Source of the DNA: Patescibacteria group bacterium
GTDB lineage: Bacteria > Patescibacteriota > Minisyncoccia > Phycocordibacterales > JBBUBG01
NCBI GenBank assembly: GCA_040384765.1
Contig: JAZKIQ010000005.1
Span: 358-64,357 of the forward strand
Reading direction: 5' to 3'
DNA length: 64,000 bases
A program made the position numbers and the translations under genes. Positions 1-64,000 of the stretch are shown here, in pieces. The number at the start of each line of letters is the position of its first letter. The stretch's first letter is position 1. The notes beneath the pieces were generated by a model. That model saw nothing but the letters and a program-made list of their open reading frames with translations, did not search any database and was not told where the DNA came from.

Positions 1-96
1 ATGCTTAGAAAAATAGAAGTACTCTTGTGGTGACAGCAAGAGAATTATCCGTGACCACATAAATCGTGCCGCGAAGCGTCAATACTTAGACCAGCC

Positions 97-447
97 ATGC
101 CCAACCACCGCATCTACACCACCAGCTTCGCAAGCGTCTATCCCCTGTATGTTCATAAGGCGGAGAAAAAAGGACGTACACAAGAAGAAGTGGATGACGT
201 CATCCGCTGGCTCACCGGGTATAGCCAAAAAGAGCTGGAAACGCAGCTTAAAAAGCAGACAGACTTTGAAACCTTCTTCGCGAATGCCCCCAAACTCAAT
301 CCTTTGCGGAGCTTGATCAAAGGGGTTGTCTGCGGTGTCCGAGTAGAAGAGATAAAAGAACCAACGATGCAGGCAATACGCTATCTAGATAAACTGGTCG
401 ACGAGCTAGCCAAAGGCAAAACAATGGAAAAAATCCTGCGGAAATAG
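97..447 (+). CDS. DUF2200-family conserved hypothetical protein
   Basis: 116 aa; N-terminal [25 protein letters not shown]...WLTGY resembles DUF2200 proteins from memory. Confidence 0.45.
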
Positions 448-456
448 ACGAACTCC

Positions 457-1227
457 CTACCCCACAAATATATTTACAAAAAGAATCACGAGCAGTATGA
501 GTATCGCGAGCACAGACGCGATCACCTTCACACTTATCGCGCTGTAGGTGTGGATGATATACGCCATGATGGCTACCCAGCTTGTAGAGAGTGCGGGGCC
601 AAGCCATGAATATTTAAAAAGCCCGAAAAAGGGCAGCAGAATATTGATGCACAGACCGAAAAGAGCCCCCAGAAGCGTACCTCCTACGAGATACGCCACC
701 TGCCGCTCGAGCGCTGTGCCTCGATATCGAGCGAGCTTCTGGACGAGTATCAGGAAGCCAGCAAAAAATGGTACGCCAAAATTGAGATGGAAAAGATACC
801 CATACGGACCAAAATCCCAACCAAGGTCGACAGATGGAGCAAGGGTAACGAACGTACTTTTAACAATGAAATCAGTGCCCAGATAAAGAGGAAGCAAGCA
901 AAGCTCAAAAAGAATGACTGCCGCGACAATACGAGTGCGGGGCTTTTCCTCTTCGGGAAAGAGGTACGCAAAATAGAGAAAGAGCGGTCCCACAAGGGCG
1001 CCGATGTAGTGATTGAAACGAGAGAGAAAAAGCGCCCAATCTGAAAATCCGCTCATAAGGAGCGCTACTCCGAAAGCCCAGAGAGCAAGGGCAAACGATA
1101 CGAGGCCGTACGCGCGAGTTGAGCGCTTTTGGTGGCCCAGTGAAAGGAAAGCTCCGAAGGCCAGAAAGATAACCCCCGAGATCCAGTTGATTATTGAATA
1201 GACGGAGAGCATTACCGGTTTTGCCAC
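457..1227 (-). CDS. integral membrane protein (multi-TM; possibly stand-alone 7TM sensor-like domain)
   Basis: 256 aa, highly hydrophobic with 7-8 predicted TM segments; start overlaps murF stop (operon coupling). Confidence 0.5.
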   Translation of the reverse strand: MAKPVMLSVYSIINWISGVIFLAFGAFLSLGHQKRSTRAYGLVSFALALWAFGVALLMSGFSDWALFLSRFNHYIGALVGPLFLYFAYLFPEEEKPRTRIVAAVILFELCLLPLYLGTDFIVKSTFVTLAPSVDLGWDFGPYGYLFHLNFGVPFFAGFLILVQKLARYRGTALERQVAYLVGGTLLGALFGLCINILLPFFGLFKYSWLGPALSTSWVAIMAYIIHTYSAISVKVIASVLAILILLVILFVNIFVG

Positions 1228-2534
1228 TCTTTCTCCTGCCGCACCAACAGCTGTTCTGCCCTCTCTGGCTCGGCCATCACCTCGAGCACTGCACGCTCCA
1301 TCCGCACGTACTGTGAACCTTTCACGAGCACCAGATCACCTTTTTTAAGAAAATCCTGAAGTGCCAAACCTGCCGCACGAGAGTCGTCGTACGACTTGAT
1401 CTTTGACTCCTTCATACCTTCGGCCAGGGCCCCATCTGCAATAAACCGTGCGCGCTGCCCGACCGTAAAAAGATACTCTGCATTTCGCGCCACCTGAAAT
1501 CCAGCTGCCTTATGAGCGTCGATCGTGTATTTGCCAAGCTCCATCATGTCGCCAAGGACGGCAATCTTGCGACCTGGCATCTCAATACCGCCAAGCACCT
1601 CGAGCGCTGCCTCTACCGCCACAGGAGACGCGTTGTAGGTGTCGTCGACAATGAGCGTCTTCTTGATACCTGGAAGCAGCTTCATGCGGCCTGGCGGCCC
1701 TTCAAATGTCAAAAGAGCAGCGATGACATGCTCCGGATCAATCCCAAGCTGGGTTCCCGCGGCAAAAGCTGCGAGAGCGCCATATACTGCCTGTCTCCCT
1801 ACGCCATGGGGCAATCGCACTGCATAGCTCTGACCTTCGTACAAAACGGTAAAGATTGTCCCCGCTGGCACATCGTGCTCACCACCCTTCTCGTAGTAGA
1901 GGTGCTGCTCGCTTGCGGCAAGATCGGCTCCAGGCCCAAAACCGTATGTAAGCACCGTAGCCTCTGACCCCTCTTTCATACCGCGCACCACCTCATCGTC
2001 GTTGTTGAGCAAAAGGATCTTCCCCTTGCCAGCTGCACGCGCCAAAGAGCCTTTTTCGTCTGCAAGATCCTTAGGAGAGGGGAAAAACTCTACGTGCACA
2101 GGAAGCGCCCCGATATAGGTGATGATCGACATCTCCGGAGCAAGCCACGTAGCTACTCTCCGAATATCTCCCGGCCTATCAGCGCCCACCTCAAGCACTA
2201 ACATCTCCGGATAGTCATGGGGAAAGAGAATAAGCGAAAGGCCGTGCAAAATGTTGGCAACCCAACCAAGAGGGTTAGACCATGCATTTGGAAGGCCAAG
2301 CACAGTCAGAGGAAGCCCGATCTCACTGTTAAAACTTTTTTCGCTCTTTCGTACCTTGAAGCGACTCCCGAGCACATGAGCTACAACATCTTTTGTGGAG
2401 GTTTTTCCCACACTCCCCGTAATGGCAACTACTCGGGGCTTGTATCGAGCGAGCACCTTTTTTGATTCCCAGATCAGGATACGACTAACGATCGATTTAA
2501 GTACAGTTTTCATAGTGTAAGCACCAAGCACCAA
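1212..2534 (-). CDS. murF: UDP-N-acetylmuramoyl-tripeptide--D-alanyl-D-alanine ligase MurF (start may be internal Met at ~2513)
   Basis: Mur ligase P-loop GSVGKTSTKD, DDTYNASP motif; last gene of dcw cluster. Confidence 0.8.
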   Translation of the reverse strand: MVLGAYTMKTVLKSIVSRILIWESKKVLARYKPRVVAITGSVGKTSTKDVVAHVLGSRFKVRKSEKSFNSEIGLPLTVLGLPNAWSNPLGWVANILHGLSLILFPHDYPEMLVLEVGADRPGDIRRVATWLAPEMSIITYIGALPVHVEFFPSPKDLADEKGSLARAAGKGKILLLNNDDEVVRGMKEGSEATVLTYGFGPGADLAASEQHLYYEKGGEHDVPAGTIFTVLYEGQSYAVRLPHGVGRQAVYGALAAFAAGTQLGIDPEHVIAALLTFEGPPGRMKLLPGIKKTLIVDDTYNASPVAVEAALEVLGGIEMPGRKIAVLGDMMELGKYTIDAHKAAGFQVARNAEYLFTVGQRARFIADGALAEGMKESKIKSYDDSRAAGLALQDFLKKGDLVLVKGSQYVRMERAVLEVMAEPERAEQLLVRQEKEWQNR

Positions 2535-2624
2535 ATTCCAGAAAAATCACAATGTCAAAAATCTAATAACCAAACTTTGAGTATTGAGTCTTGGAAACTA
2601 TCTGGAATTTGGTGCTTGTGATTT
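2524..2624. repeat. family-F inverted-repeat element copy 1 (caagcaccaaattccaga arms, ~58-nt AT-rich loop) between ftsI stop and murF start
   Basis: ccaagcaccaaattccaga ... tctggaatttggtgcttgtgattt; loop homologous to copy 2. Confidence 0.6.
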
Positions 2625-2630
2625 GTCATG

Positions 2631-4352
2631 TTACCGGTCCGGTGGCACAGCGTAATACTGGATCAGAAACTTTGTAATATTCTCAAACGGTTCGGTGAGT
2701 GTTTCCGATGAATATTGTACACCCTTCGGGTAGACGATGTAGAGAAAGGTGAGGAAGCGAGCATTTTGGCTCGGAAAATAGCCAAAAAAGGAGTGCAGGT
2801 AGCGATCAGAGTAGTATCCACCCTCTTTTGGGTTCGCCATCTGTGCGGTACCCGTCTTTGCAGCTACGCTATAATGCTCCATCTTTACCTTTCCCTTTGC
2901 AAGATGAAGGTCGACCACTTCGGTAAGCATCTTTGAGATCGTGCGAGTTGTTTCCTCCTTGAGCACTCGACCTTGTATCTCTGGAGCGGTCACGCGCTCA
3001 ACACCTGCTTTGTACACAACCTTCTCAACAACATAGGGGCGCATCAGAAGCCCGCCGTTTGCGAGTGCTGCAAGCGCACGGACAATCTCGATCGGCGTTA
3101 CAGCGATCCCCTGTCCAAATGAGGCAGTGGCAAGCTCTACTTCACGAGTAGAATCAAGGTTTCTGATAAGTCCTGCAAGCTCGTTGGGAAGGTCTATCCC
3201 CGTCTTCTCTCCCAAGCCGTATCCCCTAAAATAGGTTCGAAATGCGCTTCTGCCAAGTGACTGCTCGATAAATACCGAACCAACATTGAGAGACTGGCTC
3301 AAAATCTCTTGTATAGGAATCACGCCGCGGGCCTTGCCATCAAAATTTGATATCTTTTTCCCATCGAGCTCAATAGAACCGGTGTCATTGTAGGTAGTAG
3401 AAAGCTTCACTACACCCGCATCAAGCGCAGCAGCCATGGTAAGGGGCTTTACGATCGATCCCATCTCATACACATTCTCGATAAGAGGATTTGAAAAGAC
3501 TGCTACGTCCGTCACCTTTCCAAACTCATTTGGATCAAAGGTAGGCAGTGCGGCCATACCCACGATCTTGCCAGTCTTTGGCTCGATAATCACACCACCG
3601 GCTGCATCGGCACCCCATTTCTCTCTCGCAAGTGCGAGCTGTCGCTCGAGGTAAGCCTGCACTGTCGGCTCGATCGTAAGTACGACGTCACCCTCGGGCT
3701 CAAGGTCGCCATCAACAACCGTATCCTTGAGGTTTCCAAAAAGCTCAGCAAAAAAGTTGAGCGAGAGACTGCTTGTTGAGCGAGAGAGCAGAGTTTGAAA
3801 TAACTTTTCGATACCATACCGGCCGATCGGGTATGGACCAGAATCCTTAGAAAGGCCGACAAATCCAAGCACGTGCGCGGCAAGAGCGCCCGCAGGATAC
3901 GTCCGCACATTTTCTTTAAACACCCCTACGCCGGGTACCCCAAGCACACGAACGCGCTCGGCTGTTTCCTGGGAAAGACCCTTTGCAACGAGCTCATAGA
4001 GATCGTTTTTACGAGTGGCCTTCTCAAGGAAAATATCTTTGTTGAGATCGAGGATTGTACTGAGCTGCTCGTAGAGAGCTGGAGGGTCAACGATGACAGA
4101 AGGGTTGATCGTTATCGAATAGCGAGCGCTAAGTGTAGCTGCAGAGATAAGTGCCCCATCTTTTTCCGCAAAAAGGATAGTGCCCCGATCGTACGCACCA
4201 CCAGAAGGCTGCGCATACTGCCTATCTGCAAGGGCGCGATATGCGTCACCGTGTAAAACCTGTAGGTAGAAAAGCCTCACAAACGCGACAGTAGCAAACA
4301 GAAAAAAAAGCGCGTAGATGATCTGGATACGAGTTCGGAACGAGGAACGCAT
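2631..4352 (-). CDS. ftsI: penicillin-binding protein FtsI (PBP3 transpeptidase); ORF track extends to 4487 but that N-terminus covers a repeat element
   Basis: N-terminal TM, SIVKP (SxxK), SNF, KTGTA motifs; dcw context; start chosen at MRSSFRTRIQIIY TM helix. Confidence 0.8.
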   Translation of the reverse strand: MRSSFRTRIQIIYALFFLFATVAFVRLFYLQVLHGDAYRALADRQYAQPSGGAYDRGTILFAEKDGALISAATLSARYSITINPSVIVDPPALYEQLSTILDLNKDIFLEKATRKNDLYELVAKGLSQETAERVRVLGVPGVGVFKENVRTYPAGALAAHVLGFVGLSKDSGPYPIGRYGIEKLFQTLLSRSTSSLSLNFFAELFGNLKDTVVDGDLEPEGDVVLTIEPTVQAYLERQLALAREKWGADAAGGVIIEPKTGKIVGMAALPTFDPNEFGKVTDVAVFSNPLIENVYEMGSIVKPLTMAAALDAGVVKLSTTYNDTGSIELDGKKISNFDGKARGVIPIQEILSQSLNVGSVFIEQSLGRSAFRTYFRGYGLGEKTGIDLPNELAGLIRNLDSTREVELATASFGQGIAVTPIEIVRALAALANGGLLMRPYVVEKVVYKAGVERVTAPEIQGRVLKEETTRTISKMLTEVVDLHLAKGKVKMEHYSVAAKTGTAQMANPKEGGYYSDRYLHSFFGYFPSQNARFLTFLYIVYPKGVQYSSETLTEPFENITKFLIQYYAVPPDR

Positions 4353-4381
4353 AGAGAAAGTGTAGCATTTTGGTCCGCCGT

Positions 4382-4471
4382 CAGATGTTTCCTCTGAAAA
4401 GCACGATACTTTTCTACTGAAAAGTTCTCTACTCAGCGCCTTCGCGCTTCCGTAAGGCTTTTCAGAGGAAA
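4382..4471. repeat. family-C repeat copy 1 (cctctgaaaagc/gcttttcagagg 12-bp IR) in ftsL-ftsI gap
   Basis: ~80% identical over ~85 bp to copy at 15191-15282. Confidence 0.55.
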
Positions 4472-4533
4472 CATCTTCGGCTCTCAAAATGCGCGGGAGA
4501 GGGTTGGAAATACAGACGGAAACTCAAACGATG

Positions 4534-4917
4534 TTAGAAGTTGGAGGTGAGGAGTGTTTTCTTCTCCCTTGAGGCATACGAGACTGTCGACACATCGATA
4601 AATCCAAGCTGGTGTGCTCGCTCGAGGGTGACCGTCTGGGAAAGTGCGAGGTAGCGAGATTCGAGAGCTGCAAGCTCGCCGTTTAGTCGGCGGTTCTCCT
4701 CACCAATCTTTTTTGTCTCTACAGCATTGAATACCGTTGCATTGATCAAGAGTACATACGACAGAGCTGACAAAGCGCTTGCCGCGACCAACGCCCAAAA
4801 AAGAAACGCCACCTTTTCACGCGACACTACGAGGAGTGGGTCGTGCGATCCTTTAGTTTTCGACGGGGTCATGCTCATCATGTGTGTGGGTTTTAATAAT
4901 GACTCGGAGCTTTGCAC
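4534..4917 (-). CDS. ftsL: cell division protein FtsL-like (small bitopic coiled-coil protein)
   Basis: 127 aa, single TM followed by coiled-coil region; between rsmH and ftsI; true start probably internal (overlaps rsmH end). Confidence 0.5.
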   Translation of the reverse strand: MQSSESLLKPTHMMSMTPSKTKGSHDPLLVVSREKVAFLFWALVAASALSALSYVLLINATVFNAVETKKIGEENRRLNGELAALESRYLALSQTVTLERAHQLGFIDVSTVSYASREKKTLLTSNF

Positions 4918-5848
4918 TTCTCGATCGAGGGTTTTCTTTGAGCTCGCCCTCCTCTGCTTCTAGCGGTTTCTTTGTAAAAAGTCTGCCGTACCCGGCCATC
5001 ACCTTCTTCTTAAAAAAATGCTTTACGATCCTGTCCTCGCCACTATGGAAGGAGATCACTGCGAGCCTCCCCCCAGGCCGAAGTGCATCGAACCCCTGTC
5101 CAAGCGCCTCCTCAAGAACAACAAACTCCTCATTTACTGCTATCCGCAGCGCTTGAAACGTGCGCGTTGCTGCGTGAATTTTCTGCGAGCGGTAGAAATC
5201 TGGAACGTATTTCTCTACCGCGCGCACAAGGTCTCCTGTGGTTTCTATCGTTTTTTGCCTTCGCTCTTCCACGATCCCGCGTGCAATACGACCTGAAAAT
5301 TTCTCTTCACCGTATTCACGCAAAATCTGTGCGAGCTCATCCTGGGGCCACTTGTTCACCATCTCGTAGGCAGTAAGCCCTTTTTCAATATCCATTCGAT
5401 AGGTCATGAGAAGCGGCTCATCGCGCTGAAATGAGAACCCTCTCCCTGAAAGCTCAAGCTGGTTTTGACTCCACCCGAGATCAAAGAGTGCTCCATCGAG
5501 GCCACTGATCCCCTCCTCTTCGAGCACGTCCGCCAGATGGCGAAAGTTTGACTCGCGAAGAATGAGTTTTGGCCTCGCTTTTGCAGGAATCTGTGCGAGA
5601 CGGATCTCTGCGCGGGTCACTGCATCCCGATCAGCATCAAGGCCGACAAGCGTACCTTTTTTACCAATCGCTTTTGCAATATCCTCGGCATGTCCCCCAC
5701 CGCCCAGAGTGGCATCGAGCGCGGTATCACCGGCCCGAAGCGCCAAACCACGAAGTACCTCTTGTAAAAGAACGCTCTTGTGACGGTTTTCCATCACTAC
5801 TCCGACAGCTTTTTGCTTCGTCTTTTTTTTTGATTTCTCTTTCATCAA
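4853..5848 (-). CDS. rsmH: 16S rRNA (cytosine1402-N4)-methyltransferase RsmH/MraW
   Basis: LLQEVLRGLALRAGDTALDATLGGGGHAEDI SAM-MTase signature of MraW; dcw position. Confidence 0.85.
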   Translation of the reverse strand: MMKEKSKKKTKQKAVGVVMENRHKSVLLQEVLRGLALRAGDTALDATLGGGGHAEDIAKAIGKKGTLVGLDADRDAVTRAEIRLAQIPAKARPKLILRESNFRHLADVLEEEGISGLDGALFDLGWSQNQLELSGRGFSFQRDEPLLMTYRMDIEKGLTAYEMVNKWPQDELAQILREYGEEKFSGRIARGIVEERRQKTIETTGDLVRAVEKYVPDFYRSQKIHAATRTFQALRIAVNEEFVVLEEALGQGFDALRPGGRLAVISFHSGEDRIVKHFFKKKVMAGYGRLFTKKPLEAEEGELKENPRSRSAKLRVIIKTHTHDEHDPVEN

Positions 5849-5877
5849 TCGAAGCTAAAACCATCGGAAGTCTTTTT

Positions 5878-5982
5878 AAAATCTCTCAGCTGCGAGGCGC
5901 GCTCGAGCATCGAGCGGGGCTGTACTCAGGCGTACTGCCCCGCGAGGAGGCGCAGAGCGCAACAAAGCAGATGAGGATTTTA
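5878..5982. repeat. family-D MITE-like element copy 1 (10-bp TIR taaaatcctc/gaggatttta, core gagcatcgag...gctgtac...gtactgc) in rsmH-mraZ gap
   Basis: aaaatctctcagctgcgaggcgcgctcgagcatcgagcggggctgtactcaggcgtactgccccgcgagg...caacaaagcagatgaggattttaaa. Confidence 0.55.
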
Positions 5983-5991
5983 AAAGGACGA

Positions 5992-6426
5992 CTATATAAC
6001 CCCTATCTCGCCAAGCTTCTCTGCAAGCTGATCCGCATTGGCGGCGATCTCGGCCTTGTACTTCGCCCATTCATCTGCATCCCAGATCTCTGCTCGTGGA
6101 TGGACACCCGCCACGACCACAGATTCCTTAAGGGATGCAAACTCGCGGAGAAAGTCCGGCACCAAAATACGCCCCAAGCTGTCTACTTCTGTTTCCACAG
6201 CACCGGCGAGCATGAAGCGGTTGAAGCCGCGTGTACTTGCCTGTCCCATCGAAAGCGCCGAGAGCTTCTCGAGTACCCGCTCCCACTCCTTCGGCGGATA
6301 CACAAAGAGGCACTTGTCGAGACCGTACGTAAGCACTACCTTCTTCCCAAGCTCCTTCCTGAACTTCGCAGGAAGCGCCATGCGCTTTTTGTCGTCAATT
6401 GTGTGTTTGTATTCCCCAATCAACAT
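5992..6426 (-). CDS. mraZ: transcriptional regulator MraZ
   Basis: MLIGEYKHTIDDKKRMALPAKFR...; duplicated MraZ fold; first gene of dcw cluster. Confidence 0.85.
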   Translation of the reverse strand: MLIGEYKHTIDDKKRMALPAKFRKELGKKVVLTYGLDKCLFVYPPKEWERVLEKLSALSMGQASTRGFNRFMLAGAVETEVDSLGRILVPDFLREFASLKESVVVAGVHPRAEIWDADEWAKYKAEIAANADQLAEKLGEIGVI

Positions 6427-6457
6427 AAAAATGCATGGCCAAAAATTCACCACTTTC

Positions 6458-6515
6458 TCCCACTACTCACCAAGTATACTCCACTTCATACCACAGCAAT
6501 AGGAAAGACGTGGGG
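6458..6515 (-). promoter_or_regulatory. candidate MraZ operator: GTGG(G) repeats at ~10-bp phasing immediately upstream of mraZ
   Basis: minus-strand reads GTGGtatgaaGTGGagtatacttGGTGagtaGTGGgagaaaGTGGtgaat just 5' of the mraZ ATG; MraZ boxes are phased direct repeats in other bacteria. Confidence 0.4.
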
Positions 6516-6696
6516 ATAAAGGAAAGATTACGGATGAGTTTTCCTGCCTCTCTGGTATCTCCTTTTTGCCGTCGCTGTCTGGGCGTGCTCGCCCAGCGCT
6601 GACTCTCGCGCCGTCGCGCTGCTAGACACGGCAAAAAGGAGCTACCTTCGAGTCAGAAAAATCATCTCGAGAGGAAGGATAGCAAGAGGGAGAAAA

Positions 6697-6724
6697 TTGA
6701 CTTTTACGGTAAAAATGCTATAAT
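6697..6724 (+). promoter_or_regulatory. near-consensus sigma70 promoter with extended -10 (TTGACT-N16-TGcTATAAT) (P1)
   Basis: ttgacttttacggtaaaaatgctataat directly upstream of SD ggaaggagg and ATG 6749. Confidence 0.6.
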
Positions 6725-6748
6725 TTTAGATGGAAGGAGGCCTGAAAA

Positions 6749-7198
6749 ATGGTCTTAAAAATGCCTCGAAAGAAAAGGGTGCTTTTGCTCGCAGACCCGG
6801 GACCGATGATCTGCTTGATCGACAGCCTGCTCACCATGGCACTTGGAATGGAAGTGCGGTACGTTACACTCGCAGACTGCCTCGAGGTGGAAGATGCGGA
6901 CACGGACTGCCTCGCTACGTCTCTTGAAAATCAGGGGCTGGAGATGTCGTGGATGCACCCTGATTGTCTGGTTGGACTCTACGATCTCGCGTTCATGGGG
7001 CGGAAGGAGCAGGCGTACGGTCGCGCATACAATCTGACTCGACAGCTCTTCCGAAACGTTCCGTTCCTCGTCTGCTTACCTGACTTCGAAGTAAGCATTC
7101 TGCCGCCGGACGTTCCCGACTCGCTCAACGTGGAGGATGTTACCTTGGTGGAAGCGAGACATCTCGTCGAGAAAATCAAGGAAGTAGTCCCCAAGTGA
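6749..7198 (+). CDS. hypothetical protein, GC-rich ORFan cassette (weak receiver-domain-like N-terminus?)
   Basis: 149 aa; strong SD ggaaggagg-8nt-ATG, own promoter and terminator; noticeably higher GC than flanking dcw/lysS genes; opposite strand to neighbours. Confidence 0.6.
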   Translation: MVLKMPRKKRVLLLADPGPMICLIDSLLTMALGMEVRYVTLADCLEVEDADTDCLATSLENQGLEMSWMHPDCLVGLYDLAFMGRKEQAYGRAYNLTRQLFRNVPFLVCLPDFEVSILPPDVPDSLNVEDVTLVEARHLVEKIKEVVPK

Positions 7199-7201
7199 AC
7201 A

Positions 7202-7242
7202 GGCCCCGAGGCGCGAAAGCGCTTCGGGGCTTCATATTTTTA
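7202..7242 (+). terminator. rho-independent terminator of the 6749-7198 cassette
   Basis: ggccccgaggcgc-gaaa-gcgcttcggggc followed by ttcatattttt. Confidence 0.6.
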
Positions 7243-7255
7243 ATGCTTGAAATTT

Positions 7256-8728
7256 CTAGCTCTTCGGACGCAATAACGGAAACAACTGTGTCTCGTGGGC
7301 GGACTTATCTTCGAGAAATGCAAAGAGGCGCTCGGAAACGCCAAAGCCAAACGCTGGCGGCATGCCGTGCTCCATCGCTTTTATATACTCCTCATCAAGT
7401 CGCTGCGCCTCATCATCTCCTGCTTCGCGCATCTTTTCTTGATCAAGAAATCGCTCGCGTTGATCAAGCGGATTGTTGAGCTCGCTGAACCCTTTGCCAA
7501 TCTCTGAGCCTGCAAGGATCACCTGGAAGCGCTCCACCTCATCTGGCTTGCCAGGAACACGTTTGGCGAGCGGCTCGAGAAATACAGGCACACCCACGAG
7601 AAACGCTGGTCCTGCGATCCCCTTTCTTATCGATTTCCAGAGATGGTCAATGGCTCGCGCTTTATTAGGCTCCTTCCCCAGATCGACCTTTGCTTTTTTT
7701 GCTGCCGCGATCGCCTCTTCTTCGGTGCAGGCTACTGGGTCAATACCAAAATGCTCTTTTATAGTCTCGCCGAAATGAAGCGTCTTCCACTCCGCCTCGA
7801 GATCTACTTCATGGCCGCGAATTGAAAACTGCATCTTGCCGTACACTTTTTTTGCAACATGCTGGTAGAGATCTCGAATCATCGACATCCCCTTTGTGTA
7901 GTCTGAATACGCTTCATAAAACTCGCACTGGGTATAGTCCTGGAGGTGCTCATTCGAGATACCTTCGTTGCGAAAAATACGCCCGATCTCAAACACTTTT
8001 GGAAAACCCGCTACAAGAAGGCGCTTCTGCCAAAGCTCTCCAGCCGAAATACGCAAATAAGCCTCAATATCAAGGGCATTGTGGTGGGTAACAAAAGGGC
8101 GAGCATCCGCGCCACCGGGCGTTGTCTCAATAGCTGGTGTTTCTACCTCAAGGTATCCCTTTTCGGTAAGAAACTCACGAATCGCATTCCAGAACCGCGC
8201 TTTGCGCATAAACATCTCGCGAATCTCTGGATTGAGCACCATATCGAGATGGCGCGCGCGGAGCCTAAGCTCCTTATCCTCAAGGCCGTACCAAGAGTCT
8301 GGGAGCGGGAGGAGCGACTTTGCAAGCATGCGCCACGACTCTACTTGTACACTTTTTGCTCCGCGCTTGGTGACAAGAAGTACGCCGGTAAACTCTACAA
8401 AATCTCCTGTGTCAGCAGTGGCGAGAAAAAGATCGAACAGGGCCGGGTCCATCTCGTCCTTTTTGAAATACATCTGGAGTCGCGCAATGCCTACAGGCGT
8501 CGAGCCGTCATCGAGATCCGCAAAAGCGAGCGCACCATGCTCGCGCAGAGCCATCACGCGGCCTGCAACAGTGACCTTTTTTTTATCAGCGGAAAGTGAC
8601 TCGAAATCACGAAGCGCGTCGGCAATCGAATGCGTGCGATGCGATTCGGCAGGAAAAGGGTCGATACCGCGCTCCTTGAGAAGCTCCAGCTTTTTAAGAC
8701 GTTCGTTGCGAATATCTTCGAGGGACAT
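7256..8728 (-). CDS. lysS: lysyl-tRNA synthetase (class II)
   Basis: 490 aa, OB-fold anticodon-binding N-terminus plus class II aaRS core, typical LysS length and motifs. Confidence 0.85.
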   Translation of the reverse strand: MSLEDIRNERLKKLELLKERGIDPFPAESHRTHSIADALRDFESLSADKKKVTVAGRVMALREHGALAFADLDDGSTPVGIARLQMYFKKDEMDPALFDLFLATADTGDFVEFTGVLLVTKRGAKSVQVESWRMLAKSLLPLPDSWYGLEDKELRLRARHLDMVLNPEIREMFMRKARFWNAIREFLTEKGYLEVETPAIETTPGGADARPFVTHHNALDIEAYLRISAGELWQKRLLVAGFPKVFEIGRIFRNEGISNEHLQDYTQCEFYEAYSDYTKGMSMIRDLYQHVAKKVYGKMQFSIRGHEVDLEAEWKTLHFGETIKEHFGIDPVACTEEEAIAAAKKAKVDLGKEPNKARAIDHLWKSIRKGIAGPAFLVGVPVFLEPLAKRVPGKPDEVERFQVILAGSEIGKGFSELNNPLDQRERFLDQEKMREAGDDEAQRLDEEYIKAMEHGMPPAFGFGVSERLFAFLEDKSAHETQLFPLLRPKS

Positions 8729-8764
8729 TGAGAAAGGGACTAGGGATCAGGGACAAGGGACTAG

Positions 8765-9232
8765 TTAAACTATCTCCAAAACTGAATATTTTACTTTGCC
8801 GCGAGGAGTTGCCACAGTTACACTGTCGCCCTTCTTCTTATTGAGGAGTGACCGGCCAAGAGGTGATTCATTCGAAAGCTTCTGCTGTGCAATGTCAGCC
8901 TCTTCGGATCCAACGATCAAAAAATCCTGTGTCTCTTTCTCGCCCTCTTTCTGAATAGTTACGCGAGAGCCAATGCTTACCATGCCAACTTTATGCTCCT
9001 TGGTTATTTCAGCATGCTTGAGAATAAGCTCAAGCTTTGAGATACGATCTTCGAGGGCTGCCTGGTTTTCGCGAGCCTCCTGATACTCGGCATTTTCAGA
9101 AAGGTCCCCCAGTGATTTCGCATACTCAAGCTGCTCCGCAATCTCCTTGCGCTTGGTACCTTTTAATACAGCAAGCTCCTTCGTAAGCTCTTCGTACTTC
9201 TCCTGGGAAAGGTAATGTTTCTCTTCGTTCAT
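8765..9232 (-). CDS. greA: transcription elongation factor GreA
   Basis: MNEEKHYLSQEKYEELTKEL...coiled-coil N-domain plus FKBP-like C-domain; ORF track N-terminal extension to 9280 unlikely. Confidence 0.8.
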   Translation of the reverse strand: MNEEKHYLSQEKYEELTKELAVLKGTKRKEIAEQLEYAKSLGDLSENAEYQEARENQAALEDRISKLELILKHAEITKEHKVGMVSIGSRVTIQKEGEKETQDFLIVGSEEADIAQQKLSNESPLGRSLLNKKKGDSVTVATPRGKVKYSVLEIV

Positions 9233-9375
9233 GTCGTTTATTGTTGCGACAATAGTACCATACCAGGACCCTAAACTCAATCGCAGAGAAAAGGTTAGAA
9301 ATACCTTTTACATGGACAGCTGATTGTATTTAGGATAGAAACAATCAAGACAAAAGAACGAAAGGAGTGCGTTGA

Positions 9376-9846
9376 ATGAGAGCGCTTGCAAAAGAAAACC
9401 TGCAGATCAACCTCCTCAACTATAGGAATGCTCGCCGAAAGGAGTTCGAACAGGAACTACTGAGGTTCTTTGAAGGTCCGATGTGGAATGCCTCAATCGG
9501 CCTTCTCGAAGCAACGGAGAGCTACATCGAGATTGCCACCACAGAGCACGGGAAGTGCATTCTCAGTGATCTCGGATTCTTCGTCATTCCGCTCAGTAAG
9601 ATGGAGCATGCTCGTAAGGTCACCATCTCTCAGGTCGCAGCCAACCTTGCACCCCTCGACACGAATCGCGACTGGAATCGACCCTCTCGATTCATCACCC
9701 AGATGCGTTTCAAGCTCGACGAGCTTGCTGGGACTCTGGCCCGAGCCCTGGATTCGAGCGACAAAACGGCGCAGGGGAAGAAAAGCAAAGCAAGGAAGGC
9801 CCCTCGAAACACGAACAAGCACCAACAAGTCACAAAGAAGAGGTAG
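9376..9846 (+). CDS. hypothetical protein (GC-rich ORFan, basic C-terminal tail)
   Basis: 156 aa; SD aaaggag-8nt-ATG; followed by strong terminator; no recognisable domain. Confidence 0.5.
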   Translation: MRALAKENLQINLLNYRNARRKEFEQELLRFFEGPMWNASIGLLEATESYIEIATTEHGKCILSDLGFFVIPLSKMEHARKVTISQVAANLAPLDTNRDWNRPSRFITQMRFKLDELAGTLARALDSSDKTAQGKKSKARKAPRNTNKHQQVTKKR

Positions 9847-9856
9847 CTCCCAATCC

Positions 9857-9891
9857 CCGCCGCGACGGCAACGTCGCGGCGGATCTATTTT
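9857..9891 (+). terminator. rho-independent terminator
   Basis: ccgccgcgacg-gcaa-cgtcgcggcgg then atctatttt. Confidence 0.65.
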
Positions 9892-9918
9892 AGAAACTCC
9901 CACTACCTCGCGTGAACT

Positions 9919-10012
9919 AAAATCCTCGTCTACGAGGCGGCCGGCGAGCATCGAGGCTAGTTGTACTACTAGCCAAGTGGCGGAGCCGCCAACGACGTAG
10001 ACGAGGATTTTA
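9919..10012. repeat. family-D element copy 2 (16-bp perfect terminal IR aaaatcctcgtctacg/cgtagacgaggatttt)
   Basis: shares gagcatcgaggc and gcggagccgccaac core with other copies. Confidence 0.55.
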
Positions 10013-10021
10013 GGAGCGCCA

Positions 10022-11689
10022 TTATTTAAAATACTCAGGAGTATACACCCCCATCCAATCAAGGAGCTGCCTCATCACAAACACGCCACCCACCGTGTTG
10101 TGGACTACCCCGCGCTCCATGACAACCACAAATGCGTAGTGTGGATCATCGTACGGGAAAAAGCCCTCCACCCAGGAGTTGACGCGAGCTTTCGAGGCTC
10201 CGAGCTCTGCTGTACCCGTCTTTGCGGCAATCTCTATGCCAGACAGATTGAGACCTGCCGCAGTACCTTCTGTCACCGCGAGGCGCATTCCTTCATGCAC
10301 AATGTTAAACGCCTTAGGGTCTATCGCAAGCTTTGTTGACGATGCGGTGAATCCATCCTCGCGATGCACGATCGTTGGAGTAAGCAGTAACCCTCTGTTC
10401 GCAACAGCAGCAATTGCGCGAACCATCTCGAGCGGAGTTACCGTAAGGCCGTACTGCCCAATCGATGTGTGGTATGTGTTGCCCACGTACCAGGCCTCTC
10501 CATCAAAATTTTTTGCCTTCCACTCGGGGTTTGGTATTACGCCCATTTTTTCTCCCTCGAGCTCAATACCAGTCCTATCGCCAAAGCCAAACATTTTAAA
10601 ATATTTCTCGATTCGAGAGATTCCGAGCCCTGCCTGACCCTGGAAACCTCCCCCTATTACATAAAAATAGACGTCCGAAGAGACGGCGATGGCGCGCCGC
10701 ATATCCACATATCCATGGGCCTTCCAATCTTTAAACACAGTCGCCTTGGTCTTGTCGTACGGGTTTGGGATCGAGATCTGTCCTGTCGAGAGAATTTGCT
10801 TTTCGGGGGAGATTATCTTTTCAGTAAGTGCAGCGAGAGCCATCATCGGCTTTACGACCGAGCCAGGCGCATAGAGGCCCGAAAGAGCACGGTTGAGAAG
10901 TGGGCGCTCTTTGTCATTAAGAGCTGCTGAAATGTAGTCGCTATCCTTTCCTGAAGTAAACGCATTTGCGTCGTACTCCGGATAGCTCGTGAGCGCAATG
11001 AGCTCTCCTGTACGCACGTCCATAATAATTCCAGCGCCTCCCTCAAAGCCACGGTCAACCGCCACACCCTTGATATATTCGTACAGTTTTTTCTGTACGC
11101 GTGAATCGATCGAAATCTTAAACGAGCTGCCCGGCAGAGGCGGCTGATAGATATTTTCTGAGGCGACCTCCCCCTTTGCGTTCACCTCGATGATCTTCTT
11201 TCCGGCTACGCCACGAAGCTCGCTATTGAGCACCTTTTCCGCCCCCTCTTTGCCGATATACTCTTCGGTCGAGAGATAGTGCTGTTCAGCCAGGTCTGTC
11301 TCGCCCGGGTATCCAACATAACCAAGAATATGAGCAAGCCCCTCTTCCGCTGGATAGGTCCGCTCAGGATCATTGGTAACAAGCTCGACCCCGTTGCGGT
11401 CAAGGATAAGGCCACGCTCACCAAACACAGGAATCTGCCGCAGAGTGTTCGACATGCTACGAGCTCGGTACATCTCCCCTCGCTCCACCTGCAGCGCCTC
11501 GGCTTTCCATATAAAAATACCGAACACCAGGGTAAAGATAACACCTAAGAGGTAGGGCGAGCTTTTTGCTATCGCACGCTCAAGACGCCCCTCAAACTGC
11601 TGAGTATCAAACTGCGGCAGGTTGACCGAGTCGAGAAAAATCTCGTCGGGGTCGATCTGTCCTTTTTTTTGACGGCGTCGAAAAATCAT
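10022..11689 (-). CDS. mrdA: penicillin-binding protein 2 (MrdA, elongasome transpeptidase)
   Basis: SVVKP (SxxK), KTGTAE; directly downstream of mreB-mreC-mreD. Confidence 0.75.
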   Translation of the reverse strand: MIFRRRQKKGQIDPDEIFLDSVNLPQFDTQQFEGRLERAIAKSSPYLLGVIFTLVFGIFIWKAEALQVERGEMYRARSMSNTLRQIPVFGERGLILDRNGVELVTNDPERTYPAEEGLAHILGYVGYPGETDLAEQHYLSTEEYIGKEGAEKVLNSELRGVAGKKIIEVNAKGEVASENIYQPPLPGSSFKISIDSRVQKKLYEYIKGVAVDRGFEGGAGIIMDVRTGELIALTSYPEYDANAFTSGKDSDYISAALNDKERPLLNRALSGLYAPGSVVKPMMALAALTEKIISPEKQILSTGQISIPNPYDKTKATVFKDWKAHGYVDMRRAIAVSSDVYFYVIGGGFQGQAGLGISRIEKYFKMFGFGDRTGIELEGEKMGVIPNPEWKAKNFDGEAWYVGNTYHTSIGQYGLTVTPLEMVRAIAAVANRGLLLTPTIVHREDGFTASSTKLAIDPKAFNIVHEGMRLAVTEGTAAGLNLSGIEIAAKTGTAELGASKARVNSWVEGFFPYDDPHYAFVVVMERGVVHNTVGGVFVMRQLLDWMGVYTPEYFK

Positions 11690-11961
11690 AGCCTGCGGGT
11701 TGGAGCAAATATCGTACTATAGTTCTTGAAAAGCTCGGTAACCAAGAAAAAAAGAGCAAAGATTCCTGTCGTAGTGTACTGCCCAAAAAGAGAACCCGCC
11801 ATCGGCACCCCATAGAGCGCATCCACCGCAAGGCCCCATCCAAAAAGCTCGTAGGGGTGAGATACGAGGCAGCCGTACACAAAGGCAAGAACACAGGTGA
11901 TCTGCCACGGAAGTACCGTAAAAAACCAAAGGCCAAGAAGGAAAGCGAGCGCCCTGATCAT
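11686..11961 (-). CDS. mreD: rod shape-determining protein MreD-like small membrane protein
   Basis: 91 aa, 3 TM, position between mreC and mrdA with 4-nt overlaps. Confidence 0.5.
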   Translation of the reverse strand: MIRALAFLLGLWFFTVLPWQITCVLAFVYGCLVSHPYELFGWGLAVDALYGVPMAGSLFGQYTTTGIFALFFLVTELFKNYSTIFAPTRRL

Positions 11962-12764
11962 ATTTTTTTCTTTTCAATATAGACGCGCTCGAGCGTAAAC
12001 ACATTTACCGGCATCTGAGCAAGTATTGCATTGAGGGATACATCTTTCGACTTTTCTACGCTCCCCACCACGGCACTCACCCGTGAGCCAAAGGCAGGTA
12101 CGGTGACCAGATCGCCCACCTGCACATCTGCAGAGAGCGGCACGCTCGCCCGGTACGATCCTCCGCCCGCACCAGCAATATCAATCGGCGTCTCAGACTT
12201 GCCAACAACTCCGTGAAGCTCCCTTCCGTAGGTAGAAAAAAGTTCTATTTTGGCCTGGGTACCGTACACGTTTGCGACGACGCCAAGCAGTGCGCCCGTC
12301 CCTGAGATGACCGTATCTCCCACACGTATGCCAAGGTTTGAGCCGACATCCACCAAAAAGGTATCGTAAGCGCTCGTGCCGGGCCCCGATAGTACGTTTG
12401 CGAGCACAATCTCCACATCGAGATCGCTACGGCCGAGAGCGCTTTTGAGCTCCTGATTTTCGCGAAGGATCACCTGCTCGACCGAAAGGCGCACCTGTGC
12501 CGACTCGAGCTCTTTTTTGAGCTCGGCATTTTCATCAAGAAGCTTCTGTTTGTCGGTAAACCATGCGGTTGTTCGCCCAATCCCCGGGACCACCGAGCCG
12601 AGCCGCACTAGTGGACCCGTAAGCGCAACGATGACACCGCTTGCCGCAGTTGCTCCCCAAAAGAGCAAAGCCATGCCAAAAAGCGAAAGCAAAAAACGAG
12701 AAAGAAGCGGGAGCGCATGCCATCCGTTTCCTGCTCTATTACCGGGGCGGAAGTTCATCTTCAT
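11958..12764 (-). CDS. mreC: rod shape-determining protein MreC
   Basis: N-terminal TM, coiled coil, C-terminal beta domain; downstream of mreB. Confidence 0.75.
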   Translation of the reverse strand: MKMNFRPGNRAGNGWHALPLLSRFLLSLFGMALLFWGATAASGVIVALTGPLVRLGSVVPGIGRTTAWFTDKQKLLDENAELKKELESAQVRLSVEQVILRENQELKSALGRSDLDVEIVLANVLSGPGTSAYDTFLVDVGSNLGIRVGDTVISGTGALLGVVANVYGTQAKIELFSTYGRELHGVVGKSETPIDIAGAGGGSYRASVPLSADVQVGDLVTVPAFGSRVSAVVGSVEKSKDVSLNAILAQMPVNVFTLERVYIEKKKI

Positions 12765-13797
12765 TATCGGTCAAAATATCTCTATACGCTTCAATATTTT
12801 CAAGTACCATTCCGGTGCCGCGGACAACTGCCGTGAGCGGATCTTCTGCCACATGAACAGGGATCTTTATCTCCTCTTCGAGCATATCGCGCAGGCCAGA
12901 GATGAGTGCGCCACCGCCCACGAGCACGATCCCTCGATGCATAATATCAGACAGTATTTCCGGCGGAGTAGACTCCAACACTTCGCGTACCGAGTTGATA
13001 AGCACGATCATCGAAGGCGCTATCGCTTCACGGATATCAGAGTCCGTGATCACTACCTCGCGAGGAAGGCCCGACACCAAGTCGCGCCCGCGCACTGCTG
13101 TTTCAAGGGGTGAACGACGCGGATCAATAGTGCCAATCGCAATTTTCACATCCTCTGCCGTCTTTTCACCAAGCAAAATCTTAAACTCATCTCTGAAGTA
13201 AGTAATGATATCAGCGTTGAGCTTGTCACCCGCCACCTGGATACTCCGACCAGCCACAATGCCGCCAAGAGAGATAACGGCGATATCGGTTGTGCCGCCA
13301 CCAATATCGATAATCATGCTGCCAACGGGCTCAAAAATCGGTAGCCGAATGCCAACAGCCGCAGCCATAGGCTCTTCGATAACATGTACAGCGCGGGCGC
13401 CTGAGGCAAACGCGACATCGCGCACGGCCCGGCGCTCTACATTGGTAATAGAGAGCGGCACACCAATCACCACACGCGGACGAGCAAACTTATATTTCCC
13501 AAGCGCGCGCGCCTTTTTCAAAAAATACCCCACCATCTCCTCTGTCACCTCGAAATCAGAGATCACTCCGTTGACGAGCGGCCTTATGGCTGTGACGTGT
13601 CCCGGCGTGCGACCAAGCATCTGCTTTGCCGCGCCACCCACCGCGACTACACGACCCGTTTTTTGATTGACCGCCACAACGGACGGCTCATTGATCACCA
13701 CACCGTGTCCGCGCACATACACAAGCGTGTTGGCCGTACCCAGGTCCATACCGATATCGTTTGCAAATAGATTGTAGTAGCGGTCGATTAAATTCAT
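12739..13797 (-). CDS. mreB: rod shape-determining protein MreB (actin homolog)
   Basis: DLGTANTLVYV, GGGTTDIAVISLGG actin-fold phosphate motifs. Confidence 0.85.
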   Translation of the reverse strand: MNLIDRYYNLFANDIGMDLGTANTLVYVRGHGVVINEPSVVAVNQKTGRVVAVGGAAKQMLGRTPGHVTAIRPLVNGVISDFEVTEEMVGYFLKKARALGKYKFARPRVVIGVPLSITNVERRAVRDVAFASGARAVHVIEEPMAAAVGIRLPIFEPVGSMIIDIGGGTTDIAVISLGGIVAGRSIQVAGDKLNADIITYFRDEFKILLGEKTAEDVKIAIGTIDPRRSPLETAVRGRDLVSGLPREVVITDSDIREAIAPSMIVLINSVREVLESTPPEILSDIMHRGIVLVGGGALISGLRDMLEEEIKIPVHVAEDPLTAVVRGTGMVLENIEAYRDILTDNEDELPPR

Positions 13798-13880
13798 AGG
13801 ACAGAAGGACAGAAGTAGTTGCAGGACAGAAGTAGTACTACTTCTGTCCCTCTATACTTCTGTCCTGCAACTACTTTTTA
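13797..13880. repeat. intergenic stem-loop built from GGACAGAAG direct and inverted repeats (mreB-proS gap)
   Basis: aggacagaaggacagaagtagttgcaggacagaagtagtactacttctgtccctctatacttctgtcctgcaactac then ttttta; nested perfect hairpins. Confidence 0.55.
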
Positions 13881-15122
13881 TACCTCCTTCACAAACGCTG
13901 CAGCCTCCACCATCTTTGCTTCCATCTCCGTGCGTCTCTTCCACTCTACCTGCCCTTTCTCGAGCGATTTTTCAGAGATAATAATACGGTGCGGGAGACC
14001 AATCAGGTCAGCATCTGCAAATTTCTCCCCAGCGCGCACACTGCGATCATCAAGAAGTACGGAAACGCCTTTTTTGCGCAGCTCATTTACGAGCTTGTCT
14101 GCCTCCTGTCGCACCAGATGATCTGATTCTCCACCAAAGAGCGGGAGAATATGCACTTTGTACGGTGCCACCGCTTCCGGCCACACGATGCCCTTGTGGT
14201 CGCCCAACACTTCGACAATCGTACCCATAAGCCTCCCTACCCCGATTCCATAGCAGCCCATCTGCACCGTTTTTTCCAACCCTTCGTGGTCCTTAAACGA
14301 AAGACCAAACGGCTCCGAATATTTTGTTTTTAGCTCAAAAATATTGCCCACCTCGACAGCCTTCTCCTCTTTAAACGCCACCCCTTTGCACTCAGGGCAT
14401 GTTTCAAGATCTGCACGCACCTCTTTGTTGATAGCCGTCTGACAGTTTTCGCAGATATAGATAATATCTTCGCCAGCAGGGGTAAGTGTCTGGAACTCGT
14501 GGGAATATTTCGAAAAAGTGCCGCCGGAGGCAAACGTAAGGTAGGTCATCTGGCCAATACCCACTCGATCAAAGATATTTTTGTACACTCCCTTCATCAG
14601 ATCGTAGAACTGTGCGAGATCCTCTTCGCTCGCATGAAATGAGTACTGATCTTTCATCAAAAACTCGCGCCCGCGAAGAAGGCCGCTTTTGGCCCGCAGC
14701 TCCATGCGAAACTTATTTTGAAACTGATACGTCGAGAACGGAAGGTCCTTGTACGAAGAGACAAACTCTTGCACGAGAGGCACCACCACCTCTTCGTGGG
14801 TTGGGCCGAGGGCGTACTCCTTGCCTTCGGACTCCTGCACCTTATAGAGGACGTCGAGCGAGTCCCAGCGGCCAGTCTTTTGCCAGTTCTCCTTTGGCTG
14901 AAGTGCAGGCATTGCAATCTCCTGGGAGCCGATGGCAGACATCTCTTCGCGAATGATCTTTTTGAGATTCTCGATCACCATCTGCCCCAGAGGCAGATAG
15001 GTGTACACACCCGAAAGAAGCTTGTCGATGTAGCCTGCGCGAATGAGGAGCTGAGCATTTTTCGAAACCTCATCTTTTGGAGCTTCTTTGCGGGTTTTCG
15101 TGAAGAGTTTGGATTGGAGCAT
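13878..15122 (-). CDS. proS: prolyl-tRNA synthetase (short archaeal/eukaryotic-type); ORF track extends N-terminus to 15167
   Basis: class II aaRS; MLQSKLFTKTRKEAPKDEVSKNAQLLIRAGYI matches ProS N-terminus; C-terminal zinc cluster CENCQ...CPEC. Confidence 0.75.
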   Translation of the reverse strand: MLQSKLFTKTRKEAPKDEVSKNAQLLIRAGYIDKLLSGVYTYLPLGQMVIENLKKIIREEMSAIGSQEIAMPALQPKENWQKTGRWDSLDVLYKVQESEGKEYALGPTHEEVVVPLVQEFVSSYKDLPFSTYQFQNKFRMELRAKSGLLRGREFLMKDQYSFHASEEDLAQFYDLMKGVYKNIFDRVGIGQMTYLTFASGGTFSKYSHEFQTLTPAGEDIIYICENCQTAINKEVRADLETCPECKGVAFKEEKAVEVGNIFELKTKYSEPFGLSFKDHEGLEKTVQMGCYGIGVGRLMGTIVEVLGDHKGIVWPEAVAPYKVHILPLFGGESDHLVRQEADKLVNELRKKGVSVLLDDRSVRAGEKFADADLIGLPHRIIISEKSLEKGQVEWKRRTEMEAKMVEAAAFVKEV

Positions 15123-15190
15123 GTGGTTGTTTGAATGAATGCTACAGGAGAAAAACTGCTTGGTCAAAAAATGCCCGACTCCGATATCTA

Positions 15191-15282
15191 CCTAGAAAAG
15201 CACGATAAAATTCTGTTGAATTTTTCTCTACTCCTCGCCTTCGCTCGTCCGTAAGGCTTTTCCAGGCAAATATCCTCGTCGG
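15191..15282. repeat. family-C repeat copy 2 in proS-rseP gap
   Basis: gaaaagcacgataaaattctgttgaatttttctctactcctcgccttcgctcgtccgtaaggcttttccagg. Confidence 0.55.
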
Positions 15283-15335
15283 GCAGATGCTCTCGTGATG
15301 GTTGAGGCGAGGAAGCGGTACGCTACGCGTGCAAA

Positions 15336-16442
15336 TCAGCCTCTCACCAGCTTCATGACATCTCCATAGGTGAGAATAGCCATCAGAAGAATAAGGGCGA
15401 AAAAACCCGCTGCGTTCCAAGTTGCTGAGGTGCGAGGACGGATCTCCTTTCTCCGGACTGCTTCGATAAGGATAAAAAGGAGGCGGCCGCCGTCGAGCGC
15501 AGGGAAAGGCACAAGGTTCATCACCGCAAGATTTACTGAGATCATTGCTGTCAGAGTAAGTAGGTAGACAAATCCGAGAGCGGATGCGTCACCCACCACA
15601 CCAATAAGTCCTACGGGGCCCGTTACGCCATCAAGATTTGCTTGGCCCACAAACACCGAACGTATGAGGCCAAAAAGGGCACCTGCCGTGGCCTGCAGAA
15701 GATGCGCCGTCGTGCGAGCACCTTCCACTATCGAAGAAAAGAAGCCGAGCTGAAGCGTGCCAACCGTATCCATGGCAATACCAACAGCGAGCTTATCTGG
15801 CACGATACCCACCACAGGGATAAGGTGAGCATCTCGTGGAAGTGACTCGCCGCGGCGATAGGTAAGGGTAAGCTCGCGCCCGCCTGTGGCAGCGATAAAC
15901 TGCTGAATAGCTTCTGGTGTACTCCCTTCCAGCTTGCGATCAGGGGCGCCCGAAAGAGCAACGATCTCATCCCCTGCTTGGAGGCCCGCTTTTTCTGCAG
16001 GTGAATCTGGACCCACAAAAGTAACGACCGTCTTTGCATCAAGAAGCGTACTCCCGGCTGGAGCTTGGGAGAGCGACATAGGCAGGCCCAGCATATAGCC
16101 AGAAGAGATGAGACCCCAAGCAAGGATCAGGTTGAAACAGACACCTGCAACCACAACAGCCGCCTGCTTCCATCTTGATTTTGCCGTGAAGCTATCTGCC
16201 GGGCGAGTATCCACTGCTCCCTCTTCGAGAGCATCTTCTCCGTATATACGCACAAACCCACCAAACGGTATTGCATTAAAGGAGTAGAGAGTCCCCTTCC
16301 ATGTGTATCCAAAAAGTCGTGGTGGAAATCCAAAACCAAACTCATCGACACGCATCCCAAAGAGCTTCGCCACGATAAAATGGCCAAACTCATGGGAAAC
16401 CACGAGGACACCGAGGATAATTACGAAAAGTATAATTGACAT
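15336..16442 (-). CDS. rseP: RIP site-2 zinc metalloprotease RseP
   Basis: HEFGHF zinc motif, PDZ domain, multiple TM. Confidence 0.8.
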   Translation of the reverse strand: MSIILFVIILGVLVVSHEFGHFIVAKLFGMRVDEFGFGFPPRLFGYTWKGTLYSFNAIPFGGFVRIYGEDALEEGAVDTRPADSFTAKSRWKQAAVVVAGVCFNLILAWGLISSGYMLGLPMSLSQAPAGSTLLDAKTVVTFVGPDSPAEKAGLQAGDEIVALSGAPDRKLEGSTPEAIQQFIAATGGRELTLTYRRGESLPRDAHLIPVVGIVPDKLAVGIAMDTVGTLQLGFFSSIVEGARTTAHLLQATAGALFGLIRSVFVGQANLDGVTGPVGLIGVVGDASALGFVYLLTLTAMISVNLAVMNLVPFPALDGGRLLFILIEAVRRKEIRPRTSATWNAAGFFALILLMAILTYGDVMKLVRG

Positions 16443-16449
16443 GTACTTG

Positions 16450-16510
16450 CAAGAGTTCAGACATCAGAGTTTAGAGTTCAGTCTGACTGAGCTCTGATCT
16501 CTGAACTCTG
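16450..16510. repeat. family-B palindromic 9-mer cluster copy 1 (rseP start / frr stop gap)
   Basis: caagagttcagacatcagagtttagagttcagtctgactgagctctgatctctgaactctg. Confidence 0.6.
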
Positions 16511-16525
16511 TAATCTGTACTCTTC

Positions 16526-17077
16526 TTATTCTGCTATATCTCCCTCCTTCTTCCCTGCCATGCTCTCAAGCTTCGCATTCGCTTCGTCTACATGCTTCTG
16601 AAGCGCTTCAATATCGCGAAACTTATCGTCCTCTCCTATCTCCTTCGCTTTCTCTTTGGCCGTAATGTCGTTTTTGATCACATCGCGCTCTTTGCGCACC
16701 CGCACGCGGGCCTCTTCGAGCTTTTCCTTGAGCACTTTGCCGAGCATCGTACGGCGCTCCCCAGAGAGCTCTGGAAACACCACGCGGATATTAGAGCCGT
16801 CAGACGATGTTGATACGCCAAGGTTTGCAGCCGAGATCGAAGACTCGATCTCCTTCAACATTACTTTGTCCCACGGAGAGATGACGAGCGAGCGAGAGTC
16901 ACCAAGCGCAATCGCCGCCACGTGCGAAATCTGCATTCGCGACCCGTACTGCTCTACATATACCGAATCGAGAATCGCCGGAGTGGCACGGCCCGTGCGA
17001 ATAGCCGCGAGCTCACGCGCAAACCACTCCTCGATCTCTTTTTGTTTTGCTTTAAACTGAGAAAAATTGTATGCCAT
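16526..17077 (-). CDS. frr: ribosome recycling factor
   Basis: 183 aa; full-length match to Frr. Confidence 0.85.
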   Translation of the reverse strand: MAYNFSQFKAKQKEIEEWFARELAAIRTGRATPAILDSVYVEQYGSRMQISHVAAIALGDSRSLVISPWDKVMLKEIESSISAANLGVSTSSDGSNIRVVFPELSGERRTMLGKVLKEKLEEARVRVRKERDVIKNDITAKEKAKEIGEDDKFRDIEALQKHVDEANAKLESMAGKKEGDIAE

Positions 17078-17093
17078 AGAAAATCATAGTTAC

Positions 17094-17153
17094 CAGAGAT
17101 CAGAGTTTAGAGTTCAGCCAGACTGAGCTCTGATAACTAAACTCTGAACTCTT
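17094..17153. repeat. family-B cluster copy 2 (frr-holB gap)
   Basis: cagagatcagagtttagagttcagccagactgagctctgataactaaactctgaactcttg. Confidence 0.6.
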
Positions 17154-17195
17154 GCTTGGGTCATATACTATCACGACGAACGAGGACCGGCCACC

Positions 17196-17888
17196 CTACA
17201 AAACAAGCGCAAGGTGCTCAAGGATAAGCCGCGGATTCCCTGCCGTCTCCCCTAAAAACGGCTTTACGGCAGAGATCTCTTGGAGTGCACGAACTGCTCC
17301 GGGGTTCGAGGTGAGCTTCTCCCGAAGAGCCTGCTCAAGGGCGACAAGAAATGCCCCCGCAGAACGCTTTTGCGCCTTTTTTTCGTCAGGGTCATCCGTT
17401 TTCTTTACGAGCGTCGCCAGCATTTCGAGGCGTTTTGCGGGTGCAGCGTTCAAAAAGCCGAGCGCCTTGATGCGATCTCCATCGGCAAACTCTGCTCGCG
17501 TGGACTCAAGAATAAAAAAGCGCGACAAGAGCGTCGCCAGAAAAAGATCACGCGATGGCGCAAGGATAAAAAAATGTATGCCTGGGGCCGGATCTTCAAG
17601 CGTTTTGAGAAGAGCGTTCTGCGCTTCTCGCGTGAATGCGTACGACTCCACAACGAATATTCTCTTGGTATCTTTTCGAAATGCGCCACTTCCCGCTTGC
17701 ATTCGCAAATCTCGCGACTCATCTATTCCAACACTCTCCCCCTTCCACCACGAGATATCAGGGTTACCCTCGAGCTCGCGACCGGTTGCCTCAATTAAAA
17801 AAGATCGGAGGTCGGAAGAAAGCATAGTCGTATCCCCCACGACAAGATAAGCATGATGAAGCTTTGTCGGGTCAAGCGAGGTAAACAT
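17196..17888 (-). CDS. holB: DNA polymerase III delta-prime subunit HolB-like (degenerate AAA+); ORF N-terminal extension to 18074 unlikely
   Basis: LHHAYLVVGD...LKTLEDPAPGIHFFILA clamp-loader box motifs. Confidence 0.65.
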   Translation of the reverse strand: MFTSLDPTKLHHAYLVVGDTTMLSSDLRSFLIEATGRELEGNPDISWWKGESVGIDESRDLRMQAGSGAFRKDTKRIFVVESYAFTREAQNALLKTLEDPAPGIHFFILAPSRDLFLATLLSRFFILESTRAEFADGDRIKALGFLNAAPAKRLEMLATLVKKTDDPDEKKAQKRSAGAFLVALEQALREKLTSNPGAVRALQEISAVKPFLGETAGNPRLILEHLALVL

Positions 17889-17979
17889 TCCGAAAGTATA
17901 TACGAACGGACGTTTTTTAAAAAAGAAAAAGCCGGGCATCCGAAAGGATACCCGGCAACACCCCCCCAAGACAGCACCT

Positions 17980-18294
17980 CTACGCGGACGCCAGTCCAAA
18001 AATATATCGGCCAGCGAGAGGAGGATGCGGATGCTTCTGCCAATCAACCACCCGGAGACCATTCTGCTCGGCAAACTCCGAGATCAAGGCGAGCGCTTCG
18101 GCCTCGTTCGTAACCGGGCTCCAAGCAGGCATCTTGTCCTCCTTCTTCCCGCTTGCTAAGAGCCAATACAGCTTTTCAGCTATCCTCACGAAGGCGATCA
18201 ACGTGGGAAGGCCAGGTTCAATGATGATGTACCCACGATCGCCGGGCTGGAGCACTGTCTTCTTGTCAGCAAGCACAAACTGATTAACGGACAC
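17980..18294 (-). CDS. hypothetical protein (GC-rich ORFan cassette, GTG start)
   Basis: 104 aa; SD aaaaggag-6nt-GTG; own consensus promoter P2 upstream. Confidence 0.5.
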   Translation of the reverse strand: MSVNQFVLADKKTVLQPGDRGYIIIEPGLPTLIAFVRIAEKLYWLLASGKKEDKMPAWSPVTNEAEALALISEFAEQNGLRVVDWQKHPHPPLAGRYIFGLASA

Positions 18295-18340
18295 TTGCCT
18301 CTCCTTTTCCTGCGTTGCCGGAAAACCTAACTATCTCAAA

Positions 18341-18386
18341 GTGATACAAAAAAACTATATCACTTTTTTATGAAAAGTCAACTTAA
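18341..18386 (-). promoter_or_regulatory. near-consensus promoter P2 (TTGACT-N16-TGaTATAGT) with 6-bp palindrome gtgata/tatcac at the transcription start
   Basis: minus strand reads ttgacttttcataaaaaagtgatatagtttttttgtatcac; highly similar to P1/P3/P4/P5. Confidence 0.55.
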
Positions 18387-18419
18387 ACGACACCTCCATG
18401 CTGAGACCAGAGACTAGTC

Positions 18420-18524
18420 AAAAATCTTCGAGATGCGAGGAGGTCGGCGAGCATCGAGGCGTAGCTGTACATGGGGTACTGCTAGCCGAGTAGCGGAGCC
18501 GCCGACAAAGCAGATTGAGATTTT
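18420..18524. repeat. family-D element copy 3, between promoter P2 and mreB2 stop
   Basis: aaaaatcttcgagatgcgaggaggtcggcgagcatcgaggcgtagctgtacatggggtactgctagccgagtagcggagccgccgacaaagcagattgagatttt. Confidence 0.55.
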
Positions 18525-18541
18525 GGACGGTCTCCAGAAAA

Positions 18542-19561
18542 CTAGCGCTTAGCATTAACACTCTTTTTATAAACATCGAGATGCTCCAGCGCCACTCCGG
18601 TCCCATTTGCCACACAGTAGAGCGCGTTTTCGGCAAGCACAGCCTTTACACCGGTCCTTCGGTACACAAGCTCTGGCAGGTTGCGGAGTATCGACGAGCC
18701 GCCCGTCATCACGATTCCATAGTCAATAATATCTGCAGCGAGCTCAGGGGGCGTTTCTTGGAGCACATCTTTGATCGCTTTGATCATTTCGCGAAGCTCT
18801 CCATCGATCGCTTTTACGATCTCATTGGTCGATATCTCCACCGATCGCGGAAGCCCTGTCAAAAAATCTCGCCCTTTAATAGCCGTAAACAGCTCATCTT
18901 CCACGAGCACCGCTGACCCGATACTGATCTTCACCTCTTCGGCTGTTCGCTCACCCACCGCCAAGTTGAACGTACGTTTAATATAGTCTGCAATCGCCAA
19001 GTCGATCTTCGTACCAGCGCATTTCACCGATTTGGAAGCAACGATACCTCCGAGCGAGATTACCGCCACATCGGTCGTACCTCCTCCAATATCGACAACC
19101 ATATGTCCGCGTGGCTCATAAATAGGGATACCTGCACCGATGGCGGCCAAGATCGGCTCTTTTACCACATACGCATTTTTAGCGCCCGCTCGTACAGCGG
19201 CTTCGATCACCGCACGACGCTCTGTCGAGGTGACTCCCGCCGGCACCGACACCATCACCTCTGGCTTCCAGATGTTCCAGCGAGGAAGCGCTTTGCCGAT
19301 AAAATAGCGAAGCATGGCCTCCGTCACGCGATAGTCTGCGATGACGCCATCTTTCATGGGCCTGTAGGCGATCACATGATCCGGCGTCTTGCCGATCATA
19401 TCTCTGGCCTCATTGCCCACAGCGAGCACCGTGTTGTCGAGCTCAGACACAGCCACCACCGACGGCTCGTTGAGCACAATCCCCTTGCCAGGCAAAAAGA
19501 CGAGCGTGTTTGCCGTACCCAGATCGATGCCGAGTTTGGTGGTAAAAAAAGGAAGAGCCAT
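18542..19561 (-). CDS. mreB: second MreB/Mbl-like actin homolog; ORF track start 19624 is a TTG extension
   Basis: DLGTANTLVFLPGKG, GGGTTDVAVISLGG. Confidence 0.8.
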   Translation of the reverse strand: MALPFFTTKLGIDLGTANTLVFLPGKGIVLNEPSVVAVSELDNTVLAVGNEARDMIGKTPDHVIAYRPMKDGVIADYRVTEAMLRYFIGKALPRWNIWKPEVMVSVPAGVTSTERRAVIEAAVRAGAKNAYVVKEPILAAIGAGIPIYEPRGHMVVDIGGGTTDVAVISLGGIVASKSVKCAGTKIDLAIADYIKRTFNLAVGERTAEEVKISIGSAVLVEDELFTAIKGRDFLTGLPRSVEISTNEIVKAIDGELREMIKAIKDVLQETPPELAADIIDYGIVMTGGSSILRNLPELVYRRTGVKAVLAENALYCVANGTGVALEHLDVYKKSVNAKR

Positions 19562-19615
19562 GTGTGGGGTTAGTATGCGTTGGCAAGGTTCGTTTTGCAA
19601 ACTGGCCAAAAAAGC

Positions 19616-19722
19616 AAATCCCAAGCACCAAATTCCAGATATATTTCAATATTCAAAATACAAATAACCCAAGTTTAGTATTTGAGTTTTGAGTATTTTC
19701 TGGAATTTGGTGCTTGGGATTT
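19616..19722. repeat. family-F element copy 2 with perfect 24-bp terminal inverted repeats aaatcccaagcaccaaattccaga, in divergent mreB2/priA promoter region
   Basis: perfect 24-bp TIRs; loop aaataacccaagtttagtatttgagttttgag homologous to copy 1 loop. Confidence 0.65.
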
Positions 19723-19770
19723 GAAGAAGGAAGCGCTTCTAGATGCGCCACGTCTATGCCATTATAGCCC

Positions 19771-21709
19771 CATGGAAGAAGCTACCCCGGAGGTCGAACC
19801 CGCTCCGCAAATGTTCCTTATCTCGGTCATCCCTCTCTCGCGCGAGCCGCTCAGCGAAAGCCTTTCGTATTTCAGCAAAAAAAAGCTACCTGCCGGATCG
19901 CTCGTAGAGGTACCGGTACGCAACAGACACCTCTTTGCCCTCGTCTCCTCGTGTGAGTCCGTACTCGATCTTAAATCTGCAATAAAAAACGCACCGTTTC
20001 CGATCAAAAAAATAGACACACTCAAGGAGGGACTTTTTTTTGACGCGCCGTTTCTCGAGGCAATCCGCAAGGCATCGCACTTTTTTGCCGTCTCTCCGGG
20101 CGCACTCCTGCGCACCCATATCCCTGAGGCGATCCTTGAAAACTGGGATGGTCTGGAAGCAAAGGAGATGCCGCCGCGGGGCCTCCCTGCCATATCCGAA
20201 CAGTATCTCTTGCAGGCGCCTATTACCGAACGTGAAGGGATCTATCGCGCGAAAATCCGAGAGGAGTTTGCAAAGAAGCATTCAATCCTCCTCTTGGTGC
20301 CCAGCAAGAGCGCCATCGATGATAGCGCGCTCCGGCTCTCTCGAGGGATCGAAGAGTACACGATCAAGCTCCATGGAGATCTCCCCGCCAAAGAGCTCCT
20401 TGCCAGCTGGAACAAAGCACTTTCCGAGGAGCACCCCGTGCTCGTAATCGCGACCGCACCGTACCTCGCGCTCCCGCGCCACGATATTGGCACCTACATA
20501 ATCGAGCATGAAGCAGGAGCGGGCTACCGCTCTATTGTGCGGCCCTACTACGACTCGCGAACGATCGCCGCATACCTCGCGGCCGCGCGCGGTGCCTCGA
20601 TCATCTTTGCCGACACACTTCTCTCGTTTGAAACACTCCACAAGAAGGAGCTCGGCGAAGCGCAGGCACTCGCTCCACTCAAACATCGGCTTGTCTCAAG
20701 CGGTGAGACAGCGGTGATCGACCTCAAAAAAAACAAAGAGAAAAAGGGTGACTATTTTCTTTCCGCAGAACTCCTCTCGACAATAAAAGAGACCCTTGCC
20801 CGTGAACAAAACCTCTTTTTATTTACAACACGAAAAGGGATCGCCCCGCTGACGGTGTGCAACGACTGCAGCACCACTCTCGGCTGCAGCGTGTGTGGAA
20901 GGCCACTGGTACTCTATGCACGAGAGGCAAAAAAAGAGGGCGAATCAAAGAATGTGTTTGTCTGCCATTCATGCTCAAAAGAGTACCCGACAGATACTCG
21001 CTGCGCTGTATGCGGAAGCTGGCGCTTGGCCCCGCTTGGCGTAGGAGTAGAGCGAGTGAAGGAGGCGATACGCGAGGCATTTCCTGAAGCACATATCTTC
21101 TCGGTAGACCGCGACAGCACCAAAACACACAAGCAGGCGCTTGAGGTGGCAGGGCGCTTTCAAAAATCATCCGGGGCGATCTTGATAGGCACAGAGATGG
21201 CGCTGCCGTACCTCACAGAGATTAGTGTGAGCGCTGTGGTGTCGGCAGACAACCTTTTTGCAATCCCAGATTTTCGGATCAACGAGAGGCTGATGCACAT
21301 ACTAGTCGAGATGCGCGAAAAAACTCGTGGTGCGTTTATCATACAGACCCGAAAGCCTGATCTGCGTATCTTTACTCACGCAAAGCGCGGCACTATTTTT
21401 GACTTTTATCGCGAGGAGATGGAGAACCGCAAGAAATATGACTACCCACCCTACTCTGTTTTTGTAAAAATAACGCGCACCGGAAAAAGCATGGAGGTTC
21501 ATGCAGAGATGGATACTCTTGAGATCGATCTTGCGGAGTGGAAACCCGAGGTGTTCTCAGGTTTTGCGCCGCCCCATGGTGGAGAGGAGACCATGCATGC
21601 ACTTGTGCGCCTCGAACCCTCGCTCTGGCCACACGATAGGCTGATCGCACTTTTGCGAAAGCTGCCGCCAAAGTTTTATATAGAGGTAGACCCCGAGGAG
21701 CTGTTTTAA
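19771..21709 (+). CDS. priA: primosomal protein N-prime (PriA)-like with degenerate helicase motifs; start uncertain (19682 TTG to ~19808)
   Basis: Cys4 zinc-ribbon insert CNDCSTTLGCSVCG...CHSCS...CAVCG typical of PriA; C-terminal domain conserved; no GxxxxGK[ST] Walker A, DEEH replaced by IEHE. Confidence 0.6.
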
Positions 21710-21717
21710 AAAGAAAC

Positions 21718-21754
21718 CCCGACAACCGTCACCGGTTGTCGGGGCGCTCTCAGG
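21718..21754 (-). terminator. rho-independent terminator (minus strand)
   Basis: ccccgacaaccg-tcac-cggttgtcgggg followed on minus strand by tttcttttt. Confidence 0.65.
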
Positions 21755-21787
21755 TGAGAGCTTGCTACTTGGAACTGCTTGGTCGCG

Positions 21788-22171
21788 CTAGGCAGCCCGA
21801 AGCGCGCGGAGGCGGACGTACATATCGTACTCCTGCTTCTTCACGCCCCGCCGAGGCACGACCAAGAGGTCCCACTCGCGAGAGAACTGCTGTTCTCCCA
21901 CTTTGAGCTCCGCGGCCGCGAAGGAGAGGGCCATCCCCTTCAACACCTCTTCAGGGAGAGGCTCACCATCTTCGACTTCGAGGTAGTTCGCGCTGATCCT
22001 CTCGAAGAAGGAGGCAATTTCCGGAGTGAGCTCCGGAACGATGCTCACGCTTTCCATCATCTCGTCGTGCAGGCATGGCCTCTTGTCTGCCCTGCTCGCC
22101 CGACGAGCGAGCAAGATGACGAGCATTACGAACGCACAGACGACCTGGGGCCACGAATCGATAAAGAACAA
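21788..22171 (-). CDS. hypothetical small membrane-anchored protein (GC-rich cassette); boundaries uncertain
   Basis: GC-rich region with overlapping ORFs on both strands; minus-strand terminator downstream; consensus-type promoter TTGACT-N16-TACAGT at 22219-22246 and SD gaggagg suggest TTG start ~22171 rather than ORF-track 22279. Confidence 0.35.
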   Translation of the reverse strand: MFFIDSWPQVVCAFVMLVILLARRASRADKRPCLHDEMMESVSIVPELTPEIASFFERISANYLEVEDGEPLPEEVLKGMALSFAAAELKVGEQQFSREWDLLVVPRRGVKKQEYDMYVRLRALRAA

Positions 22172-22218
22172 GGTGCCTCCTCTGCATTTTGCGCATTTCC
22201 GTCTGGAAAGCTTCCGAA

Positions 22219-22246
22219 TATACTGTAACATCTTTTGAAATAAAGT
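22219..22246 (-). promoter_or_regulatory. promoter P5 (TTGACT-N16-TACAGT) of same family as P1-P4
   Basis: minus strand ttgactttatttcaaaagatgttacagt. Confidence 0.4.
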
Positions 22247-22287
22247 CAACATATCCTGCGCGTGGATTGTGAGGCACAATTGAACAA

Positions 22288-23625
22288 ATGGCTGAGATAC
22301 GTGAAATCGTACAGGAAGGGACGCCTGTTCTTCGTGAAGTTACGAAAGAGGTTCCCCTTGAATCAATACGATCTCCAAAAATTCAAAAACTGATCGCCGA
22401 GATGAAGGCGACCGCTTCCAGGTGCGTAGATGGCGTAGCCCTCGCTGCACCACAGATCGGAGAGCCACTCCGCATTTTTGTTGTATCACCTCGTGCCTAT
22501 GCAGAAGGCGAGGATCTTTCGGAAGAGAATCTCGTCTATATCAACCCCAAAATAGTAAAGCTCTCCAAGAAAAGAGAAGAGCTCGACGAAGGATGCCTCT
22601 CTGTGCGCAATGTGTATGGCAAGATCGAGCGCTCAGAACGTGCCACGATCGTCGCATATAATGAGCACGGCGTGTCATTCGAGCGAGGTGCAGGCGGACT
22701 CCTCGCAGAGATATTTCAACACGAGATGGATCATCTCGAAGGAAAGCTTTTTATCGACTTTGCACGCGATCTGCGCATGGTGCCTCCTAAAGAGGTGCCT
22801 CGATTCGTTTTTTTTGGCACACCAGAGTTTGCGGTGCAGGTAGCAGAGGAGCTTGAGAAAAAGGAGCTGCTCCCCATACTAGTGGTTGCTGCACCTGACA
22901 AGCCGGTCGGCAGGAAGGGCGTTATCACTCCCCCACCCATGAAGGTGTGGGCAGAGAAGCGGCACATACCGTGCATCCAACCAGCAACGCTCAAAGGGAA
23001 AGAGGCGCTCGATACTCTTGTCGGGGAACAGCCCATACTGTTTGTCGTTGCCGCCTACGGCAAGATCATCCCTCAATCTATTCTTGATATCCCTTCACGC
23101 GGCACCCTAAACGTGCACCCTTCGCTTCTTCCCCGCCATCGCGGAGCAGCACCTATTCAGACAGCGATTCTTGAGGGAGACAAAGAGACAGGGGTGTGCG
23201 TAATGGTGCTTGATGCAGAGATGGATCATGGGCCAATCCTAGGATGCGAGCGACTAACGCTCGGAGAGTGGAAGCCCTCATACCCAGAGCTCGAAGAGAA
23301 GCTTGCACTTATGGGAGGTAAGCTTCTCGCGCGCCTTATCCCAAAATGGGTCAAGGCAACTATTGAGCCGAAGGAGCAAGATCATGTGAAGGCAACATTT
23401 ACAAAAAAACTTGAGACCGAAGATGCATTTGTTGAGCCAGGCGAAATAGAGAGCGAGCTTGCCGATCGCAAGATTCGCGCACTGCATCCGAGCCCAGGCG
23501 CATATACGATATTAAAAACAAAGACAGGCAAAGAGGTGCGACTCAAACTGCTACCTGGAGGCAAAGTGATTCCGGAGGGGAAAAAAGAGATGCTGTTTAG
23601 AGAGTGGAAGAGGGGCAATCTCTGA
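22288..23625 (+). CDS. def-fmt: fused peptide deformylase / methionyl-tRNA formyltransferase (Def-Fmt fusion)
   Basis: N-terminus has Def motifs GVALAAPQIG, EGCLSV, QHEMDHLEG; C-terminus has Fmt motifs FFGTPEFAV, HPSLLPRHRGAAPIQ; single uninterrupted 445-aa ORF. Confidence 0.8.
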   Translation: MAEIREIVQEGTPVLREVTKEVPLESIRSPKIQKLIAEMKATASRCVDGVALAAPQIGEPLRIFVVSPRAYAEGEDLSEENLVYINPKIVKLSKKREELDEGCLSVRNVYGKIERSERATIVAYNEHGVSFERGAGGLLAEIFQHEMDHLEGKLFIDFARDLRMVPPKEVPRFVFFGTPEFAVQVAEELEKKELLPILVVAAPDKPVGRKGVITPPPMKVWAEKRHIPCIQPATLKGKEALDTLVGEQPILFVVAAYGKIIPQSILDIPSRGTLNVHPSLLPRHRGAAPIQTAILEGDKETGVCVMVLDAEMDHGPILGCERLTLGEWKPSYPELEEKLALMGGKLLARLIPKWVKATIEPKEQDHVKATFTKKLETEDAFVEPGEIESELADRKIRALHPSPGAYTILKTKTGKEVRLKLLPGGKVIPEGKKEMLFREWKRGNL

Positions 23626-23740
23626 CCAACGTCAGAGATTGCCGGTTGGTAATCCAACCGAGACCGAAGCTGCACCCGAACGATAGTGAGGAATAAGTGC
23701 AGGTGAGAAAATCTGACACAAGAGATCAGAGCTCAGTTAG

Positions 23741-23785
23741 AAAAAAATTCAAGCCCCGGTTCGCTTGCGCGAACCGGGGCTTTCC
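23741..23785 (-). terminator. GC hairpin terminator (gccccggttcgc-ttgc-gcgaaccggggc), copy 1 of a duplicated hairpin
   Basis: on minus strand followed by ttgaattttttt; near-identical copy at 24102-24131. Confidence 0.6.
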
Positions 23786-23791
23786 GCGGGT

Positions 23792-24082
23792 CTAGGCCCG
23801 ATCGGCGTCCTCCATCTCCTGCTCATGGCTACGGAGACGCTCCGCCTTCTCCTCTTCGGCGGCCTGCTTCTGCGCGAGGATAGCGCCCACGACATCAGAC
23901 ATGTCCGAGGAGCGCAGCCTGCTGCAACAGTCTCGGTAGGCCGCCATGATCTCGTCGTGATTCTCAGGAATCTTGGTAGCGCGCAGGAGTCGCTCGAGCA
24001 TCTCGAGCTGACCCTTCGTCTGCACCATCTTGATGATCGCCACCACCGAGAGATGGAATGGCTTGAGATCTTTGGGATCCAC
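23792..24082 (-). CDS. hypothetical protein (GC-rich, GTG start with SD aaggag)
   Basis: 96 aa, acidic C-terminus; flanked by two near-identical GC hairpins. Confidence 0.5.
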   Translation of the reverse strand: MDPKDLKPFHLSVVAIIKMVQTKGQLEMLERLLRATKIPENHDEIMAAYRDCCSRLRSSDMSDVVGAILAQKQAAEEEKAERLRSHEQEMEDADRA

Positions 24083-24101
24083 GATTTTTCTCCTTGGTTT
24101 T

Positions 24102-24131
24102 CGCCCAGGTTCGCTTGCGCGAACCTGGGCG
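24102..24131. repeat. second copy of the ttcgcttgcgcgaac GC hairpin (cgcccaggttcgc-ttgc-gcgaacctgggcg)
   Basis: shares 15-nt core with hairpin at 23753-23780. Confidence 0.55.
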
Positions 24132-24146
24132 GTTGCGAACTAGTGC

Positions 24147-24530
24147 TTAGCTCAAGTGGACTTCGTAGCGATGGTGCTCGAGGCGCACGACGGAAGCGAG
24201 CAACGACTCGCAGTGAGTAGTCGCCCGTTCGACCCAGGTGAGGGTCAGGACCTCGACGCGAGACTGGCCGTCAACGAGCCTGTCTACGAGAGTTGCGAGG
24301 TCGAGAGGATGAATGCTCGAGAGCTTAAGTATCAGATCCTTAGAGCGGGTCAATATCAGGACCGTCAACGCGGCAGACCTTTCGGTGATGTCACCATTCG
24401 GCCCCCTTTCGATGTGCCTGATCTCCTTCCAGTACACCTTCGGATCAGACTCCTTGTCGTTCACGGCAAACTCTCCTGCCACCTTCAGATTCTCCAGTTT
24501 CTTCACAGGACATTCCCCTTTCGTTGCCAA
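24147..24530 (-). CDS. hypothetical protein (GC-rich; TTG start at 24530 or GTG at ~24506)
   Basis: 127 aa; upstream consensus promoter P3; forms two-gene islet with 23792-24082. Confidence 0.45.
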   Translation of the reverse strand: MATKGECPVKKLENLKVAGEFAVNDKESDPKVYWKEIRHIERGPNGDITERSAALTVLILTRSKDLILKLSSIHPLDLATLVDRLVDGQSRVEVLTLTWVERATTHCESLLASVVRLEHHRYEVHLS

Positions 24531-24567
24531 GGACTCGCAGACCTACCGGTATCTGCATCCCTTGGCG

Positions 24568-24596
24568 TGAAAGTTGCCGGTAGCTATCTAATATAA
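24568..24596 (-). promoter_or_regulatory. consensus promoter P3 (TTGACA-N17-TGcTATTAT); -35 overlaps the upstream terminator stem
   Basis: minus strand ttgacattcttcataaatagtgctattat. Confidence 0.55.
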
Positions 24597-24615
24597 TAGC
24601 ACTATTTATGAAGAA

Positions 24616-24650
24616 TGTCAAAAGCCGCCTCTGGGCGGCTTTTGACATTT
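24616..24650. terminator. bidirectional terminator (14-bp perfect stem tgtcaaaagccgcc/ggcggcttttgaca)
   Basis: perfect palindrome downstream of cyclophilin gene. Confidence 0.6.
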
Positions 24651-24668
24651 AATGAGTTGGAAATAGAG

Positions 24669-25376
24669 CTACTTCACTACTACGCTCGTGAGCAGAATAT
24701 CCGTAAGCGGTTTGTCTCCTTCTCCATGATTTACCGGAGCTGACTCGATCTTATCAACAATATCCATACCAGAAACGACACTGCCAAAAGCGGTATGCTT
24801 GCCGTCGAGCCATGGGGTTGCCGGGGCAGTGATAACAAAAAACTGCGAACCGTTTGTGTTTGGCCCCGCATTTGCCATTGCGAGCACACCACGCACAAGC
24901 GCCTCATCGCTCGTCTCGTCTGCAAACTGGTAGCCTGGGCCGCCAGTGCCCCAAGAGGCCCGCTTGCTTGAATCCTTTGAAAACGGATCTCCGCCCTGGA
25001 TCATGAACCCCTTGATCACTCGGTGAAAGCGGGTGCCATCGTAAAAATGCTCATGTGCAAGCTTGAGAAAATTTTCAACTGTCTTTGGAGCCTTATCGCG
25101 AAAGAGCTCGAGCTCGATAATGCCAAGCGAAGTGGTAAAGACAACATGAGGGCGAGCATTTGGGGTTTCCATAGGTTTTGGTGGGGTTTTTATAGCTGGA
25201 GAAGTAATAGCAGGAGCGGTATGAACTCCTGAGACAGCCGCGTCTCGAACAAATGAGTCTTGCTCTGTCGCGACTGACCGCGAAAAGAACACGAGGCCAC
25301 CTGCAGTAAAGGCTGAAAATACAATAAAAGTGATCCAGTAGGCGATATCTTTCATTAAAATAGAATACCGCATCAA
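24669..25376 (-). CDS. ppiB: membrane-anchored cyclophilin-type peptidyl-prolyl cis-trans isomerase
   Basis: N-terminal TM; FHRVIKGFMIQGGDP cyclophilin signature. Confidence 0.8.
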   Translation of the reverse strand: MMRYSILMKDIAYWITFIVFSAFTAGGLVFFSRSVATEQDSFVRDAAVSGVHTAPAITSPAIKTPPKPMETPNARPHVVFTTSLGIIELELFRDKAPKTVENFLKLAHEHFYDGTRFHRVIKGFMIQGGDPFSKDSSKRASWGTGGPGYQFADETSDEALVRGVLAMANAGPNTNGSQFFVITAPATPWLDGKHTAFGSVVSGMDIVDKIESAPVNHGEGDKPLTDILLTSVVVK

Positions 25377-25388
25377 GAGATAAGAGGC

Positions 25389-25479
25389 CAGAGTTCAGAG
25401 CTCAGTCAGAACGAAAGCGGCGCCTCGAAGAGGCGCCGCAGCCTGAACTCTGTTTACTGAACTCTAATCTCTAAACTCT
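25389..25479. repeat. family-B cluster copy 3 with embedded GC hairpin gcggcgcctc-gaa-gaggcgccgc (hpf-ppiB gap; last unit overlaps hpf stop codon)
   Basis: cagagttcagagctcagtcaga...gcctgaactctgtttactgaactctaatctctaaactct. Confidence 0.6.
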
Positions 25480-25840
25480 ACTCCCCCGTATGTATCATCT
25501 CCTTGATCGCGCGGCCCCCTTTGCGTTCAAGATCCTTCTTTTTATCGCGAAATGAGGTAACCTGCTCCTCGATCTCATCTTTCACTGCATCAATAGCCGC
25601 ATACATATCCTCTTTTTCTGCTGTCACCGTAAACTTCTTGCCATACGCGCGCAAAATAATCTCCGCCTTGAATATAACTCCGGATACGTGATGTTTCGTG
25701 GTCTTGCCGATATCCACCTGGGCAATTGCAGCATCCTCGGTTGCATCTACGATTTTGCCTACCTGGGTAAGCTTTTTTTCAACATACGAACGCAGCGCTT
25801 CTGTAAGATCAGTACCTACTGCCGTAATATTGATTTTCAT
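25478..25840 (-). CDS. hpf: ribosome hibernation promoting factor (HPF/RaiA family, short form)
   Basis: MKINITAVGTDLTEALRSYVEKKL... sigma-54 modulation protein fold. Confidence 0.8.
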   Translation of the reverse strand: MKINITAVGTDLTEALRSYVEKKLTQVGKIVDATEDAAIAQVDIGKTTKHHVSGVIFKAEIILRAYGKKFTVTAEKEDMYAAIDAVKDEIEEQVTSFRDKKKDLERKGGRAIKEMIHTGE

Positions 25841-25888
25841 GCTTTGTTTGTTATGCCTTGTAGCTACAGTGTACACCAACGAGAACAC

Positions 25889-27094
25889 CTATGATGACGA
25901 AAGAGTTGCTCTTCGTTTCCCGATGAAGAGAACAAAGAGGAGTGTGCCCGCGCACATCGCAAAAGCTCCATACCAAAGCGCAGAAGCAAATCCGTAGACT
26001 GTCCAGATTGTTCCACCAATAACTCCCGCCACAAGGCTTGAGATTCCGATGGTTGCACCGATCATCCCCTGGGCACCGCCTCGACGCTCATCCTCGACAA
26101 GCTTGGCGGCATATGAGCGCAAAATCCCATCAGTAAGCGCAGAGTAGAGGCCAAGCAACACAAACCCAAGAAGAATCGCCCACGGCTCTACAGAGAGAGC
26201 GAGTACGATGTAGGAAACGATTGCAACAGCAAAGCCCGCGAGCACCATACGGCGCTCGCCGAAGCGGTCGGAGATCTGTCCTATCGGAAAGGCAAAGAGT
26301 ACAAACGAAAGACTGTAGATAAAGTAAAAGATCGGTACAAACGAGAGATCGGGATTGATCGGTGCAATACGCAGAAGAAGAAGCGATACCGGAAGCATGC
26401 CAAGGCCGAACACAAACGTGGCAAGGAGAAGCTTCTGAAACTCCCGTGGATACGAGCGGATACTCCACGAAAGCTTTTTCGCCAGAGGACGATCAGAGGG
26501 CACGTCGTGAACAAAGAAAAACGCGAGGAGCGCGAGGATTCCCGCAATAAAACCGATAAAAAAGAGGCTGCGGTAGTTGAAAAAAAGATACGGCAACAAG
26601 AAAAACCCTACGAGAGGACCGATCGTGCTGCCAATCGTATCCATAGCTCGATGGTAGTTGAACGACTTACCGAGGTCTTCACGAGGGGCAGAGTCAACAA
26701 TGAGTGCATCGCGCGGTGCGTCGCGAAACCCTTTTCCGATCCGATCGATAATACGAAGACCAAACACCCCTGCCGCCGAAGCGGTAAACACGAGGCCTAG
26801 GCGCGTAAGCACCGAGAGCGTATATCCCGCAAACGCAAGGCTCTTTCGTTTTTTTAGATAGTCCGATAGATGGCCAGAAAAGATCTTGAGTACGCTCGAG
26901 AGAGCATCTGCAGCACCCTCGAGAAGCCCTACAAAGGCCGGCGTGGCCCCGAGCAGGGTCGTCAGGAAGACTGGCATGACCGAGTAGACCATCTCCGAAG
27001 AAAGATCGTTGAGGAGGCTAACGATGCCGAGGTAAAAGACGTTCGAATCGAGCCCGGCAATTTTTCGTTTTTGCATACGGCTAGTATCACACAA
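25889..27094 (-). CDS. MFS transporter
   Basis: 401 aa, 12 predicted TM, MFS loop motif GRLSDRFGRR-like (ISDRFGERRM). Confidence 0.7.
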   Translation of the reverse strand: MCDTSRMQKRKIAGLDSNVFYLGIVSLLNDLSSEMVYSVMPVFLTTLLGATPAFVGLLEGAADALSSVLKIFSGHLSDYLKKRKSLAFAGYTLSVLTRLGLVFTASAAGVFGLRIIDRIGKGFRDAPRDALIVDSAPREDLGKSFNYHRAMDTIGSTIGPLVGFFLLPYLFFNYRSLFFIGFIAGILALLAFFFVHDVPSDRPLAKKLSWSIRSYPREFQKLLLATFVFGLGMLPVSLLLLRIAPINPDLSFVPIFYFIYSLSFVLFAFPIGQISDRFGERRMVLAGFAVAIVSYIVLALSVEPWAILLGFVLLGLYSALTDGILRSYAAKLVEDERRGGAQGMIGATIGISSLVAGVIGGTIWTVYGFASALWYGAFAMCAGTLLFVLFIGKRRATLSSS

Positions 27095-27150
27095 AACAAG
27101 AAACCGCCGAAGCGGTCTCTTGTTGTAGCAGCGACTTAAGCATTAGCTAT

Positions 27151-27254
27151 AAACCTTTCATATGCGAGACGCAGGTGAGCATCGAGCAATGCTGTACTTA
27201 AAGGTACTGCTTTGCGAGCAAGCGGAACCTGCAACGAAGCAGATGAAGGTTTTA
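27151..27254. repeat. family-D element copy 4 (diverged TIRs aaacctttc/gaaggtttta)
   Basis: gcaggtgagcatcgagcaatgctgtacttaaaggtactgctttgcgagcaagcggaacctgcaacgaagcagatgaagg. Confidence 0.45.
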
Positions 27255-27477
27255 GCAATGCGCGGCTACTATCTAGATCGGTCTCTGGCCCTGTATCAGG
27301 CGTACCAGCACCATCACGATCGCAACAACAAGGAGCAGATGGATGAACCCTCCAAGTGTATACGAGGTGACCAGGCCAAGGAGCCACAAAACAATCAACA
27401 ATACAGCAATGGTTTCAAGCATGGTAATGAGAGAGCTTCGCCCAAAAGAACCCTCTTAGGCTAAGCGCTCCAAATAT

Positions 27478-27861
27478 CTAGCGTACGTGTACCTCGCGGC
27501 GAATATCTTCACGCGTTGCCCCGCCGGTGCCCATTCCCCACCCCACGATAATGAGAGCCACCGCGATCACAACGACCACAAGAATTACCCACGTGTTCGC
27601 AGAAAGGCCGCCGAAGGAGTCAGCATTTGTCGTGTCTGCAGGTGCCCCTGTCGTAATCTCGACAGACGTCGAAGGAAGGACCGTGCCTGTTCCCCCGGAA
27701 GGATCTGCTGGGGCTGTTACCCCAGTGCTATCACCCGTGCCACTCGTGCTCTGTGCATGAGAAAATGCCGGCACGAAAAGCGACATGGTAAAGCCAAACA
27801 GGAGCACCAGCGCAGCAAGCAGCGTAAGCGAACGTTCTCCGGAATGCGTATAGTTTGTCAT
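27478..27861 (-). CDS. secreted/membrane-anchored low-complexity (S/T/G-rich) protein
   Basis: signal peptide, ST-rich linker, C-terminal TM anchor. Confidence 0.45.
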   Translation of the reverse strand: MTNYTHSGERSLTLLAALVLLFGFTMSLFVPAFSHAQSTSGTGDSTGVTAPADPSGGTGTVLPSTSVEITTGAPADTTNADSFGGLSANTWVILVVVVIAVALIIVGWGMGTGGATREDIRREVHVR

Positions 27862-27979
27862 AATACGTTAGCGCACATCGGTGCGCATTTTCATTTCGAC
27901 CTTTCATCTCACTTCACCCACGTAGACGCGAGCATACAACCAGCTCTTACACAGCCAGGATACGAAAAGAAACGGTACG

Positions 27980-28741
27980 TTAGCGCGTGAGGAAACGAGT
28001 AAATAGAGTATTCTCGGCAAGCTGTGGCTTAAGCGTGTTCCACGGAATAGTGACCTTCTGAGCTCCGGCTGCGTAGGGCGCAACCTGATATGGATCAAAA
28101 AGAATAGTAAGGCCCTCTGCAGAAATAAGATAGCTCTTGAAATGCTCCTCCTTAGGCGCAGTGCCCATCAAAATGGTTTCGCGAAACTCCTCCCCAAGCT
28201 GTCGAAGCAGATCTCCCTTCGTGAACTGTGATAGCACCCCAAGATAGGCTGAGGTCGGGCGGAAAATAGCCTTGAGCGGAATCACCTCTGCAGTTCCCAG
28301 GTCGTAGAGCAGTGTTGTAGTGAAGGAGAAGGGATGAGCAGCACCAGCAGAGTATGCAGAATGCATAAACTCGATCGAAAGGAGGTGCTCATCTTTGTAG
28401 CGAACCTGATACGAGGTCTCAAGCTCACTTTCGAGGCCCACGAGCGCTGGGGGTCGAGGTGCTTCTGCGTCCTGCCTGAATGAAAGTGCAAGCTGATTAA
28501 TGTCACCCTGAATCTCACGATTTATCTTTTCATCGAGGGCAGGGGTAGCAAGCCCCGAGATAACGGGATACTCGATGTTAATAGCAAACCTTTTATCCGA
28601 GTCTTCTGCATGTATCTCTTTTTTCTCAATAGCAAAAGGCGCCTTTGGGGCAAGTATGCCTCCGCGAGTCGCAAAGAACCACCCACCCGCGAGAAGTGCG
28701 ACAATCAAAAGTAGCCAACCAAAAAGGGATTTTTTAGACAT
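27980..28741 (-). CDS. DUF3298/DUF4163 (RsiV/PdaC-like) membrane-anchored protein
   Basis: N-terminal TM; C-terminal ILFDPYQVAPYAAGAQKVTIPW matches the DUF3298 signature. Confidence 0.5.
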   Translation of the reverse strand: MSKKSLFGWLLLIVALLAGGWFFATRGGILAPKAPFAIEKKEIHAEDSDKRFAINIEYPVISGLATPALDEKINREIQGDINQLALSFRQDAEAPRPPALVGLESELETSYQVRYKDEHLLSIEFMHSAYSAGAAHPFSFTTTLLYDLGTAEVIPLKAIFRPTSAYLGVLSQFTKGDLLRQLGEEFRETILMGTAPKEEHFKSYLISAEGLTILFDPYQVAPYAAGAQKVTIPWNTLKPQLAENTLFTRFLTR

Positions 28742-28749
28742 TGGGTTGA

Positions 28750-29820
28750 TTAGCAGAGTAGCATGGCGTCGCCAAATGAGAAGAATCTATACTTTTCATC
28801 CACCGCAACCTCGTATAGCTCACGAACAGATCTTTTTGCATTTTTATCTTTGAGAAAGGCGTCGACAAGAAGCATGAGGGATGATTTGGGAAGATGAAAG
28901 TTGGTTATCAGATGATCCGCCACCACAAAACGATACGGATCTCGGATAAATATATCCGTGCTCCCCGGCCCAGCGCGAAGCAGTGCTCCCCCGCTCGCGG
29001 CCACCGCAGCGCTTTCAAGGGTACGGGTTGTGGTAGTGCCTACCGCGACGATAGCCACGCCCTCGCGTTTTGCTGCTTCGATCTTCTCTTTTGCTTGCAT
29101 GGGGATGGTGTACTCCTCCCGGAAAAGTGTCCGGGTATCATACTGCTCTTTGGTGAATGGAGAAAATGTTCCCAAGCCGACATGCAAAAAGAGTGTCGCA
29201 ACATCAACACCTTTACCTGCAAGCGAGGAGAGAAGTTCGGGAGTGAAATGGAGAGATGCAGTTGGAGCTGCTACCGATCCAGCTTCATTCGCAAACACTG
29301 TCTGATATCGAATGCGTAGCTCCTCTTCGGAGAGGCCCGAGCTGCCAAGATATTTAGGAAGAGGAGTAACCCCCTCACCCTCCAGTAGCGAAAACAGCTC
29401 TTCGCGAGAAAAATCAAAGCCAAACGTAAATATTTTTTCGTCTTGGCGGAGCACCAGGATGGCAGCGCCGTTTGTAAAGAAAAGCTTCTGGCCCGGGTTC
29501 ACCCTCCGGTCAACCAGGGCACGGATCTCCCCCGGCACTAGAGCGCCTTCATTAAGGAGGAAGAGCACCTCTACCCCTCCGCCAGTTTCTTTGCGAAGCA
29601 GTACGCGCGCTGGCACCACTTTAGTACGGTTCATTACGAGGAGACTCTTTTTGGGAAGAAAAAGAGCGAGGCGATCAAAGGTAGTATGAGTGACCTCGTC
29701 GGTTGCCGTGTTGTACACAAAAAGCCGCGAACTGTCCCTTTGGGCGAGGGGCGTTCGAGCGATAAGCTCGTCCGGAAGAGTGTAGGCAAACTGTTCGAGA
29801 AGCGGTTCCATAGATTCCAA
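28750..29820 (-). CDS. queA: S-adenosylmethionine:tRNA ribosyltransferase-isomerase QueA
   Basis: FAYTLPDELIARTPLAQRDSSRL N-terminus and full length. Confidence 0.8.
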   Translation of the reverse strand: MESMEPLLEQFAYTLPDELIARTPLAQRDSSRLFVYNTATDEVTHTTFDRLALFLPKKSLLVMNRTKVVPARVLLRKETGGGVEVLFLLNEGALVPGEIRALVDRRVNPGQKLFFTNGAAILVLRQDEKIFTFGFDFSREELFSLLEGEGVTPLPKYLGSSGLSEEELRIRYQTVFANEAGSVAAPTASLHFTPELLSSLAGKGVDVATLFLHVGLGTFSPFTKEQYDTRTLFREEYTIPMQAKEKIEAAKREGVAIVAVGTTTTRTLESAAVAASGGALLRAGPGSTDIFIRDPYRFVVADHLITNFHLPKSSLMLLVDAFLKDKNAKRSVRELYEVAVDEKYRFFSFGDAMLLC

Positions 29821-29877
29821 AATGTAACCACGAAAACGGGCTTCTGCCCAGAGAGCCGAGCATGATATGCTTTCCCC

Positions 29878-30351
29878 ATGTCATTCCCAAAAATCGACTC
29901 GAAAGCCCCCTCCTTTTCTCTCACCGATCAAGCAGGTGCTCCGCACACCCTAGCCGACTATGCTGGAAAATGGGTTCTCATCTATTTTTACCCCAAGGAC
30001 AACACTCCGGGCTGCACTGTTGAGGCGCTCGCTTTCGAGAGCAAGCTCCCCGATTTTACAAAGTACAACTGCGTGATACTCGGTGTATCGATAGATTCAG
30101 AGGCAGCCCACAAAAAGTTTTGTGAAAAGCAGAACCTTACCTTTACCCTCCTCTCCGACGTAGACAAAAAAATGGTCCACGCATATGGCGTATGGGACAA
30201 GAAAAAGTTTATGGGCCGCGAATATATGGGCATTCTGCGCACCTCTTTCTTGGTCAATCCTCTCGGCATCATTGCAAAGGTGTACGAAAACGTAAAACCG
30301 CCCGTGCATGCGAATGAGGTGCTGAACGATCTCTCAGCTCTTTCAAAATAA
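29878..30351 (+). CDS. bcp: peroxiredoxin Bcp (thiol peroxidase)
   Basis: YFYPKDNTPGCT active site. Confidence 0.85.
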   Translation: MSFPKIDSKAPSFSLTDQAGAPHTLADYAGKWVLIYFYPKDNTPGCTVEALAFESKLPDFTKYNCVILGVSIDSEAAHKKFCEKQNLTFTLLSDVDKKMVHAYGVWDKKKFMGREYMGILRTSFLVNPLGIIAKVYENVKPPVHANEVLNDLSALSK

Positions 30352-30368
30352 GTACGCCGGAAAAAGAA

Positions 30369-30414
30369 AACCCGCCTGCACTGCACGGATTTTCCGTGCA
30401 GTGCAGGCGGGTTG
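30369..30414. terminator. bidirectional terminator, 20-bp perfect stem
   Basis: aacccgcctgcactgcacgg-attttc-ccgtgcagtgcaggcgggtt; T-run on minus strand. Confidence 0.65.
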
Positions 30415-30418
30415 TTAG

Positions 30419-31012
30419 CTACCACGCCGCCATAAGCGTGCGCGCGATTGCGCCCATGTCGCTCCGGCCGCCGCAGTTGGAGGTCAGGATCGGATAGGTC
30501 ACGACCTTATCCGCAACGAGTGCCGCGAGTTGGCGTTCCTTTTCGCGGTGGTCGCAGTCGCACGCGAGCACTGCGACTTCGCACTTGGGGAGCTTTTCGC
30601 GGTACTCCCGGACGCAATCGATTGCGCTCTCGAATGCCGAGAGGCCTGCGTACGCGACCACCAGCACATTTTCGCCACCTGTTGCGAGAGGCAGATCCTT
30701 CTGAACCTCAGCACACACTTCGCGCTGATAGCCAGCGGCATCTGCACGCATAGAGTCGATGGTAGCGTCGGCCAGCTTGTGATCACCGACCGAGTGAGCA
30801 TGCGCGAGCAGAATTGCCCCGCCGAGGCTCGGAAACGCACCTCCGGCGTGCACCTTAACCGTGAGCCCTTCCGGCGTCCCCGGCACGATGCCATCTTCGA
30901 AGCCGCCCACCGTGTTGTACGTGACGAAGAGTGCTTCGAGAACCGGCTTGTGGGCAACCGCAATCTGCGGCAACACGACATTCACGAACTCTGCGAGCTT
31001 AATCCAGTTCAT
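30419..31012 (-). CDS. hypothetical protein, GC-rich cassette (~62% GC)
   Basis: 197 aa; SD gggaggg-7nt-ATG; own promoter P4 and terminator; no confident family. Confidence 0.55.
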   Translation of the reverse strand: MNWIKLAEFVNVVLPQIAVAHKPVLEALFVTYNTVGGFEDGIVPGTPEGLTVKVHAGGAFPSLGGAILLAHAHSVGDHKLADATIDSMRADAAGYQREVCAEVQKDLPLATGGENVLVVAYAGLSAFESAIDCVREYREKLPKCEVAVLACDCDHREKERQLAALVADKVVTYPILTSNCGGRSDMGAIARTLMAAW

Positions 31013-31053
31013 GGAAACACCCTCCCGGGCTAGAGCACTCTTATGTTATATGG

Positions 31054-31082
31054 AGAACCGTACTTTTTTATTATAACACATA
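31054..31082 (-). promoter_or_regulatory. consensus promoter P4 (TTGCTT-N17-TGtTATAAT)
   Basis: minus strand ttgcttttaacataaatatgtgttataat. Confidence 0.5.
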
Positions 31083-31119
31083 TTTATGTTAAAAGCAAGA
31101 ATACCTCTTGCCACAACCT

Positions 31120-31160
31120 GAGCAAGAAAAAAGACCCCTTACGGGGTCTTTTTTCTTGCT
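31120..31160. terminator. bidirectional terminator aagaaaaaagacccc-ttac-ggggtcttttttctt
   Basis: perfect 15-bp stem with A/T runs on both sides. Confidence 0.65.
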
Positions 31161-31412
31161 TTCCACGAGCATCCGCGTGAGACAATAAAGTCTCTTTTCT
31201 CCTGGACCGGGCTTTACCGTTGCGGGAACAGCGAGGGAAACACTCCCTACTTCACAGGTGAACCGCGTGTAATTACAGATGAGACCTTACCATGCAAGCA
31301 CCTTGTGTCAAGGCCAATGCCACTCCAAAGCTCATGCGGTAACTCCTTTTTTCTGATCCGTCTAAAGCATTGAAAGGTCGACGGACAACTGGCCTTTTCA
31401 TGGCCCACACAT

Positions 31413-31607
31413 ATGTGGCAGCAATGGGCAAACATGCTCATGGGCCTCTGGGTTATCGTTTCGGGGTATCTCGGATTTACCCCTGATGTGATGGCAACCA
31501 ACGTCACCATCTCGGGTGTCCTTATTTCAGGTTTTGCATTGTGGGGAGCCCTTGAACACCAGAGGATGAGCGACGGCCAATATGGCCGCAGAGAACGGCA
31601 CGCATAG
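31413..31607 (+). CDS. small 2-TM membrane protein (SPW-repeat-like)
   Basis: 64 aa; two hydrophobic hairpins GLWVIVSGYLGF / ISGVLISGFALWGAL; followed by hairpin at ~31625-31655. Confidence 0.35.
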   Translation: MWQQWANMLMGLWVIVSGYLGFTPDVMATNVTISGVLISGFALWGALEHQRMSDGQYGRRERHA

Positions 31608-31664
31608 CCATAGAAAAATATAAAAAAGGAACCCGGCCGCGACGAATTCGCAGCCGGGTTTCTG

Positions 31665-32138
31665 CTATCTGAATGGATTCGGAATCGGTGCACGCCAGAG
31701 AGATCTTCTGCGCACCGTTCGCCATGGATAGAAAAGTCGCGCCATCACCACCTCTCCGCGCAGGAGAAGCTGACGCTGTATTCCGAAGAGCTGGATCGCA
31801 AGAAGCGTATACAGCCGGATCATTGCAGGCGAGTAACTGTGCGGCACAATGAGCGGCACCACTCCCTTAGGTCGTGTCATAAGCCGCTCCGCCTCGTACA
31901 AGCGAATACGAGTTTGCTTGACCTGAATTCGCAGCGTCGAACCATCACGCAGATACATAACGGCATCTGTTTTTTCGTGATAGTCCTCATGCTTGGTCGC
32001 CCGTCGGACGTACGCAAGCCACGGAGGATAGTAGCGCGGATTCGACCACGCAGAGACAAACAGCTCCTCCGAAATGCGTCCGTTTCGGTTGCCAACTACT
32101 CCATCAACAGCACTCAAGAAAGAGACCTCCTTAAACAA
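31665..32138 (-). CDS. hypothetical protein divergent from lexA (candidate SOS-regulated gene)
   Basis: 157 aa; shares the LexA-box-containing intergenic region with lexA. Confidence 0.4.
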   Translation of the reverse strand: MFKEVSFLSAVDGVVGNRNGRISEELFVSAWSNPRYYPPWLAYVRRATKHEDYHEKTDAVMYLRDGSTLRIQVKQTRIRLYEAERLMTRPKGVVPLIVPHSYSPAMIRLYTLLAIQLFGIQRQLLLRGEVVMARLFYPWRTVRRRSLWRAPIPNPFR

Positions 32139-32212
32139 GAACCCCCGCAGGGACTATACCGAGGAGTTGTGGCGCGAGCAAGAAAAAGAGTTTTCCACCG
32201 TCTGCGCTTGCA

Positions 32213-32230
32213 TGTGTACGATCGTACACA
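32213..32230. promoter_or_regulatory. putative LexA operator: perfect 18-bp palindrome TGTGTACGATCGTACACA (GTAC-N4-GTAC type)
   Basis: perfect palindrome 13-30 nt upstream of lexA ATG in the divergent region. Confidence 0.6.
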
Positions 32231-32242
32231 CATACTAGATGC

Positions 32243-32812
32243 ATGAGCATAAAACATACCATCGACCGAATCCGTACTTTTTATGATAGCCGAAAGCGCA
32301 TGCCTTCCGTTTCAGAGCTTGCAAAGCTGTTTGGCTACACCTCAAAGACCGCAGCCGCACGCCTTATCTCAAAGCTCATATTGGAAGCGGGATTTGAGAA
32401 AGATAAGGAGGGCAAGCTGCTCCCGCCTGATGACTGGGGCGAAATCATGATGCTTGGGTATGTTGAAGCAGGCTTCCCCTCCCCGGCCGAAGAGGAGCTC
32501 ATCGACACCATGTCGATCGACGAATATCTGATACAGCACCGCGAACGTACCTTCATCCTCACCGTAAAAGGTGACTCAATGAAAGATGCAGGTATCATGC
32601 CAGGCGACCTGGTGCTCGTAGAGCGTGGACTTGAGCCCAAAGATGGACAGATTGTAATCGCAAGTGTAGATGGCCAGTGGACAATGAAATATTTTAGAAA
32701 ACGAAGAGCGAGTGTCCTCCTTGAGCCAGCCAATGCTCGCTACAAGCCGATCGTTCCGAATGAATCTCTAGAAATTGGAGCGGTTGTCAAAGGCGTCATC
32801 CGAAAATATTAA
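32243..32812 (+). CDS. lexA: LexA repressor (S24 peptidase)
   Basis: N-terminal wHTH, Ala-Gly cleavage region, KGDSM Ser and MKYFRKR Lys dyad. Confidence 0.85.
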   Translation: MSIKHTIDRIRTFYDSRKRMPSVSELAKLFGYTSKTAAARLISKLILEAGFEKDKEGKLLPPDDWGEIMMLGYVEAGFPSPAEEELIDTMSIDEYLIQHRERTFILTVKGDSMKDAGIMPGDLVLVERGLEPKDGQIVIASVDGQWTMKYFRKRRASVLLEPANARYKPIVPNESLEIGAVVKGVIRKY

Positions 32813-32919
32813 AAAATGCATCGCGAGGCCCTACGAGCGATTCCACTTCCCCAACCACACCCACCCCAACGAGCAGATAAGAGAAATTCGCTTTCCGGTA
32901 GTTCTTTAAGAAAAGCTTG

Positions 32920-33045
32920 CGCAGTCGTCCGCAGCCGGTGCGGGGCATTTTTAAGTGTCGCTCAGCAGAGCAATGCCCCGACCGGACGACGAAAACCAGA
33001 ATAATTTTCCGCTGGGAAAATTATTCTGGTTTTCGAAAAGAATCT
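32920..33045 (+). other. two adjacent long stem-loops between lexA and dinB
   Basis: hairpin 1: gtcgtccgcagccggtgcggggcatt ... aatgccccgaccggacgac; hairpin 2: perfect 23-bp stem cgaaaaccagaataattttcc-gctg-ggaaaattattctggttttcg. Confidence 0.5.
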
Positions 33046-33066
33046 ACCGAAAAGCGACCGAAACCC

Positions 33067-34392
33067 ATGTTCCAACGATACAACGAACCCATTGAAATCA
33101 GCTCGTTCCCTCGCGCCATTATCCACATCGACGGCGACGCCTTTTTCGCTTCCTGCGAACAGTCGAAAGACCCTTCGCTCCGAGGAAAAGTAGTGGTCAC
33201 TGGCAAAGAGCGCGGGATCGTAGGATCTGTATCGTACGAGGGCAAAGCGCTTGGCATATCCCGCTCGATGCCCCTCTTTGAAGTACGGAAAAGATTCCCT
33301 CAAGCGATTATTCTCCAGTCGGACTACGAAACGTACTCCCTGCTCTCACACCGTTTTTTCTCTATCGTTCGAAGATACACACCCGTAGTCGAGGAGTACG
33401 GCATTGATGAGTGTTTTGCCGACCTCACTGGCATGCGAGGGCCACTTCACAAATCGTATACACAGATTCTCGATACGATTCAAAAAGAGCTCGCGCTCGA
33501 GCTTGGATGCACCTTTTCGATCGGTATGTCTGTAAATAAGGTGCTCGCAAAAGTCGGCTCAAAATGGAAGAAGCCTTCCGGCACGACGCTCATTCCAGGC
33601 CGCGATATCAAAACATTTCTGCGAGACCTTCCTGTACAGAAGATCTGGGGTATTGGGTTTGCCACAACAGCGCACCTCGAAAAACTTGGGGTACGCACTT
33701 CGCTCGAGCTAGCAGAGAAGCCACGCGAGTGGGTTGAGCGCCACTTTTCAAAACCAATGGTCGCCTTGTGGCGTGAACTAAACGGAGAGTATGTCATGGA
33801 GCTTAATCGAGAAGAGAATAGTGCTCCAAAATCGATTCAGAAATTCAAAACCTTCACGCCACCCTCGTCTGACTTTGATTTTGTTTTTTCACAAATCTCC
33901 AAAAATATCGAAAATGCCTGCATCAAAGCGCGCCGCTACGGGCTCGCCTCTCCCCGCATGCAACTGGTGTTACGCGAGCAGAACTTTCGCATGTACGGTA
34001 TCGACATCACCTTTTCCCGAAAAACAGCCTATCCCAACGAAATAGTTGTTCTTGCAAAAGAGGCGCTCCTTAAAATCTGGCGCCCCAAAGTGAGCTACCG
34101 GCAAACAGGGGTAACGCTCATCCTCCTTGAAGATGCTGCCCTCGAACAACCCGACCTTTTTGGTGAATCGCTCCGCACAGAAAAAATGGAACGAATTTTT
34201 GAAAAAGTAGACGCGCTCCAAGAGAGATACGGAAAACATACGGTGTATCTCGCCTCCTCAGAAAAAGCGCACCGTTTCTTTGTGCACGGAGGGGCTCGAG
34301 GAGACAGCGCGCTACGAAGGGGCGCCGAACTCATTGGAGCAACCAAACGGCAACATCTGGGAATACCGATCTTCCTTGGCGAAATACAGTAA
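33067..34392 (+). CDS. dinB: DNA polymerase IV (Y-family, DinB); ORF-track start 32917 is an extension
   Basis: IIHIDGDAFFASCEQ catalytic motif, SxGxS thumb, little-finger domain. Confidence 0.8.
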   Translation: MFQRYNEPIEISSFPRAIIHIDGDAFFASCEQSKDPSLRGKVVVTGKERGIVGSVSYEGKALGISRSMPLFEVRKRFPQAIILQSDYETYSLLSHRFFSIVRRYTPVVEEYGIDECFADLTGMRGPLHKSYTQILDTIQKELALELGCTFSIGMSVNKVLAKVGSKWKKPSGTTLIPGRDIKTFLRDLPVQKIWGIGFATTAHLEKLGVRTSLELAEKPREWVERHFSKPMVALWRELNGEYVMELNREENSAPKSIQKFKTFTPPSSDFDFVFSQISKNIENACIKARRYGLASPRMQLVLREQNFRMYGIDITFSRKTAYPNEIVVLAKEALLKIWRPKVSYRQTGVTLILLEDAALEQPDLFGESLRTEKMERIFEKVDALQERYGKHTVYLASSEKAHRFFVHGGARGDSALRRGAELIGATKRQHLGIPIFLGEIQ

Positions 34393-34394
34393 GG

Positions 34395-37187
34395 CTACTT
34401 CACCTCTACGACAAACGGAGCCACAACTATCTCCCCCTTGCTTTGGAACTCTGCGTACAGTTGGTAAAAACCTGGCTCTGGAAAGACGAGATCTGTCTCG
34501 ACGGAAGGACCGAATAGTTTTGGCAGGTCTCCTCCATGATGACTCCCCCCTCCAAACATACGTTGATACAGGGAAGGTGATGGCGTGCCGTGCGTATGGA
34601 TAAACTGATCAAACTCTTCCGAAGCGATCGTTATATGTGCGGCGGCCCCAAGGTATGGTTCAAGGTTAAAGAGAGGTGCACCCTCGCGTGCGAGAGCAAA
34701 TTTGATATGACTCTTTTTCCCCGCAATAAGCTCGCCATGGTCGAGCTCGACCTCTACACCACCAGTCGCACGAACCACAGTCTGACTTTCATGTGAAAGT
34801 GCCCTACGATCTTCACCAATCTGCACCGGATAGTGGTCAACATACGGAGTACCGTGATGCAGATAGCTGTATCCAATAAGATATCGGCCGGAGCGAGGAA
34901 ATTCGTACGAAAGAGTATACTCACCCTCTTTCGTAGGAGCATCTTCGGAGTGAAGGTGTGCAAATGAGACTCCGTCCTCTGCAATAACCGAAACATGAAG
35001 AGTCTTTTCATGCGAGATCTCAAGCCCGGAGATCGGATTTTTATCCGCACCTTGGAAGCGAATTAATATTTGAGAAGGGGCGCCCGGAATCGCACCATCG
35101 ACTCGCACAGAACTTTGTGGCCGAGGAGCACTCAAAAAATATTCGTACTCCGACTGATCAGCAAAATGGTAGGTAGAGATCCCCTCTCCCACCATGCAGC
35201 CGTACACCGCACGTGAGTTTATCGCAACACCAGCACGCATTGGAGCCGCTACATGCCAGTAGTGTCTATTTTTTTCACACGATCGATGAAAAGGTGTATC
35301 TGCAACAAGAAAACCTACGATGAACACGAGACCCGCAAAGATACCAACCCCAAGGAGCGACCGGAAAAGATGTCTCGCCGTAAGATCAGGAAGAAGCACA
35401 GACTCCCGCGGCAGCCCTTCTACAAAGAGAAGGTGTTTTCGAGCAACAGTGAATACGAGCAAGATTCCCGCAATCGCCACAAGAAGCACTCCTTCAAAGA
35501 GACCTCCGTTGTGCGCAAAGTGTGAGGGGAGGCGCATAAAGTCGCGCGGTGCATTGAGGGCAAACTGGGCAGTTGCATCGTATCCATCCTTTTGGGACTG
35601 GGAGACAAATGCAAACCAATGCCCTCCGGGCGTAAAGCTCACCTCAGGAAATACGTATCGATTTTCTGATCTCTTCTCGAGGGCCACGAGAATCGGCCCA
35701 ATACCCTCCTCTCTATTCTGGAGAAGCACAGTAGGCTCCCCCATAAGCACCACGCCACTCTTTGGCACGAGCCGAAGGAGCACCTGGCCATCTTCATACG
35801 GATCTGCAGAGAGCGTAAGCTCTACTCCAGAACTTACGATTTTTTCATAATACGCGGAGCGAGCGTGAAGCGGCGGGGTTGTAATAATAAGGATACTGGT
35901 GAGATAGAGCACAAAAAGCCCCGTAAAGAACTCAAGGGCAAGGATGTAGTTGTCGGTTTCTCGATCAAAAAAAGAGATAATTGCTTCCCCGACCGCACCA
36001 AGCATCCGCGGCAGCGTCACAATCTGGCCGTAGGCGCGAAAAAAGAAAAGTGCACCTGCGACAAGCGAAAGCTGGAGAAAGAGCACCCCCCAGTCAGTCC
36101 CTGCAATATGTTCAAACCCTTTGAGATGCAGCCAGATAATATAGGTACCTGTTGTCCCTCCAACCAAAAGTGAGATGAGCGCGAGCTTTGAAAATGCCAC
36201 ATATGCCCCCTTTTTTTGCGTACTCCTGTGAAAAAGGAACAGATACGCGATCACTCCTCCGACCCACAGATCTTTAAAGAGAAGGTGTACCCAATTTACA
36301 ACAATGGAAAAAGCAGGATAGATCTCTGAGGCGGCAGCATGGCTAATATGTGCTCGCAAAAATGCCATTGCGAGGACGAGTAAAGCAAGAATGAGGATTC
36401 TTGGTGAACGTTTTTGCATTAAGAGATCTCGAGAAACCCCTGCAAACAGAGCAAGGAACATAAGAGCGAGCACCCCCCGTACTATCGAGCTCATGCCTGC
36501 AGCTGTAGCGGCAAATATACGAGCGTTATCGAGAAATGTGCCGCTCGAAAGGAGGGAGAGGTCTCGCGTTTTAAGCACGAGATACGCAACCGTCCCTGCA
36601 AGAACGAGCGCGACTGCAACATATACAAATCGCCGCACCCGCTCCCTCGGAATGGTGCTGAAAAAATCTTCCTTTTTCCAGATACCGAGCAAGATAAACC
36701 CAAGGAGCGCCACGAGCATTGCTTGTCCAACAAGCTCAAGCCAGAGCGTAAACGCCTCGAGGCGAGTGCTGGAATGCACAATCTCAAAACCAGAGCCAAG
36801 ATAGGCTCCACTACTTGTAGCCGCTGTACCTACGAGAAGCGAGTATGCGCCCTTTGTAAAATGGCCGTCATCGCGGGACACCACCTCCCATGAGATGGTG
36901 TACGCACCCTCCTCCTCAAATGGAAATGGCGCCACGAGCTCCCGAGGCTCTGCCCCATCTACTCTTGAAACAAGCTCCGTGCTCTTCTCCACTCCTCTCG
37001 GGTAAACGAAGATGGAGCTTGCACCCGACTCCACCTTTTCACTAAAGGTGATACTCAGCTCTTCGGGGGCAGTTGTGAGTCGCGCACCGGCAGCAGGAGC
37101 AAAGCGCACCGGTGTGGCATGAGCCTCCGCAAAAAACGGAACCGCGGAGAAAAGAAACCCAAAAAAAAGAAGAATTATTTTGTTCAT
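34395..37187 (-). CDS. copper resistance CopC-CopD fusion membrane protein with additional C-terminal periplasmic domains (YcnJ-like)
   Basis: N-terminal CopC fold (HATPVRFAPAAGARLTTAPEELSITFSEKVE), ~8 TM CopD domain, C-terminal domains with FxHxH segments. Confidence 0.65.
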   Translation of the reverse strand: MNKIILLFFGFLFSAVPFFAEAHATPVRFAPAAGARLTTAPEELSITFSEKVESGASSIFVYPRGVEKSTELVSRVDGAEPRELVAPFPFEEEGAYTISWEVVSRDDGHFTKGAYSLLVGTAATSSGAYLGSGFEIVHSSTRLEAFTLWLELVGQAMLVALLGFILLGIWKKEDFFSTIPRERVRRFVYVAVALVLAGTVAYLVLKTRDLSLLSSGTFLDNARIFAATAAGMSSIVRGVLALMFLALFAGVSRDLLMQKRSPRILILALLVLAMAFLRAHISHAAASEIYPAFSIVVNWVHLLFKDLWVGGVIAYLFLFHRSTQKKGAYVAFSKLALISLLVGGTTGTYIIWLHLKGFEHIAGTDWGVLFLQLSLVAGALFFFRAYGQIVTLPRMLGAVGEAIISFFDRETDNYILALEFFTGLFVLYLTSILIITTPPLHARSAYYEKIVSSGVELTLSADPYEDGQVLLRLVPKSGVVLMGEPTVLLQNREEGIGPILVALEKRSENRYVFPEVSFTPGGHWFAFVSQSQKDGYDATAQFALNAPRDFMRLPSHFAHNGGLFEGVLLVAIAGILLVFTVARKHLLFVEGLPRESVLLPDLTARHLFRSLLGVGIFAGLVFIVGFLVADTPFHRSCEKNRHYWHVAAPMRAGVAINSRAVYGCMVGEGISTYHFADQSEYEYFLSAPRPQSSVRVDGAIPGAPSQILIRFQGADKNPISGLEISHEKTLHVSVIAEDGVSFAHLHSEDAPTKEGEYTLSYEFPRSGRYLIGYSYLHHGTPYVDHYPVQIGEDRRALSHESQTVVRATGGVEVELDHGELIAGKKSHIKFALAREGAPLFNLEPYLGAAAHITIASEEFDQFIHTHGTPSPSLYQRMFGGGSHHGGDLPKLFGPSVETDLVFPEPGFYQLYAEFQSKGEIVVAPFVVEVK

Positions 37188-37243
37188 ATAGATAGGTACC
37201 TCCACACAAGGTTGAACCTTGTGTGGAGCAACGTACCTACATG

Positions 37244-37918
37244 TTACCCATTTCGTCGTCTCGCCGATAGCCCAAAGCCTACACCAAGCGCTCCAAGAAG
37301 AAGCCCTGCGTAGGTGTGCGAGGCAGGAGCGCCTTGCTTGGAGATCTCAAGAGCAGACGGAACGGTCTCAGGAAAGGTAAGGTCGGTCTTTGCTCGAGGG
37401 CACCCAAACGACCCCGCCTGGAATGTACGCGTTACGCTTGCAGAAACTGTCTTTGGGGTGCGATCCTCGCCCGATTTTGCCTCGCCAGCTGCGGCACAAG
37501 GAAAGGTGAAGTCAAACGGCGTGGCATCGATCGTACCAAACACTCGATAGGCGTAGGTTGTCTGTACCGTAGGGATAAAAGGCGCCTTGTACGCACCTGC
37601 CTCTCCATGCACAGGCGAGAGATCAAAGGTCTTCTTCTTTGCACCAGCTGCAATCTCAACCTTGAGGGTTTTCTCGAGACCCGTCACCGGGGTAGCTTTA
37701 AGAGATGCTGAGTCCTCTGGTTTCGCGGGATCGGCAAGCTTTATGCGAAGATCAACACCAGTCTTATCATCTACCACCACAGGCTCAGCAAGAGAGCCGA
37801 TTACAAACAGATACTGTTTACCATTTATCTCAAACACCTGTCGCTCATGCGCAGATGCGATAGTTGGCGAAAGCAAGCAAACAGCAAGAAGAACCGGGAT
37901 GAACAGTTGTTTTTTCAT
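37244..37918 (-). CDS. YcnI-like (DUF1775) copper-binding protein, C-terminal TM anchor
   Basis: signal peptide cleaved to expose N-terminal His (ASA|HERQ); adjacent to CopCD as in B. subtilis ycnJ-ycnI. Confidence 0.45.
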   Translation of the reverse strand: MKKQLFIPVLLAVCLLSPTIASAHERQVFEINGKQYLFVIGSLAEPVVVDDKTGVDLRIKLADPAKPEDSASLKATPVTGLEKTLKVEIAAGAKKKTFDLSPVHGEAGAYKAPFIPTVQTTYAYRVFGTIDATPFDFTFPCAAAGEAKSGEDRTPKTVSASVTRTFQAGSFGCPRAKTDLTFPETVPSALEISKQGAPASHTYAGLLLGALGVGFGLSARRRNG

Positions 37919-37962
37919 ATAGAGATTCAGGTTATTAAGAGTCAGCCTACAAAAAAGGGACT

Positions 37963-38304
37963 CTAGAAACGCTTGGAATGTACGATCCCTTGAGACAAGG
38001 CAAAGGCAAGTGGGGGCCGCAAAAGAGGAGCTCGGGGAGCGTCCTGGGAGATCAGTGGGGCGTACGCAACATTTACGAGCCGAACGTGGACAAGAGACAC
38101 TGCAGCAAAAAGGATCGCAGCGAGCATGACAACAAACCACAGCTTCTTATCCCCCATATGGAAGTATGCTTCGATGCCTACCTCGGGCGCTGCATGAAAA
38201 TGCTCGTGATCTACGACAGCAGAGTGGAACGAAAAAAGGAGAAGCGTTGAAAACGCAACGTACAAACTGACTGGAATCTTGAATATTCTAGGAAGTCGAA
38301 ACAT
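37963..38304 (-). CDS. small His-rich membrane protein (VVDHEHFHAAPE motif); boundaries uncertain
   Basis: two TM segments flanking a His-rich loop; sits between fur and ycnI-like genes. Confidence 0.3.
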   Translation of the reverse strand: MFRLPRIFKIPVSLYVAFSTLLLFSFHSAVVDHEHFHAAPEVGIEAYFHMGDKKLWFVVMLAAILFAAVSLVHVRLVNVAYAPLISQDAPRAPLLRPPLAFALSQGIVHSKRF

Positions 38305-38734
38305 CGCAGCGTGTACAGATCCCAAACAGCTCAGAGGCATGATCTTCAATTCGAGCAAACTGCTTTGATTTTTTGAGCGCTTTTTTAGAAAAGGCTGCGA
38401 ATTCGCATCCATCATACTCCTCGGTGACACCGCACCTAGTACAGACCAGATGATGGTGATGCGTACGCTCATGTGCCCACTCGTAGTGCGCATGCCCATG
38501 GCGAAGATCTACCTGTCGAACAAAACCGGCTTTCTCAAAGGCGAAAAGAGTGCGATAGAGTGTCACCACGTCCGCCTTTTTACCGCCAAATGCCCGCTCA
38601 ATACCCTGAATACTCATCGGCTTCGCTTCCCGGGAAAGAAGTGCGGCAAGGCGAAGGCGAGCTGGAGTCGCCCTATATCCACTCTTTCGCATGAGCAGTT
38701 TGAGATCACCTTCTAGTACCGCAGCCTTTGACAT
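38288..38734 (-). CDS. fur: Fur-family metalloregulator (Fur/Zur/PerR)
   Basis: wHTH plus HHHHLVCTRCG...CxxC metal sites. Confidence 0.8.
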   Translation of the reverse strand: MSKAAVLEGDLKLLMRKSGYRATPARLRLAALLSREAKPMSIQGIERAFGGKKADVVTLYRTLFAFEKAGFVRQVDLRHGHAHYEWAHERTHHHHLVCTRCGVTEEYDGCEFAAFSKKALKKSKQFARIEDHASELFGICTRCDVSTS

Positions 38735-38771
38735 ATCGACATACTAACATCTGCTATTCGGTATATCAAAC

Positions 38772-38839
38772 GCAAATATATTGCATTTACTTGACTCGCG
38801 AGAAGTAACTCTATATACTCATATGCAACTAATTTGCAT
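38772..38839. promoter_or_regulatory. candidate Fur-family operators: GCAA-N5-TTGC (38772-38784) and ATGCAA-N5-TTGCAT (38823-38839) in divergent fur / ATPase promoter
   Basis: two related palindromic boxes overlapping AT-rich -10-like elements. Confidence 0.35.
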
Positions 38840-38850
38840 CTATATAAATC

Positions 38851-39801
38851 ATGAGAATCGCATTCGTTGGAAAAGGGGGAAGCGGGAAGAGCACGCTCTG
38901 TGCGCTCTTTATTCAATCTCTTCTTGCGAAAAAGTCACCCCTTTTGGCGATAGATGCAGATATTAATATGCATATGTCAGAGCTGCTCGGTATCGAGACC
39001 CCCTCTATCCCCCTTTCGCTCCCCGATCGAGCGATATCTATTCGGACATACTTAAAAGGCACCAATGATCGAATCTCAAAACTTTCCCAGTTCGTAAAAA
39101 CGACCCCTCCCGGAAAAGGCTCGAGCATCATCTCACTCTCAAAAAACGATCCCTTTCTCATCACCTATACCGACCAGTTTTCTCTCAATGCCTACTACGC
39201 TCGAGTTGGTTCATATACAGAAGATGATATTGGAGCGACGTGCTACCATGGGCACCTTTCGATATTTGAAAATATCCTGACCCATAGCATTTTGGGCGAA
39301 AATGAATGGCTCGTTGCTGATATGGTGGCGGGAGTAGACGCCTTTTCAAACTCACTCCACGGACAGTTTGACCTGCTTGTTCTCGTGACCGAGCCCTCAC
39401 CAGAGGGTATTGCCGTATTTGACCAGTTTAAAACACTTGCCCAGAAAGCGGGCGTTTGGGACCGAGTAGTTGTCGTCGGAAACAAGCTTGAAAACTCGGA
39501 AGACTACGCATATCTCAAAGAAAGGATAGGCGCAAAAATGCTCGGCAGTGCCACTCGAAGCATGGCGATCAAATCTACTCGTCAAAAAGGGCTTCCCTTA
39601 CGAGGAATAGCTCTTGATCCATCTACAGAAGATGTCCTAACAAAAGTGGAGGAGCAAGCCCTTGTGAACTACCTTTCCCCTATTCTGCGGCTTCGAAAAA
39701 TAGAGGAGCTCCATCGTGCCTTTTCCCGTGTCGATTGGGTGACTGAAACACATGGAGATATTTCCGGCCAGATTGATCCTGATTTCGCGCTTCTCTCATG
39801 A
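38851..39801 (+). CDS. MinD/ParA-superfamily P-loop ATPase, CooC-like (metal-centre assembly type)
   Basis: deviant Walker A IAFVGKGGSGKST, DADINMHM motif. Confidence 0.55.
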   Translation: MRIAFVGKGGSGKSTLCALFIQSLLAKKSPLLAIDADINMHMSELLGIETPSIPLSLPDRAISIRTYLKGTNDRISKLSQFVKTTPPGKGSSIISLSKNDPFLITYTDQFSLNAYYARVGSYTEDDIGATCYHGHLSIFENILTHSILGENEWLVADMVAGVDAFSNSLHGQFDLLVLVTEPSPEGIAVFDQFKTLAQKAGVWDRVVVVGNKLENSEDYAYLKERIGAKMLGSATRSMAIKSTRQKGLPLRGIALDPSTEDVLTKVEEQALVNYLSPILRLRKIEELHRAFSRVDWVTETHGDISGQIDPDFALLS

Positions 39802-40952
39802 CCGACCCGCTTACCATCACAGGCATACATCTCAAAAAGAAGGGGTTCGATACTCTACCCGCTTTTTCTTTCACACCAAACGACCCTCAAGCGATGAACA
39901 TAACGCTCTTCACCAACTGTTGCATCTACGATACCCCAGCTGGACATAATGAAAGTGACACCAAATCGTACTACAAACCTACCGGGAGAAAACATCTCGT
40001 AAACATTACCGCTCGAGCAGCACTTTTACTGACCGAAAAGGGAGCGCGAGTTATTGTGCATCTGCCAGAGGGCGTGGGCAACCGAGTACGCGAACTGTTC
40101 TCCCTGCACCCGAACGCGAGCGCAATCACCTTTATCGAGGGAGACCTTGCATCCCTCTCATTTGTAGGCGAGCTATACAGCGCTCTCCGAGAAATAGCGC
40201 GCAAGCAACCCGTTGGACAGCTCTCTATCTGCCTGTACGACTCTTTTGCAGCCGGCCGCAAAAAGCCGTTTGCACCGATGATAGAAGAATCCTTGGAAGA
40301 TGTTACCCGCTGTGCCGTCACTCGTCTCGCTGTTTTTACGACCCTCAGCGATCTGTCACATGATCTGCTCCTGAACAAAGGTCTCCTCGAGCTCCGCCTG
40401 GTGGTACCTACGGCTCTTGCTGCTCGGCGAGCATCAGCACACCTCTTTACAGACACTGTACACAAAGTCCTCTCTACGACCGCATTGCGCACTCTTGCCT
40501 ATGAACTGTCGCACTATACAGGCAAAAATGCGGTGATCGTGGAGCTAATGCCAGGCATCGTCGACACCGGCATGTATGACGACCAAGAGGTGATCCGAAC
40601 AGTACAGGAAGAGGCGGCTCTTGATGGATTTCCTTTTGCGTACCCAAACGAAACGCTTCCCATGCTTTCACCAGACGAGATCGCAGAAGTGATCGTGCTC
40701 TATCTATCTACATCTGTCGGCAAAAAACCGAAAGCAGATTCTCGTCTGGAAAATCTGACAACGGCGGGCAGATCCCAAATGGAGGTAGCACAGCTTCTCC
40801 AAAAGAGCTTCTCGCAAGAAGGACCGTCCCTTTGGGTGGAAAAACTACTTCCCGACTATTGCTACGTGCCGGAGGCTACGTGGGGAACATTTCCCCCGCT
40901 TCGGTACGGATATATACCGATACCCCTTACTCCAAAAGGGCAGCTTTTCTAG
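39798..40952 (+). CDS. hypothetical protein translationally coupled (ATGA overlap) to CooC-like ATPase
   Basis: 384 aa; weak SDR-like C-terminal segment VELMPGIVDTGMY. Confidence 0.45.
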   Translation: MTDPLTITGIHLKKKGFDTLPAFSFTPNDPQAMNITLFTNCCIYDTPAGHNESDTKSYYKPTGRKHLVNITARAALLLTEKGARVIVHLPEGVGNRVRELFSLHPNASAITFIEGDLASLSFVGELYSALREIARKQPVGQLSICLYDSFAAGRKKPFAPMIEESLEDVTRCAVTRLAVFTTLSDLSHDLLLNKGLLELRLVVPTALAARRASAHLFTDTVHKVLSTTALRTLAYELSHYTGKNAVIVELMPGIVDTGMYDDQEVIRTVQEEAALDGFPFAYPNETLPMLSPDEIAEVIVLYLSTSVGKKPKADSRLENLTTAGRSQMEVAQLLQKSFSQEGPSLWVEKLLPDYCYVPEATWGTFPPLRYGYIPIPLTPKGQLF

Positions 40953-40962
40953 AGGTCAAATG

Positions 40963-42804
40963 TTAGTTTAGCTTTTGCTTTTCCCACAGCGTAAAGAATC
41001 GGCCGCGACGGGCATACAGCTCTTCAAAGCTTCCCTCCTCAAGAATAGTGCCGTTTTCAAACACAATAATTCGATCCATCTCTTTGATAGTAGAAAGGCG
41101 ATGCGCGATAACAACAGCAGTCACCTTTTCAAAAAAGCGGTGAAGCGAATCTTGAATGCGCTGTTCACTCTCGATATCAAGATGCGACGTTGCCTCGTCG
41201 AGGAGCAAGATCTCGGGCTCCTTGAACACAGCCCTCGCAAGCCCAAGCCGCTGACGCTCGCCACCCGAAAGCTTCACCCCTTTTTCGCCAATAAGCGTAT
41301 CCGGCCCAAGAGGAAGCTTGTGAAGAAAATCGGTGACATGCGCAATATCGAGCGATCTCTTAAAGAGGGCGCCGTCTTGCTCCTTTGCCATATTTGAAAT
41401 AACCACATTGTCGTGAAGGGATAGATTGAACACCTCCGTCTCTTGCAACACTGCAGCAACCCGCTCGAAATAGGAAAGTTTGCTTATCCGGCGGAGAGGA
41501 ACATCATCGATAAGAATATCCCCCGTATAGTTTTCGTACTCCTTGAGGAGAAGCTTGAAAAGCGTGGATTTCCCCGCGCCAGAAAGCCCGACAATACCCA
41601 CCTTTTCACCCCGTCGAAGTGTGAAGGATACTCCGGACAGAACAGGCTGCTTGTTGTATGAAAATGAAAGATTTCGAAGCTCGATCGCGTGCCACTCTTT
41701 TGGGAAACGACGCTTGCCACGATCGTTCTCTATGCCGACCGGTTCGTCGAGAAGCTCCTTTAGCCGAGCAATCGATGCTTTTGCGATAACAATCTCCTGG
41801 CTTATATTCGCCAAGTTTTCGATGGCACTCCAAAAATATGAATAGTACCCATAGTAGAGCACGAGGAAGCCAACCGTTTGCTGTCCCTTGGTAATCTGCC
41901 ACACAATATAGGCCGCAGAAGCAACGCGAAACCCTTGCCCCCAGATATTCTTTGTAAGGCTCGCCGTTTGAAACCACCACATGCGCTCTTCGATTTTTAT
42001 GCGAAGGTCAGATGATTTTTCCCGAATTCGCCGCATAAGCCACGGCCCCATGGACATCACCTTCACGCTACGCATATTGCCAATCGATTCAAAGAGAAGA
42101 CCGCTCATCTCCTCCTGGGCCTCGTTCACAATACGCGCACGATCTGCGGCTCGCTTGGTAAAGTAGCTCGCGATTATGGCATACGAAATAGTAAAAAGGG
42201 CGATCGAAAGAGTGAGCGGCAGATCAAATTGGGAAAGGACAAACAAAATACCGACGGAGTTTACTCCAATGGAGATGATGTTTACGATCCAGATACGCAG
42301 TATCTGGTAGATAGACTCGCCACCACGCTCAATGCGCTTGAGCTTGTTTCCCGTATTTTCGCGCTCATGCCACGCGATATCGAGCCGAAACAGCTTCCCT
42401 ATTGCCTCCTCCTGCACCTTCAGATACACACGCTCAGCAATGGCAAAGCCGTGCATCTGGGAGATATATATCGACAGATGTCTCCATATCGACACAACCA
42501 CCCACAACGAAACAATAGTGAAGATCACGCGGGTATCTGCACCCAGGGTATACGCACCGAGCAGGGTTACGAGCTGTGAGAGCGCATACGCAGGGTAGAG
42601 CCATGAGATCTCGGAAAGAAGCCGGATGATGGTCACTCCGAGAAAGTCGATCTTATGTTCACCCAGAAAACCGAGCATGTCACGAGCAAGAGCCCTATTT
42701 GAATAGGGCGCAGCCTTTTCTCGGGCCATCTTGTCAGAGGGCAGATCAGAATGGAGAAAGCTCATCAGTTTTAGTATACCAAATGACCTAAAGGGGAAAT
42801 TCAA
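40963..42804 (-). CDS. ABC exporter, fused permease/ATPase (MsbA-like)
   Basis: 6 TM plus Walker A GLSGAGKST, signature LSGGERQRLGLARA, Walker B ILLLDEATS. Confidence 0.85.
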   Translation of the reverse strand: MNFPFRSFGILKLMSFLHSDLPSDKMAREKAAPYSNRALARDMLGFLGEHKIDFLGVTIIRLLSEISWLYPAYALSQLVTLLGAYTLGADTRVIFTIVSLWVVVSIWRHLSIYISQMHGFAIAERVYLKVQEEAIGKLFRLDIAWHERENTGNKLKRIERGGESIYQILRIWIVNIISIGVNSVGILFVLSQFDLPLTLSIALFTISYAIIASYFTKRAADRARIVNEAQEEMSGLLFESIGNMRSVKVMSMGPWLMRRIREKSSDLRIKIEERMWWFQTASLTKNIWGQGFRVASAAYIVWQITKGQQTVGFLVLYYGYYSYFWSAIENLANISQEIVIAKASIARLKELLDEPVGIENDRGKRRFPKEWHAIELRNLSFSYNKQPVLSGVSFTLRRGEKVGIVGLSGAGKSTLFKLLLKEYENYTGDILIDDVPLRRISKLSYFERVAAVLQETEVFNLSLHDNVVISNMAKEQDGALFKRSLDIAHVTDFLHKLPLGPDTLIGEKGVKLSGGERQRLGLARAVFKEPEILLLDEATSHLDIESEQRIQDSLHRFFEKVTAVVIAHRLSTIKEMDRIIVFENGTILEEGSFEELYARRGRFFTLWEKQKLN

Positions 42805-43279
42805 GGGTCATGCTCCCCTCATGCGGAAGCGAATTCCATTCACCCAAGAGCTCACGCATTCGGTTTTGCACTTTTTCAATAAGCTGCTCGGTGCACCATG
42901 CAGGAACTACCTCACCTTTTGCACTGGCAATATTAGAGAGGACAGCAATCGCATCCTTGGCAGAGGCTCCACCGCGCACAACACCAGTCAGTACTCCTAC
43001 CACCATTTCAGTAGTGCCTGCTTCGGTACTGGAAGCCAGGAATATCTTTTCGGGAGAAGGATCTTCCATCCTCATTGAAAGTTCTTTAAGGGCTTTTCCT
43101 GCTGCAAGAGAGCCCCAAAATGAGTTTCTTAGATCGGCGAGAGTTTCTACGCAATAGTGGAGGAAGTCGTGAAAAAGAAACGTTTTTGTATTGAGGACAG
43201 CTTGTTCTCTCGTACCATTTTCCCGAACGAGCTCCAGCGTATGTTCCTCATACCGAAGCTTTGTAAGCTTGATCTTCAT
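42788..43279 (-). CDS. hypothetical protein; start ATG directly abuts family-A repeat arm
   Basis: ~163 aa from MKIKLTKL; ORF-track start 43303 reads through the repeat arm. Confidence 0.45.
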   Translation of the reverse strand: MKIKLTKLRYEEHTLELVRENGTREQAVLNTKTFLFHDFLHYCVETLADLRNSFWGSLAAGKALKELSMRMEDPSPEKIFLASSTEAGTTEMVVGVLTGVVRGGASAKDAIAVLSNIASAKGEVVPAWCTEQLIEKVQNRMRELLGEWNSLPHEGSMTLEFPL

Positions 43280-43384
43280 CCCGTTAGAAATTTTAGTTAG
43301 CAAAGATCACTCTATCCACAAAACAGTGATAATGGAATAAATGGTTAAACAATGAAGTACTCTTTCTATTTCTAACGGGACTCA
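43277..43384. repeat. family-A inverted-repeat element copy 1
   Basis: catcccgttagaaat ... atttctaacgggactcat; left arm supplies/abuts ATG of gene 42788-43279. Confidence 0.6.
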
Positions 43385-43468
43385 TCCCGAGAGAATAGCA
43401 CAGCACATTAGACAAAAGAAAAACCGCGAGCACTAGTGCTCGCGGCCAACCAAAAAACTAACTATGAA

Positions 43469-44413
43469 TTACGCTTCACGCACCTTGGGAACTACGACGA
43501 GCCGGCCGAGGGGCATTTCACCTCGATGGTATGCATGGAGTGCGTTCCACTCCTTGCAGCGCTCGTTGAGCCACCCGTGCACTTCATCCGGGCCCGGCAT
43601 CTCGGCGAACGGAATCTCCTTCATGTGAAGAAAGATCGACGCTCCGATCAGGTTAGGGGCCTGTTTGTAGGAGTGGAGGTCGACATTCGGGATGAAAGCC
43701 GACATCACCACCCGCACGTTAAGGCCTGCCTCCTTGGCCTTCCTGAGCTCCTCGAGCACTCCTATGAGCGCGCCTGCCCTGGGTACGCTCGTATAGCGCA
43801 TCCAGTCAGAGATCCCCGGGATCTTCTTCGCGTACTCCACCAGATCCCTTTTGTGGCGACCTGGCTTCCACCGCTGATCTGGGAACAACACAATTCCAGA
43901 GCCGGGCCGGATCTTTCCCTTGATCCACCGCTCGATCCAGCTGCGGGTTTTTTCAGTGCTTGCGCGACTCACGGGTACCGCGGCACCAAGTGCGAGCAGT
44001 GTCCATGAGAGGAATGGATTGAGCACGAGGAGCGCGCTCTTAATCACTACGACCATGTCTCGGGTGAGATAGGTCGTCATGAAATATCCGTACGTCGGGA
44101 TGAGCATCTCCGGCGGATGCGGACCCAGGAGAAGCAGCACATCGCGCTCCCCTGCTGGCGCCACCACATCACCACACAGGTACAGCTTGGCCCCACATAT
44201 CCCCTCGACTGAGGTTTTATGTGAAAGGCGGCAGAATGAGCTGATCACCGACCGAAGCGGACTCGACCCACTGCCAGCGTTCCCGGTAACCGGCGAACGG
44301 AACAAGCACCACGCGATGAACAGAGCTCCTCCAAGAGTGCCGTAGAGACCGTGCACCGCAAGAAGGAAGAAAACCACTCCGAGCGCGAAGTATCCTCGGA
44401 CGTACCGAAGCAT
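43469..44413 (-). CDS. membrane acyltransferase (LPLAT/PlsC-like)
   Basis: N-terminal TM; IVLFPDQRWKPG resembles the acyltransferase FPEGTR motif; GC-rich, strong SD ggaggtg. Confidence 0.4.
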   Translation of the reverse strand: MLRYVRGYFALGVVFFLLAVHGLYGTLGGALFIAWCLFRSPVTGNAGSGSSPLRSVISSFCRLSHKTSVEGICGAKLYLCGDVVAPAGERDVLLLLGPHPPEMLIPTYGYFMTTYLTRDMVVVIKSALLVLNPFLSWTLLALGAAVPVSRASTEKTRSWIERWIKGKIRPGSGIVLFPDQRWKPGRHKRDLVEYAKKIPGISDWMRYTSVPRAGALIGVLEELRKAKEAGLNVRVVMSAFIPNVDLHSYKQAPNLIGASIFLHMKEIPFAEMPGPDEVHGWLNERCKEWNALHAYHRGEMPLGRLVVVPKVREA

Positions 44414-44478
44414 GCGACCACCTCCAAAAACATTAGAACATACTTTTCATAAAGTATCAAGCGGCTCGCAATATCTTC

Positions 44479-44901
44479 CTACCGCTTTTTGACCTCAAAC
44501 ATAAACCGATACTGCACCATTGGCACCTCGACTCCGGCACGTTTCTCGCCGGGCTCCACGCGAAGAAATGTAATCGTCTCAGCTTCTGTCGTGATACTTT
44601 CGCCGAGCTTAAACACCACGACACTCTTGCCTAGTCCGCTTTCAAGATCTGCCTCCACGCGCACCGTGCCAGCCTGAATGCACTGTACATCCATTGGGCA
44701 GCGGCTATCTTCGAGCAGCTTACGCGGCACGATACGCACGCCGAGCGCGCGTGCCTCCTCATCGATCGAAGCAGAAAACTCAACCTTCTTTTCGCACGAT
44801 GAGTCCTTGCAAGCGTCACCCTGCATACCCACCCATGTCGCTCCTCCAAGGATAATGAGCAGGGCCGCCGCTCCTGCTACAAGCGATGTTTTATTGTTCA
44901 T
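44479..44901 (-). CDS. secreted hypothetical protein (signal peptide, paired Cys)
   Basis: MNNKTSLVAGAAALLIILGG signal peptide. Confidence 0.45.
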   Translation of the reverse strand: MNNKTSLVAGAAALLIILGGATWVGMQGDACKDSSCEKKVEFSASIDEEARALGVRIVPRKLLEDSRCPMDVQCIQAGTVRVEADLESGLGKSVVVFKLGESITTEAETITFLRVEPGEKRAGVEVPMVQYRFMFEVKKR

Positions 44902-45007
44902 AGAGATGACTCTACCACACGAACTGGCCCGATCGCGCAAAAGAAAAACCGTCTAAACGCGTCACACAACATAGGTCGGGATACACAACCAATGCACTTA
45001 ATCTTAT

Positions 45008-45214
45008 ATGCAAAGCGAAACAAACCAACAGTACGTAGAAAAATATATTTCAGGGGTCGGCTTTCCAGCAACAAAGGAGCGAATTGTATCGCATGCCAAA
45101 AGCCAGGATGCTCCACAAAACGTGGTCGATGCACTTGAAAAAATAGACAACCGAGAGTACGGAGGTCCGGTAGACCTCGCAGGAGAGATCAGCAGCAAGA
45201 CGGACGTACAGTAG
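45008..45214 (+). CDS. DUF2795 small protein
   Basis: YISGVGFPATKERIVSHAKSQDAPQNVVDALEKIDNREYGGPVDL matches DUF2795 pattern. Confidence 0.55.
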   Translation: MQSETNQQYVEKYISGVGFPATKERIVSHAKSQDAPQNVVDALEKIDNREYGGPVDLAGEISSKTDVQ

Positions 45215-45217
45215 TTG

Positions 45218-46288
45218 CTAGAGGCGCTCTTCAACAAGGGGCGCCGGAGCGTCAACTCGCTCAATTACAAACTTCACCCTACCCAAGCGCTGGCCGCGAA
45301 GGGTCTCGATATTCACCCGCCATTCTCCAGAGCTCGCGTTTGATTTCCACGAATACCCTCGATATCCATAGTCCTGACCTCCGATAATCGGAAACTGAAC
45401 ACGGCTCTCGAGAACCCAACTGCGAGTGGTCTCGTCGTATCGCTCCCAGCGATGCACGATAGAGGTACCGAAATGTGTGGGGGCAAAAACTGCCGAGAAT
45501 ATATAGGGCGATTCTATCGCAGTGAGATGCAGGACTGGCCTTCGCCATGCGAGAAACCATGGATACTCTTCACGCTCCACACGATATCCGCCCTGCACAC
45601 GTGCAACCGAGTGGTATGCGCCAACATCGTGAAGTGCGAGCGGCAAGGGTGGAATAAGGTTGGCAAAGTAAAGAACGTTGAGCAGAACAAAGAGAGAAAC
45701 AAGCGTAATGCCAAGGCGTGTCTTTCGTGTCCTCACTCGCTCGGGAACAAACGAATCGAGGAACCTAACAAATAGATACGTGACCACAAGCGCGAGCATT
45801 CCAGAGAGTACGAATATCTGATCGCTCATCTTTCCCACAAGAATCGGTATGTAGAAAATGAGGAAAAGAAAAAGAGCGAGGAAGAAGAAATTTATCTGAA
45901 GAAGAAGACGCGTGTAATGTTTTTTTGCAAACTCATTTGAAATAAGGAGTGCGAGCAGCGCCAAAAGAAACGGCCAGCTTTGGGCTATCGAGCCGCTATG
46001 GAAGTAGTAAAGAAAAAAGCGCCCAAACAGACCTCCAAAGGAAAACTGCATGGCAATGAAGAGCCACGCGTATGTCTCGCGCCCAAAAAACTTGACCCGC
46101 CCCTCTTCATAGAGATTGATAATAAAAATCCCAAAGGCTACGATCGCCAGATACGTAAAGAGGAGGACGTGATTTATGAAGAGGTCGATTCGAACAAGCG
46201 TAATCGAATCGAAAAGGAAACCAAGCAGTATCGAGCCGGCAGAGATTCGACGCTCGTACTGTTCATAGAACTCACGGACGCGACGCAT
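45218..46288 (-). CDS. polytopic membrane protein, unknown function
   Basis: 356 aa, ~8 TM. Confidence 0.5.
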   Translation of the reverse strand: MRRVREFYEQYERRISAGSILLGFLFDSITLVRIDLFINHVLLFTYLAIVAFGIFIINLYEEGRVKFFGRETYAWLFIAMQFSFGGLFGRFFLYYFHSGSIAQSWPFLLALLALLISNEFAKKHYTRLLLQINFFFLALFLFLIFYIPILVGKMSDQIFVLSGMLALVVTYLFVRFLDSFVPERVRTRKTRLGITLVSLFVLLNVLYFANLIPPLPLALHDVGAYHSVARVQGGYRVEREEYPWFLAWRRPVLHLTAIESPYIFSAVFAPTHFGTSIVHRWERYDETTRSWVLESRVQFPIIGGQDYGYRGYSWKSNASSGEWRVNIETLRGQRLGRVKFVIERVDAPAPLVEERL

Positions 46289-46307
46289 GTACCTAGCATA
46301 TCACGAG

Positions 46308-46410
46308 CAAGAGCTCAGTTGTCAGAGTTCAGAGTTCAGCCAAACAAAAGAGCGACGCCCTACGGGCGTCGCTCTTTTACTAAACTCTGAACTCTAATCT
46401 CTGAGCTCTG
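46308..46410. repeat. family-B cluster copy 4 with embedded terminator-like hairpin agagcgacgccc-tac-gggcgtcgctct-tttt
   Basis: caagagctcagttgtcagagttcagagttcagcc...ttttactaaactctgaactctaatctctgagctctg. Confidence 0.6.
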
Positions 46411-46413
46411 GCA

Positions 46414-47757
46414 CTAAAACACCGTGACCGTGGAGTTTACGCTACCGTTGGTAAAGCCAAAGGGGGCTGTGGCATTGAACAGTATTGGGAACGTCCCACG
46501 CTGGTTGTACGTGTGGGTAAACGTAAGAGTCTGTACCCCTGGGTTTGATACTGTTTGCACCGAAGAAAAAGTCGAAGAGAAGCCACTCTGCAGCTCATCA
46601 CCCCAGCGCGCCAAAAGAGTGATCTGTCCTCCTGTCGTGTTGTTTACCGTAACGGTCCAGGTGCCCGTAGAGCCAAGGGCGAGCGAGCTTGGGCCGTTTA
46701 CGCTTGTGATAAGGCCGCCAAAGGTCTGGTTGAACTGCTGGTTAGACTGACCACCAAAAAACGGACTGTTTGTCGTGAGGACAAATGGGAGTGAGTTGCT
46801 CCGCACGCCGCTGGTGCCACTTGAAACTGAAATGTCGTACGAACCGGGAGCAATAAGCTGAGAGCTACAGTTGAATGAGCAGTTGCTTGGGAAGAAGGTT
46901 GCGGGTACACGAAACGAGAGCGTTGTACCGTTCGAAGAGCTGAGCTGCTGATCCGTGATCGAGATCCCCCCAAACTGCACGATGTTTCCTGAAGGCGCAA
47001 ACCCCGAGCCCACAATCGTGACGATCTGCCCTGCTGTTCCCGAACTGTTCGAAAGCGAGGTGATCGTAGGAGTGCTGTTATATCCGTAGTACGGATAGTT
47101 CTGGCTATACTGATTTTGACCAGAGTACTGGTATGCGCTGTTGTAGCTATTGGTGTAGGTGTATGGATACGTGTACTGAGAGCCATACTGGTTGTATCCG
47201 TACAGGTTGTTTGGGTACTGACCAGTGTACTGATACGCACCGCTCGAGTACGGATTGTTTCCGTACGGCTGGTACATCCAGTTCTGATAGTCATTCTGAT
47301 ACGAGTTGTATGCACCGTATGTCGAACATGCTGCAGCTATCGCAGAGCGTGTCTGTGGGCCCACGGTGCCTGTTGGCGTAATGCCATTGCGAGACTGATA
47401 GATTGCTACCGCCGACTGTGTGTTCACATCGTAATATCCACTTACCACAAGATTTCCTACACCAAGGTTCTGAGCGAGGAGAAATGACTGGAGGCTTGTT
47501 ACGCTCGAGTCGCCAAAAGCAGAATCGGTTGAACCAAGCGAGAGATCACGCGAGACGGTAGGACACGAAGAACCATAAGGGCCGTTATTGTACGGGGAGT
47601 ACCCAGAGTACTGAGTACCGTACCCATACTGCGGATAGTAGCCATAAAACTGAGCAAGCACAGCACTACTTCCCAAGATCACAGCTCCAAGGGCCAAAAA
47701 CAGCTGAAATACAGGGTTTTTAAGGACATTTTTAGTCATTATAGTTAGTTTGGTCAA
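46414..47757 (-). CDS. secreted peptidoglycan-binding-domain protein with long Y/N/Q/S/G-rich low-complexity region
   Basis: signal peptide; PG_binding_1-like LQSFLLAQNLGVGNLVVSGYYDVNTQSAVAIYQSRNGITPTGTVGPQTRSAI; prion-like Y/N/Q repeats. Confidence 0.55.
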   Translation of the reverse strand: MTKLTIMTKNVLKNPVFQLFLALGAVILGSSAVLAQFYGYYPQYGYGTQYSGYSPYNNGPYGSSCPTVSRDLSLGSTDSAFGDSSVTSLQSFLLAQNLGVGNLVVSGYYDVNTQSAVAIYQSRNGITPTGTVGPQTRSAIAAACSTYGAYNSYQNDYQNWMYQPYGNNPYSSGAYQYTGQYPNNLYGYNQYGSQYTYPYTYTNSYNSAYQYSGQNQYSQNYPYYGYNSTPTITSLSNSSGTAGQIVTIVGSGFAPSGNIVQFGGISITDQQLSSSNGTTLSFRVPATFFPSNCSFNCSSQLIAPGSYDISVSSGTSGVRSNSLPFVLTTNSPFFGGQSNQQFNQTFGGLITSVNGPSSLALGSTGTWTVTVNNTTGGQITLLARWGDELQSGFSSTFSSVQTVSNPGVQTLTFTHTYNQRGTFPILFNATAPFGFTNGSVNSTVTVF

Positions 47758-47822
47758 AATGGCTTATTTTGCAAGGAGGTAAAAAATAAGATAACAGAGG
47801 TACGAAATGTCAATATTCTTCC

Positions 47823-48092
47823 TCAGAGAAGAACAGCCTCATCGACAAGCACCGTGAGGACGTTTGCGGTATCCATATGAAGAAAACCGCCCGCAATACT
47901 GAAGGTTTTTGGTTCTCCACTTTGGGTCTCGAGCTCAGCTGTTCCAGCTACAAGCACGGTCGCAAAAGGACGGTGGTGGTTGAGCACCGTCACCTCTCCT
48001 AGCTCGGTTTTTACCGTAAAGCGCTTTGCTTCACCTTCGTATTCAACGCCTTTTAAAGAGATAACTTTCGTGTGCATAGAGGCTTTTAGCAT
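47823..48092 (-). CDS. atpC: ATP synthase F1 epsilon subunit (short)
   Basis: beta-sandwich epsilon N-domain; last gene of atp operon. Confidence 0.7.
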   Translation of the reverse strand: MLKASMHTKVISLKGVEYEGEAKRFTVKTELGEVTVLNHHRPFATVLVAGTAELETQSGEPKTFSIAGGFLHMDTANVLTVLVDEAVLL

Positions 48093-48107
48093 TCGACTTT
48101 TACCTTT

Positions 48108-49612
<1,505 letters not shown>

Positions 49613-49613
<1 letters not shown>

Positions 49614-50560
49614 TACTGGTTTACGATCGCTGATGATATCTCGGTCATCTCCTTAGTAATTCCTGCCTGTCTCGCTTTGTTAAAAAGAAGGAGAAGTCCC
49701 TCGCCAAGCTCGCTTGCATTGTCCGAGGCGCTTTTCATGGCAACTCGTCTGGCAGAATGCTCACTTGCGTTTGCCTCAAGCAAGAGCTGGTAGAGCTGCA
49801 TGGAGACCAGATGCGGCATGAGCACAGCAATGAGTCGCTCAGGGCTTGGTTCAAAAATATACTCTTCCTGCGAAAGCGGGGGCTCTTCTTCTACTTTTGC
49901 ACGCAACTCTGCAAAACGGCCGTGCTCGGGTACGAGCTCGGCAATCGTATCGTGGATAGTATCGATATGGAGCGGAAGGAGCTCACGGACAAGAGGCTCT
50001 TGCCTAAGAGTGGTCCGAAAATGAGTGGAGACAACCACCACGCGATCCCATCGACCATCTGTATACCCCTCGCTTATGAGGTCCGCAATCGGCTTTGATT
50101 CAAGCGGGGTCACATAGTCGCCAAACCCTTCGAAAGAGCCGACGATCTCGAGACCCTTTTTTGCACCATACGAAAACGCCTTCTTTCCCACCAGAGCAAG
50201 CTTGTAGGTGTGCCCCGCCGTCTGCGCATGAATATCCTTTGCAAGAAACGCATCGGCGGCCCTCATGAGCTGCGAATTGAATGCTCCCGCAAGCCCGCGA
50301 TCTGACACCATCACCACCAGAAGAGTTGTTCGAACAGCCCTTCCAGCAACAAAAGGCGCACTCGCCAAAATATTACCGGGAGTGTGCAGAAGAAGCTCTC
50401 TCAAAATAGAAAGCGCAGCAAATCCGTAGACGCGAGAGCGCAACGCCACCTCTTGGCTCTTGCGCATCTTCGTCGCCGAGACCACCTCCATTGCCTTGGT
50501 GATCTGACCGATATTTTTTACGGCGTTTCGCCGCGCTTTTATATTCTGGAGGGATTCCAT
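49613..50560 (-). CDS. atpG: ATP synthase F1 gamma subunit
   Basis: 315 aa, conserved N- and C-terminal coiled-coil helices. Confidence 0.85.
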
Positions 50561-50562
50561 AG

Positions 50563-52092
50563 CTACTTGCGGATCGAACGATACGAGTCGATTGCTTTTT
50601 TCAGCGCACCCTCAGTTGTCTCATCAAGTGCCCCAGACGACCGGAGAGGCTCCACAACATCACTATCATGGCGCGCGCCAACATATTCAATGAGACCCTT
50701 CTGAAACGCACGCACCTCTTCCTTCGGGATATCGTCGAGATATCCATTGAGCGCGGCGTACAGCTCGACCACTTCGAAGTAAAACGGAAGCGGGTCGCCA
50801 TCCACCTGCTTCAACACCTCGGTCAAAAGCTCACCGCGCGAGATGCGCTTGCGGGTGTGTTCATCGAGGTCAGAGGCAAACTGCACAAACGCGGCAAGCT
50901 CTCGAAACTGTGCGAGCTCAAGGCGCAGCCGACCAGCCACCTTTTTCATCGCCTTGGTTTGGGCCGCCGAACCTACGCGCGAGACCGAAAGTCCTACGTT
51001 GATAGCTGGACGAATACCCTGATGGAAAAGGGCATCCTCAAGATAGATCTGACCGTCAGTGATCGAGATAACGTTGGTCGGAATATATGCGGACACATCT
51101 CCAAGCTTCGTTTCGATGATAGGCAAGGCGGTGAGTGATCCTCCTCCACGCTCACGGTCGAGCTTTGCCGCACGCTCGAGCAACCGAGAGTGAAGATAGA
51201 AAATATCTCCCGGATACGCCTCGCGGCCCGGACTTCTTCGAAGAAGGAGCGAGAGTTCGCGATAGCTGTCGGCATGCTTTGAAAGGTCGTCGTACACAAT
51301 GAGCGCATCCTTTCCGTTGTACATAAAATACTCTCCGATTGCTGCCCCAGCGAAAGGTGCAAGGTACTGGAGCGACGCACTTGCAGAGGCTGGCGCGGAT
51401 ACAACTACGGTGTATTCAAGCGCGCCCGCGCGCTCAAGATCACTCACAATCTTTGCGATTTTTGAGTTCTTCTGCCCCACCGCAACATATACGCAATACA
51501 CCTGGGGTCGGCCGGGGTCAGCCTTCTGGTTCAAAATAAAATCAAGCGCTACGGCAGTTTTTCCGGTCTGTCGGTCGCCGATGATGAGCTCACGTTGTCC
51601 GCGACCCACAGGGATCATGGCGTCGATCGCCTTTACTCCTGAATGAAGCGGCACTTTTACACTCTCGCGAGATACTACGTTTGGCGCAGCTCGCTCAAGC
51701 GGATAGCGCTCTCCTTTACCCTCTGCAAAAAGGACACCTTTGCCATCAAGCGGAAGGCCAAGCGGCGACACCACGCGCCCAAGAAGCTCCATGCCCACAG
51801 GAACCGAAAGGACCTCCTTTGTACCGCTCACCCGGTCCCCGACCGAGACGCCGCTCGCATCGCCAAGGATAATGGAACCGATGAACTGTTCTTCGAGGGA
51901 AAAGGCGATTGCAGGTACCGCACCTGAAGCGGTTTCAATAGAGAGAAGCTCTTGCGAAAGTGCTTCGGAAAGGCCCGAGATTTTCGCAATTCCATCGCCC
52001 ACCTCTACCACCGTACCCACCGAGCGAAGCGCCGGGTCATCTTTAAACTCAGCTATCTCGCGCTTAATTTTCTGGATAATTTCGTATGACAT
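50563..52092 (-). CDS. atpA: ATP synthase F1 alpha subunit
   Basis: GDRQTGKT Walker A. Confidence 0.9.
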   Translation of the reverse strand: MSYEIIQKIKREIAEFKDDPALRSVGTVVEVGDGIAKISGLSEALSQELLSIETASGAVPAIAFSLEEQFIGSIILGDASGVSVGDRVSGTKEVLSVPVGMELLGRVVSPLGLPLDGKGVLFAEGKGERYPLERAAPNVVSRESVKVPLHSGVKAIDAMIPVGRGQRELIIGDRQTGKTAVALDFILNQKADPGRPQVYCVYVAVGQKNSKIAKIVSDLERAGALEYTVVVSAPASASASLQYLAPFAGAAIGEYFMYNGKDALIVYDDLSKHADSYRELSLLLRRSPGREAYPGDIFYLHSRLLERAAKLDRERGGGSLTALPIIETKLGDVSAYIPTNVISITDGQIYLEDALFHQGIRPAINVGLSVSRVGSAAQTKAMKKVAGRLRLELAQFRELAAFVQFASDLDEHTRKRISRGELLTEVLKQVDGDPLPFYFEVVELYAALNGYLDDIPKEEVRAFQKGLIEYVGARHDSDVVEPLRSSGALDETTEGALKKAIDSYRSIRK

Positions 52093-52104
52093 CCGGTACT
52101 GTTT

Positions 52105-52488
52105 CTAATTTCTAGAACTAAACAACCGCTTGAGCTTTCCTCGAAGAGAAAGGTCGAGTTCACTGCCCCCGTCAATCGTGATACGAACTCCTGCAATCAA
52201 CTCTGGCGCAACTCGTGTCTCGATGACATCTTTTTCGTTGAGACGTTTTGCAAGTTCGCTGATCGTTTCTGCACGCGGTGCCCGTGCAAACTCCAGGAGG
52301 ACAACACGACCCCCTTCACGGCGAGCCAGAGTCCGCTCTGCAAGAGAAAGAATGCTGTCTGATCTCTCGGTATCGCCATTGCGGCGAACAAGCTCGGCAA
52401 ATCGCCTCGCAATCGCTTCAGTGTCACCCTTTGTCTCTGACAGAACCTCGACAAGCGCATCGGCGTAAGCTTGGGCAGAATATTTCAT
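52105..52488 (-). CDS. atpH: ATP synthase delta (OSCP) subunit, truncated form (127 aa)
   Basis: YAQAYADALVEV N-terminus; position between atpF and atpA. Confidence 0.7.
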   Translation of the reverse strand: MKYSAQAYADALVEVLSETKGDTEAIARRFAELVRRNGDTERSDSILSLAERTLARREGGRVVLLEFARAPRAETISELAKRLNEKDVIETRVAPELIAGVRITIDGGSELDLSLRGKLKRLFSSRN

Positions 52489-52573
52489 CCCGTTAGAAAT
52501 TTAAGCTCTTAAACAACCATCGACATTCGATGTTTAGCGCTTTATGTAGCTGTGTATTTCTAACGGGATTCAT
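52486..52573. repeat. family-A inverted-repeat element copy 2 (atttctaacggga arms) spanning atpF stop to atpH ATG
   Basis: catcccgttagaaat ... atttctaacgggattcat; left arm contains atpH start codon. Confidence 0.6.
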
Positions 52574-52576
52574 ATA

Positions 52577-53077
52577 TTATTTCTTCCCAAGCTCTCGCAT
52601 TGCTTCCGCAATCAAAGCCTCATCAACCAACGACGGGCTAAGCGAAACTGTCTTTTCAAAGAGCGCTCGAACGAAGGTTGCTGCCTCTTCCTCAACATCG
52701 TCCATCACCTCTTTGCGCTCACGCAGCGCAATCAGTTTTGCCTCCTCTACGATACCGTCGGCCTTCGCCTGCATAAGTGTACGTACTTTCTCGCCCTCTG
52801 TGCGAGCCTCTTCCTCAGCTTTCTGGATCATTCGCAAAGCCTCTCCTTCTGCTTCCGCAATTTTGAGAGCTTTTTGCTTTTCCGAATCCGACAGATTACG
52901 CTCTGCGTGCTTTGCATCGAGTAATCCCTTTGAAATCGTCTGCTCACGCTCTGCTACCAAAGCAAGGAGAGGCTTGTAGAGAGCAAAGTAGAGCACCACG
53001 AGCACCACCAAAAAGTTCACCCCATGAGCAAGGAGAGCGGGTCCGTTGATACCTAAGTTGGTGAAGAGTTCTGACAT
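52577..53077 (-). CDS. atpF: ATP synthase Fo b subunit
   Basis: N-terminal TM plus long charged helix. Confidence 0.8.
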   Translation of the reverse strand: MSELFTNLGINGPALLAHGVNFLVVLVVLYFALYKPLLALVAEREQTISKGLLDAKHAERNLSDSEKQKALKIAEAEGEALRMIQKAEEEARTEGEKVRTLMQAKADGIVEEAKLIALRERKEVMDDVEEEAATFVRALFEKTVSLSPSLVDEALIAEAMRELGKK

Positions 53078-53080
53078 GAG

Positions 53081-53163
53081 CAGAGAACAGAGTTCAGTTA
53101 TCAGAGTTCAGAGTTCAGTCAAACTGAGCTCTTGCCTCTAAACTCAAAACTCTGAGTGAACTC
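53081..53163. repeat. family-B palindromic 9-mer cluster (agagttcag/ctgaactct units) filling atpE-atpF gap
   Basis: cagagaacagagttcagttatcagagttcagagttcagtcaaactgagctcttgcctctaaactcaaaactctgagtgaactcc. Confidence 0.6.
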
Positions 53164-53164
53164 C

Positions 53165-53392
53165 TTAGACGAACTTCAATATAAGTGCAACCACCAAAGA
53201 GTAGATAGCAATCGCTTCCGCAAACGCAAGCGAGAGCACCATTGCTGTCTGGATCTTAGAAGCTGCTTCCGGGTTTCGGCCAATAGCCTCTGCGGCTGTT
53301 GTACCAATACGCCCAATCATAAGCGCAGGAGTGATAGTACCTGCTACGATAACCGAACCGATTACAACCATCTTTGCCATTTCTGAATCCAT
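53165..53392 (-). CDS. atpE: ATP synthase Fo c subunit
   Basis: two TM hairpin with conserved carboxylate ([10 protein letters not shown]). Confidence 0.85.
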
Positions 53393-53429
53393 AGCGTTTT
53401 CTCAAAACTATCTATTAAATAACTCACAC

Positions 53430-54254
53430 CTAATGTGCATGCTCCTCGCCCCCGTGCTCCTCTGAGTTCATCGCAAGGAACACCGTAGTGAGCATCGCAA
53501 ATATGAACGCCTGGATAAACCCAACAAACACCTCGAGGAGCATGAAGGGCAATGGCACGAAATACGGTGCCAAGAACGACACAATGATAAGCAGCACCTC
53601 TCCGGCAAACACGTTGCCAAAGAGGCGGAACGAAAACGACACTATCTTAACAAACTCTGACACAACTTCAAGGAGGCCCACAAAAAAGTGAATGGGATCG
53701 CTAAAGTTGAAAAACTTACCCGCATGCTTTTTAAAACCGAGAGCAACAGCTGAAAAGAGATGGATCAGGAATACAGCGATGACGGCAAGAGCGATTGTGA
53801 AGTTAAGATCGGAGGTCGGCGCTCGAAAAAGTGGATGATGTCCAAACTTAAGCGGCCCCGTGATCGGAAACAGCCCGAGCCAGTTTGAAAAAAGGACAAA
53901 GAGAAAGATCGTTGCAACAAGCGGGAGATAGCGCTCGGACCTCTTGCGATCGCCAAGCACCGGGTCCATTGTTGAAAGGATCCCCTCAAAAACGATCTCT
54001 GCGACACCCTGCAGCTTTCCAGGAATAGTCCGGAGATGTACCTGTACAAGCCTACCAAGCGTAATAAGAAGGATCGACGTCACGAGCCCGAGAGCCATCG
54101 AGTTGGTTACCGCAAAATCCCCGATATGAAAAAGCTCCTCGGCCTTGATCGAGATAGGCTCCATGCCGCCCTCTGCACTCTCATGAGCAGCTTCTTCTGT
54201 TCCAAGGATCTCATGCTCGGACGAGACGTTTTCAGTGTATTCGGAAGTGGCCAT
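53430..54254 (-). CDS. atpB: ATP synthase Fo a subunit
   Basis: 5 TM with conserved Arg helix (LSFSFRLFGNVFAGE). Confidence 0.85.
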   Translation of the reverse strand: MATSEYTENVSSEHEILGTEEAAHESAEGGMEPISIKAEELFHIGDFAVTNSMALGLVTSILLITLGRLVQVHLRTIPGKLQGVAEIVFEGILSTMDPVLGDRKRSERYLPLVATIFLFVLFSNWLGLFPITGPLKFGHHPLFRAPTSDLNFTIALAVIAVFLIHLFSAVALGFKKHAGKFFNFSDPIHFFVGLLEVVSEFVKIVSFSFRLFGNVFAGEVLLIIVSFLAPYFVPLPFMLLEVFVGFIQAFIFAMLTTVFLAMNSEEHGGEEHAH

Positions 54255-54352
54255 CAGTACTGTGACACTATCACGCGAGAGGAGGTAGGAGCAAATTGCA
54301 TGTTTTTCGCATCATGTGCTATTTTTTGAAATGTCAGTTAACTACAACAACC

Positions 54353-54853
54353 ATGAGCCAGGAACAATTTGAGAAAAACGAACAGTCAAAGTCTGAGTTA
54401 AAACTCCTAAAAAAGATCGAGGTATCGCAAGAGCACTATAAAGCCGACGCAGCAACTGTCACCTGTATTGACGACCGCTTTACGGACTCCGTTGAAGCCG
54501 TAAAAAAAGAGATGGGTTGGGACCGCGTCGATTCAGTAAAGTGGGCAGGTGGAGCTGCTGAAATCGCAAAAGGCTCGCTCGAAGGAAAGGCCGCTCTGGG
54601 CCAGATCGAAAAATCTATCAATCTCCACGACACGAAAGAGATTGTGCTTACCATGCACGAAGACTGTGGTGCATGCAAAGGTGTAATGCCCGAAGACCAC
54701 AAAGGCGCGCTCGGGTTCATGCAGGAAGAGCTTGAAAAAGCTGGCATGGTTGTACAGAAATTCTTGGCTGAAAAGGGAAAATCCCGCCCTATTCGACTTC
54801 TTGCATACGGTCTTGACGGGGTTTACGAGGTTGATCTCCCCCAGGTTCAATAA
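54353..54853 (+). CDS. hypothetical protein with CxDDR ... HEDCGAC motifs (possible minimal beta-carbonic-anhydrase-like metal site)
   Basis: 167 aa from MSQEQF; Cys-Asp-Arg and His-x-x-Cys spacing resembles beta-CA zinc ligands; weak. Confidence 0.35.
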   Translation: MSQEQFEKNEQSKSELKLLKKIEVSQEHYKADAATVTCIDDRFTDSVEAVKKEMGWDRVDSVKWAGGAAEIAKGSLEGKAALGQIEKSINLHDTKEIVLTMHEDCGACKGVMPEDHKGALGFMQEELEKAGMVVQKFLAEKGKSRPIRLLAYGLDGVYEVDLPQVQ

Positions 54854-54954
54854 CCCGAGGAACCAACTCCGCCGGATTTATCTGATATATAAAAGCCGGG
54901 GCGTTTCCACACTGGTTTGTGTGGTCGCTCCGGCTTTTGCGCGTAGTCCTTGGG

Positions 54955-55572
54955 CTACGTGTTGAGGCGGGACCTCTCGATCTCCCCGCTCTTGCTCTTG
55001 TTGTCAGAGTCGATGTAGTACGGCTTGATCTTCTTCTCCGCGCAGAACTGTTCCCAGTTCTTCTTGTTGAAGAAGTACGTCTTCATCTTGCCGCCACTGT
55101 AATCGATGTGCACGAACGGTCGCACTTCGACCTTGGGATGGTGCTCCTTGAGCCACATCTTGAGCCGCAGCTTCCCGGCGTAGCCGACCTGCACCATCTC
55201 GATAATCGAGAGGCCGGCTCTTCGCGCCATTCCGCACGGTCCGTGGAAGCCAACTGCGATGATCTCGAGCTCCTTGATGCTGATCCCCCCGCCGATCTCG
55301 GCGAGAGTTTCGCGCTGGGTCGCCTCAGTAAACGAAACGGGCGAACCATCCGCGAGGATCAGAGAACCGCCAAACCTAGAGAGGTCCTGGGTCGGTCCGA
55401 AGAACTTCTTGTGGTGTTCGCTGATGTCGGGCATGCGTTCCATGTCCCGGCAGTTAAACAAACCGCACTTCTTCTCCGACGGGATCCTGTGCCCGTCGAT
55501 CTTGTCGAACACCCGCCTTTCCTTCAGCTCTTCGATAACCTTCAACTCAGTTCGTGACAGATCTGTAGACAC
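54955..55572 (-). CDS. hypothetical protein (GC-rich cassette, GTG start, SD gaaggaggg)
   Basis: 205 aa; higher GC than neighbours. Confidence 0.5.
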   Translation of the reverse strand: MSTDLSRTELKVIEELKERRVFDKIDGHRIPSEKKCGLFNCRDMERMPDISEHHKKFFGPTQDLSRFGGSLILADGSPVSFTEATQRETLAEIGGGISIKELEIIAVGFHGPCGMARRAGLSIIEMVQVGYAGKLRLKMWLKEHHPKVEVRPFVHIDYSGGKMKTYFFNKKNWEQFCAEKKIKPYYIDSDNKSKSGEIERSRLNT

Positions 55573-55732
55573 CTGGAAAACCCTCCTTCACCGCTTTAAA
55601 GGCGATAAAGTCTGGCTCTCCCCCCTAAAGAGCACATTTGGAACCGTACTCTCTCCATGGTATTCCGCAATAAAATCCCGTCAAGCGCGAGCTTTGCATA
55701 AGCCATTTTTAGGTACATAAGGAGAGGCAGCC

Positions 55733-56773
55733 CTACGGCAACTTCTGCTCTTTCCGTATCGCAAAATAGACGTCAACGAGTGCAAAGAGGAGCACGAGAA
55801 CGAGCGGACCAAACAAAAATCCAATCGGGCCAAAATAGCTCAAGCCGCCGAAGGCCGAAAGAAGGAGCAGGAACGGATGCAGCTCGACATCCTTTTCGAG
55901 CAGTTTCGGCCCAAGCAAGTTGTCAGCAAGCCCGACCCCAACAACTCCCCACACAGCGAGCGCCACCGCAGGTGCAGTTTCACCAAATGCAAACAAAGCG
56001 ACGACCGCAGGCGCTATCACGAGGCCTGCACCCACCGCAGGAATGAGCGCAGCGATCGCAGCAACAGTTCCCCACAAGACGGGGCTCGAAACACCAAAAA
56101 GAGCAAAGCCTACGCCCGTGAGAACTCCTTGGAGGAGGGCGATGATCAGCTTCCCCTTCACCACAGCGTTGATAGCCGAAGTGAGCTTGGCGCCTATAGC
56201 ATAGTCATGGACATTTTGAAGGGGGCTCGCATCGGCAACTCTCCGTCGAAGCGCATCTCCATCCTTAAAGAGATAGTAGAGCGCTACGAGAAAGATAAAG
56301 ATACCAATGAATACACGCGCAGCTCCAGAAACGAAGCTTCCGAAATGGAGCACTACCCAGCTTGCACCCGCTTTTGCATATTGCCCCAGATCCAAAGTGG
56401 TATCTGCGGGCAGTGAAATGTACTGAGAGAGCCACCCGCGCACGGTATCAACGAGTGACGCAAGCGTTTGCGCTCCGCCCCCAGACTCAAGCGATGAGGA
56501 GAGATCGCTCGCCTCTTTGAAAATCTGTACTCCAATAGCAATGAGCGGAAGCACCACGATAACAAGCACGCATAGCGTTGAGAGGAATGCGGCAACGCCT
56601 TTTTTACCCGGAGCATACGAAACGATCTTCTTATGCAAAGGTTCAAATACCACCGCAAAAATAATCGCGAGAATCAGTGCGTATAAAAACGGCCTGAGCA
56701 TCGAGAGGAATAGCAAGAGCACGCCAACGAGAAGCGCGAGGAGAAAATACTGCTCAGATTTTTGGTGATGCAT
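55733..56773 (-). CDS. AI-2E family transporter (PerM/YdiK/TqsA, UPF0118)
   Basis: 8 TM; C-terminal SAFGGLSYFGPIGFLFGPLVLVLL signature. Confidence 0.75.
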   Translation of the reverse strand: MHHQKSEQYFLLALLVGVLLLFLSMLRPFLYALILAIIFAVVFEPLHKKIVSYAPGKKGVAAFLSTLCVLVIVVLPLIAIGVQIFKEASDLSSSLESGGGAQTLASLVDTVRGWLSQYISLPADTTLDLGQYAKAGASWVVLHFGSFVSGAARVFIGIFIFLVALYYLFKDGDALRRRVADASPLQNVHDYAIGAKLTSAINAVVKGKLIIALLQGVLTGVGFALFGVSSPVLWGTVAAIAALIPAVGAGLVIAPAVVALFAFGETAPAVALAVWGVVGVGLADNLLGPKLLEKDVELHPFLLLLSAFGGLSYFGPIGFLFGPLVLVLLFALVDVYFAIRKEQKLP

Positions 56774-56810
56774 TGGGAGAGAAAAAAATTACGCCTGCTT
56801 TTACCTCATA

Positions 56811-57980
56811 CTACTCTCTCGCAAACCGATACACTACCCCCGTGCGATCATCCGTAACATAAAGCGTGCCTCCGGGCTCAATAAGGAGATCTACCGGACG
56901 GCCACGGACAACCCCATCTGCCATAAAGCCGCTTATGAAATCCGTCGGGCCACCGAGAAGCTTCCCCTTGGGATCAAGGTCGAAGCGAACAACCTTGTAT
57001 CCTGTTGGTACAGATCGGTTCCACGAACCGTGGTACGCAACGAGCAGGTCGTGCCAGTACTCCTCTGGCCACCCCTCTTCGGGAATAAACGCAAGCCCAA
57101 GCGGTGCAGAGTGAGCCTGGAGGTCGATCTGGCTTGGAATCGCCTCTTTGGCAAAACTCGGCATCACCCCAGACCGGAACTTTTCATCAAAAATATTGTT
57201 GCCATAAAACCAGGGCCACCCGTACCAGCCTCCCTCCTTCAAAATATTGACCTCGTCTGGTGGGATATCATCTCCGAGAAGATCCCGCCCCATCTCTGTC
57301 GCCCACAGATCACCTGTCACTGGATGCAAGGCCATAAATACGCTGTTGCGCAAGCCGGTAGCATAAAGGTCGAGCTTCTTCGTGGCAAGATCGAGAGAGT
57401 ACACAACAGCACGGTCAGTCTCCTCGCACACGTTGCACGATGAGCCCACAGAGATAAGCAGGGTTTTGTTGTCAGGTGAAAGGTGGAGCGACCGCGTCGA
57501 GTGGCCACCGCCCGACGGAAGCGTAGCAAGTTTCTCTGGTCGAGAAGCTACATGTTCTTGTGCGTCGTACTCATATCCGCGCACAGCGTCCTCTTCTGCC
57601 ACATACAAAGTGCAGTTTTCTTCTCCTTCACACACAAACACAATGCCGTGGGGCCCGTTTAGGTCCTCAAGCACCAAAAATGTTTTGTCCGCCTTTCCAT
57701 CAGCATCTGTATCGACGACGGTGACAATCTTGCCTTCGCCAGGCAGGCTCACGGCGAGCCCACCACCCGGATCATGCACAACATCTCGCGCTCCGGGAAG
57801 ATTTTCTGCATAGAGTGAGATCTTGAACCCTTCTGGTACTGTATAGGGCAACTCGCTTCCAGGCTCGAGCGGCGGCGTTGTTAGGAGGAGAGGGACCACG
57901 CCACTCAAAAACCCTCGGATGCTCCACAGAAGGACGAGCACGAGGAGAAGCAAGCCAAGTAAAAGGAATCTCTTTTTCAT
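56811..57980 (-). CDS. secreted PQQ-dependent sugar dehydrogenase-like beta-propeller (GSDH/YliI family)
   Basis: signal peptide; GWPWFYG, HGSWNRS motifs. Confidence 0.5.
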   Translation of the reverse strand: MKKRFLLLGLLLLVLVLLWSIRGFLSGVVPLLLTTPPLEPGSELPYTVPEGFKISLYAENLPGARDVVHDPGGGLAVSLPGEGKIVTVVDTDADGKADKTFLVLEDLNGPHGIVFVCEGEENCTLYVAEEDAVRGYEYDAQEHVASRPEKLATLPSGGGHSTRSLHLSPDNKTLLISVGSSCNVCEETDRAVVYSLDLATKKLDLYATGLRNSVFMALHPVTGDLWATEMGRDLLGDDIPPDEVNILKEGGWYGWPWFYGNNIFDEKFRSGVMPSFAKEAIPSQIDLQAHSAPLGLAFIPEEGWPEEYWHDLLVAYHGSWNRSVPTGYKVVRFDLDPKGKLLGGPTDFISGFMADGVVRGRPVDLLIEPGGTLYVTDDRTGVVYRFARE

Positions 57981-57992
57981 CTTCGTTTTATA

Positions 57993-58580
57993 TTAGAGCC
58001 CCGATAAAGCTGCCTGCCAAGCTTGGATTGCGGGAATAGGGTGTAGGAGCATTACCATATTCAGAATCAGATTGTCGCGAATAAAGTAGAGCAGGAGGAG
58101 CTCGAGCACAATGACCACTCCAAGTGACCATCTCCAGGACAGTTTTGAAACAATATAAAACCCGAGCATCATCGCAAAAATATCTCCTACCGTATTGAAT
58201 ACACTATCTCCGTAATAGTTGAGCGAAATGGTAGCAGCCCTGTACCGCTCAATTACAAACGCGCTATTTTCCAGAATCTCCCAAAGCGCCTCCAAAGCAA
58301 CGGCAACAACAAACCTTTTGCGAAGCGGGATCTTTCGAGCAAAAAGCCACAGAAGAAAAAAGAGTGCTACGCCATGCGTGATGTGCGTAAACGAATAGGG
58401 GTCAAAGAGCTGCTGAGAATTTTCGGCGCTCACTACCGCAGCTGTCCAGATCTTAATGCTGCCACATTCACAAAATGGCACTCTGCCCTGCCAGAGAAGC
58501 ATGCCGATGGTTATGAGGAAAAGAGCAGCTATCGCAAAAGCCATCTTTCTCTTTGAGAGCTCGTTTGAGAGGAGGTTCAT
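57993..58580 (-). CDS. DUF2585/UPF0314 membrane protein
   Basis: WTAAVVSAENSQQLFDPYSFTHITHG signature; ATG abuts family-A arm. Confidence 0.5.
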   Translation of the reverse strand: MNLLSNELSKRKMAFAIAALFLITIGMLLWQGRVPFCECGSIKIWTAAVVSAENSQQLFDPYSFTHITHGVALFFLLWLFARKIPLRKRFVVAVALEALWEILENSAFVIERYRAATISLNYYGDSVFNTVGDIFAMMLGFYIVSKLSWRWSLGVVIVLELLLLYFIRDNLILNMVMLLHPIPAIQAWQAALSGL

Positions 58581-58684
58581 CCCGTTAGAAATTCAAGTCC
58601 TTATAACTTTTTATAATCCAAAACAGCGACTATCTATATTGGATGATGTGCAGGTTATTCCACGCTATTTCTAACGGGACTTAT
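58578..58684. repeat. family-A inverted-repeat element copy 3, spanning stop of upstream gene to ATG of DUF2585 gene
   Basis: catcccgttagaaat ... atttctaacgggacttat; right arm overlaps stop codon 58681-58683. Confidence 0.6.
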
Positions 58685-59229
58685 CGTATCCCGGTGTCGC
58701 AAAAAACCGGAGCCTGCGTAATGGCACCAAGACTCACTTTGATTGGTTGGCTACTTGCGCACCGGGGAAGAATATTCGCACTTGCTTCCCCACGTATCTC
58801 GTAAGTACCAGGAGGAAGCAGTACTTTGAATGCACCGGCGGAGTCAGCAGAAAAGCTGCTCACAACCTTCCCGTCTGTTGCGACGGCCACAAGCTTTGCT
58901 GCATAGGGCTTATCGGCGCACTTAGGGTCAGGCGGGTCGCGCAACACCGGGCATGTTGGGCCAAGAATCACGGTCCCCACAATCCCTGTTTCGGTCTTCG
59001 TACCAGGAGGCACGACGACGACAGTAGAAGTGGCGACTGCAGGGCAAGCTGCAAATTCACAATGTGGCCCAGTGCGACCCACAGCGGAACCATCAGGGCA
59101 GATTTTTGCTTCAAGAGTGCACGCAACGCCTCCGGGTGACTCTGGTGTCTTACCAGCAAAAAGAAGGAGGCCGGAGGCAACCAAAAAAAGACCCAAAATA
59201 GAGAGTGACTGTTTGTTCATACTGTTCAT
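58681..59229 (-). CDS. secreted Cys-rich hypothetical protein (start at MNSMNK; ORF-track extension to 59457 overlaps DUF167 gene and is rejected)
   Basis: signal peptide LSILGLFLVASGLLLFAG, 10 Cys. Confidence 0.45.
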   Translation of the reverse strand: MNSMNKQSLSILGLFLVASGLLLFAGKTPESPGGVACTLEAKICPDGSAVGRTGPHCEFAACPAVATSTVVVVPPGTKTETGIVGTVILGPTCPVLRDPPDPKCADKPYAAKLVAVATDGKVVSSFSADSAGAFKVLLPPGTYEIRGEASANILPRCASSQPIKVSLGAITQAPVFCDTGIR

Positions 59230-59268
59230 AGTAGCAAAGATCACAGAGGAGCGTGGTACGATTTTTGT

Positions 59269-59487
59269 ATGTACATTAGGGTGAATGTGATAACGGGTGC
59301 CAAGAAGGAATCTTTCCAAGCGGCGGGAGAGAATCGTTTTGACGTAGCGGTAAAAGAAAAACCGGAGCGGAACTTGGCCAACAAACGCGTGCTCGAGCTC
59401 GTCGCCATACATTTTGACGTAAAGCCAAAAGAAGTCCGAATCATAAATGGCCATCACTCCCCTTCCAAAATGCTATCGGTGCGCTAG
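59269..59487 (+). CDS. DUF167 (YggU/UPF0235) small protein
   Basis: VAVKEKPERNLANKRVLELVAIHFDVKPKEVRIINGHHSPSKMLSV matches DUF167 signature. Confidence 0.55.
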   Translation: MYIRVNVITGAKKESFQAAGENRFDVAVKEKPERNLANKRVLELVAIHFDVKPKEVRIINGHHSPSKMLSVR

Positions 59488-59497
59488 ACTACTTTAC

Positions 59498-60106
59498 ATG
59501 AAAAAAGCATCATTATCTCTCGCAGCAGCCGGCCTGCTTATCTTTGCACAAGGAGCTCTTGCCCAAACAACTAAAGCCACCCCGAATACACAAGCACTCT
59601 GTATAAAGGACGCAAACGACAGCACATCAAAAACCCTCAAGGAGGCCACAGCCGCACACGCTCTTGCTGTCAAAAAGGCAAATGAGGAGTTTGCAAAAGC
59701 AAAAAAAGAGGTAGCACTTCGAAAGGAGGCTTCTCTCAAGCTCTGCAAAATGCCAAAGCCAGCTGTGGAAAAAAAGCCAGCTGCTGCGGTAGCTCAAAAG
59801 AAAGAAACTCCTCCTGTAGTCATTGCCCCTAAAGCCCCTACCCCAGTGACTGTCGCTATCGGAATTAGGGAGTTTGCATTTTCAGAGGACAAAATACGCA
59901 TCAAAAAAGGGACAACAGTCACCTGGACCAATAATGAGGTGATGAACATGAGCCACTCCATCGAATCAGACATTCCTGGCAAGTTTACAAGCCCGCTCCT
60001 TGCAAGAGGAGAAAGCTTCTCCTACACCTTTAATTCCGTTGGGCTTGTCTCCTACCACTGTGGACCGCACCAGTACATGACCGGCGAGATTATGGTTACC
60101 GAGTAG
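59498..60106 (+). CDS. secreted cupredoxin (type-1 blue copper protein, plastocyanin/amicyanin-like)
   Basis: signal peptide; copper ligands H...YHCGPHQYM. Confidence 0.75.
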   Translation: MKKASLSLAAAGLLIFAQGALAQTTKATPNTQALCIKDANDSTSKTLKEATAAHALAVKKANEEFAKAKKEVALRKEASLKLCKMPKPAVEKKPAAAVAQKKETPPVVIAPKAPTPVTVAIGIREFAFSEDKIRIKKGTTVTWTNNEVMNMSHSIESDIPGKFTSPLLARGESFSYTFNSVGLVSYHCGPHQYMTGEIMVTE

Positions 60107-60128
60107 CGACATATCGAAAACAAAAAAT

Positions 60129-60158
60129 CCCCGCTTCGGCGGGGATTTTTTGTTTAGC
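60129..60158. terminator. bidirectional terminator aaaaaatccccgc-ttcg-gcggggatttttt
   Basis: perfect 13-bp stem flanked by A and T runs. Confidence 0.7.
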
Positions 60159-60175
60159 TAATTCCTGCGCTAAGC

Positions 60176-60358
60176 CTACATCATCGGCATCTTGCTTTTC
60201 CAAAGCATGCCGCCACCAATCACGAGGCAGATAACACCAAAGATGACATGGTACATATGCTCCACATACGAAGCGCCCACGGATACATGCACGCTGTGGG
60301 GAAGAAACGCAAAGAATGCTCCTACCAGAACCAACGCCCATGAAATGATCTTTTTCAT
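60176..60358 (-). CDS. possible small 2-TM membrane protein
   Basis: 60 aa, two hydrophobic helices; no SD, weak support. Confidence 0.25.
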   Translation of the reverse strand: MKKIISWALVLVGAFFAFLPHSVHVSVGASYVEHMYHVIFGVICLVIGGGMLWKSKMPMM

Positions 60359-60372
60359 ATACTCAGTATACT

Positions 60373-60684
60373 CTAGAGCCGTGCGATGGCGAGACCATAC
60401 TCATCATCCGTAGCCTCCGGACCCACGAGCTCGGGAAACGGGTGCTTTTGCCAATACGGCAAGTGGTTCATATTTCTCCGGGTAAGGCGCTCGGCGAGTG
60501 CGCGGTCTCCGTCGGTCGCCGCCTGGGCAAAATAGGCAATCCCTCCTTCAAAAACCTCCTGAGGCGTTTTTATCTTTCCATTCTCGGAATCGTACTTGCA
60601 CACCGGGCCATCCGGGGTTTCAAGACCGATATCTCCCGAGTGCTCTCCTTCAAACGGCATTCCACATGTGATACATGATGTCAT
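60373..60684 (-). CDS. hypothetical zinc-ribbon-like protein
   Basis: 103 aa, CITCG...CKYD cysteine pairs. Confidence 0.4.
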   Translation of the reverse strand: MTSCITCGMPFEGEHSGDIGLETPDGPVCKYDSENGKIKTPQEVFEGGIAYFAQAATDGDRALAERLTRRNMNHLPYWQKHPFPELVGPEATDDEYGLAIARL

Positions 60685-60720
60685 CTCTCTCTAAATAGTT
60701 TTTAAATAGTTGACTAGCTA

Positions 60721-61200
60721 CTAGCTAATACAGATCTCACGAAGCTTAGGATACTTTTTCAAGAAGGACAATCGTGAACACCACTCCTCAAGACCCCATA
60801 CTCGGCCAGCGTGAAATGTTGCGAGTACAAAGAGAGCAGCGCTATAGATAACATGTTGATCTACAAGGAGCGAGTGCGCATTTGGAAAAGGAAAATCGAG
60901 TGCAGTCAGATAATAAAGGGTCATAAGAAGCACGCCGAGCATCGAGGAAAGCCGCACTGCTATCCCGAGCAAGAGAGCGACACCAAGGAGCGTAAGGCCC
61001 CATGCATTGAGAAAGTTGGTCACCGGGATAACGCTTGGGCTTGCGAACCATGCAAAAAGCGCCGGAAAAGATTTTGCTCCCGCGAGGTACCCTGCAGCCG
61101 ACCAGGACGAATCGAGTACCTTTGTGATACCTGCATAGAAAAACATCCACCCGAGCGTTATGCGCAAAGCGAAGAGAGCGTACTTTTGTGAGGAGTTCAT
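60721..61200 (-). CDS. DoxX-family membrane protein (ORF-track N-extension to 61497 rejected)
   Basis: YALFALRITLGWMFFYAGITKV DoxX signature, 4 TM. Confidence 0.55.
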   Translation of the reverse strand: MNSSQKYALFALRITLGWMFFYAGITKVLDSSWSAAGYLAGAKSFPALFAWFASPSVIPVTNFLNAWGLTLLGVALLLGIAVRLSSMLGVLLMTLYYLTALDFPFPNAHSLLVDQHVIYSAALFVLATFHAGRVWGLEEWCSRLSFLKKYPKLREICIS

Positions 61201-61291
61201 AGCATCAGTGTAAGCCTTCTCGAAAGAAGAACCAACGACCTTTTCCACAAACAGGAGTTGGAGTAGTATCACAAAAGACGAAAGGGGCGAC

Positions 61292-61615
61292 ATGAAACGG
61301 ATTAGGCCCGAGAGAACCGCAAGAGGAATCGTCTTTGGAACCGAAGAAGATCTCTTCTCGTGTACTGCCTGCTCAACTGCAATACAGCTGGGAGCATACG
61401 GGGTAGCGGTGGTCATAGACGAGATCGAGTATCCACTCCCGGCTCCCAATATCGTATGCCCAGCCTGCGGCGAAGCACTCAGCGAGGTACCGGCCACCTA
61501 CGCCACGCTCAAGGAAGCCTCGGAGCGAGTATGCGAGGTTATGGACCAGCTCGAGGATGAAGAAACGATCGAGATCGCTGAGCCTGTCGAGATACGAAAG
61601 GATCTCGCAAACTAA
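61292..61615 (+). CDS. hypothetical CxxC...CxxC zinc-finger protein
   Basis: 107 aa, CTACS...CPACG; followed by terminator 61621-61656. Confidence 0.45.
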   Translation: MKRIRPERTARGIVFGTEEDLFSCTACSTAIQLGAYGVAVVIDEIEYPLPAPNIVCPACGEALSEVPATYATLKEASERVCEVMDQLEDEETIEIAEPVEIRKDLAN

Positions 61616-61620
61616 ACGCA

Positions 61621-61656
61621 AAACCCTCCCAGAGCCAACGGCTCGGGAGGGTTTGT
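61621..61656 (+). terminator. rho-independent terminator
   Basis: ccctcccagagcc-aacg-gctcgggaggg then tttgtt. Confidence 0.55.
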
Positions 61657-61706
61657 TCCTTAAGACACCCTCGTCCCTCTGTATCTGTATACGTATACAA
61701 AACGAA

Positions 61707-61741
61707 AGGGCCCGTCGCGTCATTGCTGACGCGCGGGCCCT
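61707..61741 (-). terminator. rho-independent terminator (minus strand)
   Basis: agggcccgtcgcgtca-ttgc-tgacgcgcgggccct; minus strand followed by tttcgttttgtat. Confidence 0.6.
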
Positions 61742-61743
61742 GC

Positions 61744-62037
61744 CTAAGTTTCGGTATAGCTCTCTTCGATCACCGGCTCCATTCCAGCTTCGGCAAGCTC
61801 GGCCTGTGCATCAGCAGCCACATGACGGCTGAAGATACTACAGACTATGCGTCCATTGCGGATCGTTACCGAGAGCAAAACCCTGCTGAGCGGCACCATC
61901 ATGACGGAGACCCAGATCTTCCGGGACTCAATCAGGTGATGTGTACCGTCGCGAACAGTGACCGAGAGGTCGCTGCCAAACCGAGGCTGGCAACGAACCC
62001 TGATCTTCTCAAGAACTGTAGGCACCAACATGACCAT
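61744..62037 (-). CDS. hypothetical protein
   Basis: 97 aa with own terminator. Confidence 0.4.
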   Translation of the reverse strand: MVMLVPTVLEKIRVRCQPRFGSDLSVTVRDGTHHLIESRKIWVSVMMVPLSRVLLSVTIRNGRIVCSIFSRHVAADAQAELAEAGMEPVIEESYTET

Positions 62038-62100
62038 GCATGCCTCCTTTCTTCACCGTATACAGTAACACTTAATATCTTGAAAGTCAACACCTCTCCT

Positions 62101-62592
62101 CTACCCTTTGTATGCATGCTCGAGTCCTGCAATATCGATCTTCTTCATCCCGAGCATCGCCTGCATCACCCGATCAGCCCTCTCTTTGTCCGGATCGTTG
62201 AGTAGCTCCGAGAGCTGCACTGGAATGATCTGCCAGGAAAACCCATATCGATCAGCAAGCCATCCACACTGCTGGGCTGCAGGGTCGCCGCCCGCCGAGA
62301 GCTTGCTCCAGTAGAGATCCACCTCTTCTTGAGTCTGGCACTCAACATGAAACGAGACTGCCCCCGTTGGCTTGAAAACAGGACCTCCATCAAGCGCCAT
62401 AAAACGCTGACCAAACAGCTCGAACACTGCCGTGAGCACTTTACCCTCCATCCCTTTCATGGGTTCAGGCAATGGACCCTCTGGGTATCGCTGTATACTC
62501 TCGATCTTTGAATCAGGGAAAATAGACGTGTAGAAATTGAGTGCCTCCTCACACTCGGTGTTAAACCACAAAAACGGCGTTATTTTTTGCAT
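62101..62592 (-). CDS. PhnB-like VOC-family protein (3-demethylubiquinone-9 3-methyltransferase-like domain, PF06983)
   Basis: ITPFLWFNTECEEALNFY ... CGWLADRYGFSWQI signatures. Confidence 0.6.
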   Translation of the reverse strand: MQKITPFLWFNTECEEALNFYTSIFPDSKIESIQRYPEGPLPEPMKGMEGKVLTAVFELFGQRFMALDGGPVFKPTGAVSFHVECQTQEEVDLYWSKLSAGGDPAAQQCGWLADRYGFSWQIIPVQLSELLNDPDKERADRVMQAMLGMKKIDIAGLEHAYKG

Positions 62593-62640
62593 AGTAGATG
62601 ATATTCTTCTCAGTGTATCCCCTCGAGGACGTACGACTCC

Positions 62641-63057
62641 TTGTTTTTAAACTCTCACATGATATCACTTCTCTTTGCAATACCGCTCTACTTTTACCAT
62701 CATCTTGGCACAATAGGCGGCCGGGAAAAATACGAGGGCTTTTGGGCTTCGGTATACGCTCTCGCTTCATTCGTACTTATCGCGAGCAAGCCTTCACACT
62801 TTCTTCTTTTTAGAATGGTGAGTGTGTACCGCGGTGGCCTCACTACCACCTCTCTATCGACAGAAGAGCTTCTCAACGAGTCGATCCACTATATTTCCGC
62901 ATCACCAATACAAGCGATGACTGTCTCGATAGTTCTCGGATTCATCTTTTATGGCACGACCCACTTCAGTCGCCGTTTCCACGGAGTAGCCTGCTACGGG
63001 GTGTATGTAGCAGGGATCATTGTTGCAAACCTCCTCTGCTATCTGACTCTTGTCTAG
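62641..63057 (+). CDS. membrane protein, unknown function
   Basis: 138 aa, 4 TM. Confidence 0.4.
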   Translation: MFLNSHMISLLFAIPLYFYHHLGTIGGREKYEGFWASVYALASFVLIASKPSHFLLFRMVSVYRGGLTTTSLSTEELLNESIHYISASPIQAMTVSIVLGFIFYGTTHFSRRFHGVACYGVYVAGIIVANLLCYLTLV

Positions 63058-63144
63058 TCACTCTCTACGCTAGGCAATAAAGTTATCCACCTTCCTGCTC
63101 GGCATTACATAGTAATAGCAGAGTGTGGTTGTTACAGTGAGGCT

Positions 63145-63504
63145 ATGGACACCACCGGCCCTTTTTCTCCCCTGACAAAAACTCTCCCCTGGGGCAGTTT
63201 TGATCAGTTTGTACACGAGACTCCCTGTACGGTAAAAATACTCACCATAAACCCCGGAGAGGCCCTCAGCCTCCAGAGGCACAAAAAACGCGACGAGTTT
63301 TGGCACGTGCTCGAAGGAGAAGGCACCCTCCAGATAGGAGACGAAATGATCGCAATCGAGAAAGGAACGAATCATTTTATCTCTCGCAATAGCCTTCACC
63401 GAGTATCCGCAAAGAGCGATGCGGTAAAAATTCTCGAAATATCGCTTGGAGAATTCGACGAAAGCGACATAGAACGACTCGAGGACAAGTACGGACGCAT
63501 TTAG
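63145..63504 (+). CDS. cupin-domain protein (mannose-6-phosphate isomerase C-terminal-like)
   Basis: INPGEALSLQRHKKRDEFWHVLEGEGTLQIGDE cupin motifs 1 and 2. Confidence 0.6.
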   Translation: MDTTGPFSPLTKTLPWGSFDQFVHETPCTVKILTINPGEALSLQRHKKRDEFWHVLEGEGTLQIGDEMIAIEKGTNHFISRNSLHRVSAKSDAVKILEISLGEFDESDIERLEDKYGRI

Positions 63505-63515
63505 TTCCTTCGGGA

Positions 63516-64000
63516 ATGTACGAGTACACCCTTAATCATCAGCCCGACTGGAGTTTCGCAGCCATTTTGGTACTTGCGCTCTTTGTGGTGAGTCTTTTCC
63601 GCTATGCCGGAAAAAGTGCGGGTCCCGGCAAGCATCCCCCTTTCAAACTTGTTCGATTCAAGCACAATCCCGTACTCGACCCAGTACAGAAAGAGGCGTG
63701 GGAGCAGATTGGCTCATTCAACCCTGCGGCATTTGTCGACAACGAAGGAATCGTCCATCTTTTCTACCGAGCAGTCGGAAGCGACGGACTCTCTCGCATA
63801 GGATACGCTTCAAGCGAAGACGGCGTGACATTCTCTGACCGCTCCACCTACCCCATACATGTTCCTACCCGAGAGCTTGGTTTGCCTCCTGCCTCACTCG
63901 CGTACGAAGATCGAAGATACGATACAATTAAATACAGCTCGGGCGGAGGATGGGGCGGATGCGAAGACCCGCGCGTTGTACAGATCGGAGACAGAGTATA
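63516..64000 (+). CDS. GH130-family glycoside phosphorylase/hydrolase (formerly DUF377), 3-prime partial at window edge
   Basis: NPVLDP...FNPAAFVDNEGIVHLFYRAVGSDGLSRIGYASSEDGVTF...GCEDPRVV signature; not in ORF track because it runs off the window. Confidence 0.55.
   Translation, partial: MYEYTLNHQPDWSFAAILVLALFVVSLFRYAGKSAGPGKHPPFKLVRFKHNPVLDPVQKEAWEQIGSFNPAAFVDNEGIVHLFYRAVGSDGLSRIGYASSEDGVTFSDRSTYPIHVPTRELGLPPASLAYEDRRYDTIKYSSGGGWGGCEDPRVVQIGDRV

Follow-up and report, generated by a model that had tools for sequence, protein, structure and literature searches.

Hairpin-forming palindromes occupy many of the gaps between genes in a 64-kb stretch of DNA (here called the window) from a candidate-phyla-radiation MAG (Parcubacteria/Paceibacterota) with a small genome, which raises the question whether they are mobile DNA or RNA signals of the host. 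We identified 20 hairpin elements belonging to six families (A to F; Table 1). Together they cover 1,980 nt of the window's 7.9 kb of intergenic DNA (24%), meaning that about a quarter of the scarce non-coding DNA consists of hairpin repeats, which lie between the genes of conserved operons. Families are present in two to six copies per 64 kb, family F at one locus only. The surrounding genes murF, ftsI-like PBP, ftsL-like ORF, rsmH, mraZ, mreB, proS, rseP, frr, holB, hpf, ppiB and atpB-E-F-H-A-G-D-C were verified with NCBIfam/Pfam. Counting ungapped inverted repeats ≥14 bp long gave 18 in the window compared to 0–2 in shuffled sequences, and folding z-scores of the gaps go down to -13. In Parcubacteria loci outside the window, 190 long inverted repeats were found vs. 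31 in shuffles, and 78 vs. 0 when at least 18 bp was required.

Table 1. Hairpin elements in the window.
Element	Position	Strand	Description
A1	2518..2627		Family A hairpin, ftsI|murF gap; 18-20-bp arms CAAGCACCAAATTCCAGA, AT-rich loop of ~55 nt
A2	19615..19723		Family A hairpin, divergent mreB2|priA gap; 25-bp arms, 59-nt loop
B1	4381..4479	+	Family B, ftsL|ftsI gap; perfect 20-bp arms, 54-nt conserved core
B2	15170..15290	+	Family B, rseP|proS gap; arms self-complementary, unlike B1 arms
Bx	6539..6661		19-bp-arm hairpin 5' of mraZ, divergent gap
C1	5870..5986	-	Family C, mraZ|rsmH gap; 97 bits
C2	18413..18529	-	Family C, 3' of mreB2 stop
C3	27142..27258	-	Family C, 5' of MFS gene; 97 bits
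C4	9911..10016	-	Family C, immediately 3' of pbp2 stop; 64 bits
C5	49492..49613	-	Divergent family C, fills atpG|atpD gap; 16-25-bp outer arms ACGTATGTCTAAAAT
D1	16449..16523		Heptamer-tile palindrome (AGAGTTC units), fills frr|rseP gap
D2	17088..17155		Heptamer-tile palindrome, holB|frr gap, between conserved -10-like box and frr ATG
D3	25376..25479		Heptamer-tile palindrome, hpf|ppiB gap; encloses GC-rich terminator-like hairpin
D4	46307..46412		Heptamer-tile palindrome, PG-binding gene|DUF2914 gene; encloses perfect terminator-like hairpin
D5	53082..53160		Heptamer-tile palindrome, atpE|atpF gap
Partial D-like half element	23707..23747		Beside terminator hairpin, downstream of def-fmt
E1	43280..43382	-	Family E, arms CCCGTTAGAAAT / ATTTCTAACGGG; 3' arm abuts ATGAA start of ORF 42788-43279
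E2	52489..52570	-	Family E, fills atpF|atpH gap; ATGAA at both flanks
E3	58581..58681	-	Family E, ORF 58681-59457|DUF2585 gene; 3' arm abuts ATGAA
F1	13798..13877		GGACAGAAG-tile palindrome, 22-bp perfect arms, fills proS|mreB gap; single locus

An earlier note on this DNA had proposed that unrelated palindromic families populate nearly every co-directional gap of 80 nt or more. The shuffle controls show that the elements themselves are real, and all 11 gene-pair gaps that were named hold an element as described. "Nearly every" overstates the occupancy: on an approximate gene map, about 26 co-directional gaps reach 80 nt, of which 17 (two-thirds) carry a family member and four another strong hairpin or terminator (21 of 26 together), while five are empty. 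Most elements lie between co-directional genes, as was claimed, but A2 and Bx sit in divergent gaps. The proposed inverted-repeat census, carried out within the window, placed 17 of the 18 repeats outside called ORFs. Six families can indeed be distinguished, although calling them unrelated goes somewhat too far. Family B has its core in common with the element at 6539-6661. The tiles of family D, described as 9-mers, have a true period of 7 nt (heptamer AGAGTTC). The family F element is present at its single locus, and the element noted between atpG and atpD proved to be a divergent family C member, which scored 52.9 bits with a covariance model whose training set did not include it.

Family C is apparently a widespread and undescribed element. 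Its five copies in the window are 55–65% identical to one another and, because of this low identity, can be called old; all are near-perfect hairpins, with 17 of 33 pairs compensatory across the five copies. Among 29 metagenome pattern matches, 28 (at 28 loci) are true members. Four copies from one metagenome set are 88–96% identical in four different flanks, and one locus (L101) has three copies inside 14.5 kb. The secondary structure is supported by covariation, and the inner core is conserved while the outer arms differ between genomes. Every intergenic copy is sense to the upstream gene and abuts its stop codon (at least 24 independent copies, none of them antisense). The dinucleotide TA stands 5' of the 5' arm in ~27 of 32 copies and 3' of the 3' arm in ~11 of 32, the first base after the 3' arm being T in ~23 of 32. 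The ends are symmetric despite the sense-only orientation. Because TA is self-complementary, a TA...TA pair can be read as a direct repeat as well as an inverted one and does not prove target duplication. One copy without TA flanks lies in frame and antisense within the coding region of rarA in one Paceibacterota clade, where it forms an insert of 37–39 aa in six proteins and does not break the protein. The insert is cleanly absent from four homologues that are 85–91% identical.

Family A (arms of 18–25 bp) and family E (12–14 bp) have a GC content of 31–38%, compared to 51% for the window and 41–58% for families B, C and D; arms are 20 bp in B, and the outer arms of C 14–20 bp. A2 has 31% GC and a folding z of -11.1, and the 3' arm of A1 overlaps the start of murF. 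Family B occurs in both orientations. The B1 core reads on the + strand and is antisense to the flanking genes. The outer stem of B2 (GCCCGAC/GTCGGGC) is followed by a T-run, and the Bx core CTCGCGCCGTCGCGCTGC recurs in B-like copies at loci L084 and L085. In family E the arms are 100% conserved and the loops between them unrelated, other contigs included; the flanks read ATGAA on one side vs. ATGAA/ATGAG/ATAAG on the other. The E arm CCCGTTAGAAAT has six exact matches in the window vs. 0.25 expected, the D motif AGAGTTCAGAG 15 matches (at most one mismatch) vs. 1.6, and the F unit GGACAGAAG five vs. 0.63. The first tile of D3 includes the hpf TAG stop, and the folding z of D4 is -13.0. No target-site direct repeats are recognisable at the flanks of A, B, D and F.

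The same junctions were compared in related loci (Frr 73–85% identical, AtpF ~45% identical), as the earlier note had suggested, and there they measure -29 to 48 nt. The gap proS|mreB is 80 nt in the window vs. 0, 27 and 48 nt in L082, L084 and L087, frr|rseP 83 nt vs. 8 and 21 nt in L082 and L087, mraZ|rsmH 143 nt vs. 21 nt in L084, and pbp2|greA 741 nt vs. 34–42 nt in L084 and L087, while hpf|ppiB (101 nt) corresponds to a gene overlap without a hairpin in L084. In the atp operon, atpE|atpF is 87 nt vs. 15 and 6 nt in L117 and L118, atpF|atpH 88 nt vs. a 4-nt overlap (-4) in L117–L119, and atpG|atpD 137 nt vs. 11, 4 and -29 nt in L117–L119. Compared with the related genomes, the elements are insertions. 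The same small hot-spot gaps took different families in different lineages: at frr|rseP the window has D1, whereas L084 and L085 have a B-like element, and at rseP|proS the window has B2, whereas L097 and L104 have family C.

We put the probability at about 75% that these hairpins represent several families of small palindromic mobile DNA, non-coding and non-autonomous (MITE/REPIN/RPE-like), which colonise the intercistronic spacers of a streamlined genome. They form dispersed multi-copy families, sit at stop-to-start junctions and each fold as one long hairpin, which compensatory substitutions maintain. With a length of 68–123 nt and without ORFs or other coding capacity they resemble MITEs, which are <500 bp and non-coding (PMC10969869), and the arms of A, B, C and E fall within the ~4–30 bp of MITE terminal inverted repeats. 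Copies are dispersed and polymorphic, as seen from the empty orthologous sites and from rarA. Against this reading, no transposase was detected among the ~60 ORFs scanned in the window, nor was an autonomous IS with the same ends found in the window or in ~1.8 Mb of fetched loci, which also hold no solitary arms flanking an ORF. The full conservation of the E arms around unrelated loops also counts against it. The short or overlapping junctions of the relatives support the suggestion of the earlier note that heavy MITE-like colonisation is combined with purifying selection everywhere but in the intercistronic spacers.

Such copies would be mobilised in trans by transposases whose genes lie elsewhere in the genome or in the population. 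As coding sequence takes up almost all the rest, insertions would survive only in the handful of nucleotides that separate a stop codon from the following start. Family C would enter at TA, usually that of a stop codon, and would regenerate the stop because its arm begins with G or A. The elements are probably co-transcribed with the operons without terminating transcription, because essential genes lie downstream, among them atpD, atpH, atpF, rseP and mreB. The long RNA duplexes that result may be bound or processed, and secondary co-option may have followed.

A Y1 (IS200/IS605-type, RAYT-like) single-strand transposase is a possible but unlikely mobiliser; the hairpins would then be REPIN-like doublets and not TA-duplicating DDE-type MITEs. 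In families A, B and E, as in REPINs, a spacer separates two conserved arms of opposite orientation, which pair into a long hairpin. REP/REPIN-RAYT systems also have in common with the elements an extragenic position, persistence, vertical inheritance and the presence of several families in one genome (PMC3337134, PMC3116915), but the likeness is one of arm-spacer-arm layout only and no RAYT is present in the window or in the other available sequence. Single-strand transposition would suit the strict strand specificity of family C, whose TA-flanked ends, however, look like insertions of the IS630/Tc1-mariner type (cf. RUP/IS630-Spn1; PMC2229807). A weak Y1_Tnp ORF is found beside atpB in the relative L118, but it is not flanked by repeats related to families A–F.

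It is rather improbable that the hairpins are primarily functional RNA modules of the host, spread by their usefulness as processing or stability sites (e.g., RNase III substrates), attenuators or insulators from antisense transcription. Correia and ERIC elements do act on mRNA via RNase III and RNase E (PMC10969869, PMC2229807), the position of C2 after mreB2 is shared with an orthologous copy in L084, and family C retains its unpaired motifs over contigs of 39–61% GC. Its sense strand is 62% pyrimidine, and the opposite strand is predicted to be more stable in 32 of 32 copies, but ~4 of the 10.7 kcal/mol of this asymmetry follow from composition alone. In these essential operons, close relatives manage with junctions of 0–48 nt and no element, different families stand in for each other in one gap, family B is found in both orientations, and one family C copy is antisense inside a coding region. 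Canonical terminator architecture, that is a short GC-rich stem with a 3-8-nt loop and a U-tract immediately after, is also absent: the family hairpins have loops of 18-90 nt and no U-tail, and were rejected as intrinsic (Rho-independent) terminators. A terminator scan matched only the inner D4 hairpin and two other sites, a weak one in C4 and another in the loop of E2; terminator-like features are limited to the GC hairpins inside D3 and D4. Constraint at the RNA level is nevertheless possible, because compensatory changes keep the hairpins at 55–65% identity and because family C takes the sense orientation only. MITEs in purely neutral decay would not keep near-perfect hairpins in old family C copies, and the strict orientation of family C and the retention of hairpins leave room for an RNA-level role of the mobile elements.

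The tiled families (heptamers in D, 8-9-mers in F) might instead have been made or extended in situ by slippage and template switching around existing hairpins, which as a general alternative to transposition seems doubtful. Their arms repeat a short unit in tandem a variable number of times, a terminator-like hairpin sits at the exact centre of both D3 and D4, F is confined to one locus, and unrelated contigs contain the D heptamer as plain tandem arrays. Against this, the heptamer palindrome is found at six separate loci in 64 kb, D1, D2 and D5 are 78–88% identical over 53–59 nt including the centre, and the hpf|ppiB junction of L084 offers no hairpin to grow from. Families D and F could partly arise in this way. 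Heptamer tandem units in intergenic DNA are also known from the cyanobacterial STRR heptamer repeats and small dispersed repeats. Terminator-like hairpins inside repeats and nested elements, as in D3 and D4, are found in the SPRITE/BOX composites of pneumococcus (PMC10969869). Family D, likened to these by description, differs in that heptamer tiles and their inverse form a single palindrome. Chance or an assembly artefact, in favour of which nothing was found, is hardly conceivable, given the shuffle controls, the homologous elements in independent metagenomes and an independent assembly (Logan contig L001) that is 100% identical to the window over holB-D2-frr-D1-rseP, because of which the elements are not an assembly artefact.

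Integron attC sites (e.g., Vibrio VCRs) are imperfect palindromes of ~60-140 bp which always lie 3' of a gene in fixed orientation, with ends ...AAC / GTT.... They sit with cassettes, whereas the elements here are flanked by core operon genes; the ends TAAAAAC/GTTTTTA and, in the window, AAAATC/GATTTT deviate from the R''/R' consensus RYYYAAC...GTTRRRY, and the window holds no integrase. TIGR stem-loops form tandem arrays that adjoin a Tas (Nop-domain) gene, and their spacers lie between box C/D motifs (PMC12045711); the present elements are dispersed singly, without Nop-domain matches among the window ORFs. A covariance-model search of the window with Rfam gave no match at or above the gathering score, C1 gave noise alone at E-values up to 10, eight C-bearing loci gave tRNAs alone, and no Rfam family corresponds to any element A–F.

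ERIC elements of enterobacteria are found in both orientations. These imperfect palindromes of ~127 bp occupy intergenic regions that are transcribed, frequently at gene 3' ends, and affect mRNA stability (PMC10969869); their sequence and host are unrelated to those here. Correia/NEMIS of Neisseria and RUP of Streptococcus pneumoniae are likewise non-coding, ~100-150 bp long and bounded by terminal inverted repeats, with many intergenic copies, and share the TA insertion and co-transcribed long hairpins that we infer here. Both are TA-inserting MITEs, RUP being tied to IS630-Spn1 and Correia RNA being cut by RNase III (PMC2229807, PMC10969869), but they have no sequence similarity to our elements, for which no partner IS was found in the window or the fetched loci. 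Family C further differs in its strictly sense orientation, in abutting stop codons and in combining variable outer arms with a conserved inner core. Rickettsia palindromic elements are also palindromes of ~100-150 bp in a reduced genome and can lie in frame inside protein genes (PMC10969869), as does the protein-compatible family C copy in rarA. Phylum and sequence differ, and this is the one intragenic copy among ~33 family C copies seen, all those in the window being intercistronic. Two of the latter have further signals beside them: C2 is followed by a strong promoter-like site (18381-18354) and C3 by a canonical terminator hairpin (27095-27125).

We recovered hairpin elements in the window by inverted-repeat and direct-repeat searches, self-BLAST and folding of every gap, and these searches placed the elements where an earlier note, made from the sequence alone, had located them. 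They form six families (A to F, with numbered single copies such as C1; see table). Ungapped hairpins of at least 14 bp numbered 18, against 0-2 in shuffles, and 17 of the 18 lay outside called ORFs. Likewise, the window contained 15 D motifs (1.6 expected), 6 E arms (0.25 expected) and 5 F units (0.63 expected). An assembly artefact was ruled out because a Logan contig, assembled independently, shows no difference across D2-frr-D1. Together the 20 elements sum to 1,980 nt, which is 3% of the window and 24% of its intergenic DNA (7.9 kb). The observation of gap-filling hairpin families is thus real and robust. The earlier note had claimed that nearly every co-directional gap of 80 nt or more is occupied. 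The elements do lie in gaps, but in about two-thirds of them: on an approximate gene map, 17 of the ~26 such gaps hold a family member, 4 hold another strong hairpin or terminator and 5 hold nothing. The 9-mer tiles proposed for family D proved to have a period of 7 nt (AGAGTTC).

Hairpin elements in the window, spacing of selected junctions, and frr upstream regions
Feature	Window	Relatives
Family A	2518-2627; 19615-19723	
Family B	4381-4479; 15170-15290; related element upstream of mraZ, 6539-6661	
Family C	5870-5986; 9911-10016; 18413-18529; 27142-27258; 49492-49613	
Family D	16449-16523; 17088-17155; 25376-25479; 46307-46412; 53082-53160; half copy 23707-23747	
Family E	43280-43382; 52489-52570; 58581-58681	
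Family F	13798-13877	
proS-mreB gap	80 nt (F1)	0, 27, 48 nt
frr-rseP gap	83 nt (D1)	8, 21 nt
hpf-ppiB gap	101 nt (D3)	overlap
mraZ-rsmH gap	143 nt (C1)	21 nt
pbp2-greA gap	9281-10021, 741 nt (C4 and ORF)	34-42 nt (L084/L087)
atpE-atpF gap	87 nt (D5)	15, 6 nt
atpF-atpH gap	88 nt (E2)	-4, -4, -4 nt
atpG-atpD gap	137 nt (C5)	11, 4, -29 nt
frr upstream region	17156-17195	L082:9917-10000; L087:4050-4123; L085:420-509

The host belongs to the Parcubacteria/Paceibacterota of the candidate phyla radiation. Among GTDB species representatives, no prolyl-tRNA synthetase (ProRS) is more than 65% identical to that of the window, and the top matches are Candidatus Yonathbacteria, Nomurabacteria, Moranbacteria and Vogelbacteria MAGs. 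The window has a GC content of 51%, a GC skew that is negative throughout and most of its genes on the minus strand. NCBIfam and Pfam searches bore out the gene names assigned previously, including cell wall and division genes (murF, an FtsI-type PBP, rsmH, mraZ, two mreB paralogues, mreC, PBP2), greA, aspS, proS, rseP, frr, holB, priA, def-fmt, ppiB, hpf and a complete atpBEFHAGDC operon. A tRNA/tmRNA scan of the window returned no genes. A single ORF of 445 aa at 22288-23625 joins peptide deformylase to methionyl-tRNA formyltransferase, a fusion also present in two relatives (L082, L084). The ProRS (13878-15167) has just 414-429 aa, was matched by the bacterial model in two stretches and is a short form without the insertion domain, as is typical of such reduced genomes.

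Syntenic loci for comparison were obtained from Frr homologues that are 85% (L085/L086), 77% (L082), 77% (L084) and 73% (L087) identical, and three atp operons (L117-L119) from AtpF homologues of ~45% identity. Orthologous junctions in these relatives are short or overlapping (see table). Different elements strike the same small gaps repeatedly: the frr-rseP gap holds D1 in the window and a B-like element in L084 and L085, and the rseP-proS gap holds B2 in the window, family C in the metagenome loci L097/L104, a GIY-YIG ORF in L084 (11860-12126) and three small ORFs in L082 (11730-13070), making this junction an insertion hot spot. The B-like copies of L084/L085 align with B1/B2 in the opposite gene-relative orientation. 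Gain through insertion is far more parsimonious than repeated exact loss. Short orthologous junctions, and the different families that occupy one and the same gap in different lineages, support the earlier proposal of heavy MITE-type colonisation limited to spacers. The best reading of the elements is as mobile palindromes of the MITE/REPIN/RPE type that are confined to the spacers between cistrons, new examples of an already known kind. In the pbp2-greA stretch, C4 is accompanied by an ORF (9493-9951) with no Pfam match and a weak coding score, and by 212 nt without structure.

Integron attC sites, TIGR arrays and CRISPR were ruled out as identities by their defining features. The mobilising enzyme and the target duplication of these elements are putative. 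The window contains no Pfam transposase, and no solitary family C arms flanking ORFs were found in the fetched loci. In L118, an ORF with a weak Y1 transposase match (PF01797; 5229-5888) lies directly upstream of atpB, and its flanks carry no A-F-like repeats.

The families differ in build. Family A looks most like a classical MITE, having conserved arms of 18-25 bp around a loop with 31-35% GC. Family B has a conserved core and arms that vary between copies, each pair still being complementary. In family D, heptamer tiles are followed by their inverse, and D3 and D4 enclose a GC-rich terminator-like hairpin; the whole D3 composite was inserted, because the hpf-ppiB junction of L084 is an overlap. 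Arm sequences among the families include GAGCATGTCTAAAAAC, CCCGTTAGAAAT and CAAGCACCAAATTCCAGA. Family E combines perfectly conserved 12-nt arms with unrelated loops. All three E 3' arms directly abut ATGAA, the start of the next gene. Before the 5' arms stands ATGAA, ATGAG or ATAAG, a possible target duplication of at most 5 bp. Three IMG/VR loci classed as viral also have E arms with other loops; there, exact arms (CCCGTTAGAAAT / ATTTCTAACGGG) surround unrelated loops of 53-57 nt (L142:3127-3203, L143:3246-3323, L144:4676-4756); one 30-kb contig holds two copies. Scans of viral contigs for families C and A gave none, and matches to the D pattern were mostly plain heptamer microsatellites in unrelated DNA, from which homology cannot be deduced. 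Family F is known from a single locus. When all elements were compared by BLASTN with 80 distant Parcubacteria loci, no credible match emerged. The families are lineage-restricted except for C, for which a covariance model found just two weak partial matches in 1.35 Mb of distant Parcubacteria loci.

Family C is undescribed, structured and widely distributed, and it is unusual in its association with stop codons. Its five window copies share the motifs CATCTGCTTYGT, GCAGTAC...GTACAGC, CTCGATGCTCG and CTCGCA, and their stems covary (17 of 33 pairs compensatory), although they are mutually only 55-65% identical. JGI metagenomes were scanned with a pattern made from two C motifs, which gave 29 loci, 28 of them true members. 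RNAalifold on the 29-sequence alignment predicted 24 pairs, 16 with compensatory changes; an explicit count found 93% paired cells against 29-55% in slid controls, and none of 500 shuffles reached the observed values. The covariance model detected exactly the five window copies, including the atpG-atpD copy that lay outside its training set (52.9 bits), and also three copies lying within 14.5 kb in metagenome locus L101 and an orthologue of C2 in L084. Rfam at gathering thresholds gave no family match in the window or in eight C-bearing loci, and neither did a permissive E-value for C1. Among the C-bearing loci, L097/L104 carry the gene order mreB2-holB-frr-rseP-proS-mreB and L092 is an atp operon. 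The RarA protein of L101 is named Candidatus Paceibacterota / Minisyncoccia and has homologues in Kaiserbacteria; at least some C-bearing contigs are Paceibacterota. The outer arms are conserved within one metagenome set and differ between organisms. Four copies from one such set are 88-96% identical in four different flanks, a signature of recent spread.

In every informative case, comprising L084, 18 distinct loci from metagenomes and four or five of the window copies, family C has the orientation of the upstream gene. The stop codon of that gene is 16-22 nt ahead of the ATCTGC core (7 nt in two cases), where the outer arm has its base. Typical ends are cTAGAGCATGTCTAAAAAC ... GTTTTTAAACACGCTCTAg, and the next start often follows after 3-12 nt. 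TA precedes the 5' arm in ~27 of 32 copies and follows the 3' arm in ~11, the first base there being T in ~23. Family C would insert into the TA of a stop codon and duplicate it in the manner of IS630/Tc1-mariner elements, and these ends fit the TA-duplicating insertion for which RUP is the comparison (PMC2229807). The stop codon would be regenerated because the C arm begins with G or A; such a duplication is indistinguishable from an extension of the palindrome because TA is self-complementary. C2 is immediately followed by a strong promoter-like site on the minus strand (TTGACT-16-TATAGT with extended TG, 18354-18381), which precedes ORF 17980-18294/holB; L084 has a similar arrangement after its C copy.

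One copy lies inside a gene. In L101, a C element at 13123-13239 (88.7 bits) is antisense and in-frame within rarA/mgsA, and it is precisely at this point that the alignment to E. coli RarA (3PVS) is interrupted. Six Paceibacterota RarA proteins have an insert of 37-39 residues at this place, between Walker A and Walker B, containing ARRGK and TRNKAD, the translated core motifs of C; four homologues that are 85-91% identical elsewhere do not have it. This copy is proof that C inserts at the DNA level. It matches the behaviour described for Rickettsia palindromic elements (PMC10969869), and a purely 3'-UTR function cannot explain it.

As to a role of the elements in RNA, canonical terminator features are absent from all family hairpins except the inner stems of D3 and D4, and we infer that transcription must read through the elements because essential cistrons follow them. 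Bridging of Shine-Dalgarno sequences by the hairpins was rejected: genes 3' of elements have no such motifs, and the element-free orthologues of relatives likewise have none at the same starts. Predicted folding energies favour no single strand overall, with a slight preference for the sense strand in the families other than C. In family C, the strand complementary to the mRNA has the more stable predicted fold in all 32 copies, by a mean of 10.7 kcal/mol. Pyrimidines make up 62% of its sense strand, whose conserved loops are rich in C/U. Neither G-U pairs nor folding energy decides the strand of action, because shuffles of the same composition already give ~4 kcal/mol of this bias. Pure selfishness does not explain the orientation lock of C and the retention of hairpins in old copies, which leaves a putative RNA-level role open. 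Correia and ERIC elements, with their RNase III- and RNase E-mediated effects, are precedents for such a role (PMC10969869, PMC2229807). Relatives have a -10-like box (GATAGTAT, GATAAGAT, GATATACT) just 8-11 nt before the frr ATG, which suggests that their frr mRNA may be leaderless or nearly so; in the window, D2 lies between this box and the ATG.

A bolder proposal, which we consider unlikely, is that C is no mere decaying MITE. On this view it would be a structured, phylum-wide module of Paceibacterota, ~115-125 nt long and undescribed so far. It would either insert by a mechanism that specifically targets stop codons and restores them, or act at the level of RNA, always in sense orientation, where one cistron meets the next; it might, for instance, help to process or insulate polycistronic mRNAs in organisms that have few regulators. 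The remaining families would be analogous lineage-specific solutions.

The window stands at the high end of a phylum-wide phenomenon and is not an outlier, with 1.9 long-loop inverted repeats per 10 kb compared to 1.4 across 77 other Parcubacteria loci. These other loci (1.3 Mb) contain 190 such repeats against 31 in shuffles, and 78 inverted repeats of at least 18 bp against none. Because of this strong excess, long inverted repeats may be general in the group and have been overlooked. Full-text literature searches found no paper linking Patescibacteria/CPR to MITEs, REPs or intergenic palindromes, and the group is absent from a 2024 review of prokaryotic MITEs. Candidate-phyla-radiation bacteria are usually described as extremely streamlined, an image with which a repeat-derived quarter of the intergenic DNA contrasts. 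The hairpins probably fragment short-read assemblies (the Logan contig with frr is only 1.7 kb) and inflate ORF calls, since several predicted N-termini extend into elements; they also provide inexpensive markers with which strains can be typed and insertions dated. Family C, with its stop-codon contact, orientation lock and occasional incorporation into protein, is a clean case of a selfish palindrome coexisting with tightly packed operons.

Two further palindromes were observed in the window. A perfect 21-bp hairpin with a 4-nt loop, present in a single copy (32990-33035), separates an S24-peptidase (LexA/UmuD-like) gene from a Y-family polymerase gene and could serve as an operator or terminator. 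The other palindrome, which is near-perfect, spans the start of a CopC-domain gene of 936 aa (37185-37243); its 29-nt arms are 83% complementary and separated by 1 nt.

Follow-up and report, generated by a model that had tools for sequence, protein, structure and literature searches.

What are the palindromic elements of about 105 bp that recur at gene junctions in this Patescibacteria genome, and which of their features have been kept? The initial annotation of the 64,000-nucleotide stretch analysed here (the window) had described them as MITE-like, with terminal inverted repeats (TIRs) at their ends. We find that this family, called family D, is a genuine inserted and interspersed repeat, palindromic and non-coding. 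It is a new example of a well-known bacterial repeat class and not a new class. We think it probable that family D is a lineage-restricted, non-autonomous, structure-constrained palindromic repeat, MITE-like in the broad sense and nearest in kind to SPRITE, ERIC and Correia elements.

Copies of the repeat and their gain by insertion

Four copies lie on the + strand at 5877-5982 (copy 1), 9918-10012 (copy 2), 18420-18525 (copy 3) and 27148-27254 (copy 4), as the initial annotation had proposed, with ends shifted by 1-3 nt at a few places. A covariance model built from these copies gave them 98-121 bits (117, 98.5, 105.6 and 120.8 bits, respectively; copy 2 is without the apical helix) and the rest of the window at most 33 bits. 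The model also recovered an additional, degenerate copy (copy 5) at about 49501-49604 (30 bits, E about 1e-5), whose stem reaches 49492-49613. All five window copies share one orientation (+), a point absent from the initial annotation. Pairwise identity among copies is 72-78%, the mean column identity of the alignment is 75%, and copies 1-4 carry the core decamer GAGCATCGAG on the + strand (5905-5914, 9946-9955, 18449-18458 and 27177-27186). With a covariance model based on the window only, two more copies scored 68-73 bits in metagenome contigs (L020 and L021), giving a sample of seven copies from 2-3 genomes.

Two other candidates in the window were rejected: the stretch at 60933-60965, considered as a sixth copy, proved to be coding sequence (9.7 bits), and the covariance-model match at 6551-6648 is an unrelated hairpin present once. 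When 185,579 species genomes were scanned with a pattern, the 16 matches all fell in high-GC genomes and were all negative with the covariance model, and we attribute them to chance. A pattern scan of viral contigs gave no match, nor did blastn of copy 3 against plasmid and phage collections. Rfam yielded no match in the whole window at the gathering threshold and, at relaxed thresholds, only chance-level matches (E > 1) on the elements. Literature searches on CPR, Patescibacteria or Parcubacteria returned nothing relevant on such repeats.

Syntenic relatives provide the corresponding junctions in their empty form. In L017, whose RsmH is 69% identical, the mraZ-rsmH junction measures 21 bp and the PBP2-greA junction 42 bp, and in L018 the mraZ-rsmH junction measures 31 bp. 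The metagenome organism L020 carries the element after SecY, where its relatives L023 and L024 have plain terminators. Two covariance models detected no family D in about 64 kb of syntenic relatives. Because the orthologous junctions of L017, L018, L023 and L024 are without the element, the presence/absence pattern expected of a MITE, we conclude that family D was gained by insertion. The earlier description as MITE-like thus stands as far as an inserted, interspersed and palindromic element is concerned; no cognate IS or transposase was found in the 64-kb window.

Family D shares the junctions of its genome with several other palindromic repeat families. Junctions that measure only 4-42 bp in a syntenic relative are filled here by palindromic repeats of 70-105 nt from at least four families, and the small, tightly packed genomes of Patescibacteria (CPR) are therefore still colonisable by hairpin repeats.

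Fold, conserved core and variable ends

Each copy folds into a single long hairpin of five helices (z = -3.7 to -9.5). Across six copies, two of them from the metagenome, paired cells amount to 95.1%, compared with 74.5 +/- 2.2% in shuffles. In the same six copies, both sides changed in 17 of 27 pairs, a count reached by none of 500 shuffles, and slid controls had at most 5 such pairs. Both-side changes occur in 9 of the 13 pairs of the terminal helix, including within the 'TIR' of copy 4. Such compensatory changes could also arise in DNA, through hairpin-templated repair of a palindrome and without selection on an RNA.

The best-conserved part of family D is an asymmetric internal core, not the termini. 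This purine-rich core (GCGAGG, GAGCATCGAG, CGAGnAGCGGA and ACAAAGCAG) is nearly constant, and its positions are invariant in six of six aligned copies while the helices vary. A conserved internal core had been noted before; in copy 1, GCGCAGAGC replaces the GCGGA(G/A)CC of the others. On the + strand, the last four bases of GAGCATCGAG (CGAG) and a CGAG 3' of helix P4 form a C-G / G.A / A.G / G-C block, and the tandem G.A that these motifs make around P4 arises on this strand only. Copy 5 has lost GAGCATCGAG and kept the outer stem and the CGAG motifs (CGAGG), and its apical helix, GUAG/CUAC, is compensatory to GUAC/GUAC. In family D, it is the fold and the internal core that selection has kept, not the termini.

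The apical helix had been described as a GTAC-N6/7-GTAC palindrome reminiscent of the one upstream of lexA. The two GTAC motifs pair with each other as the apical stem, with a loop of 4 to 6 nt; their spacing is N5, N6 and N6 in the window and N4 in the L020 copy, copy 2 has a single GTAC and no apical stem, and in copy 5 the pair covaries. Binding of LexA, or of some other dimeric regulator, to family D as a DNA operator would account for the half-site TGTAC common to family D and the true palindrome upstream of the lexA-like gene (TGTGTACGATCGTACACA, 32213-32230), and for the N4 spacing in L020. We consider such an operator extremely unlikely, since the spacing is not fixed, the GTAG...CTAC of copy 5 is the compensatory change typical of a stem, and the copies lie at 3' ends of housekeeping genes, not at promoters. 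The resemblance to a LexA box was accordingly dropped.

Inverted termini are found in every family D copy, with a sequence that varies by compensatory change. The termini TAAAATCCTC...GAGGATTTTA, previously taken as shared by all copies, are exact in copy 2 only: copy 1 has TAAAATCTCTC at its left end, copy 3 has AAAAATCTTC...TGAGATTTTG and copy 4 has TATAAACCTTTC...GAAGGTTTTA. In copy 2, the inverted repeat is perfect over 18 bp (CTAAAATCCTCGTCTACG) and not over the 16 bp first reported. The similarity between copy 2 and the L020 copy continues past this 'TIR'. In L021, a different 18-bp outer stem encloses the same core. This different outer stem, together with a terminal stem that covaries and keeps no single sequence, is the outcome that the initial annotation had itself named as refuting a mobile element with defined ends.

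The sequences around the element read C-TA...TA-G in four of six copies (copies 2, 4, 5 and L020) and TA...TA in five of six (copy 1 as T-TA...TA-A), and the flanks of copy 3 add an outer pairing, GAGACC/GGTCTC. According to a passage of PMC2170065, citing Tenzen & Ohtsubo 1991, IS630-family elements duplicate TA and IS630 favours TA in CTAG. The TA target suggested earlier is borne out to the extent that the flanks match an IS630-type TA, but a TSD is indistinguishable from one more turn of the stem, because TA and the surrounding CTAG are self-complementary.

One alternative is a classical MITE, that is, a deletion derivative of an IS630/Tc1-mariner-type IS. A transposase acting in trans would bind TIRs of ~10-18 bp, insert at TA in CTAG and duplicate TA, and the hairpin would be a by-product of the TIRs. 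In favour of this origin are the C-TA...TA-G and T-TA...TA-A ends, set beside the TA duplication and CTAG preference described in that passage, the empty sites in relatives, and the presence of several other palindromic repeat families at junctions of this genome. An intergenic location, inverted termini and small size are MITE features (PMC11602168, PMC3184786). MITEs in the strict sense are defined by TIRs of at least 10-15 bp common to copies (PMC11602168) and by a flanking TSD of 2-10 bp. The covarying terminal helix of family D keeps no single binding sequence, and the outer stem of L021 differs around the same core. Conservation of an asymmetric internal core is the opposite of a typical MITE, a pairing of 95% of pair positions at 72-78% identity is unlike neutral decay, and the single orientation of the window copies and the equivalence of the supposed TSD to a stem extension also count against this origin. 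No transposase, RAYT, TnpB or Y1_Tnp domain was detected when about 65 ORFs of the window were scanned with Pfam and NCBIfam. The search for a full-length IS with matching TIRs that the initial annotation had recommended was negative in the 64-kb window: TAAAATCYTC occurred in the elements themselves and as single one-mismatch matches inside genes only, with no distant pair of termini. We regard a classical MITE as doubtful, and the reading of family D as a TIR/TSD transposon is unproven.

Gene context and readings at the transcript level

All five window copies lie 8-18 nt past the stop codon of a - strand gene. Copy 1 separates two - strand genes, mraZ (stop 5992) and rsmH (start 5848), and copy 5 separates atpG (stop 49613) from atpD (start 49475); these two copies are 24-29 nt ahead of the next start codon. 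Copy 2 lies 9 nt past the PBP2 stop (10022, - strand) and is the only copy between convergent ORFs. The second mreB paralogue (- strand) ends 16 nt before copy 3, with its stop at 18542, and the copy is followed by a strong - strand promoter-like site (18381-18354). The stop codon 18 nt before copy 4 belongs to a membrane ORF of 49 aa (27273-27422, - strand), and this copy precedes the start of an MFS transporter gene (27094) by 53 nt. The L020 copy is 23 nt past the SecY stop. GC skew is negative throughout the window, where the directions of transcription and replication are confounded. The location of copy 1 between mraZ and rsmH, and of copy 5 between atpG and atpD, makes it probable that family D is co-transcribed within - strand polycistronic mRNA.

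Sites directly past stop codons recall intrinsic terminators, and family D could consist of ordinary bidirectional ones, with hairpins that are long by chance and share a common origin. The stem lies between an A tract and a T tract (AAAATCCTC...GAGGATTTT), the plain terminator after SecY in L023 is similarly shaped (AAAAAATCCCCTC gcat GAGGGGATTTTTT), and on the gene strand copies 2 and 3 are followed by promoter-like sites. However, an efficient stop at copies 1 and 5 would silence essential downstream genes, and relatives have no terminator at mraZ-rsmH. Rho-independent terminators carry a run of at least 5-6 U after a G+C-rich stem-loop; the T run of family D has 4 bases in either direction, against 6 in the clear terminators of the window (31121-31160 and 60118-60155). 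A terminator scan flagged none of the full elements, its sole match, in copy 2, being a 5-pair inner sub-stem. Termination would moreover need neither an invariant loop sequence of 10 nt nor five conserved helices, and we find ordinary terminators distinctly improbable.

A further alternative is a multi-copy structured sRNA gene on the + strand, antisense to the flanking genes and with the tandem G.A as a protein-binding module. The purine-rich + strand has the lower folding energy in seven of seven copies, the covariance model scores it ~100 bits above the - strand, the tandem G.A is confined to it, and strong covariation with invariant unpaired nucleotides resembles functional RNAs. The z-scores are alike on both strands, so the energy difference may be compositional, and three G.U pairs against one A.C pair are indecisive on the functional strand. 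No + strand promoter-like site was present upstream of any copy examined, and no Rfam family matched. The element is absent from relatives and tied to no single gene neighbourhood, its position next to opposite-strand stop codons is better explained by an mRNA or an insertion preference, and L021 lies in sense orientation. We judge an sRNA gene to be very unlikely.

The structure-constrained palindromic repeat that we favour would have spread by insertion to gene 3' ends and operon junctions of a Patescibacteria lineage, after which selection would keep the five-helix hairpin with its invariant asymmetric purine-rich core. An IS630-type transposase acting in trans is the leading candidate for its mobilisation, as suggested by the TA/CTAG flanks. 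Within an mRNA, the intergenic hairpin could act as a leaky terminator, a 3'-exonuclease barrier or a site for a double-strand RNase, and could thereby uncouple expression of the genes on either side. A protein may dock at the conserved core; it could be the enzyme that mobilises the element, or else a factor that binds or processes RNA. In six of seven copies, the purine-rich strand, which folds better, is not the one transcribed, an awkward finding for a function purely at the mRNA level. This orientation bias may reflect the fact that the purine-rich strand would give a more stable hairpin followed by U4, which might be too polar in an mRNA. Should RNA data bear out an involvement in transcript ends or processing, family D would offer a handle on the tuning of operon expression in organisms with few known regulators.

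A bolder possibility, which we consider quite unlikely, is that family D is a hairpin-recognised mobile module and not a TIR transposon. A protein would read the invariant asymmetric core, whose tandem G.A and purine-rich internal loops lie on one strand, and not the termini, on single-stranded DNA or RNA, and the element would either spread strand-specifically to gene 3' ends of a reduced CPR genome by an undescribed route or serve as a dedicated 3'-end RNA-protein mark. The conserved core with variable ends, the one-strand bias (six of seven copies) and the similarity of copy 2 and L020 past the 'TIR' are compatible with such a module.

Relation to known repeats

SPRITE, ERIC, Correia and RPE are established elements of similar size, many of which are co-transcribed and alter mRNA stability (PMC3184786). 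SPRITE is ~105 bp long, terminator-like and biased to gene 3' ends (PMC3184786). Family D resembles it in size, interspersed distribution, terminator-like predicted hairpin, location at gene 3' ends and lack of an associated transposase. The sequences are unrelated and the host phylum is another. Family D is also found within operon junctions, its tail is no longer than U4 and its conserved asymmetric core is large; the SPRITE bias is to convergent gene ends, where only copy 2 lies.

ERIC elements are imperfect palindromes of transcribed intergenic regions, often co-transcribed and 3' of genes, that can change the stability of upstream mRNA, and ERIC-type sequences have a TA motif at both termini (PMC3184786). 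ERIC (or IRU, ~127 bp, in Enterobacteriaceae) and family D are thus alike as intergenic imperfect palindromes 3' of genes with TA at their ends. They have no sequence similarity, and ERIC is found in either orientation, family D in a single one within the window. Action through RNase E has been shown for ERIC, while a role of family D in mRNA is proposed.

Correia elements duplicate a TA target. As Neisseria MITEs of ~104-157 bp, Correia / NEMIS elements resemble family D in size, TIRs, long hairpins and intergenic co-transcribed sites, co-transcription being probable for family D. The 26-bp TIR of Correia elements is conserved, and they also carry promoters and an IHF site (PMC3184786); family D has a covarying TIR and its conservation is internal, and no promoter was detected.

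Like family D, REP, BIME and REPIN sequences are extragenic palindromes at gene 3' ends and operon junctions, and recognition would be by structure and not by TIR. Their hairpins are kept by compensatory change, and they stabilise mRNA (PMC3184786). REP units, at ~35 nt (hairpins of ~20-40 nt), conserve the 5' tetranucleotide GTAG, and REPINs form symmetric doublets, whereas family D is a single asymmetric hairpin of ~105 nt, and the window holds no Y1/RAYT gene.

MITEs derived from IS630/Tc1-mariner elements share with family D the TA flanks in CTAG (as described in the passage of PMC2170065), inverted ends and small size. They differ in that neither a parent IS nor a transposase was found for family D in the window, its ends are not common to all copies, and the whole family D element is constrained as a hairpin.

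Family D copies in the window and in a metagenome

The four stretches for which the initial annotation had proposed a MITE-like element with 10-bp terminal inverted repeats (copies 1–4, at 5877–5982, 9918–10012, 18420–18525 and 27148–27254) are mutually related and form one family, family D, although some of the ends originally assigned were 1–3 bases off. Their alignment has a mean column identity of 75%, and they score 98–121 bits against R1, the covariance model built from these four copies. On the + strand of the window, R1 found nothing beyond copies 1–4 above 30 bits, and the 30-bit match itself, at 49500–49606 (+), is a degenerate fifth copy. This copy 5 has the same outer stem as the others (CTAAAATTTC...GGAATTTTAG), retains CGAGG motifs, forms GUAG/CUAC as its apical helix and lacks the decamer GAGCATCGAG. 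All five window copies are on the + strand. The exact decamer also occurs at 56696–56705 and 60937–60946, both on the + strand and inside − strand genes encoding an AI-2E transporter and a DoxX protein; the stretch 60933–60965 and the core of copy 2 share 76% identity. Because the model gives only 9.5–9.7 bits at these two sites, they are probably due to chance or codon usage.

No Rfam family matches family D, and scanning species genomes with a sequence pattern gave chance matches only. A stricter pattern applied to the metagenome collection recovered two genuine members, each on a short contig and both from a single metagenome: L020 (1472–1578, 68 bits) and L021 (897–1013, 73 bits), both scored with a model from the window copies alone. 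The SecY of L020 is 87% identical to that of the window's Patescibacteria MAG (MES2953637.1; RsmH of the same MAG is MES2953400.1), which makes L020 its closest known relative.

A conserved fold and core with variable ends

Each copy folds into a single long imperfect hairpin (z from −3.7 to −9.5 against dinucleotide shuffles). From base to apex, this comprises an outer stem AAAAUCYUC/GARGAUUUU, a helix UGC/GCA, an internal loop GAGG/ACAAA, a variable helix of 5–7 bp, a block in which small purine-rich loops surround a fixed GC/GC pair (5' side GAGCAUCGAG, 3' side CGAGnAGCGGA), a second variable helix of 6–7 bp, and an apical helix GUAC/GUAC with a loop of 4–6 nt. The spacing between the two GTAC motifs, initially given as N6–7, is N5–N6 for the window copies and N4 for one of the metagenome copies; copy 2 has a single GTAC.

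The inner variable helix is flanked on both sides by CGAG (5'-CGAG-3'/3'-GAGC-5'). Read from the sequence, this block consists of a C-G pair, tandem G.A/A.G and a G-C pair on the + strand only, the complement having pyrimidine-pyrimidine mismatches at the same positions. Tandem G.A pairs are stable. The purine content of the + strand is 56–61%, and its folding energy lies below that of the complement in 7/7 copies, a difference that is partly compositional, since the z-scores of both strands are similar.

Covariation was assessed in six good copies. Standard pairs occupy 95.1% of pair cells vs 74.5 ± 2.2% in shuffles, and 17 of 27 pairs have changed on both sides; none of 500 shuffles reached any covariation measure, and a slid-partner control gave at most five both-side-changed pairs. 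Pairwise identity among copies is only 72–78%, so pairing at this level is not what recent copies decaying neutrally would show.

At its unpaired positions, the core does not differ between any of the six copies. The outer helix has changed on both sides in 9 of 13 pairs, and L021 combines the same core with a different, perfect outer stem of 18 bp (CAGAACCTTCAGAATTAG / CTAATTCTGAAGGTTCTG). The flanks of copies 3 and 5 show further complementarity, particular to each copy. Copy 2 and the L020 copy, which lie in different genomes beside different genes, are similar past their supposed ends (CCyCGCGyrAAC/TAAAAT ... ATTTTA/GGAGCGCC, ends at the slashes). The termini proposed as common to all copies are exact in copy 2 alone, whose perfect inverted repeat is 18 bp long rather than 16. 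By the criterion that the initial annotation itself had named as counting against a mobile element, no one pair of ends defines the family. We conclude that in family D the fold is conserved and the core invariant, and that the ends are not.

Genomic position and probable gain of repeats

The window copies follow the stop codons of − strand genes. Copy 1 lies 9 nt past mraZ, with the rsmH start 28 nt further, and copy 5 lies 8 nt past atpG, with the atpD start 25 nt further. Copy 2 is 9 nt past PBP2 and faces a + strand orphan ORF; copy 3 is 16 nt past the second mreB paralogue and is followed by a strong − strand promoter-like site; copy 4 is 18 nt past a 49-aa membrane ORF, 53 nt before the start of an MFS transporter. 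The L020 copy, 23 nt past the SecY stop, is likewise antisense to its gene. The L021 copy is the exception, in sense orientation ~20 nt upstream of an RRM-protein gene. GC skew is negative throughout the window, so orientation to transcription is inseparable from orientation to replication. A second long hairpin in L021 (480–548), immediately 3' of the RRM-protein gene, matches generic miRNA-precursor-like models only. The two MreB paralogues (12739–13797 and 18542–19624) are ~71–72% identical over matched DNA stretches; the conserved mreBCD-PBP2 block holds the first only, and the second is followed by copy 3.

L017, a relative with 69% identity in RsmH, has conserved the order RRF - M50 protease - aaRS - mreB - mreC - PBP2 - greA - asnS - mraZ - rsmH - ftsL - ftsI - mur. 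Its junctions measure 21 bp (mraZ–rsmH), 42 bp (PBP2–greA) and 4–5 bp (around ftsI), and the mraZ–rsmH junction of L018 measures 31 bp. Two further relatives, L023 and L024, have ordinary terminators 3' of SecY (AAAAAATCCCCTC gcat GAGGGGATTTTTT in L023). Both covariance models found zero copies in ~64 kb of these relatives vs five in the 64-kb window. With junctions in relatives that are short or hold plain terminators, and with no copies in the ~64 kb covered, the simplest reading is that the lineage to which the window and L020 belong gained family D through insertion. The ~640 bp between copy 2 and greA (9281–9917) are also absent from L017; they contain the orphan ORF (9376–9846, +, 156 aa), which has no Pfam or NCBIfam match, and a GC-rich terminator hairpin of its own (9857–9882).

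Three further families of palindromic repeats have members at junctions of the same syntenic block that are tight in L017, which indicates that the genome was colonised repeatedly. The AGAGTTCAGAG...CTCTGAACTCT family is present as five directly oriented copies (16452–16517, 17088–17153, 25376–25479, 46307–46412 and 53089–53154), each filling a − strand gene junction, e.g. RRF–M50 protease or in the atp operon. Two more families of ~100 nt, with perfect arms of 18–20 bp (4381–4479 and 15172–15285; 2524–2627 and 19615–19723), lie at ftsL–ftsI, M50–aaRS, ftsI–murF and beside mreB; the same junctions are 3–5 bp in L017.

Candidate origin, role and class

Family D is flanked by C/TA...TA/G in copies 2, 4, 5 and L020 and by T/TA...TA/A in copy 1. 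TA is the insertion target of the IS630 family, and IS630 itself favours a TA that lies in CTAG (PMC2170065 with the references it lists); because the flanks match this target, an IS630-type origin is the best specific candidate. However, these flanks are palindromic and extend the stem equally well, the ~65 window ORFs contain no transposase domain, and the search of the window for a full-length IS bounded by family D termini found none. A transposase would also leave unexplained the compensatory change inside the "TIR" and the invariant internal core.

Copies 1 and 5 sit inside the mraZ–rsmH and atpG–atpD junctions, 25–28 nt before the next start, so − strand transcription would have to continue through both, which speaks against efficient termination. 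They have a T run of 4 bases vs 6 in clear window terminators, and a terminator scan of the window flagged no full family D element. On these grounds family D does not qualify as an intrinsic terminator, and the copies studied here likewise fall short of what defines a REP/RAYT element, an RNA of any Rfam family or an operator for LexA. SPRITE, ERIC, Correia and REP are known co-transcribed intergenic repeats (PMC3184786), and by analogy family D would most likely share their role. A long hairpin in the mRNA could attenuate read-through, block 3' exonucleases or be cut by a double-strand RNase, and any one of these actions would tune how strongly the two neighbouring genes are expressed relative to each other. 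The one-sided orientation may reflect counter-selection, if the stabler hairpin of the purine-rich strand were too polar in mRNA; alternatively, it may stem from a strand-specific insertion mechanism.

Family D behaves and looks like the MITE-like or terminator-like interspersed repeats of bacteria. As for the strict MITE criteria, the window yielded no parent IS, the sequence of the TIR varies between copies, and the TA...TA flanks, being palindromic, may be either a TSD or additional stem. It is a further example of a known repeat class in an unusual host; its significance is modest overall, and what remains of interest is the conserved core with variable ends and the strand bias.

Other features of the window include a single-copy imperfect hairpin of 120 nt upstream of mraZ (6539–6661; arms of 47 nt, 74% complementary), which matches the family D model weakly (19 bits) and on the − strand only. 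A LexA-like (Peptidase_S24) gene (32243–32812), followed by a DinB/IMS polymerase gene (32917–34392), is preceded at a distance of 12 nt by a perfect 18-bp palindrome, TGTGTACGATCGTACACA (32213–32230); this palindrome is probably the organism's LexA box. A 445-aa ORF at 22288–23625, with peptide deformylase and formyltransferase (Fmt) N-terminal domains, is an apparent def-fmt fusion.

Follow-up and report, generated by a model that had tools for sequence, protein, structure and literature searches.

Two expression architectures appear to coexist in the Paceibacteria genome examined here: housekeeping operons of a leaderless type, and a minority of self-contained units, each with a near-consensus sigma-70 promoter, a Shine-Dalgarno (SD) site, a GC3-rich ORF and a terminator, that resemble a flexible genome. 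We favour this reading with reasonable, though not strong, confidence. The sequence is a 64 kb window from the MAG of a Patescibacteria/Paceibacteria (CPR) bacterium with a small genome; "the window" denotes this whole stretch. The units, here called cassettes, comprise ten ORFs in C1–C9, with C3 a two-gene unit (C3a and C3b), and were compared with a core set of 43 Pfam-annotated genes. SD-led genes make up ~15% of the genes in the window. The cassettes are probably a separate, strain-variable class of accessory genes, and they look to belong to the flexible genome: most of their products are lineage-specific proteins without an assigned function, and several cassettes vary between two related populations.

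Anatomy of the cassettes

The unit layout is a -35 TTGACT, a T/A-rich spacer of 16–17 nt, TGnTAnnnT, a 5'UTR of 12–80 nt, a canonical SD 5–9 nt from an ATG, GTG or TTG, a GC3-rich ORF and a strong intrinsic terminator. Judged by these motifs, the cassettes would indeed be the stand-alone units that the first-pass annotation had described, each with its own promoter, 5'UTR/SD and terminator, and one of them bicistronic. The five promoter strings it had listed (P1–P5) are each present once, exactly as written.

6697-6724, + strand: P1, C1 promoter, TTGACT-16-TGcTATAAT
18354-18381, - strand: P2, C2 promoter, TTGACT-16-TGaTATAGT
24593-24621, - strand: P3, C3a-C3b promoter, TTGACA-17-TGcTATTAT
31070-31098, - strand: P4, C4 promoter, TTGCTT-17-TGtTATAAT
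22222-22249, - strand: P5, C5 promoter, TTGACT-16-TGtTACAGT
55657-55684, - strand: C6 promoter-like site, TTGACG-16-TACCAT
9307-9336, + strand: C7 weaker promoter-like site, TTTACA-18-TAGGAT
44432-44460, - strand: C8 promoter, TTGATA-17-TGtTCTAAT
62062-62090, - strand: C9 promoter, absent from the earlier list, TTGACT-17-TGtTACTGT

The proposed TTGAC(T/A) consensus describes most of P1–P5 but not P4, whose -35 is TTGCTT. By its coordinates, P4 extends 16 nt beyond the end given earlier for the region. The C6 and C7 promoters are weaker than those of the other cassettes. A motif search of the 64-kb window did not find the consensus upstream of ordinary genes: the expression TTGAC[AT]-N12-15-TGnTAnnnT matched only six times, five of them upstream of cassettes, including the new C9 promoter, and the sixth before a conserved non-coding stretch. 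Sites with at least 10/12 hexamer matches and TG were cassette promoters only. A shared promoter module had also been suggested, which the alignments do not bear out, as local alignments of the upstream regions end at the promoter (z 3.6–4.7) and the common part is the ~30-nt promoter itself. Since the likeness is confined in this way, the units share a near-consensus promoter type and not a copied module.

The ORFs and terminators are as follows.

6749-7198, + strand: C1 ORF, 149 aa, SD ggaaggagg, GC3 0.67; reads antisense to the lysS and mraZ operons on either side
7202-7241, + strand: C1 intrinsic terminator
17980-18294, - strand: C2 ORF, 104 aa, SD aaaaggagag, GC3 0.65
17919-17956, - strand: C2 intrinsic terminator
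24147-24506, - strand: C3a ORF, 119 aa, GC3 0.73
24104-24129, - strand: hairpin after C3a, without T-run, near-identical to the C3b terminator stem
23792-24082, - strand: C3b ORF, 96 aa, SD caaggag, GC3 0.78
23741-23779, - strand: C3b intrinsic terminator
24614-24650, - strand: palindrome AAATGTCAAAAGCCGC...GCGGCTTTTGACATT, the ppi terminator, whose T-run overlaps the P3 -35
30419-31012, - strand: C4 ORF, 197 aa, SD gggaggg, GC3 0.72
30361-30411, - strand: C4 intrinsic terminator, 20-bp stem, 100% conserved in L038
21788-22171, - strand: C5 ORF, 127 aa, SD agaggagg, GC3 0.78, N-terminal hydrophobic helix
21708-21744, - strand: C5 intrinsic terminator
54955-55572, - strand: C6 ORF, 205 aa, SD gaaggaggg, GC3 0.81
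54891-54934, - strand: bidirectional terminator hairpin, common to C6 and the carbonic-anhydrase-like gene
9376-9846, + strand: C7 ORF, 156 aa, SD gaaaggag, GC3 0.65; between PBP2 and greA
9857-9891, + strand: C7 intrinsic terminator
43469-44413, - strand: C8 ORF, 314 aa, SD ggaggtg, GC3 0.70
43414-43445, - strand: C8 intrinsic terminator
61744-62037, - strand: C9 ORF, 97 aa, SD gaaaggagg, GC3 0.64
61699-61740, - strand: C9 intrinsic terminator, conserved in L040

Translation starts at GTG in C2, C3a, C3b and C6 and at TTG in C5. For C3a, the TTG at 24530 had been proposed; the start is most likely the GTG at 24506, which carries the SD gaaagggg. Private terminators were borne out: the nine strongest terminator sites between 1 and 60 kb, each with ≥10 pairs and ≥7 G-C pairs, lie after cassettes in seven cases, with hypX and hpf accounting for one each. 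A hairpin with a T-run is also found at C6 and C9.

In such a unit, the strong promoter would permit autonomous transcription at any location, even antisense between core operons, the SD would bring 30S subunits onto the leadered message, and the terminator would shield adjacent genes. A context-independent layout of this kind is what a gene would require to function following insertion or exchange. We infer that the cassettes are highly and autonomously expressed, and that they may be exchanged by recombination.

Leaderless-type core genes

The contrast in SD usage that had been noted between cassettes and core genes is clear from the predicted anti-SD duplexes, whose median energy was -10.0 kcal/mol in cassettes and -1.9 in core genes, against -2.6 at random positions. 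Energies of -7 kcal/mol or lower occurred in 8/10 cassettes and 3/43 core genes (p=6e-6). Core SDs are nearly absent both here and in 29 related loci. This is largely because operon-first core genes appear, from the position of their -10 motifs, to be leaderless, a cause that the first-pass annotation had missed; operon-internal housekeeping genes lack an SD as well. The arrangement TGnTAnnnT-N6-ATG was observed 8 times in the window against 1.08 expected, and 0/100 shuffles reached 8. The distance from extended -10 to ATG peaked at 6 nt, with 8 cases in the window and 45 against a background of ~9 in 29 CPR loci, and no such peak was seen in Clostridia loci. These leaderless-type promoters have no -35, and the housekeeping operons would be transcribed from an extended -10 alone, 6 nt ahead of the ATG, to give leaderless mRNAs. 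Leaderless-type promoters include the following.

29863-29880, + strand: bcp, TGaTATGCT-6 nt-ATG
38732-38749, - strand: fur
46286-46303, - strand: DUF2914
4350-4367, - strand: ftsI
63130-63147, + strand: further leaderless-type promoter
43383-43400, - strand: further leaderless-type promoter

Composition and codon usage

The cassettes are GC-richer, as first proposed, with the excess at GC3, and their codon usage is unlike that of the core. Mean GC3 was 0.714 (0.64–0.81) in the ten cassette ORFs and 0.538 (0.45–0.64) in the 43 core genes (Mann-Whitney p=6e-7); fourteen other hypothetical genes were core-like (0.529), and neither GC1 nor GC2 differed between cassettes and core. The shift is codon-specific, with TTC used for 78% of Phe in cassettes versus 26% in core genes (p=5e-14) and AAG for 85% of Lys versus 50% (p=9e-12), while Asn and Glu codon choice was the same in both. 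The elevated GC3 could stem from codon selection, GC-biased gene conversion or an origin in relatives of higher GC. Three SD-led genes with ordinary GC3, encoding the carbonic-anhydrase-like protein, a CopC-domain protein and hypX, count against the favoured reading. The hypX unit has a cassette-like architecture.

31622-32181, - strand: hypX unit, GC3 only 0.57
32153-32181, - strand: hypX promoter, TTGCTC-17-TATAGT
31665-32117, - strand: hypX ORF, SD aaggagg
31622-31660, - strand: hypX terminator

Judging by promoter and SD motifs, the cassette architecture recurs in other Paceibacteria. GC3 exceeded the locus median in 8/8 promoter- and SD-bearing ORFs from other Paceibacteria loci, one of these being a 387-aa antisense insertion in L023 (GC3 0.76 vs 0.48). 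When relatives were surveyed starting from their ORFs, SD and GC3 showed no general association (p=0.33), which counts against the favoured reading.

Homologues and relatives

The cassettes had been called a family, but all-vs-all BLASTP finds no relation among their proteins. The ten proteins had no matches in Pfam, NCBIfam, PHROG or PADLOC. A search of 5.8 billion proteins covered C4 and C8 and returned only the own 95%-identity cluster of C4 and the own cluster of C8; for C1, C2, C3a, C3b, C5, C6, C7 and C9, ORFan status is judged from HMM libraries and the sizes of 90%-identity clusters. Nine cassettes (C8 not in the query) had no phage or plasmid matches. Homology searches thus yielded no donor organism, either for C4 among the 5.8 billion proteins or for the nine cassettes among phages and plasmids. 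Most cassette ORFs are listed as proteins in the NCBI annotation, and no tRNA, integrase or transposase lies near the cassettes.

In L023, L035 and L044, the otherwise conserved holB-frr-rseP-aaRS-mreBC-PBP2-greA-lysS-mraZW-ftsI-murE block lacks C1, C2 and C7, and the site between PBP2 and greA is empty of C7 in all three. Two cassettes do have relatives. C8 is a divergent PlsC/AGPAT-like membrane acyltransferase with 55 homologues, part of a CPR-wide family whose members also carry an SD across ~29%-identity distances. Its homologue in L044 lies within a core operon and has an SD, so at least one of the units has long been resident. C6, for its part, is remotely paralogous to the Pro_CA_2 (carbonic-anhydrase-like) gene next to it, which is convergent and lies at 54296-54853. 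Because of these two, calling all cassettes foreign ORFans is too strong. The idea of horizontally acquired ORFans agrees with their lineage specificity and strain differences, but not with C8 and C6 or with the failure to find a donor.

Comparison with a related population

Strain-level differences in cassettes do exist between two related populations, as seen against three short contigs of one other assembly (a ~94%-identical population). The -35, -10, SD and terminator are conserved between the populations, whereas the UTRs vary by indels; in L038, the C4 -35 and -10 are kept beside a UTR with indels. C4 (dN/dS 0.07) and C9 (0.11 against L040) are under purifying selection. Downstream of the C9 terminator, the window and L040 populations are unrelated. 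C3a and its counterpart share ~34% identity over the alignable C-terminal 73 residues, between conserved flanks. C3b has only four differences (~1 synonymous, 3 non-synonymous), and its dS is 0.016 versus 0.72–0.85 in its neighbours. L039 contains an extra 254-aa cassette (GC3 0.71), bounded by two copies of a ~37-nt terminator/promoter palindrome of the type at 24614-24650.

Alternative explanations

The cassettes could instead be native, very highly expressed genes whose promoters, SDs and C/G-ending codons are adaptations for output with no horizontal part, their ORFan look reflecting fast evolution of small proteins. This is unlikely, although it fits the equal GC1 and GC2, the shift towards C-ending Phe, Tyr, Ile, His and Asp codons, a dS in C4 (0.35) and C9 (0.39) about half that of core neighbours (0.58–0.85), a GC3 above the host in 10/10 cases here and 8/8 elsewhere at any genome GC, and the SD retained among distant C8 homologues. 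However, genes expected to be abundant (the atp operon, frr, hpf, mreB and greA) lack the cassette-codon shift, and the highest core GC3 belongs to mraZ, priA and an aaRS. The empty syntenic sites of C1, C2 and C7 also disagree, and the near-identity of C3b beside 15–20% synonymous-site divergence in its neighbours suggests exchange, beyond mere constraint.

Acquisition from GC-richer SD-using organisms, most plausibly GC-rich Paceibacteria, with donor codons and signals kept, we hold to be more doubtful still. Cassette codons are better matched by the 61%-GC relative L035 than by the core genes of the window (log-likelihood per codon -1.099 vs -1.124; ~36 nats in total), even for the unshifted Glu and Asn, and the cassettes are lineage-specific insertions whose content varies between populations. 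Yet the likelihood margin is small, and no donor homologue was returned for C4 from the 5.8 billion proteins or for nine cassettes from phages and plasmids. Moreover, the shift is always to higher GC3, even at 36–48% genome GC3, cassette GC3 scales with the host, and recipient lineages themselves also have this promoter style.

A dedicated integron- or MITE-like system, with the hairpins serving as sites at which cassettes are captured and excised by site-specific recombination, is very improbable. The palindromes around the extra L039 cassette, the near-identical C3a and C3b hairpins, and a 49-nt repeat (family D13) adjoining both C7 and C2 point towards it, but homologous deletion or insertion explains the palindrome duplication equally well. 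Otherwise, the hairpins that terminate the ten units are unrelated in sequence; there is no attC-type core, every unit has its own promoter, and a Pfam scan of the larger ORFs revealed no integrase or recombinase domain.

That the cassettes are spurious frames in GC-rich non-coding DNA, as short ORFs without family-library matches might be, is effectively refuted by dN/dS of 0.07–0.11, the GC1>GC2<GC3 coding pattern, the NCBI annotation, the homologues of C8, and promoter and SD statistics far above chance.

Comparison with known systems

The favoured reading, of leaderless-type operons beside SD-led units, has parallels. Integron gene cassettes, too, are small ORFs that are unrelated to one another, with an imperfect palindrome behind each and a content that varies between strains; we rejected this identification, as the units here have their own promoters and no attC core, intI or array. 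Genomic islets and ORFan accessory genes share the atypical third-position composition, absence from relatives, population differences and lack of known homologues. Unlike islets, the cassettes are single-gene units scattered over operon junctions, away from any tRNA, integrase or transposase, with a uniform expression architecture and a GC3 that deviates one way in several genomes.

Mixed leaderless and SD-led genomes, reportedly described by Lomsadze and co-workers in 2018 as GeneMarkS-2 'group C', occur in Actinobacteria and Deinococcus-Thermus. In these, many operon-first genes lack an SD and have their -10 box only a few nt ahead of the start codon, and leadered genes have a canonical SD. 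Our window is similar in both respects, but here operon-internal genes also lack an SD, and the SD-led genes form a small class, largely lineage-specific and raised in GC3, that goes with a full -35/extended -10 promoter and a strong terminator. In SD-poor Bacteroidota/Flavobacteriia, mRNAs are leadered and A-rich, and the few remaining strong-SD genes, such as rpsU, are conserved ribosomal or regulatory genes. Broad SD depletion with a small set of exceptions is common to both; in our window, most of the exceptions are accessory genes that have no known relatives, and the bulk of genes look leaderless. A search of a paper library found no description for CPR of such an SD-led accessory class beside a leaderless core.

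The anti-SD motif has been lost in a subgroup of Parcubacteria (Tsurumaki et al. 2022, RNA 28:1041, PMC9297842), CCUCCU reportedly being absent from about half of Parcubacteria 16S sequences (PMC9297842). This is the same broad lineage, and the loss fits the near-absence of core SDs here and in the related loci. Unlike in anti-SD-less Parcubacteria, canonical, well-spaced cassette SDs are conserved between two populations and across C8 homologues, which argues for an anti-SD that would be functional in the source organism.

Gene content of the window

The Pfam map of the window (GC ~51%) is an ordinary housekeeping set in which the cassettes are interspersed. LysS is only 58-65% identical to its nearest GTDB representatives, and because these are Kaiser-, Nomura- or Adlerbacteria or Paceibacterota MAGs, we assign the window to a CPR/Paceibacteria lineage. 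The window contains neither a tRNA nor any Rfam family at the gathering threshold, and rRNA was absent from it and from all related loci retrieved. Cassettes C1 to C9 comprise ten genes (C3 is the two-gene unit C3a-C3b), and the ORFs flagged in the first pass are annotated by NCBI as hypothetical proteins (window locus tags V4674_02490 to _02815). Both C1 and C7 are placed between core operons in antisense orientation.

Gene order in the window, with cassettes in parentheses (hypX is a hypothetical gene on the minus strand)
murE/F, ftsI, mraW, mraZ, (C1), lysS, greA, (C7), PBP2, mreC, mreB, aaRS, rseP, frr, holB, (C2)
second mreB, priA, (C5), def-fmt fusion, (C3b, C3a), ppi, hpf, MFS
queA, bcp, (C4), hypX, lexA, dinB, fur, ABC transporter, (C8)
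atp operon, carbonic-anhydrase-like gene, (C6), then further along (C9)

Two ORFs of the window were also noted:
22288-23625 (+): the def-fmt fusion, in which peptide deformylase and methionyl-tRNA formyltransferase form a single 445-aa protein (Pep_deformylase and Formyl_trans_N)
31413-31607 (+): an unannotated-looking small ORF whose 64-aa product has two hydrophobic helices (MWQQWANMLMGLWVIVSGYLGF...), which accounts for the apparent minus-strand ORF at 31247-31693, non-coding-like in composition (GC1<GC2)

Two probable expression classes

The best-supported conclusion is that the genome appears to hold two expression classes, of which the flagged genes form the leadered, probably SD-dependent one, with strong promoters and insulating terminators. 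Each cassette consists of a promoter, a 5'UTR of 12-80 nt, an SD, an ORF of 96-314 aa and a strong terminator. The SD, defined as a GGAGG-like motif 5-10 nt before the start codon and complementary to the 16S 3' end, is AAGGAGG-like in the cassettes and lies 5-9 nt upstream of ATG, GTG or TTG. As the first-pass annotation had claimed, such canonical SDs mark the cassettes and are largely lacking in the core, here the 43 Pfam-annotated genes: the median pairing energy was -10.0 kcal/mol for cassettes versus -1.9 for core genes, which is no stronger than the -2.6 of random positions. Energies of -7 kcal/mol or below were reached in 8 of the 10 cassette genes. The SD-less core, internal operon genes included, fits a published finding on Parcubacteria, in which the anti-SD motif is detectable in only 48% of 16S sequences (PMC9297842). 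The cassette SDs are kept in the three contigs of a related population that cover C4, C3 and C9 (L038, L039 and L040), and the C8-type gene has a strong SD in 3/3 lineages examined. As correctly spaced canonical SDs are kept between populations and across C8 homologues, the sequences would imply a functional anti-SD in this organism.

Among the core starts that we inspected, extended -10 boxes were seen at a constant six bases before the ATG. A start was considered leaderless if a -10 element ended 5-8 nt before the ATG, with neither 5'UTR nor SD.

Examples of core starts with an extended -10 ending 6 nt before the ATG
bcp: TGATATGCT-ttcccc-ATG
fur: TGTTAGTAT-gtcgat-ATG
DUF2914: TGATATGCT-aggtac-ATG

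The pattern TGnTAnnnT-N6-ATG occurs 8 times in the window versus 1.08 expected (0/100 shuffles reach 8), and the histogram of extended -10-to-ATG distances has a sharp peak at 6 nt, with a background of about 1. Across 29 related CPR loci, 45 sites fell at 6 nt and 26 at 7 nt over a background of about 9; Clostridia control loci had no peak at 6-7 nt. A -35 is not recognisable in these core promoters, and their spacers are GC-rich. Because the extended -10 peak sits 6 nt before the ATG, the operon-first housekeeping genes of this lineage are most likely leaderless. We found no description of leaderless initiation in CPR in the literature searched.

The cassette promoters are of another kind. 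We scanned the 64 kb with a strict regular expression (-35 TTGACW plus extended -10), and five of the six matches lie upstream of cassettes, so that the consensus does not precede many ordinary genes. One match revealed C9 (61744-62037, minus strand), the tenth gene, which had been overlooked in the first pass. The five promoter strings P1-P5 that had been listed for C1, C2, C3, C4 and C5 were each found exactly once in the window. Under the sigma-70 criterion (a TTGACA-like -35 hexamer, a spacer of 16-18 nt, and TGn plus TAnnnT as extended -10), the promoters of C1, C2, C3 and C5 have at least 9/12 hexamer matches plus TG, and those of C4, C8 and C9 were identified by direct reading of the sequence. 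C6 and C7 have weaker promoters with no TG. The -35 is TTGAC(T/A) with two exceptions (TTGCTT and TTGATA), the spacer of 16-17 nt is first T-rich and then A-rich, and the -10 reads TGnTAnnnT. A generic promoter scan of the window returned no more sites in total than shuffled sequence; those scoring at least 10/12 plus TG were cassette promoters only. Between populations the -35 and -10 are kept and the flanks have diverged, which indirectly supports the view that these promoters are functional. The promoter module proposed earlier does not hold as a promoter/UTR segment of common ancestry: in pairwise local alignments of cassette upstream regions, similarity was confined to the promoter of ~30 nt (z up to 4.7). 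Because it stops there, the "module" is a common near-consensus promoter type and not a copied segment.

Private terminators, defined as a GC-rich hairpin followed immediately by a T-run just past the stop codon, were found on most cassettes, in line with the first reading. Seven of the nine strongest terminator-like hairpins of the first 60 kb follow cassettes, and C6 and C9 have a hairpin with T-run by sequence reading. The bicistronic C3 has, after C3a, a hairpin that lacks a T-run and is a near-duplicate of the C3b terminator stem.

The cassette proteins

The ten cassette proteins had no matches in Pfam, NCBIfam, PHROGs or PADLOC. They had been described as a family; all ten were compared, and they are mutually unrelated. 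Most lack hydrophobic segments, the exceptions being C5 and C8. In a search of 5.8 billion proteins, C4 matched nothing outside its own cluster; the eight proteins other than C4 and C8 are putative ORFans, as defined by four HMM libraries and 90%-identity clusters of 1-3 members. AlphaFold single-sequence models were poor (pLDDT 40 for C4 and 57 for C1); Foldseek of the C1 model against the PDB gave no match below E=0.008 and TM values below 0.45, and phmmer against PDB sequences returned nothing for C4, C6 and C8.

The ORFan claim does not hold for C8 and C6. A word-indexed search with C8 found only the protein itself, whereas a full HMMER scan recovered 55 remote homologues that carry acyltransferase motifs, the best at E=3e-23 and 29% identity; some are from Vogelbacteria and other CPR. 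As the signature of PlsC/AGPAT proteins we took NHxxxxD-type and FP(E/D)GxR-type motifs and a PF01553 match. Relatives of C8 match PF01553 or bear the name 1-acyl-sn-glycerol-3-phosphate acyltransferase; no Pfam family matches C8, and H99, D179 and R181 are invariant across the homologues, so that C8 is probably a PlsC-like acyltransferase. In one relative (L044/L045) the homologue lies inside a conserved operon, between PBP2-FemAB and greA, so the placement of this gene type varies: it is part of an operon at 10001-10885 in L044 versus stand-alone at 43469-44413 in the window. C6 is distantly paralogous to the convergent Pro_CA_2 gene: the C-x-D-R and H-x-x-C-G motifs of the two align (E=0.005).

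Comparison with relatives and a second population

The block holB-frr-rseP-aaRS-mreB-mreC-PBP2-greA-lysS-mraZ-mraW-ftsI-murE is collinear in L023 (an Adlerbacteria MAG), L035 (a Paceibacterota MAG) and L044, and C1, C7 and C2 are not present in it in any of the three. When metagenomes were scanned with the Def-Fmt fusion protein, no relative exceeded 55% identity. A second population, ~94% identical, is represented by three short contigs of metagenome assembly GCA_040384005.1 that cover C4, C3 and C9. C4 has a dN/dS of 0.07 against L038 (0.04 in the neighbouring bcp), with the -35, -10, SD and terminator kept and two 7-nt indels in the UTR. For C9 the dN/dS against L040 is 0.11, and the sequences downstream of its terminator are unrelated between the populations.

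The two genes of C3 evolve oppositely (window 23792-24506 versus L039 1308-2077). C3b differs at four positions, with a dS of 0.016 versus 0.72-0.85 in ppi and fmt, and C3a is only ~34% identical, with indels and conserved ends. They resemble an arms-race or allele-replacement pair, though no toxin or defence family matches. A type II toxin-antitoxin or immunity pair would fit the two-gene layout, and the contrast of a variable with a conserved partner is suggestive only; no Pfam, NCBIfam, PHROG or PADLOC match supports this assignment.

Between ppi and C3a, L039 has an extra 254-aa cassette (402-1166) that is missing from the window. It has its own promoter (TTGACA...TGCTAAAAT), an SD and a GC3 of 0.71. 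The C-terminal end of the encoded protein matches the alpha C-terminal domain of RNA polymerase (PF03118, E=3.7e-8). Two copies of a terminator/promoter palindrome, AAATGTCAAAAGCCGC...GCGGCTTTTGACATT, flank this cassette.

The suggestion that the cassettes were horizontally acquired thus holds in part. Atypical GC3 and the absence of C1, C2 and C7 from syntenic sites speak for it; no donor homologue, tRNA or mobility gene was found, and integrases and transposases are absent among the Pfam-scanned ORFs of the window. Phage and plasmid origins are unsupported by the PHROG search and by tblastn, in which nine cassette proteins had no match in phage or plasmid collections. Integron cassettes are characterised by attC sites with R''/R' cores, a promoterless ORF and an adjacent intI. 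The units described here have hairpins unrelated in sequence and a promoter each, with no integrase domain among the scanned ORFs, and we rejected that identity.

Codon composition and its possible causes

GC3 averages 0.714 (0.64-0.81) in the cassettes versus 0.538 (0.45-0.64) in the 43 Pfam-annotated genes (p=6e-7), while GC1 and GC2 are equal. Phe TTC accounts for 78% in cassettes versus 26% in the core and Lys AAG for 85% versus 50%; Asn and Glu codon usage is the same in both. The shift is thus specific to certain codons, and the cassettes are distinguishable from the core in GC3 and codon usage, as first proposed. The 14 other hypothetical genes are core-like in composition. GC3 is ordinary in the carbonic-anhydrase-like and CopC-domain genes, which are SD-led, so high GC3 accompanies the full package and not the SD on its own. 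hypX (31665-32117) has the cassette architecture and a GC3 of just 0.57.

Three processes are candidates for the GC3 excess. GC-biased gene conversion in frequently recombining genes would account for its single direction, for the near-identity of C3b between populations and for cassette dS values (0.016, 0.35 and 0.39) that are each below those of core neighbours. Translational selection would likewise explain low dS and an excess that is one-directional in all genomes, together with the preference for C-ending codons; in its pure form, however, it is opposed by the presumed-abundant core genes (atp operon, frr, hpf and mreB), which show no shift to cassette codons. Origin in GC-richer relatives is favoured by the codons themselves, which fit the 61%-GC relative L035 slightly better than the window core, unshifted Glu and Asn included. 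A purely foreign origin is nevertheless difficult to reconcile with the lack of a donor, with the native relatives of C8 and C6 and with a cassette GC3 that scales with the host genome.

Occurrence in other Paceibacteria

In a promoter-first survey of other Paceibacteria loci, 8/8 promoter+SD ORFs had a GC3 above the locus median.

Promoter+SD ORFs in other Paceibacteria loci, with GC3 of the ORFs versus the locus median
L012: three ORFs, GC3 0.53-0.60 versus 0.42
L023, 2994-4264 (-): one ORF, GC3 0.76 versus 0.48
L043: three ORFs, GC3 0.40-0.56 versus 0.36
L044: one ORF, GC3 0.48 versus 0.46

The L023 ORF, an ORFan of 387 aa, is an antisense insertion that separates rseP from the aaRS gene, and it shows every element of the cassette architecture, terminator included. 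Its protein has a lysine/alanine-rich tail that is histone-H1-like. An ORF-first survey of 29 related loci found SD and GC3 unlinked (p=0.33), probably because the SD-like calls there were mostly noise (7% versus 5% in the internal control); of the two surveys, the promoter-first one was the informative one.

Implications

The initial observation is thus confirmed and extended, and its interpretation is partly supported. The leadered, SD-led and GC3-rich class is enriched for lineage-specific genes, containing most of those seen in the window, and several of them differ between populations. Such units can be linked to flexible-genome content because a self-contained unit can work at any insertion site. 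A dual leaderless/SD architecture and accessory genes of atypical composition are both known themes; the combination of a dual architecture with a cassette class has no CPR description in the literature searched. One could speculate, though we consider it unlikely, that Paceibacteria, with a leaderless and SD-independent core, keep a lineage-wide pool of cassettes, which strains would gain, lose and swap with one another by recombination at terminator/promoter palindromes. SD translation would then be largely reserved for this mobile GC3-rich pool, which would be the main route by which these bacteria come by new proteins.

A large part of bacterial diversity consists of CPR bacteria, and to our knowledge their gene-expression signals are almost undescribed, while gene finders and expression predictions presuppose SD-led starts. 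One simple rule at the sequence level appears to set a leaderless housekeeping genome apart from a few autonomous SD-led, GC3-rich units, and several other Paceibacteria MAGs follow this rule too. Were it confirmed genome-wide, the rule would offer a practical way of picking accessory genes in uncultured CPR, possibly including host-interaction genes, better start-codon annotation, and a test of SD pairing in Parcubacteria reported to lack the anti-SD.

Repeats and non-coding elements

A region directly upstream of the C4 promoter contains a candidate small RNA or riboswitch-like leader, as judged from its sequence features:
31125-31311 (-): a promoter-like site (31284-31311), then ~150 nt of non-coding sequence and a strong terminator

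From 31165 to 31277 the sequence is 100% identical in the related population, in which the adjoining genes differ by ~6%, and the folding z-score of the element is -3.8. The terminator (31127-31154) has compensatory stem changes in L038; it is located upstream of P4 and does not belong to a cassette. A cobalamin riboswitch (AdoCbl-II, Rfam) is no more than a lead, as the match scored 28.9 bits versus a gathering score of 36.5 and one helix was missing.

Repeats of several types were also observed:
43280-43379, 52489-52567 and 58581-58678 (-): three copies of a stem-loop, TCCCGTTAGAAAT ... ATTTCTAACGGGA, with perfect arms of 12-14 bp
16452-16517, 17088-17153, 25376-25479, 46310-46409, 53089-53154 and 23707-23747: a palindromic intergenic family of AGAGTTC/CAGAGTT heptamers and their complement (…AGAGTTCAGAGTTCAG…CTGAACTCTGAACTCT…), in spacers in or after core operons
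4381-4479 and 15180-15278: a 99-nt element in two copies, 75% identical, with long inverted ends (GATGTTTCCTCTGAAAAGC...GCTTTTCAGAGGAAACATC), upstream of ftsI and of a class II aaRS gene
2524-2625 and 19621-19723: element copies 73-76% identical with 18-nt inverted ends (CAAGCACCAAATTCCAGA...TCTGGAATTTGGTGCTTG), between murE/F and ftsI and between the second mreB and priA

Arms of the stem-loop were observed six times versus 0.17 expected, and no shuffle reached six. The loop is variable (55-75 nt), the MFE is -34 to -44 kcal/mol, and the 3' arm reaches precisely to the ATG of a gene without SD (hyp42788, atpH and DUF2585). In copy 1 the ATG with which the 5' arm starts lies 6 nt past an extended -10, and this copy may therefore be a leaderless mini-ORF that stops just upstream of the real start. 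Finally, a 49-nt repeat (9963-10011 and 18476-18524, 78% identical) lies just past the stop codons of PBP2 and the second mreB, at the junctions adjoining C7 and C2.
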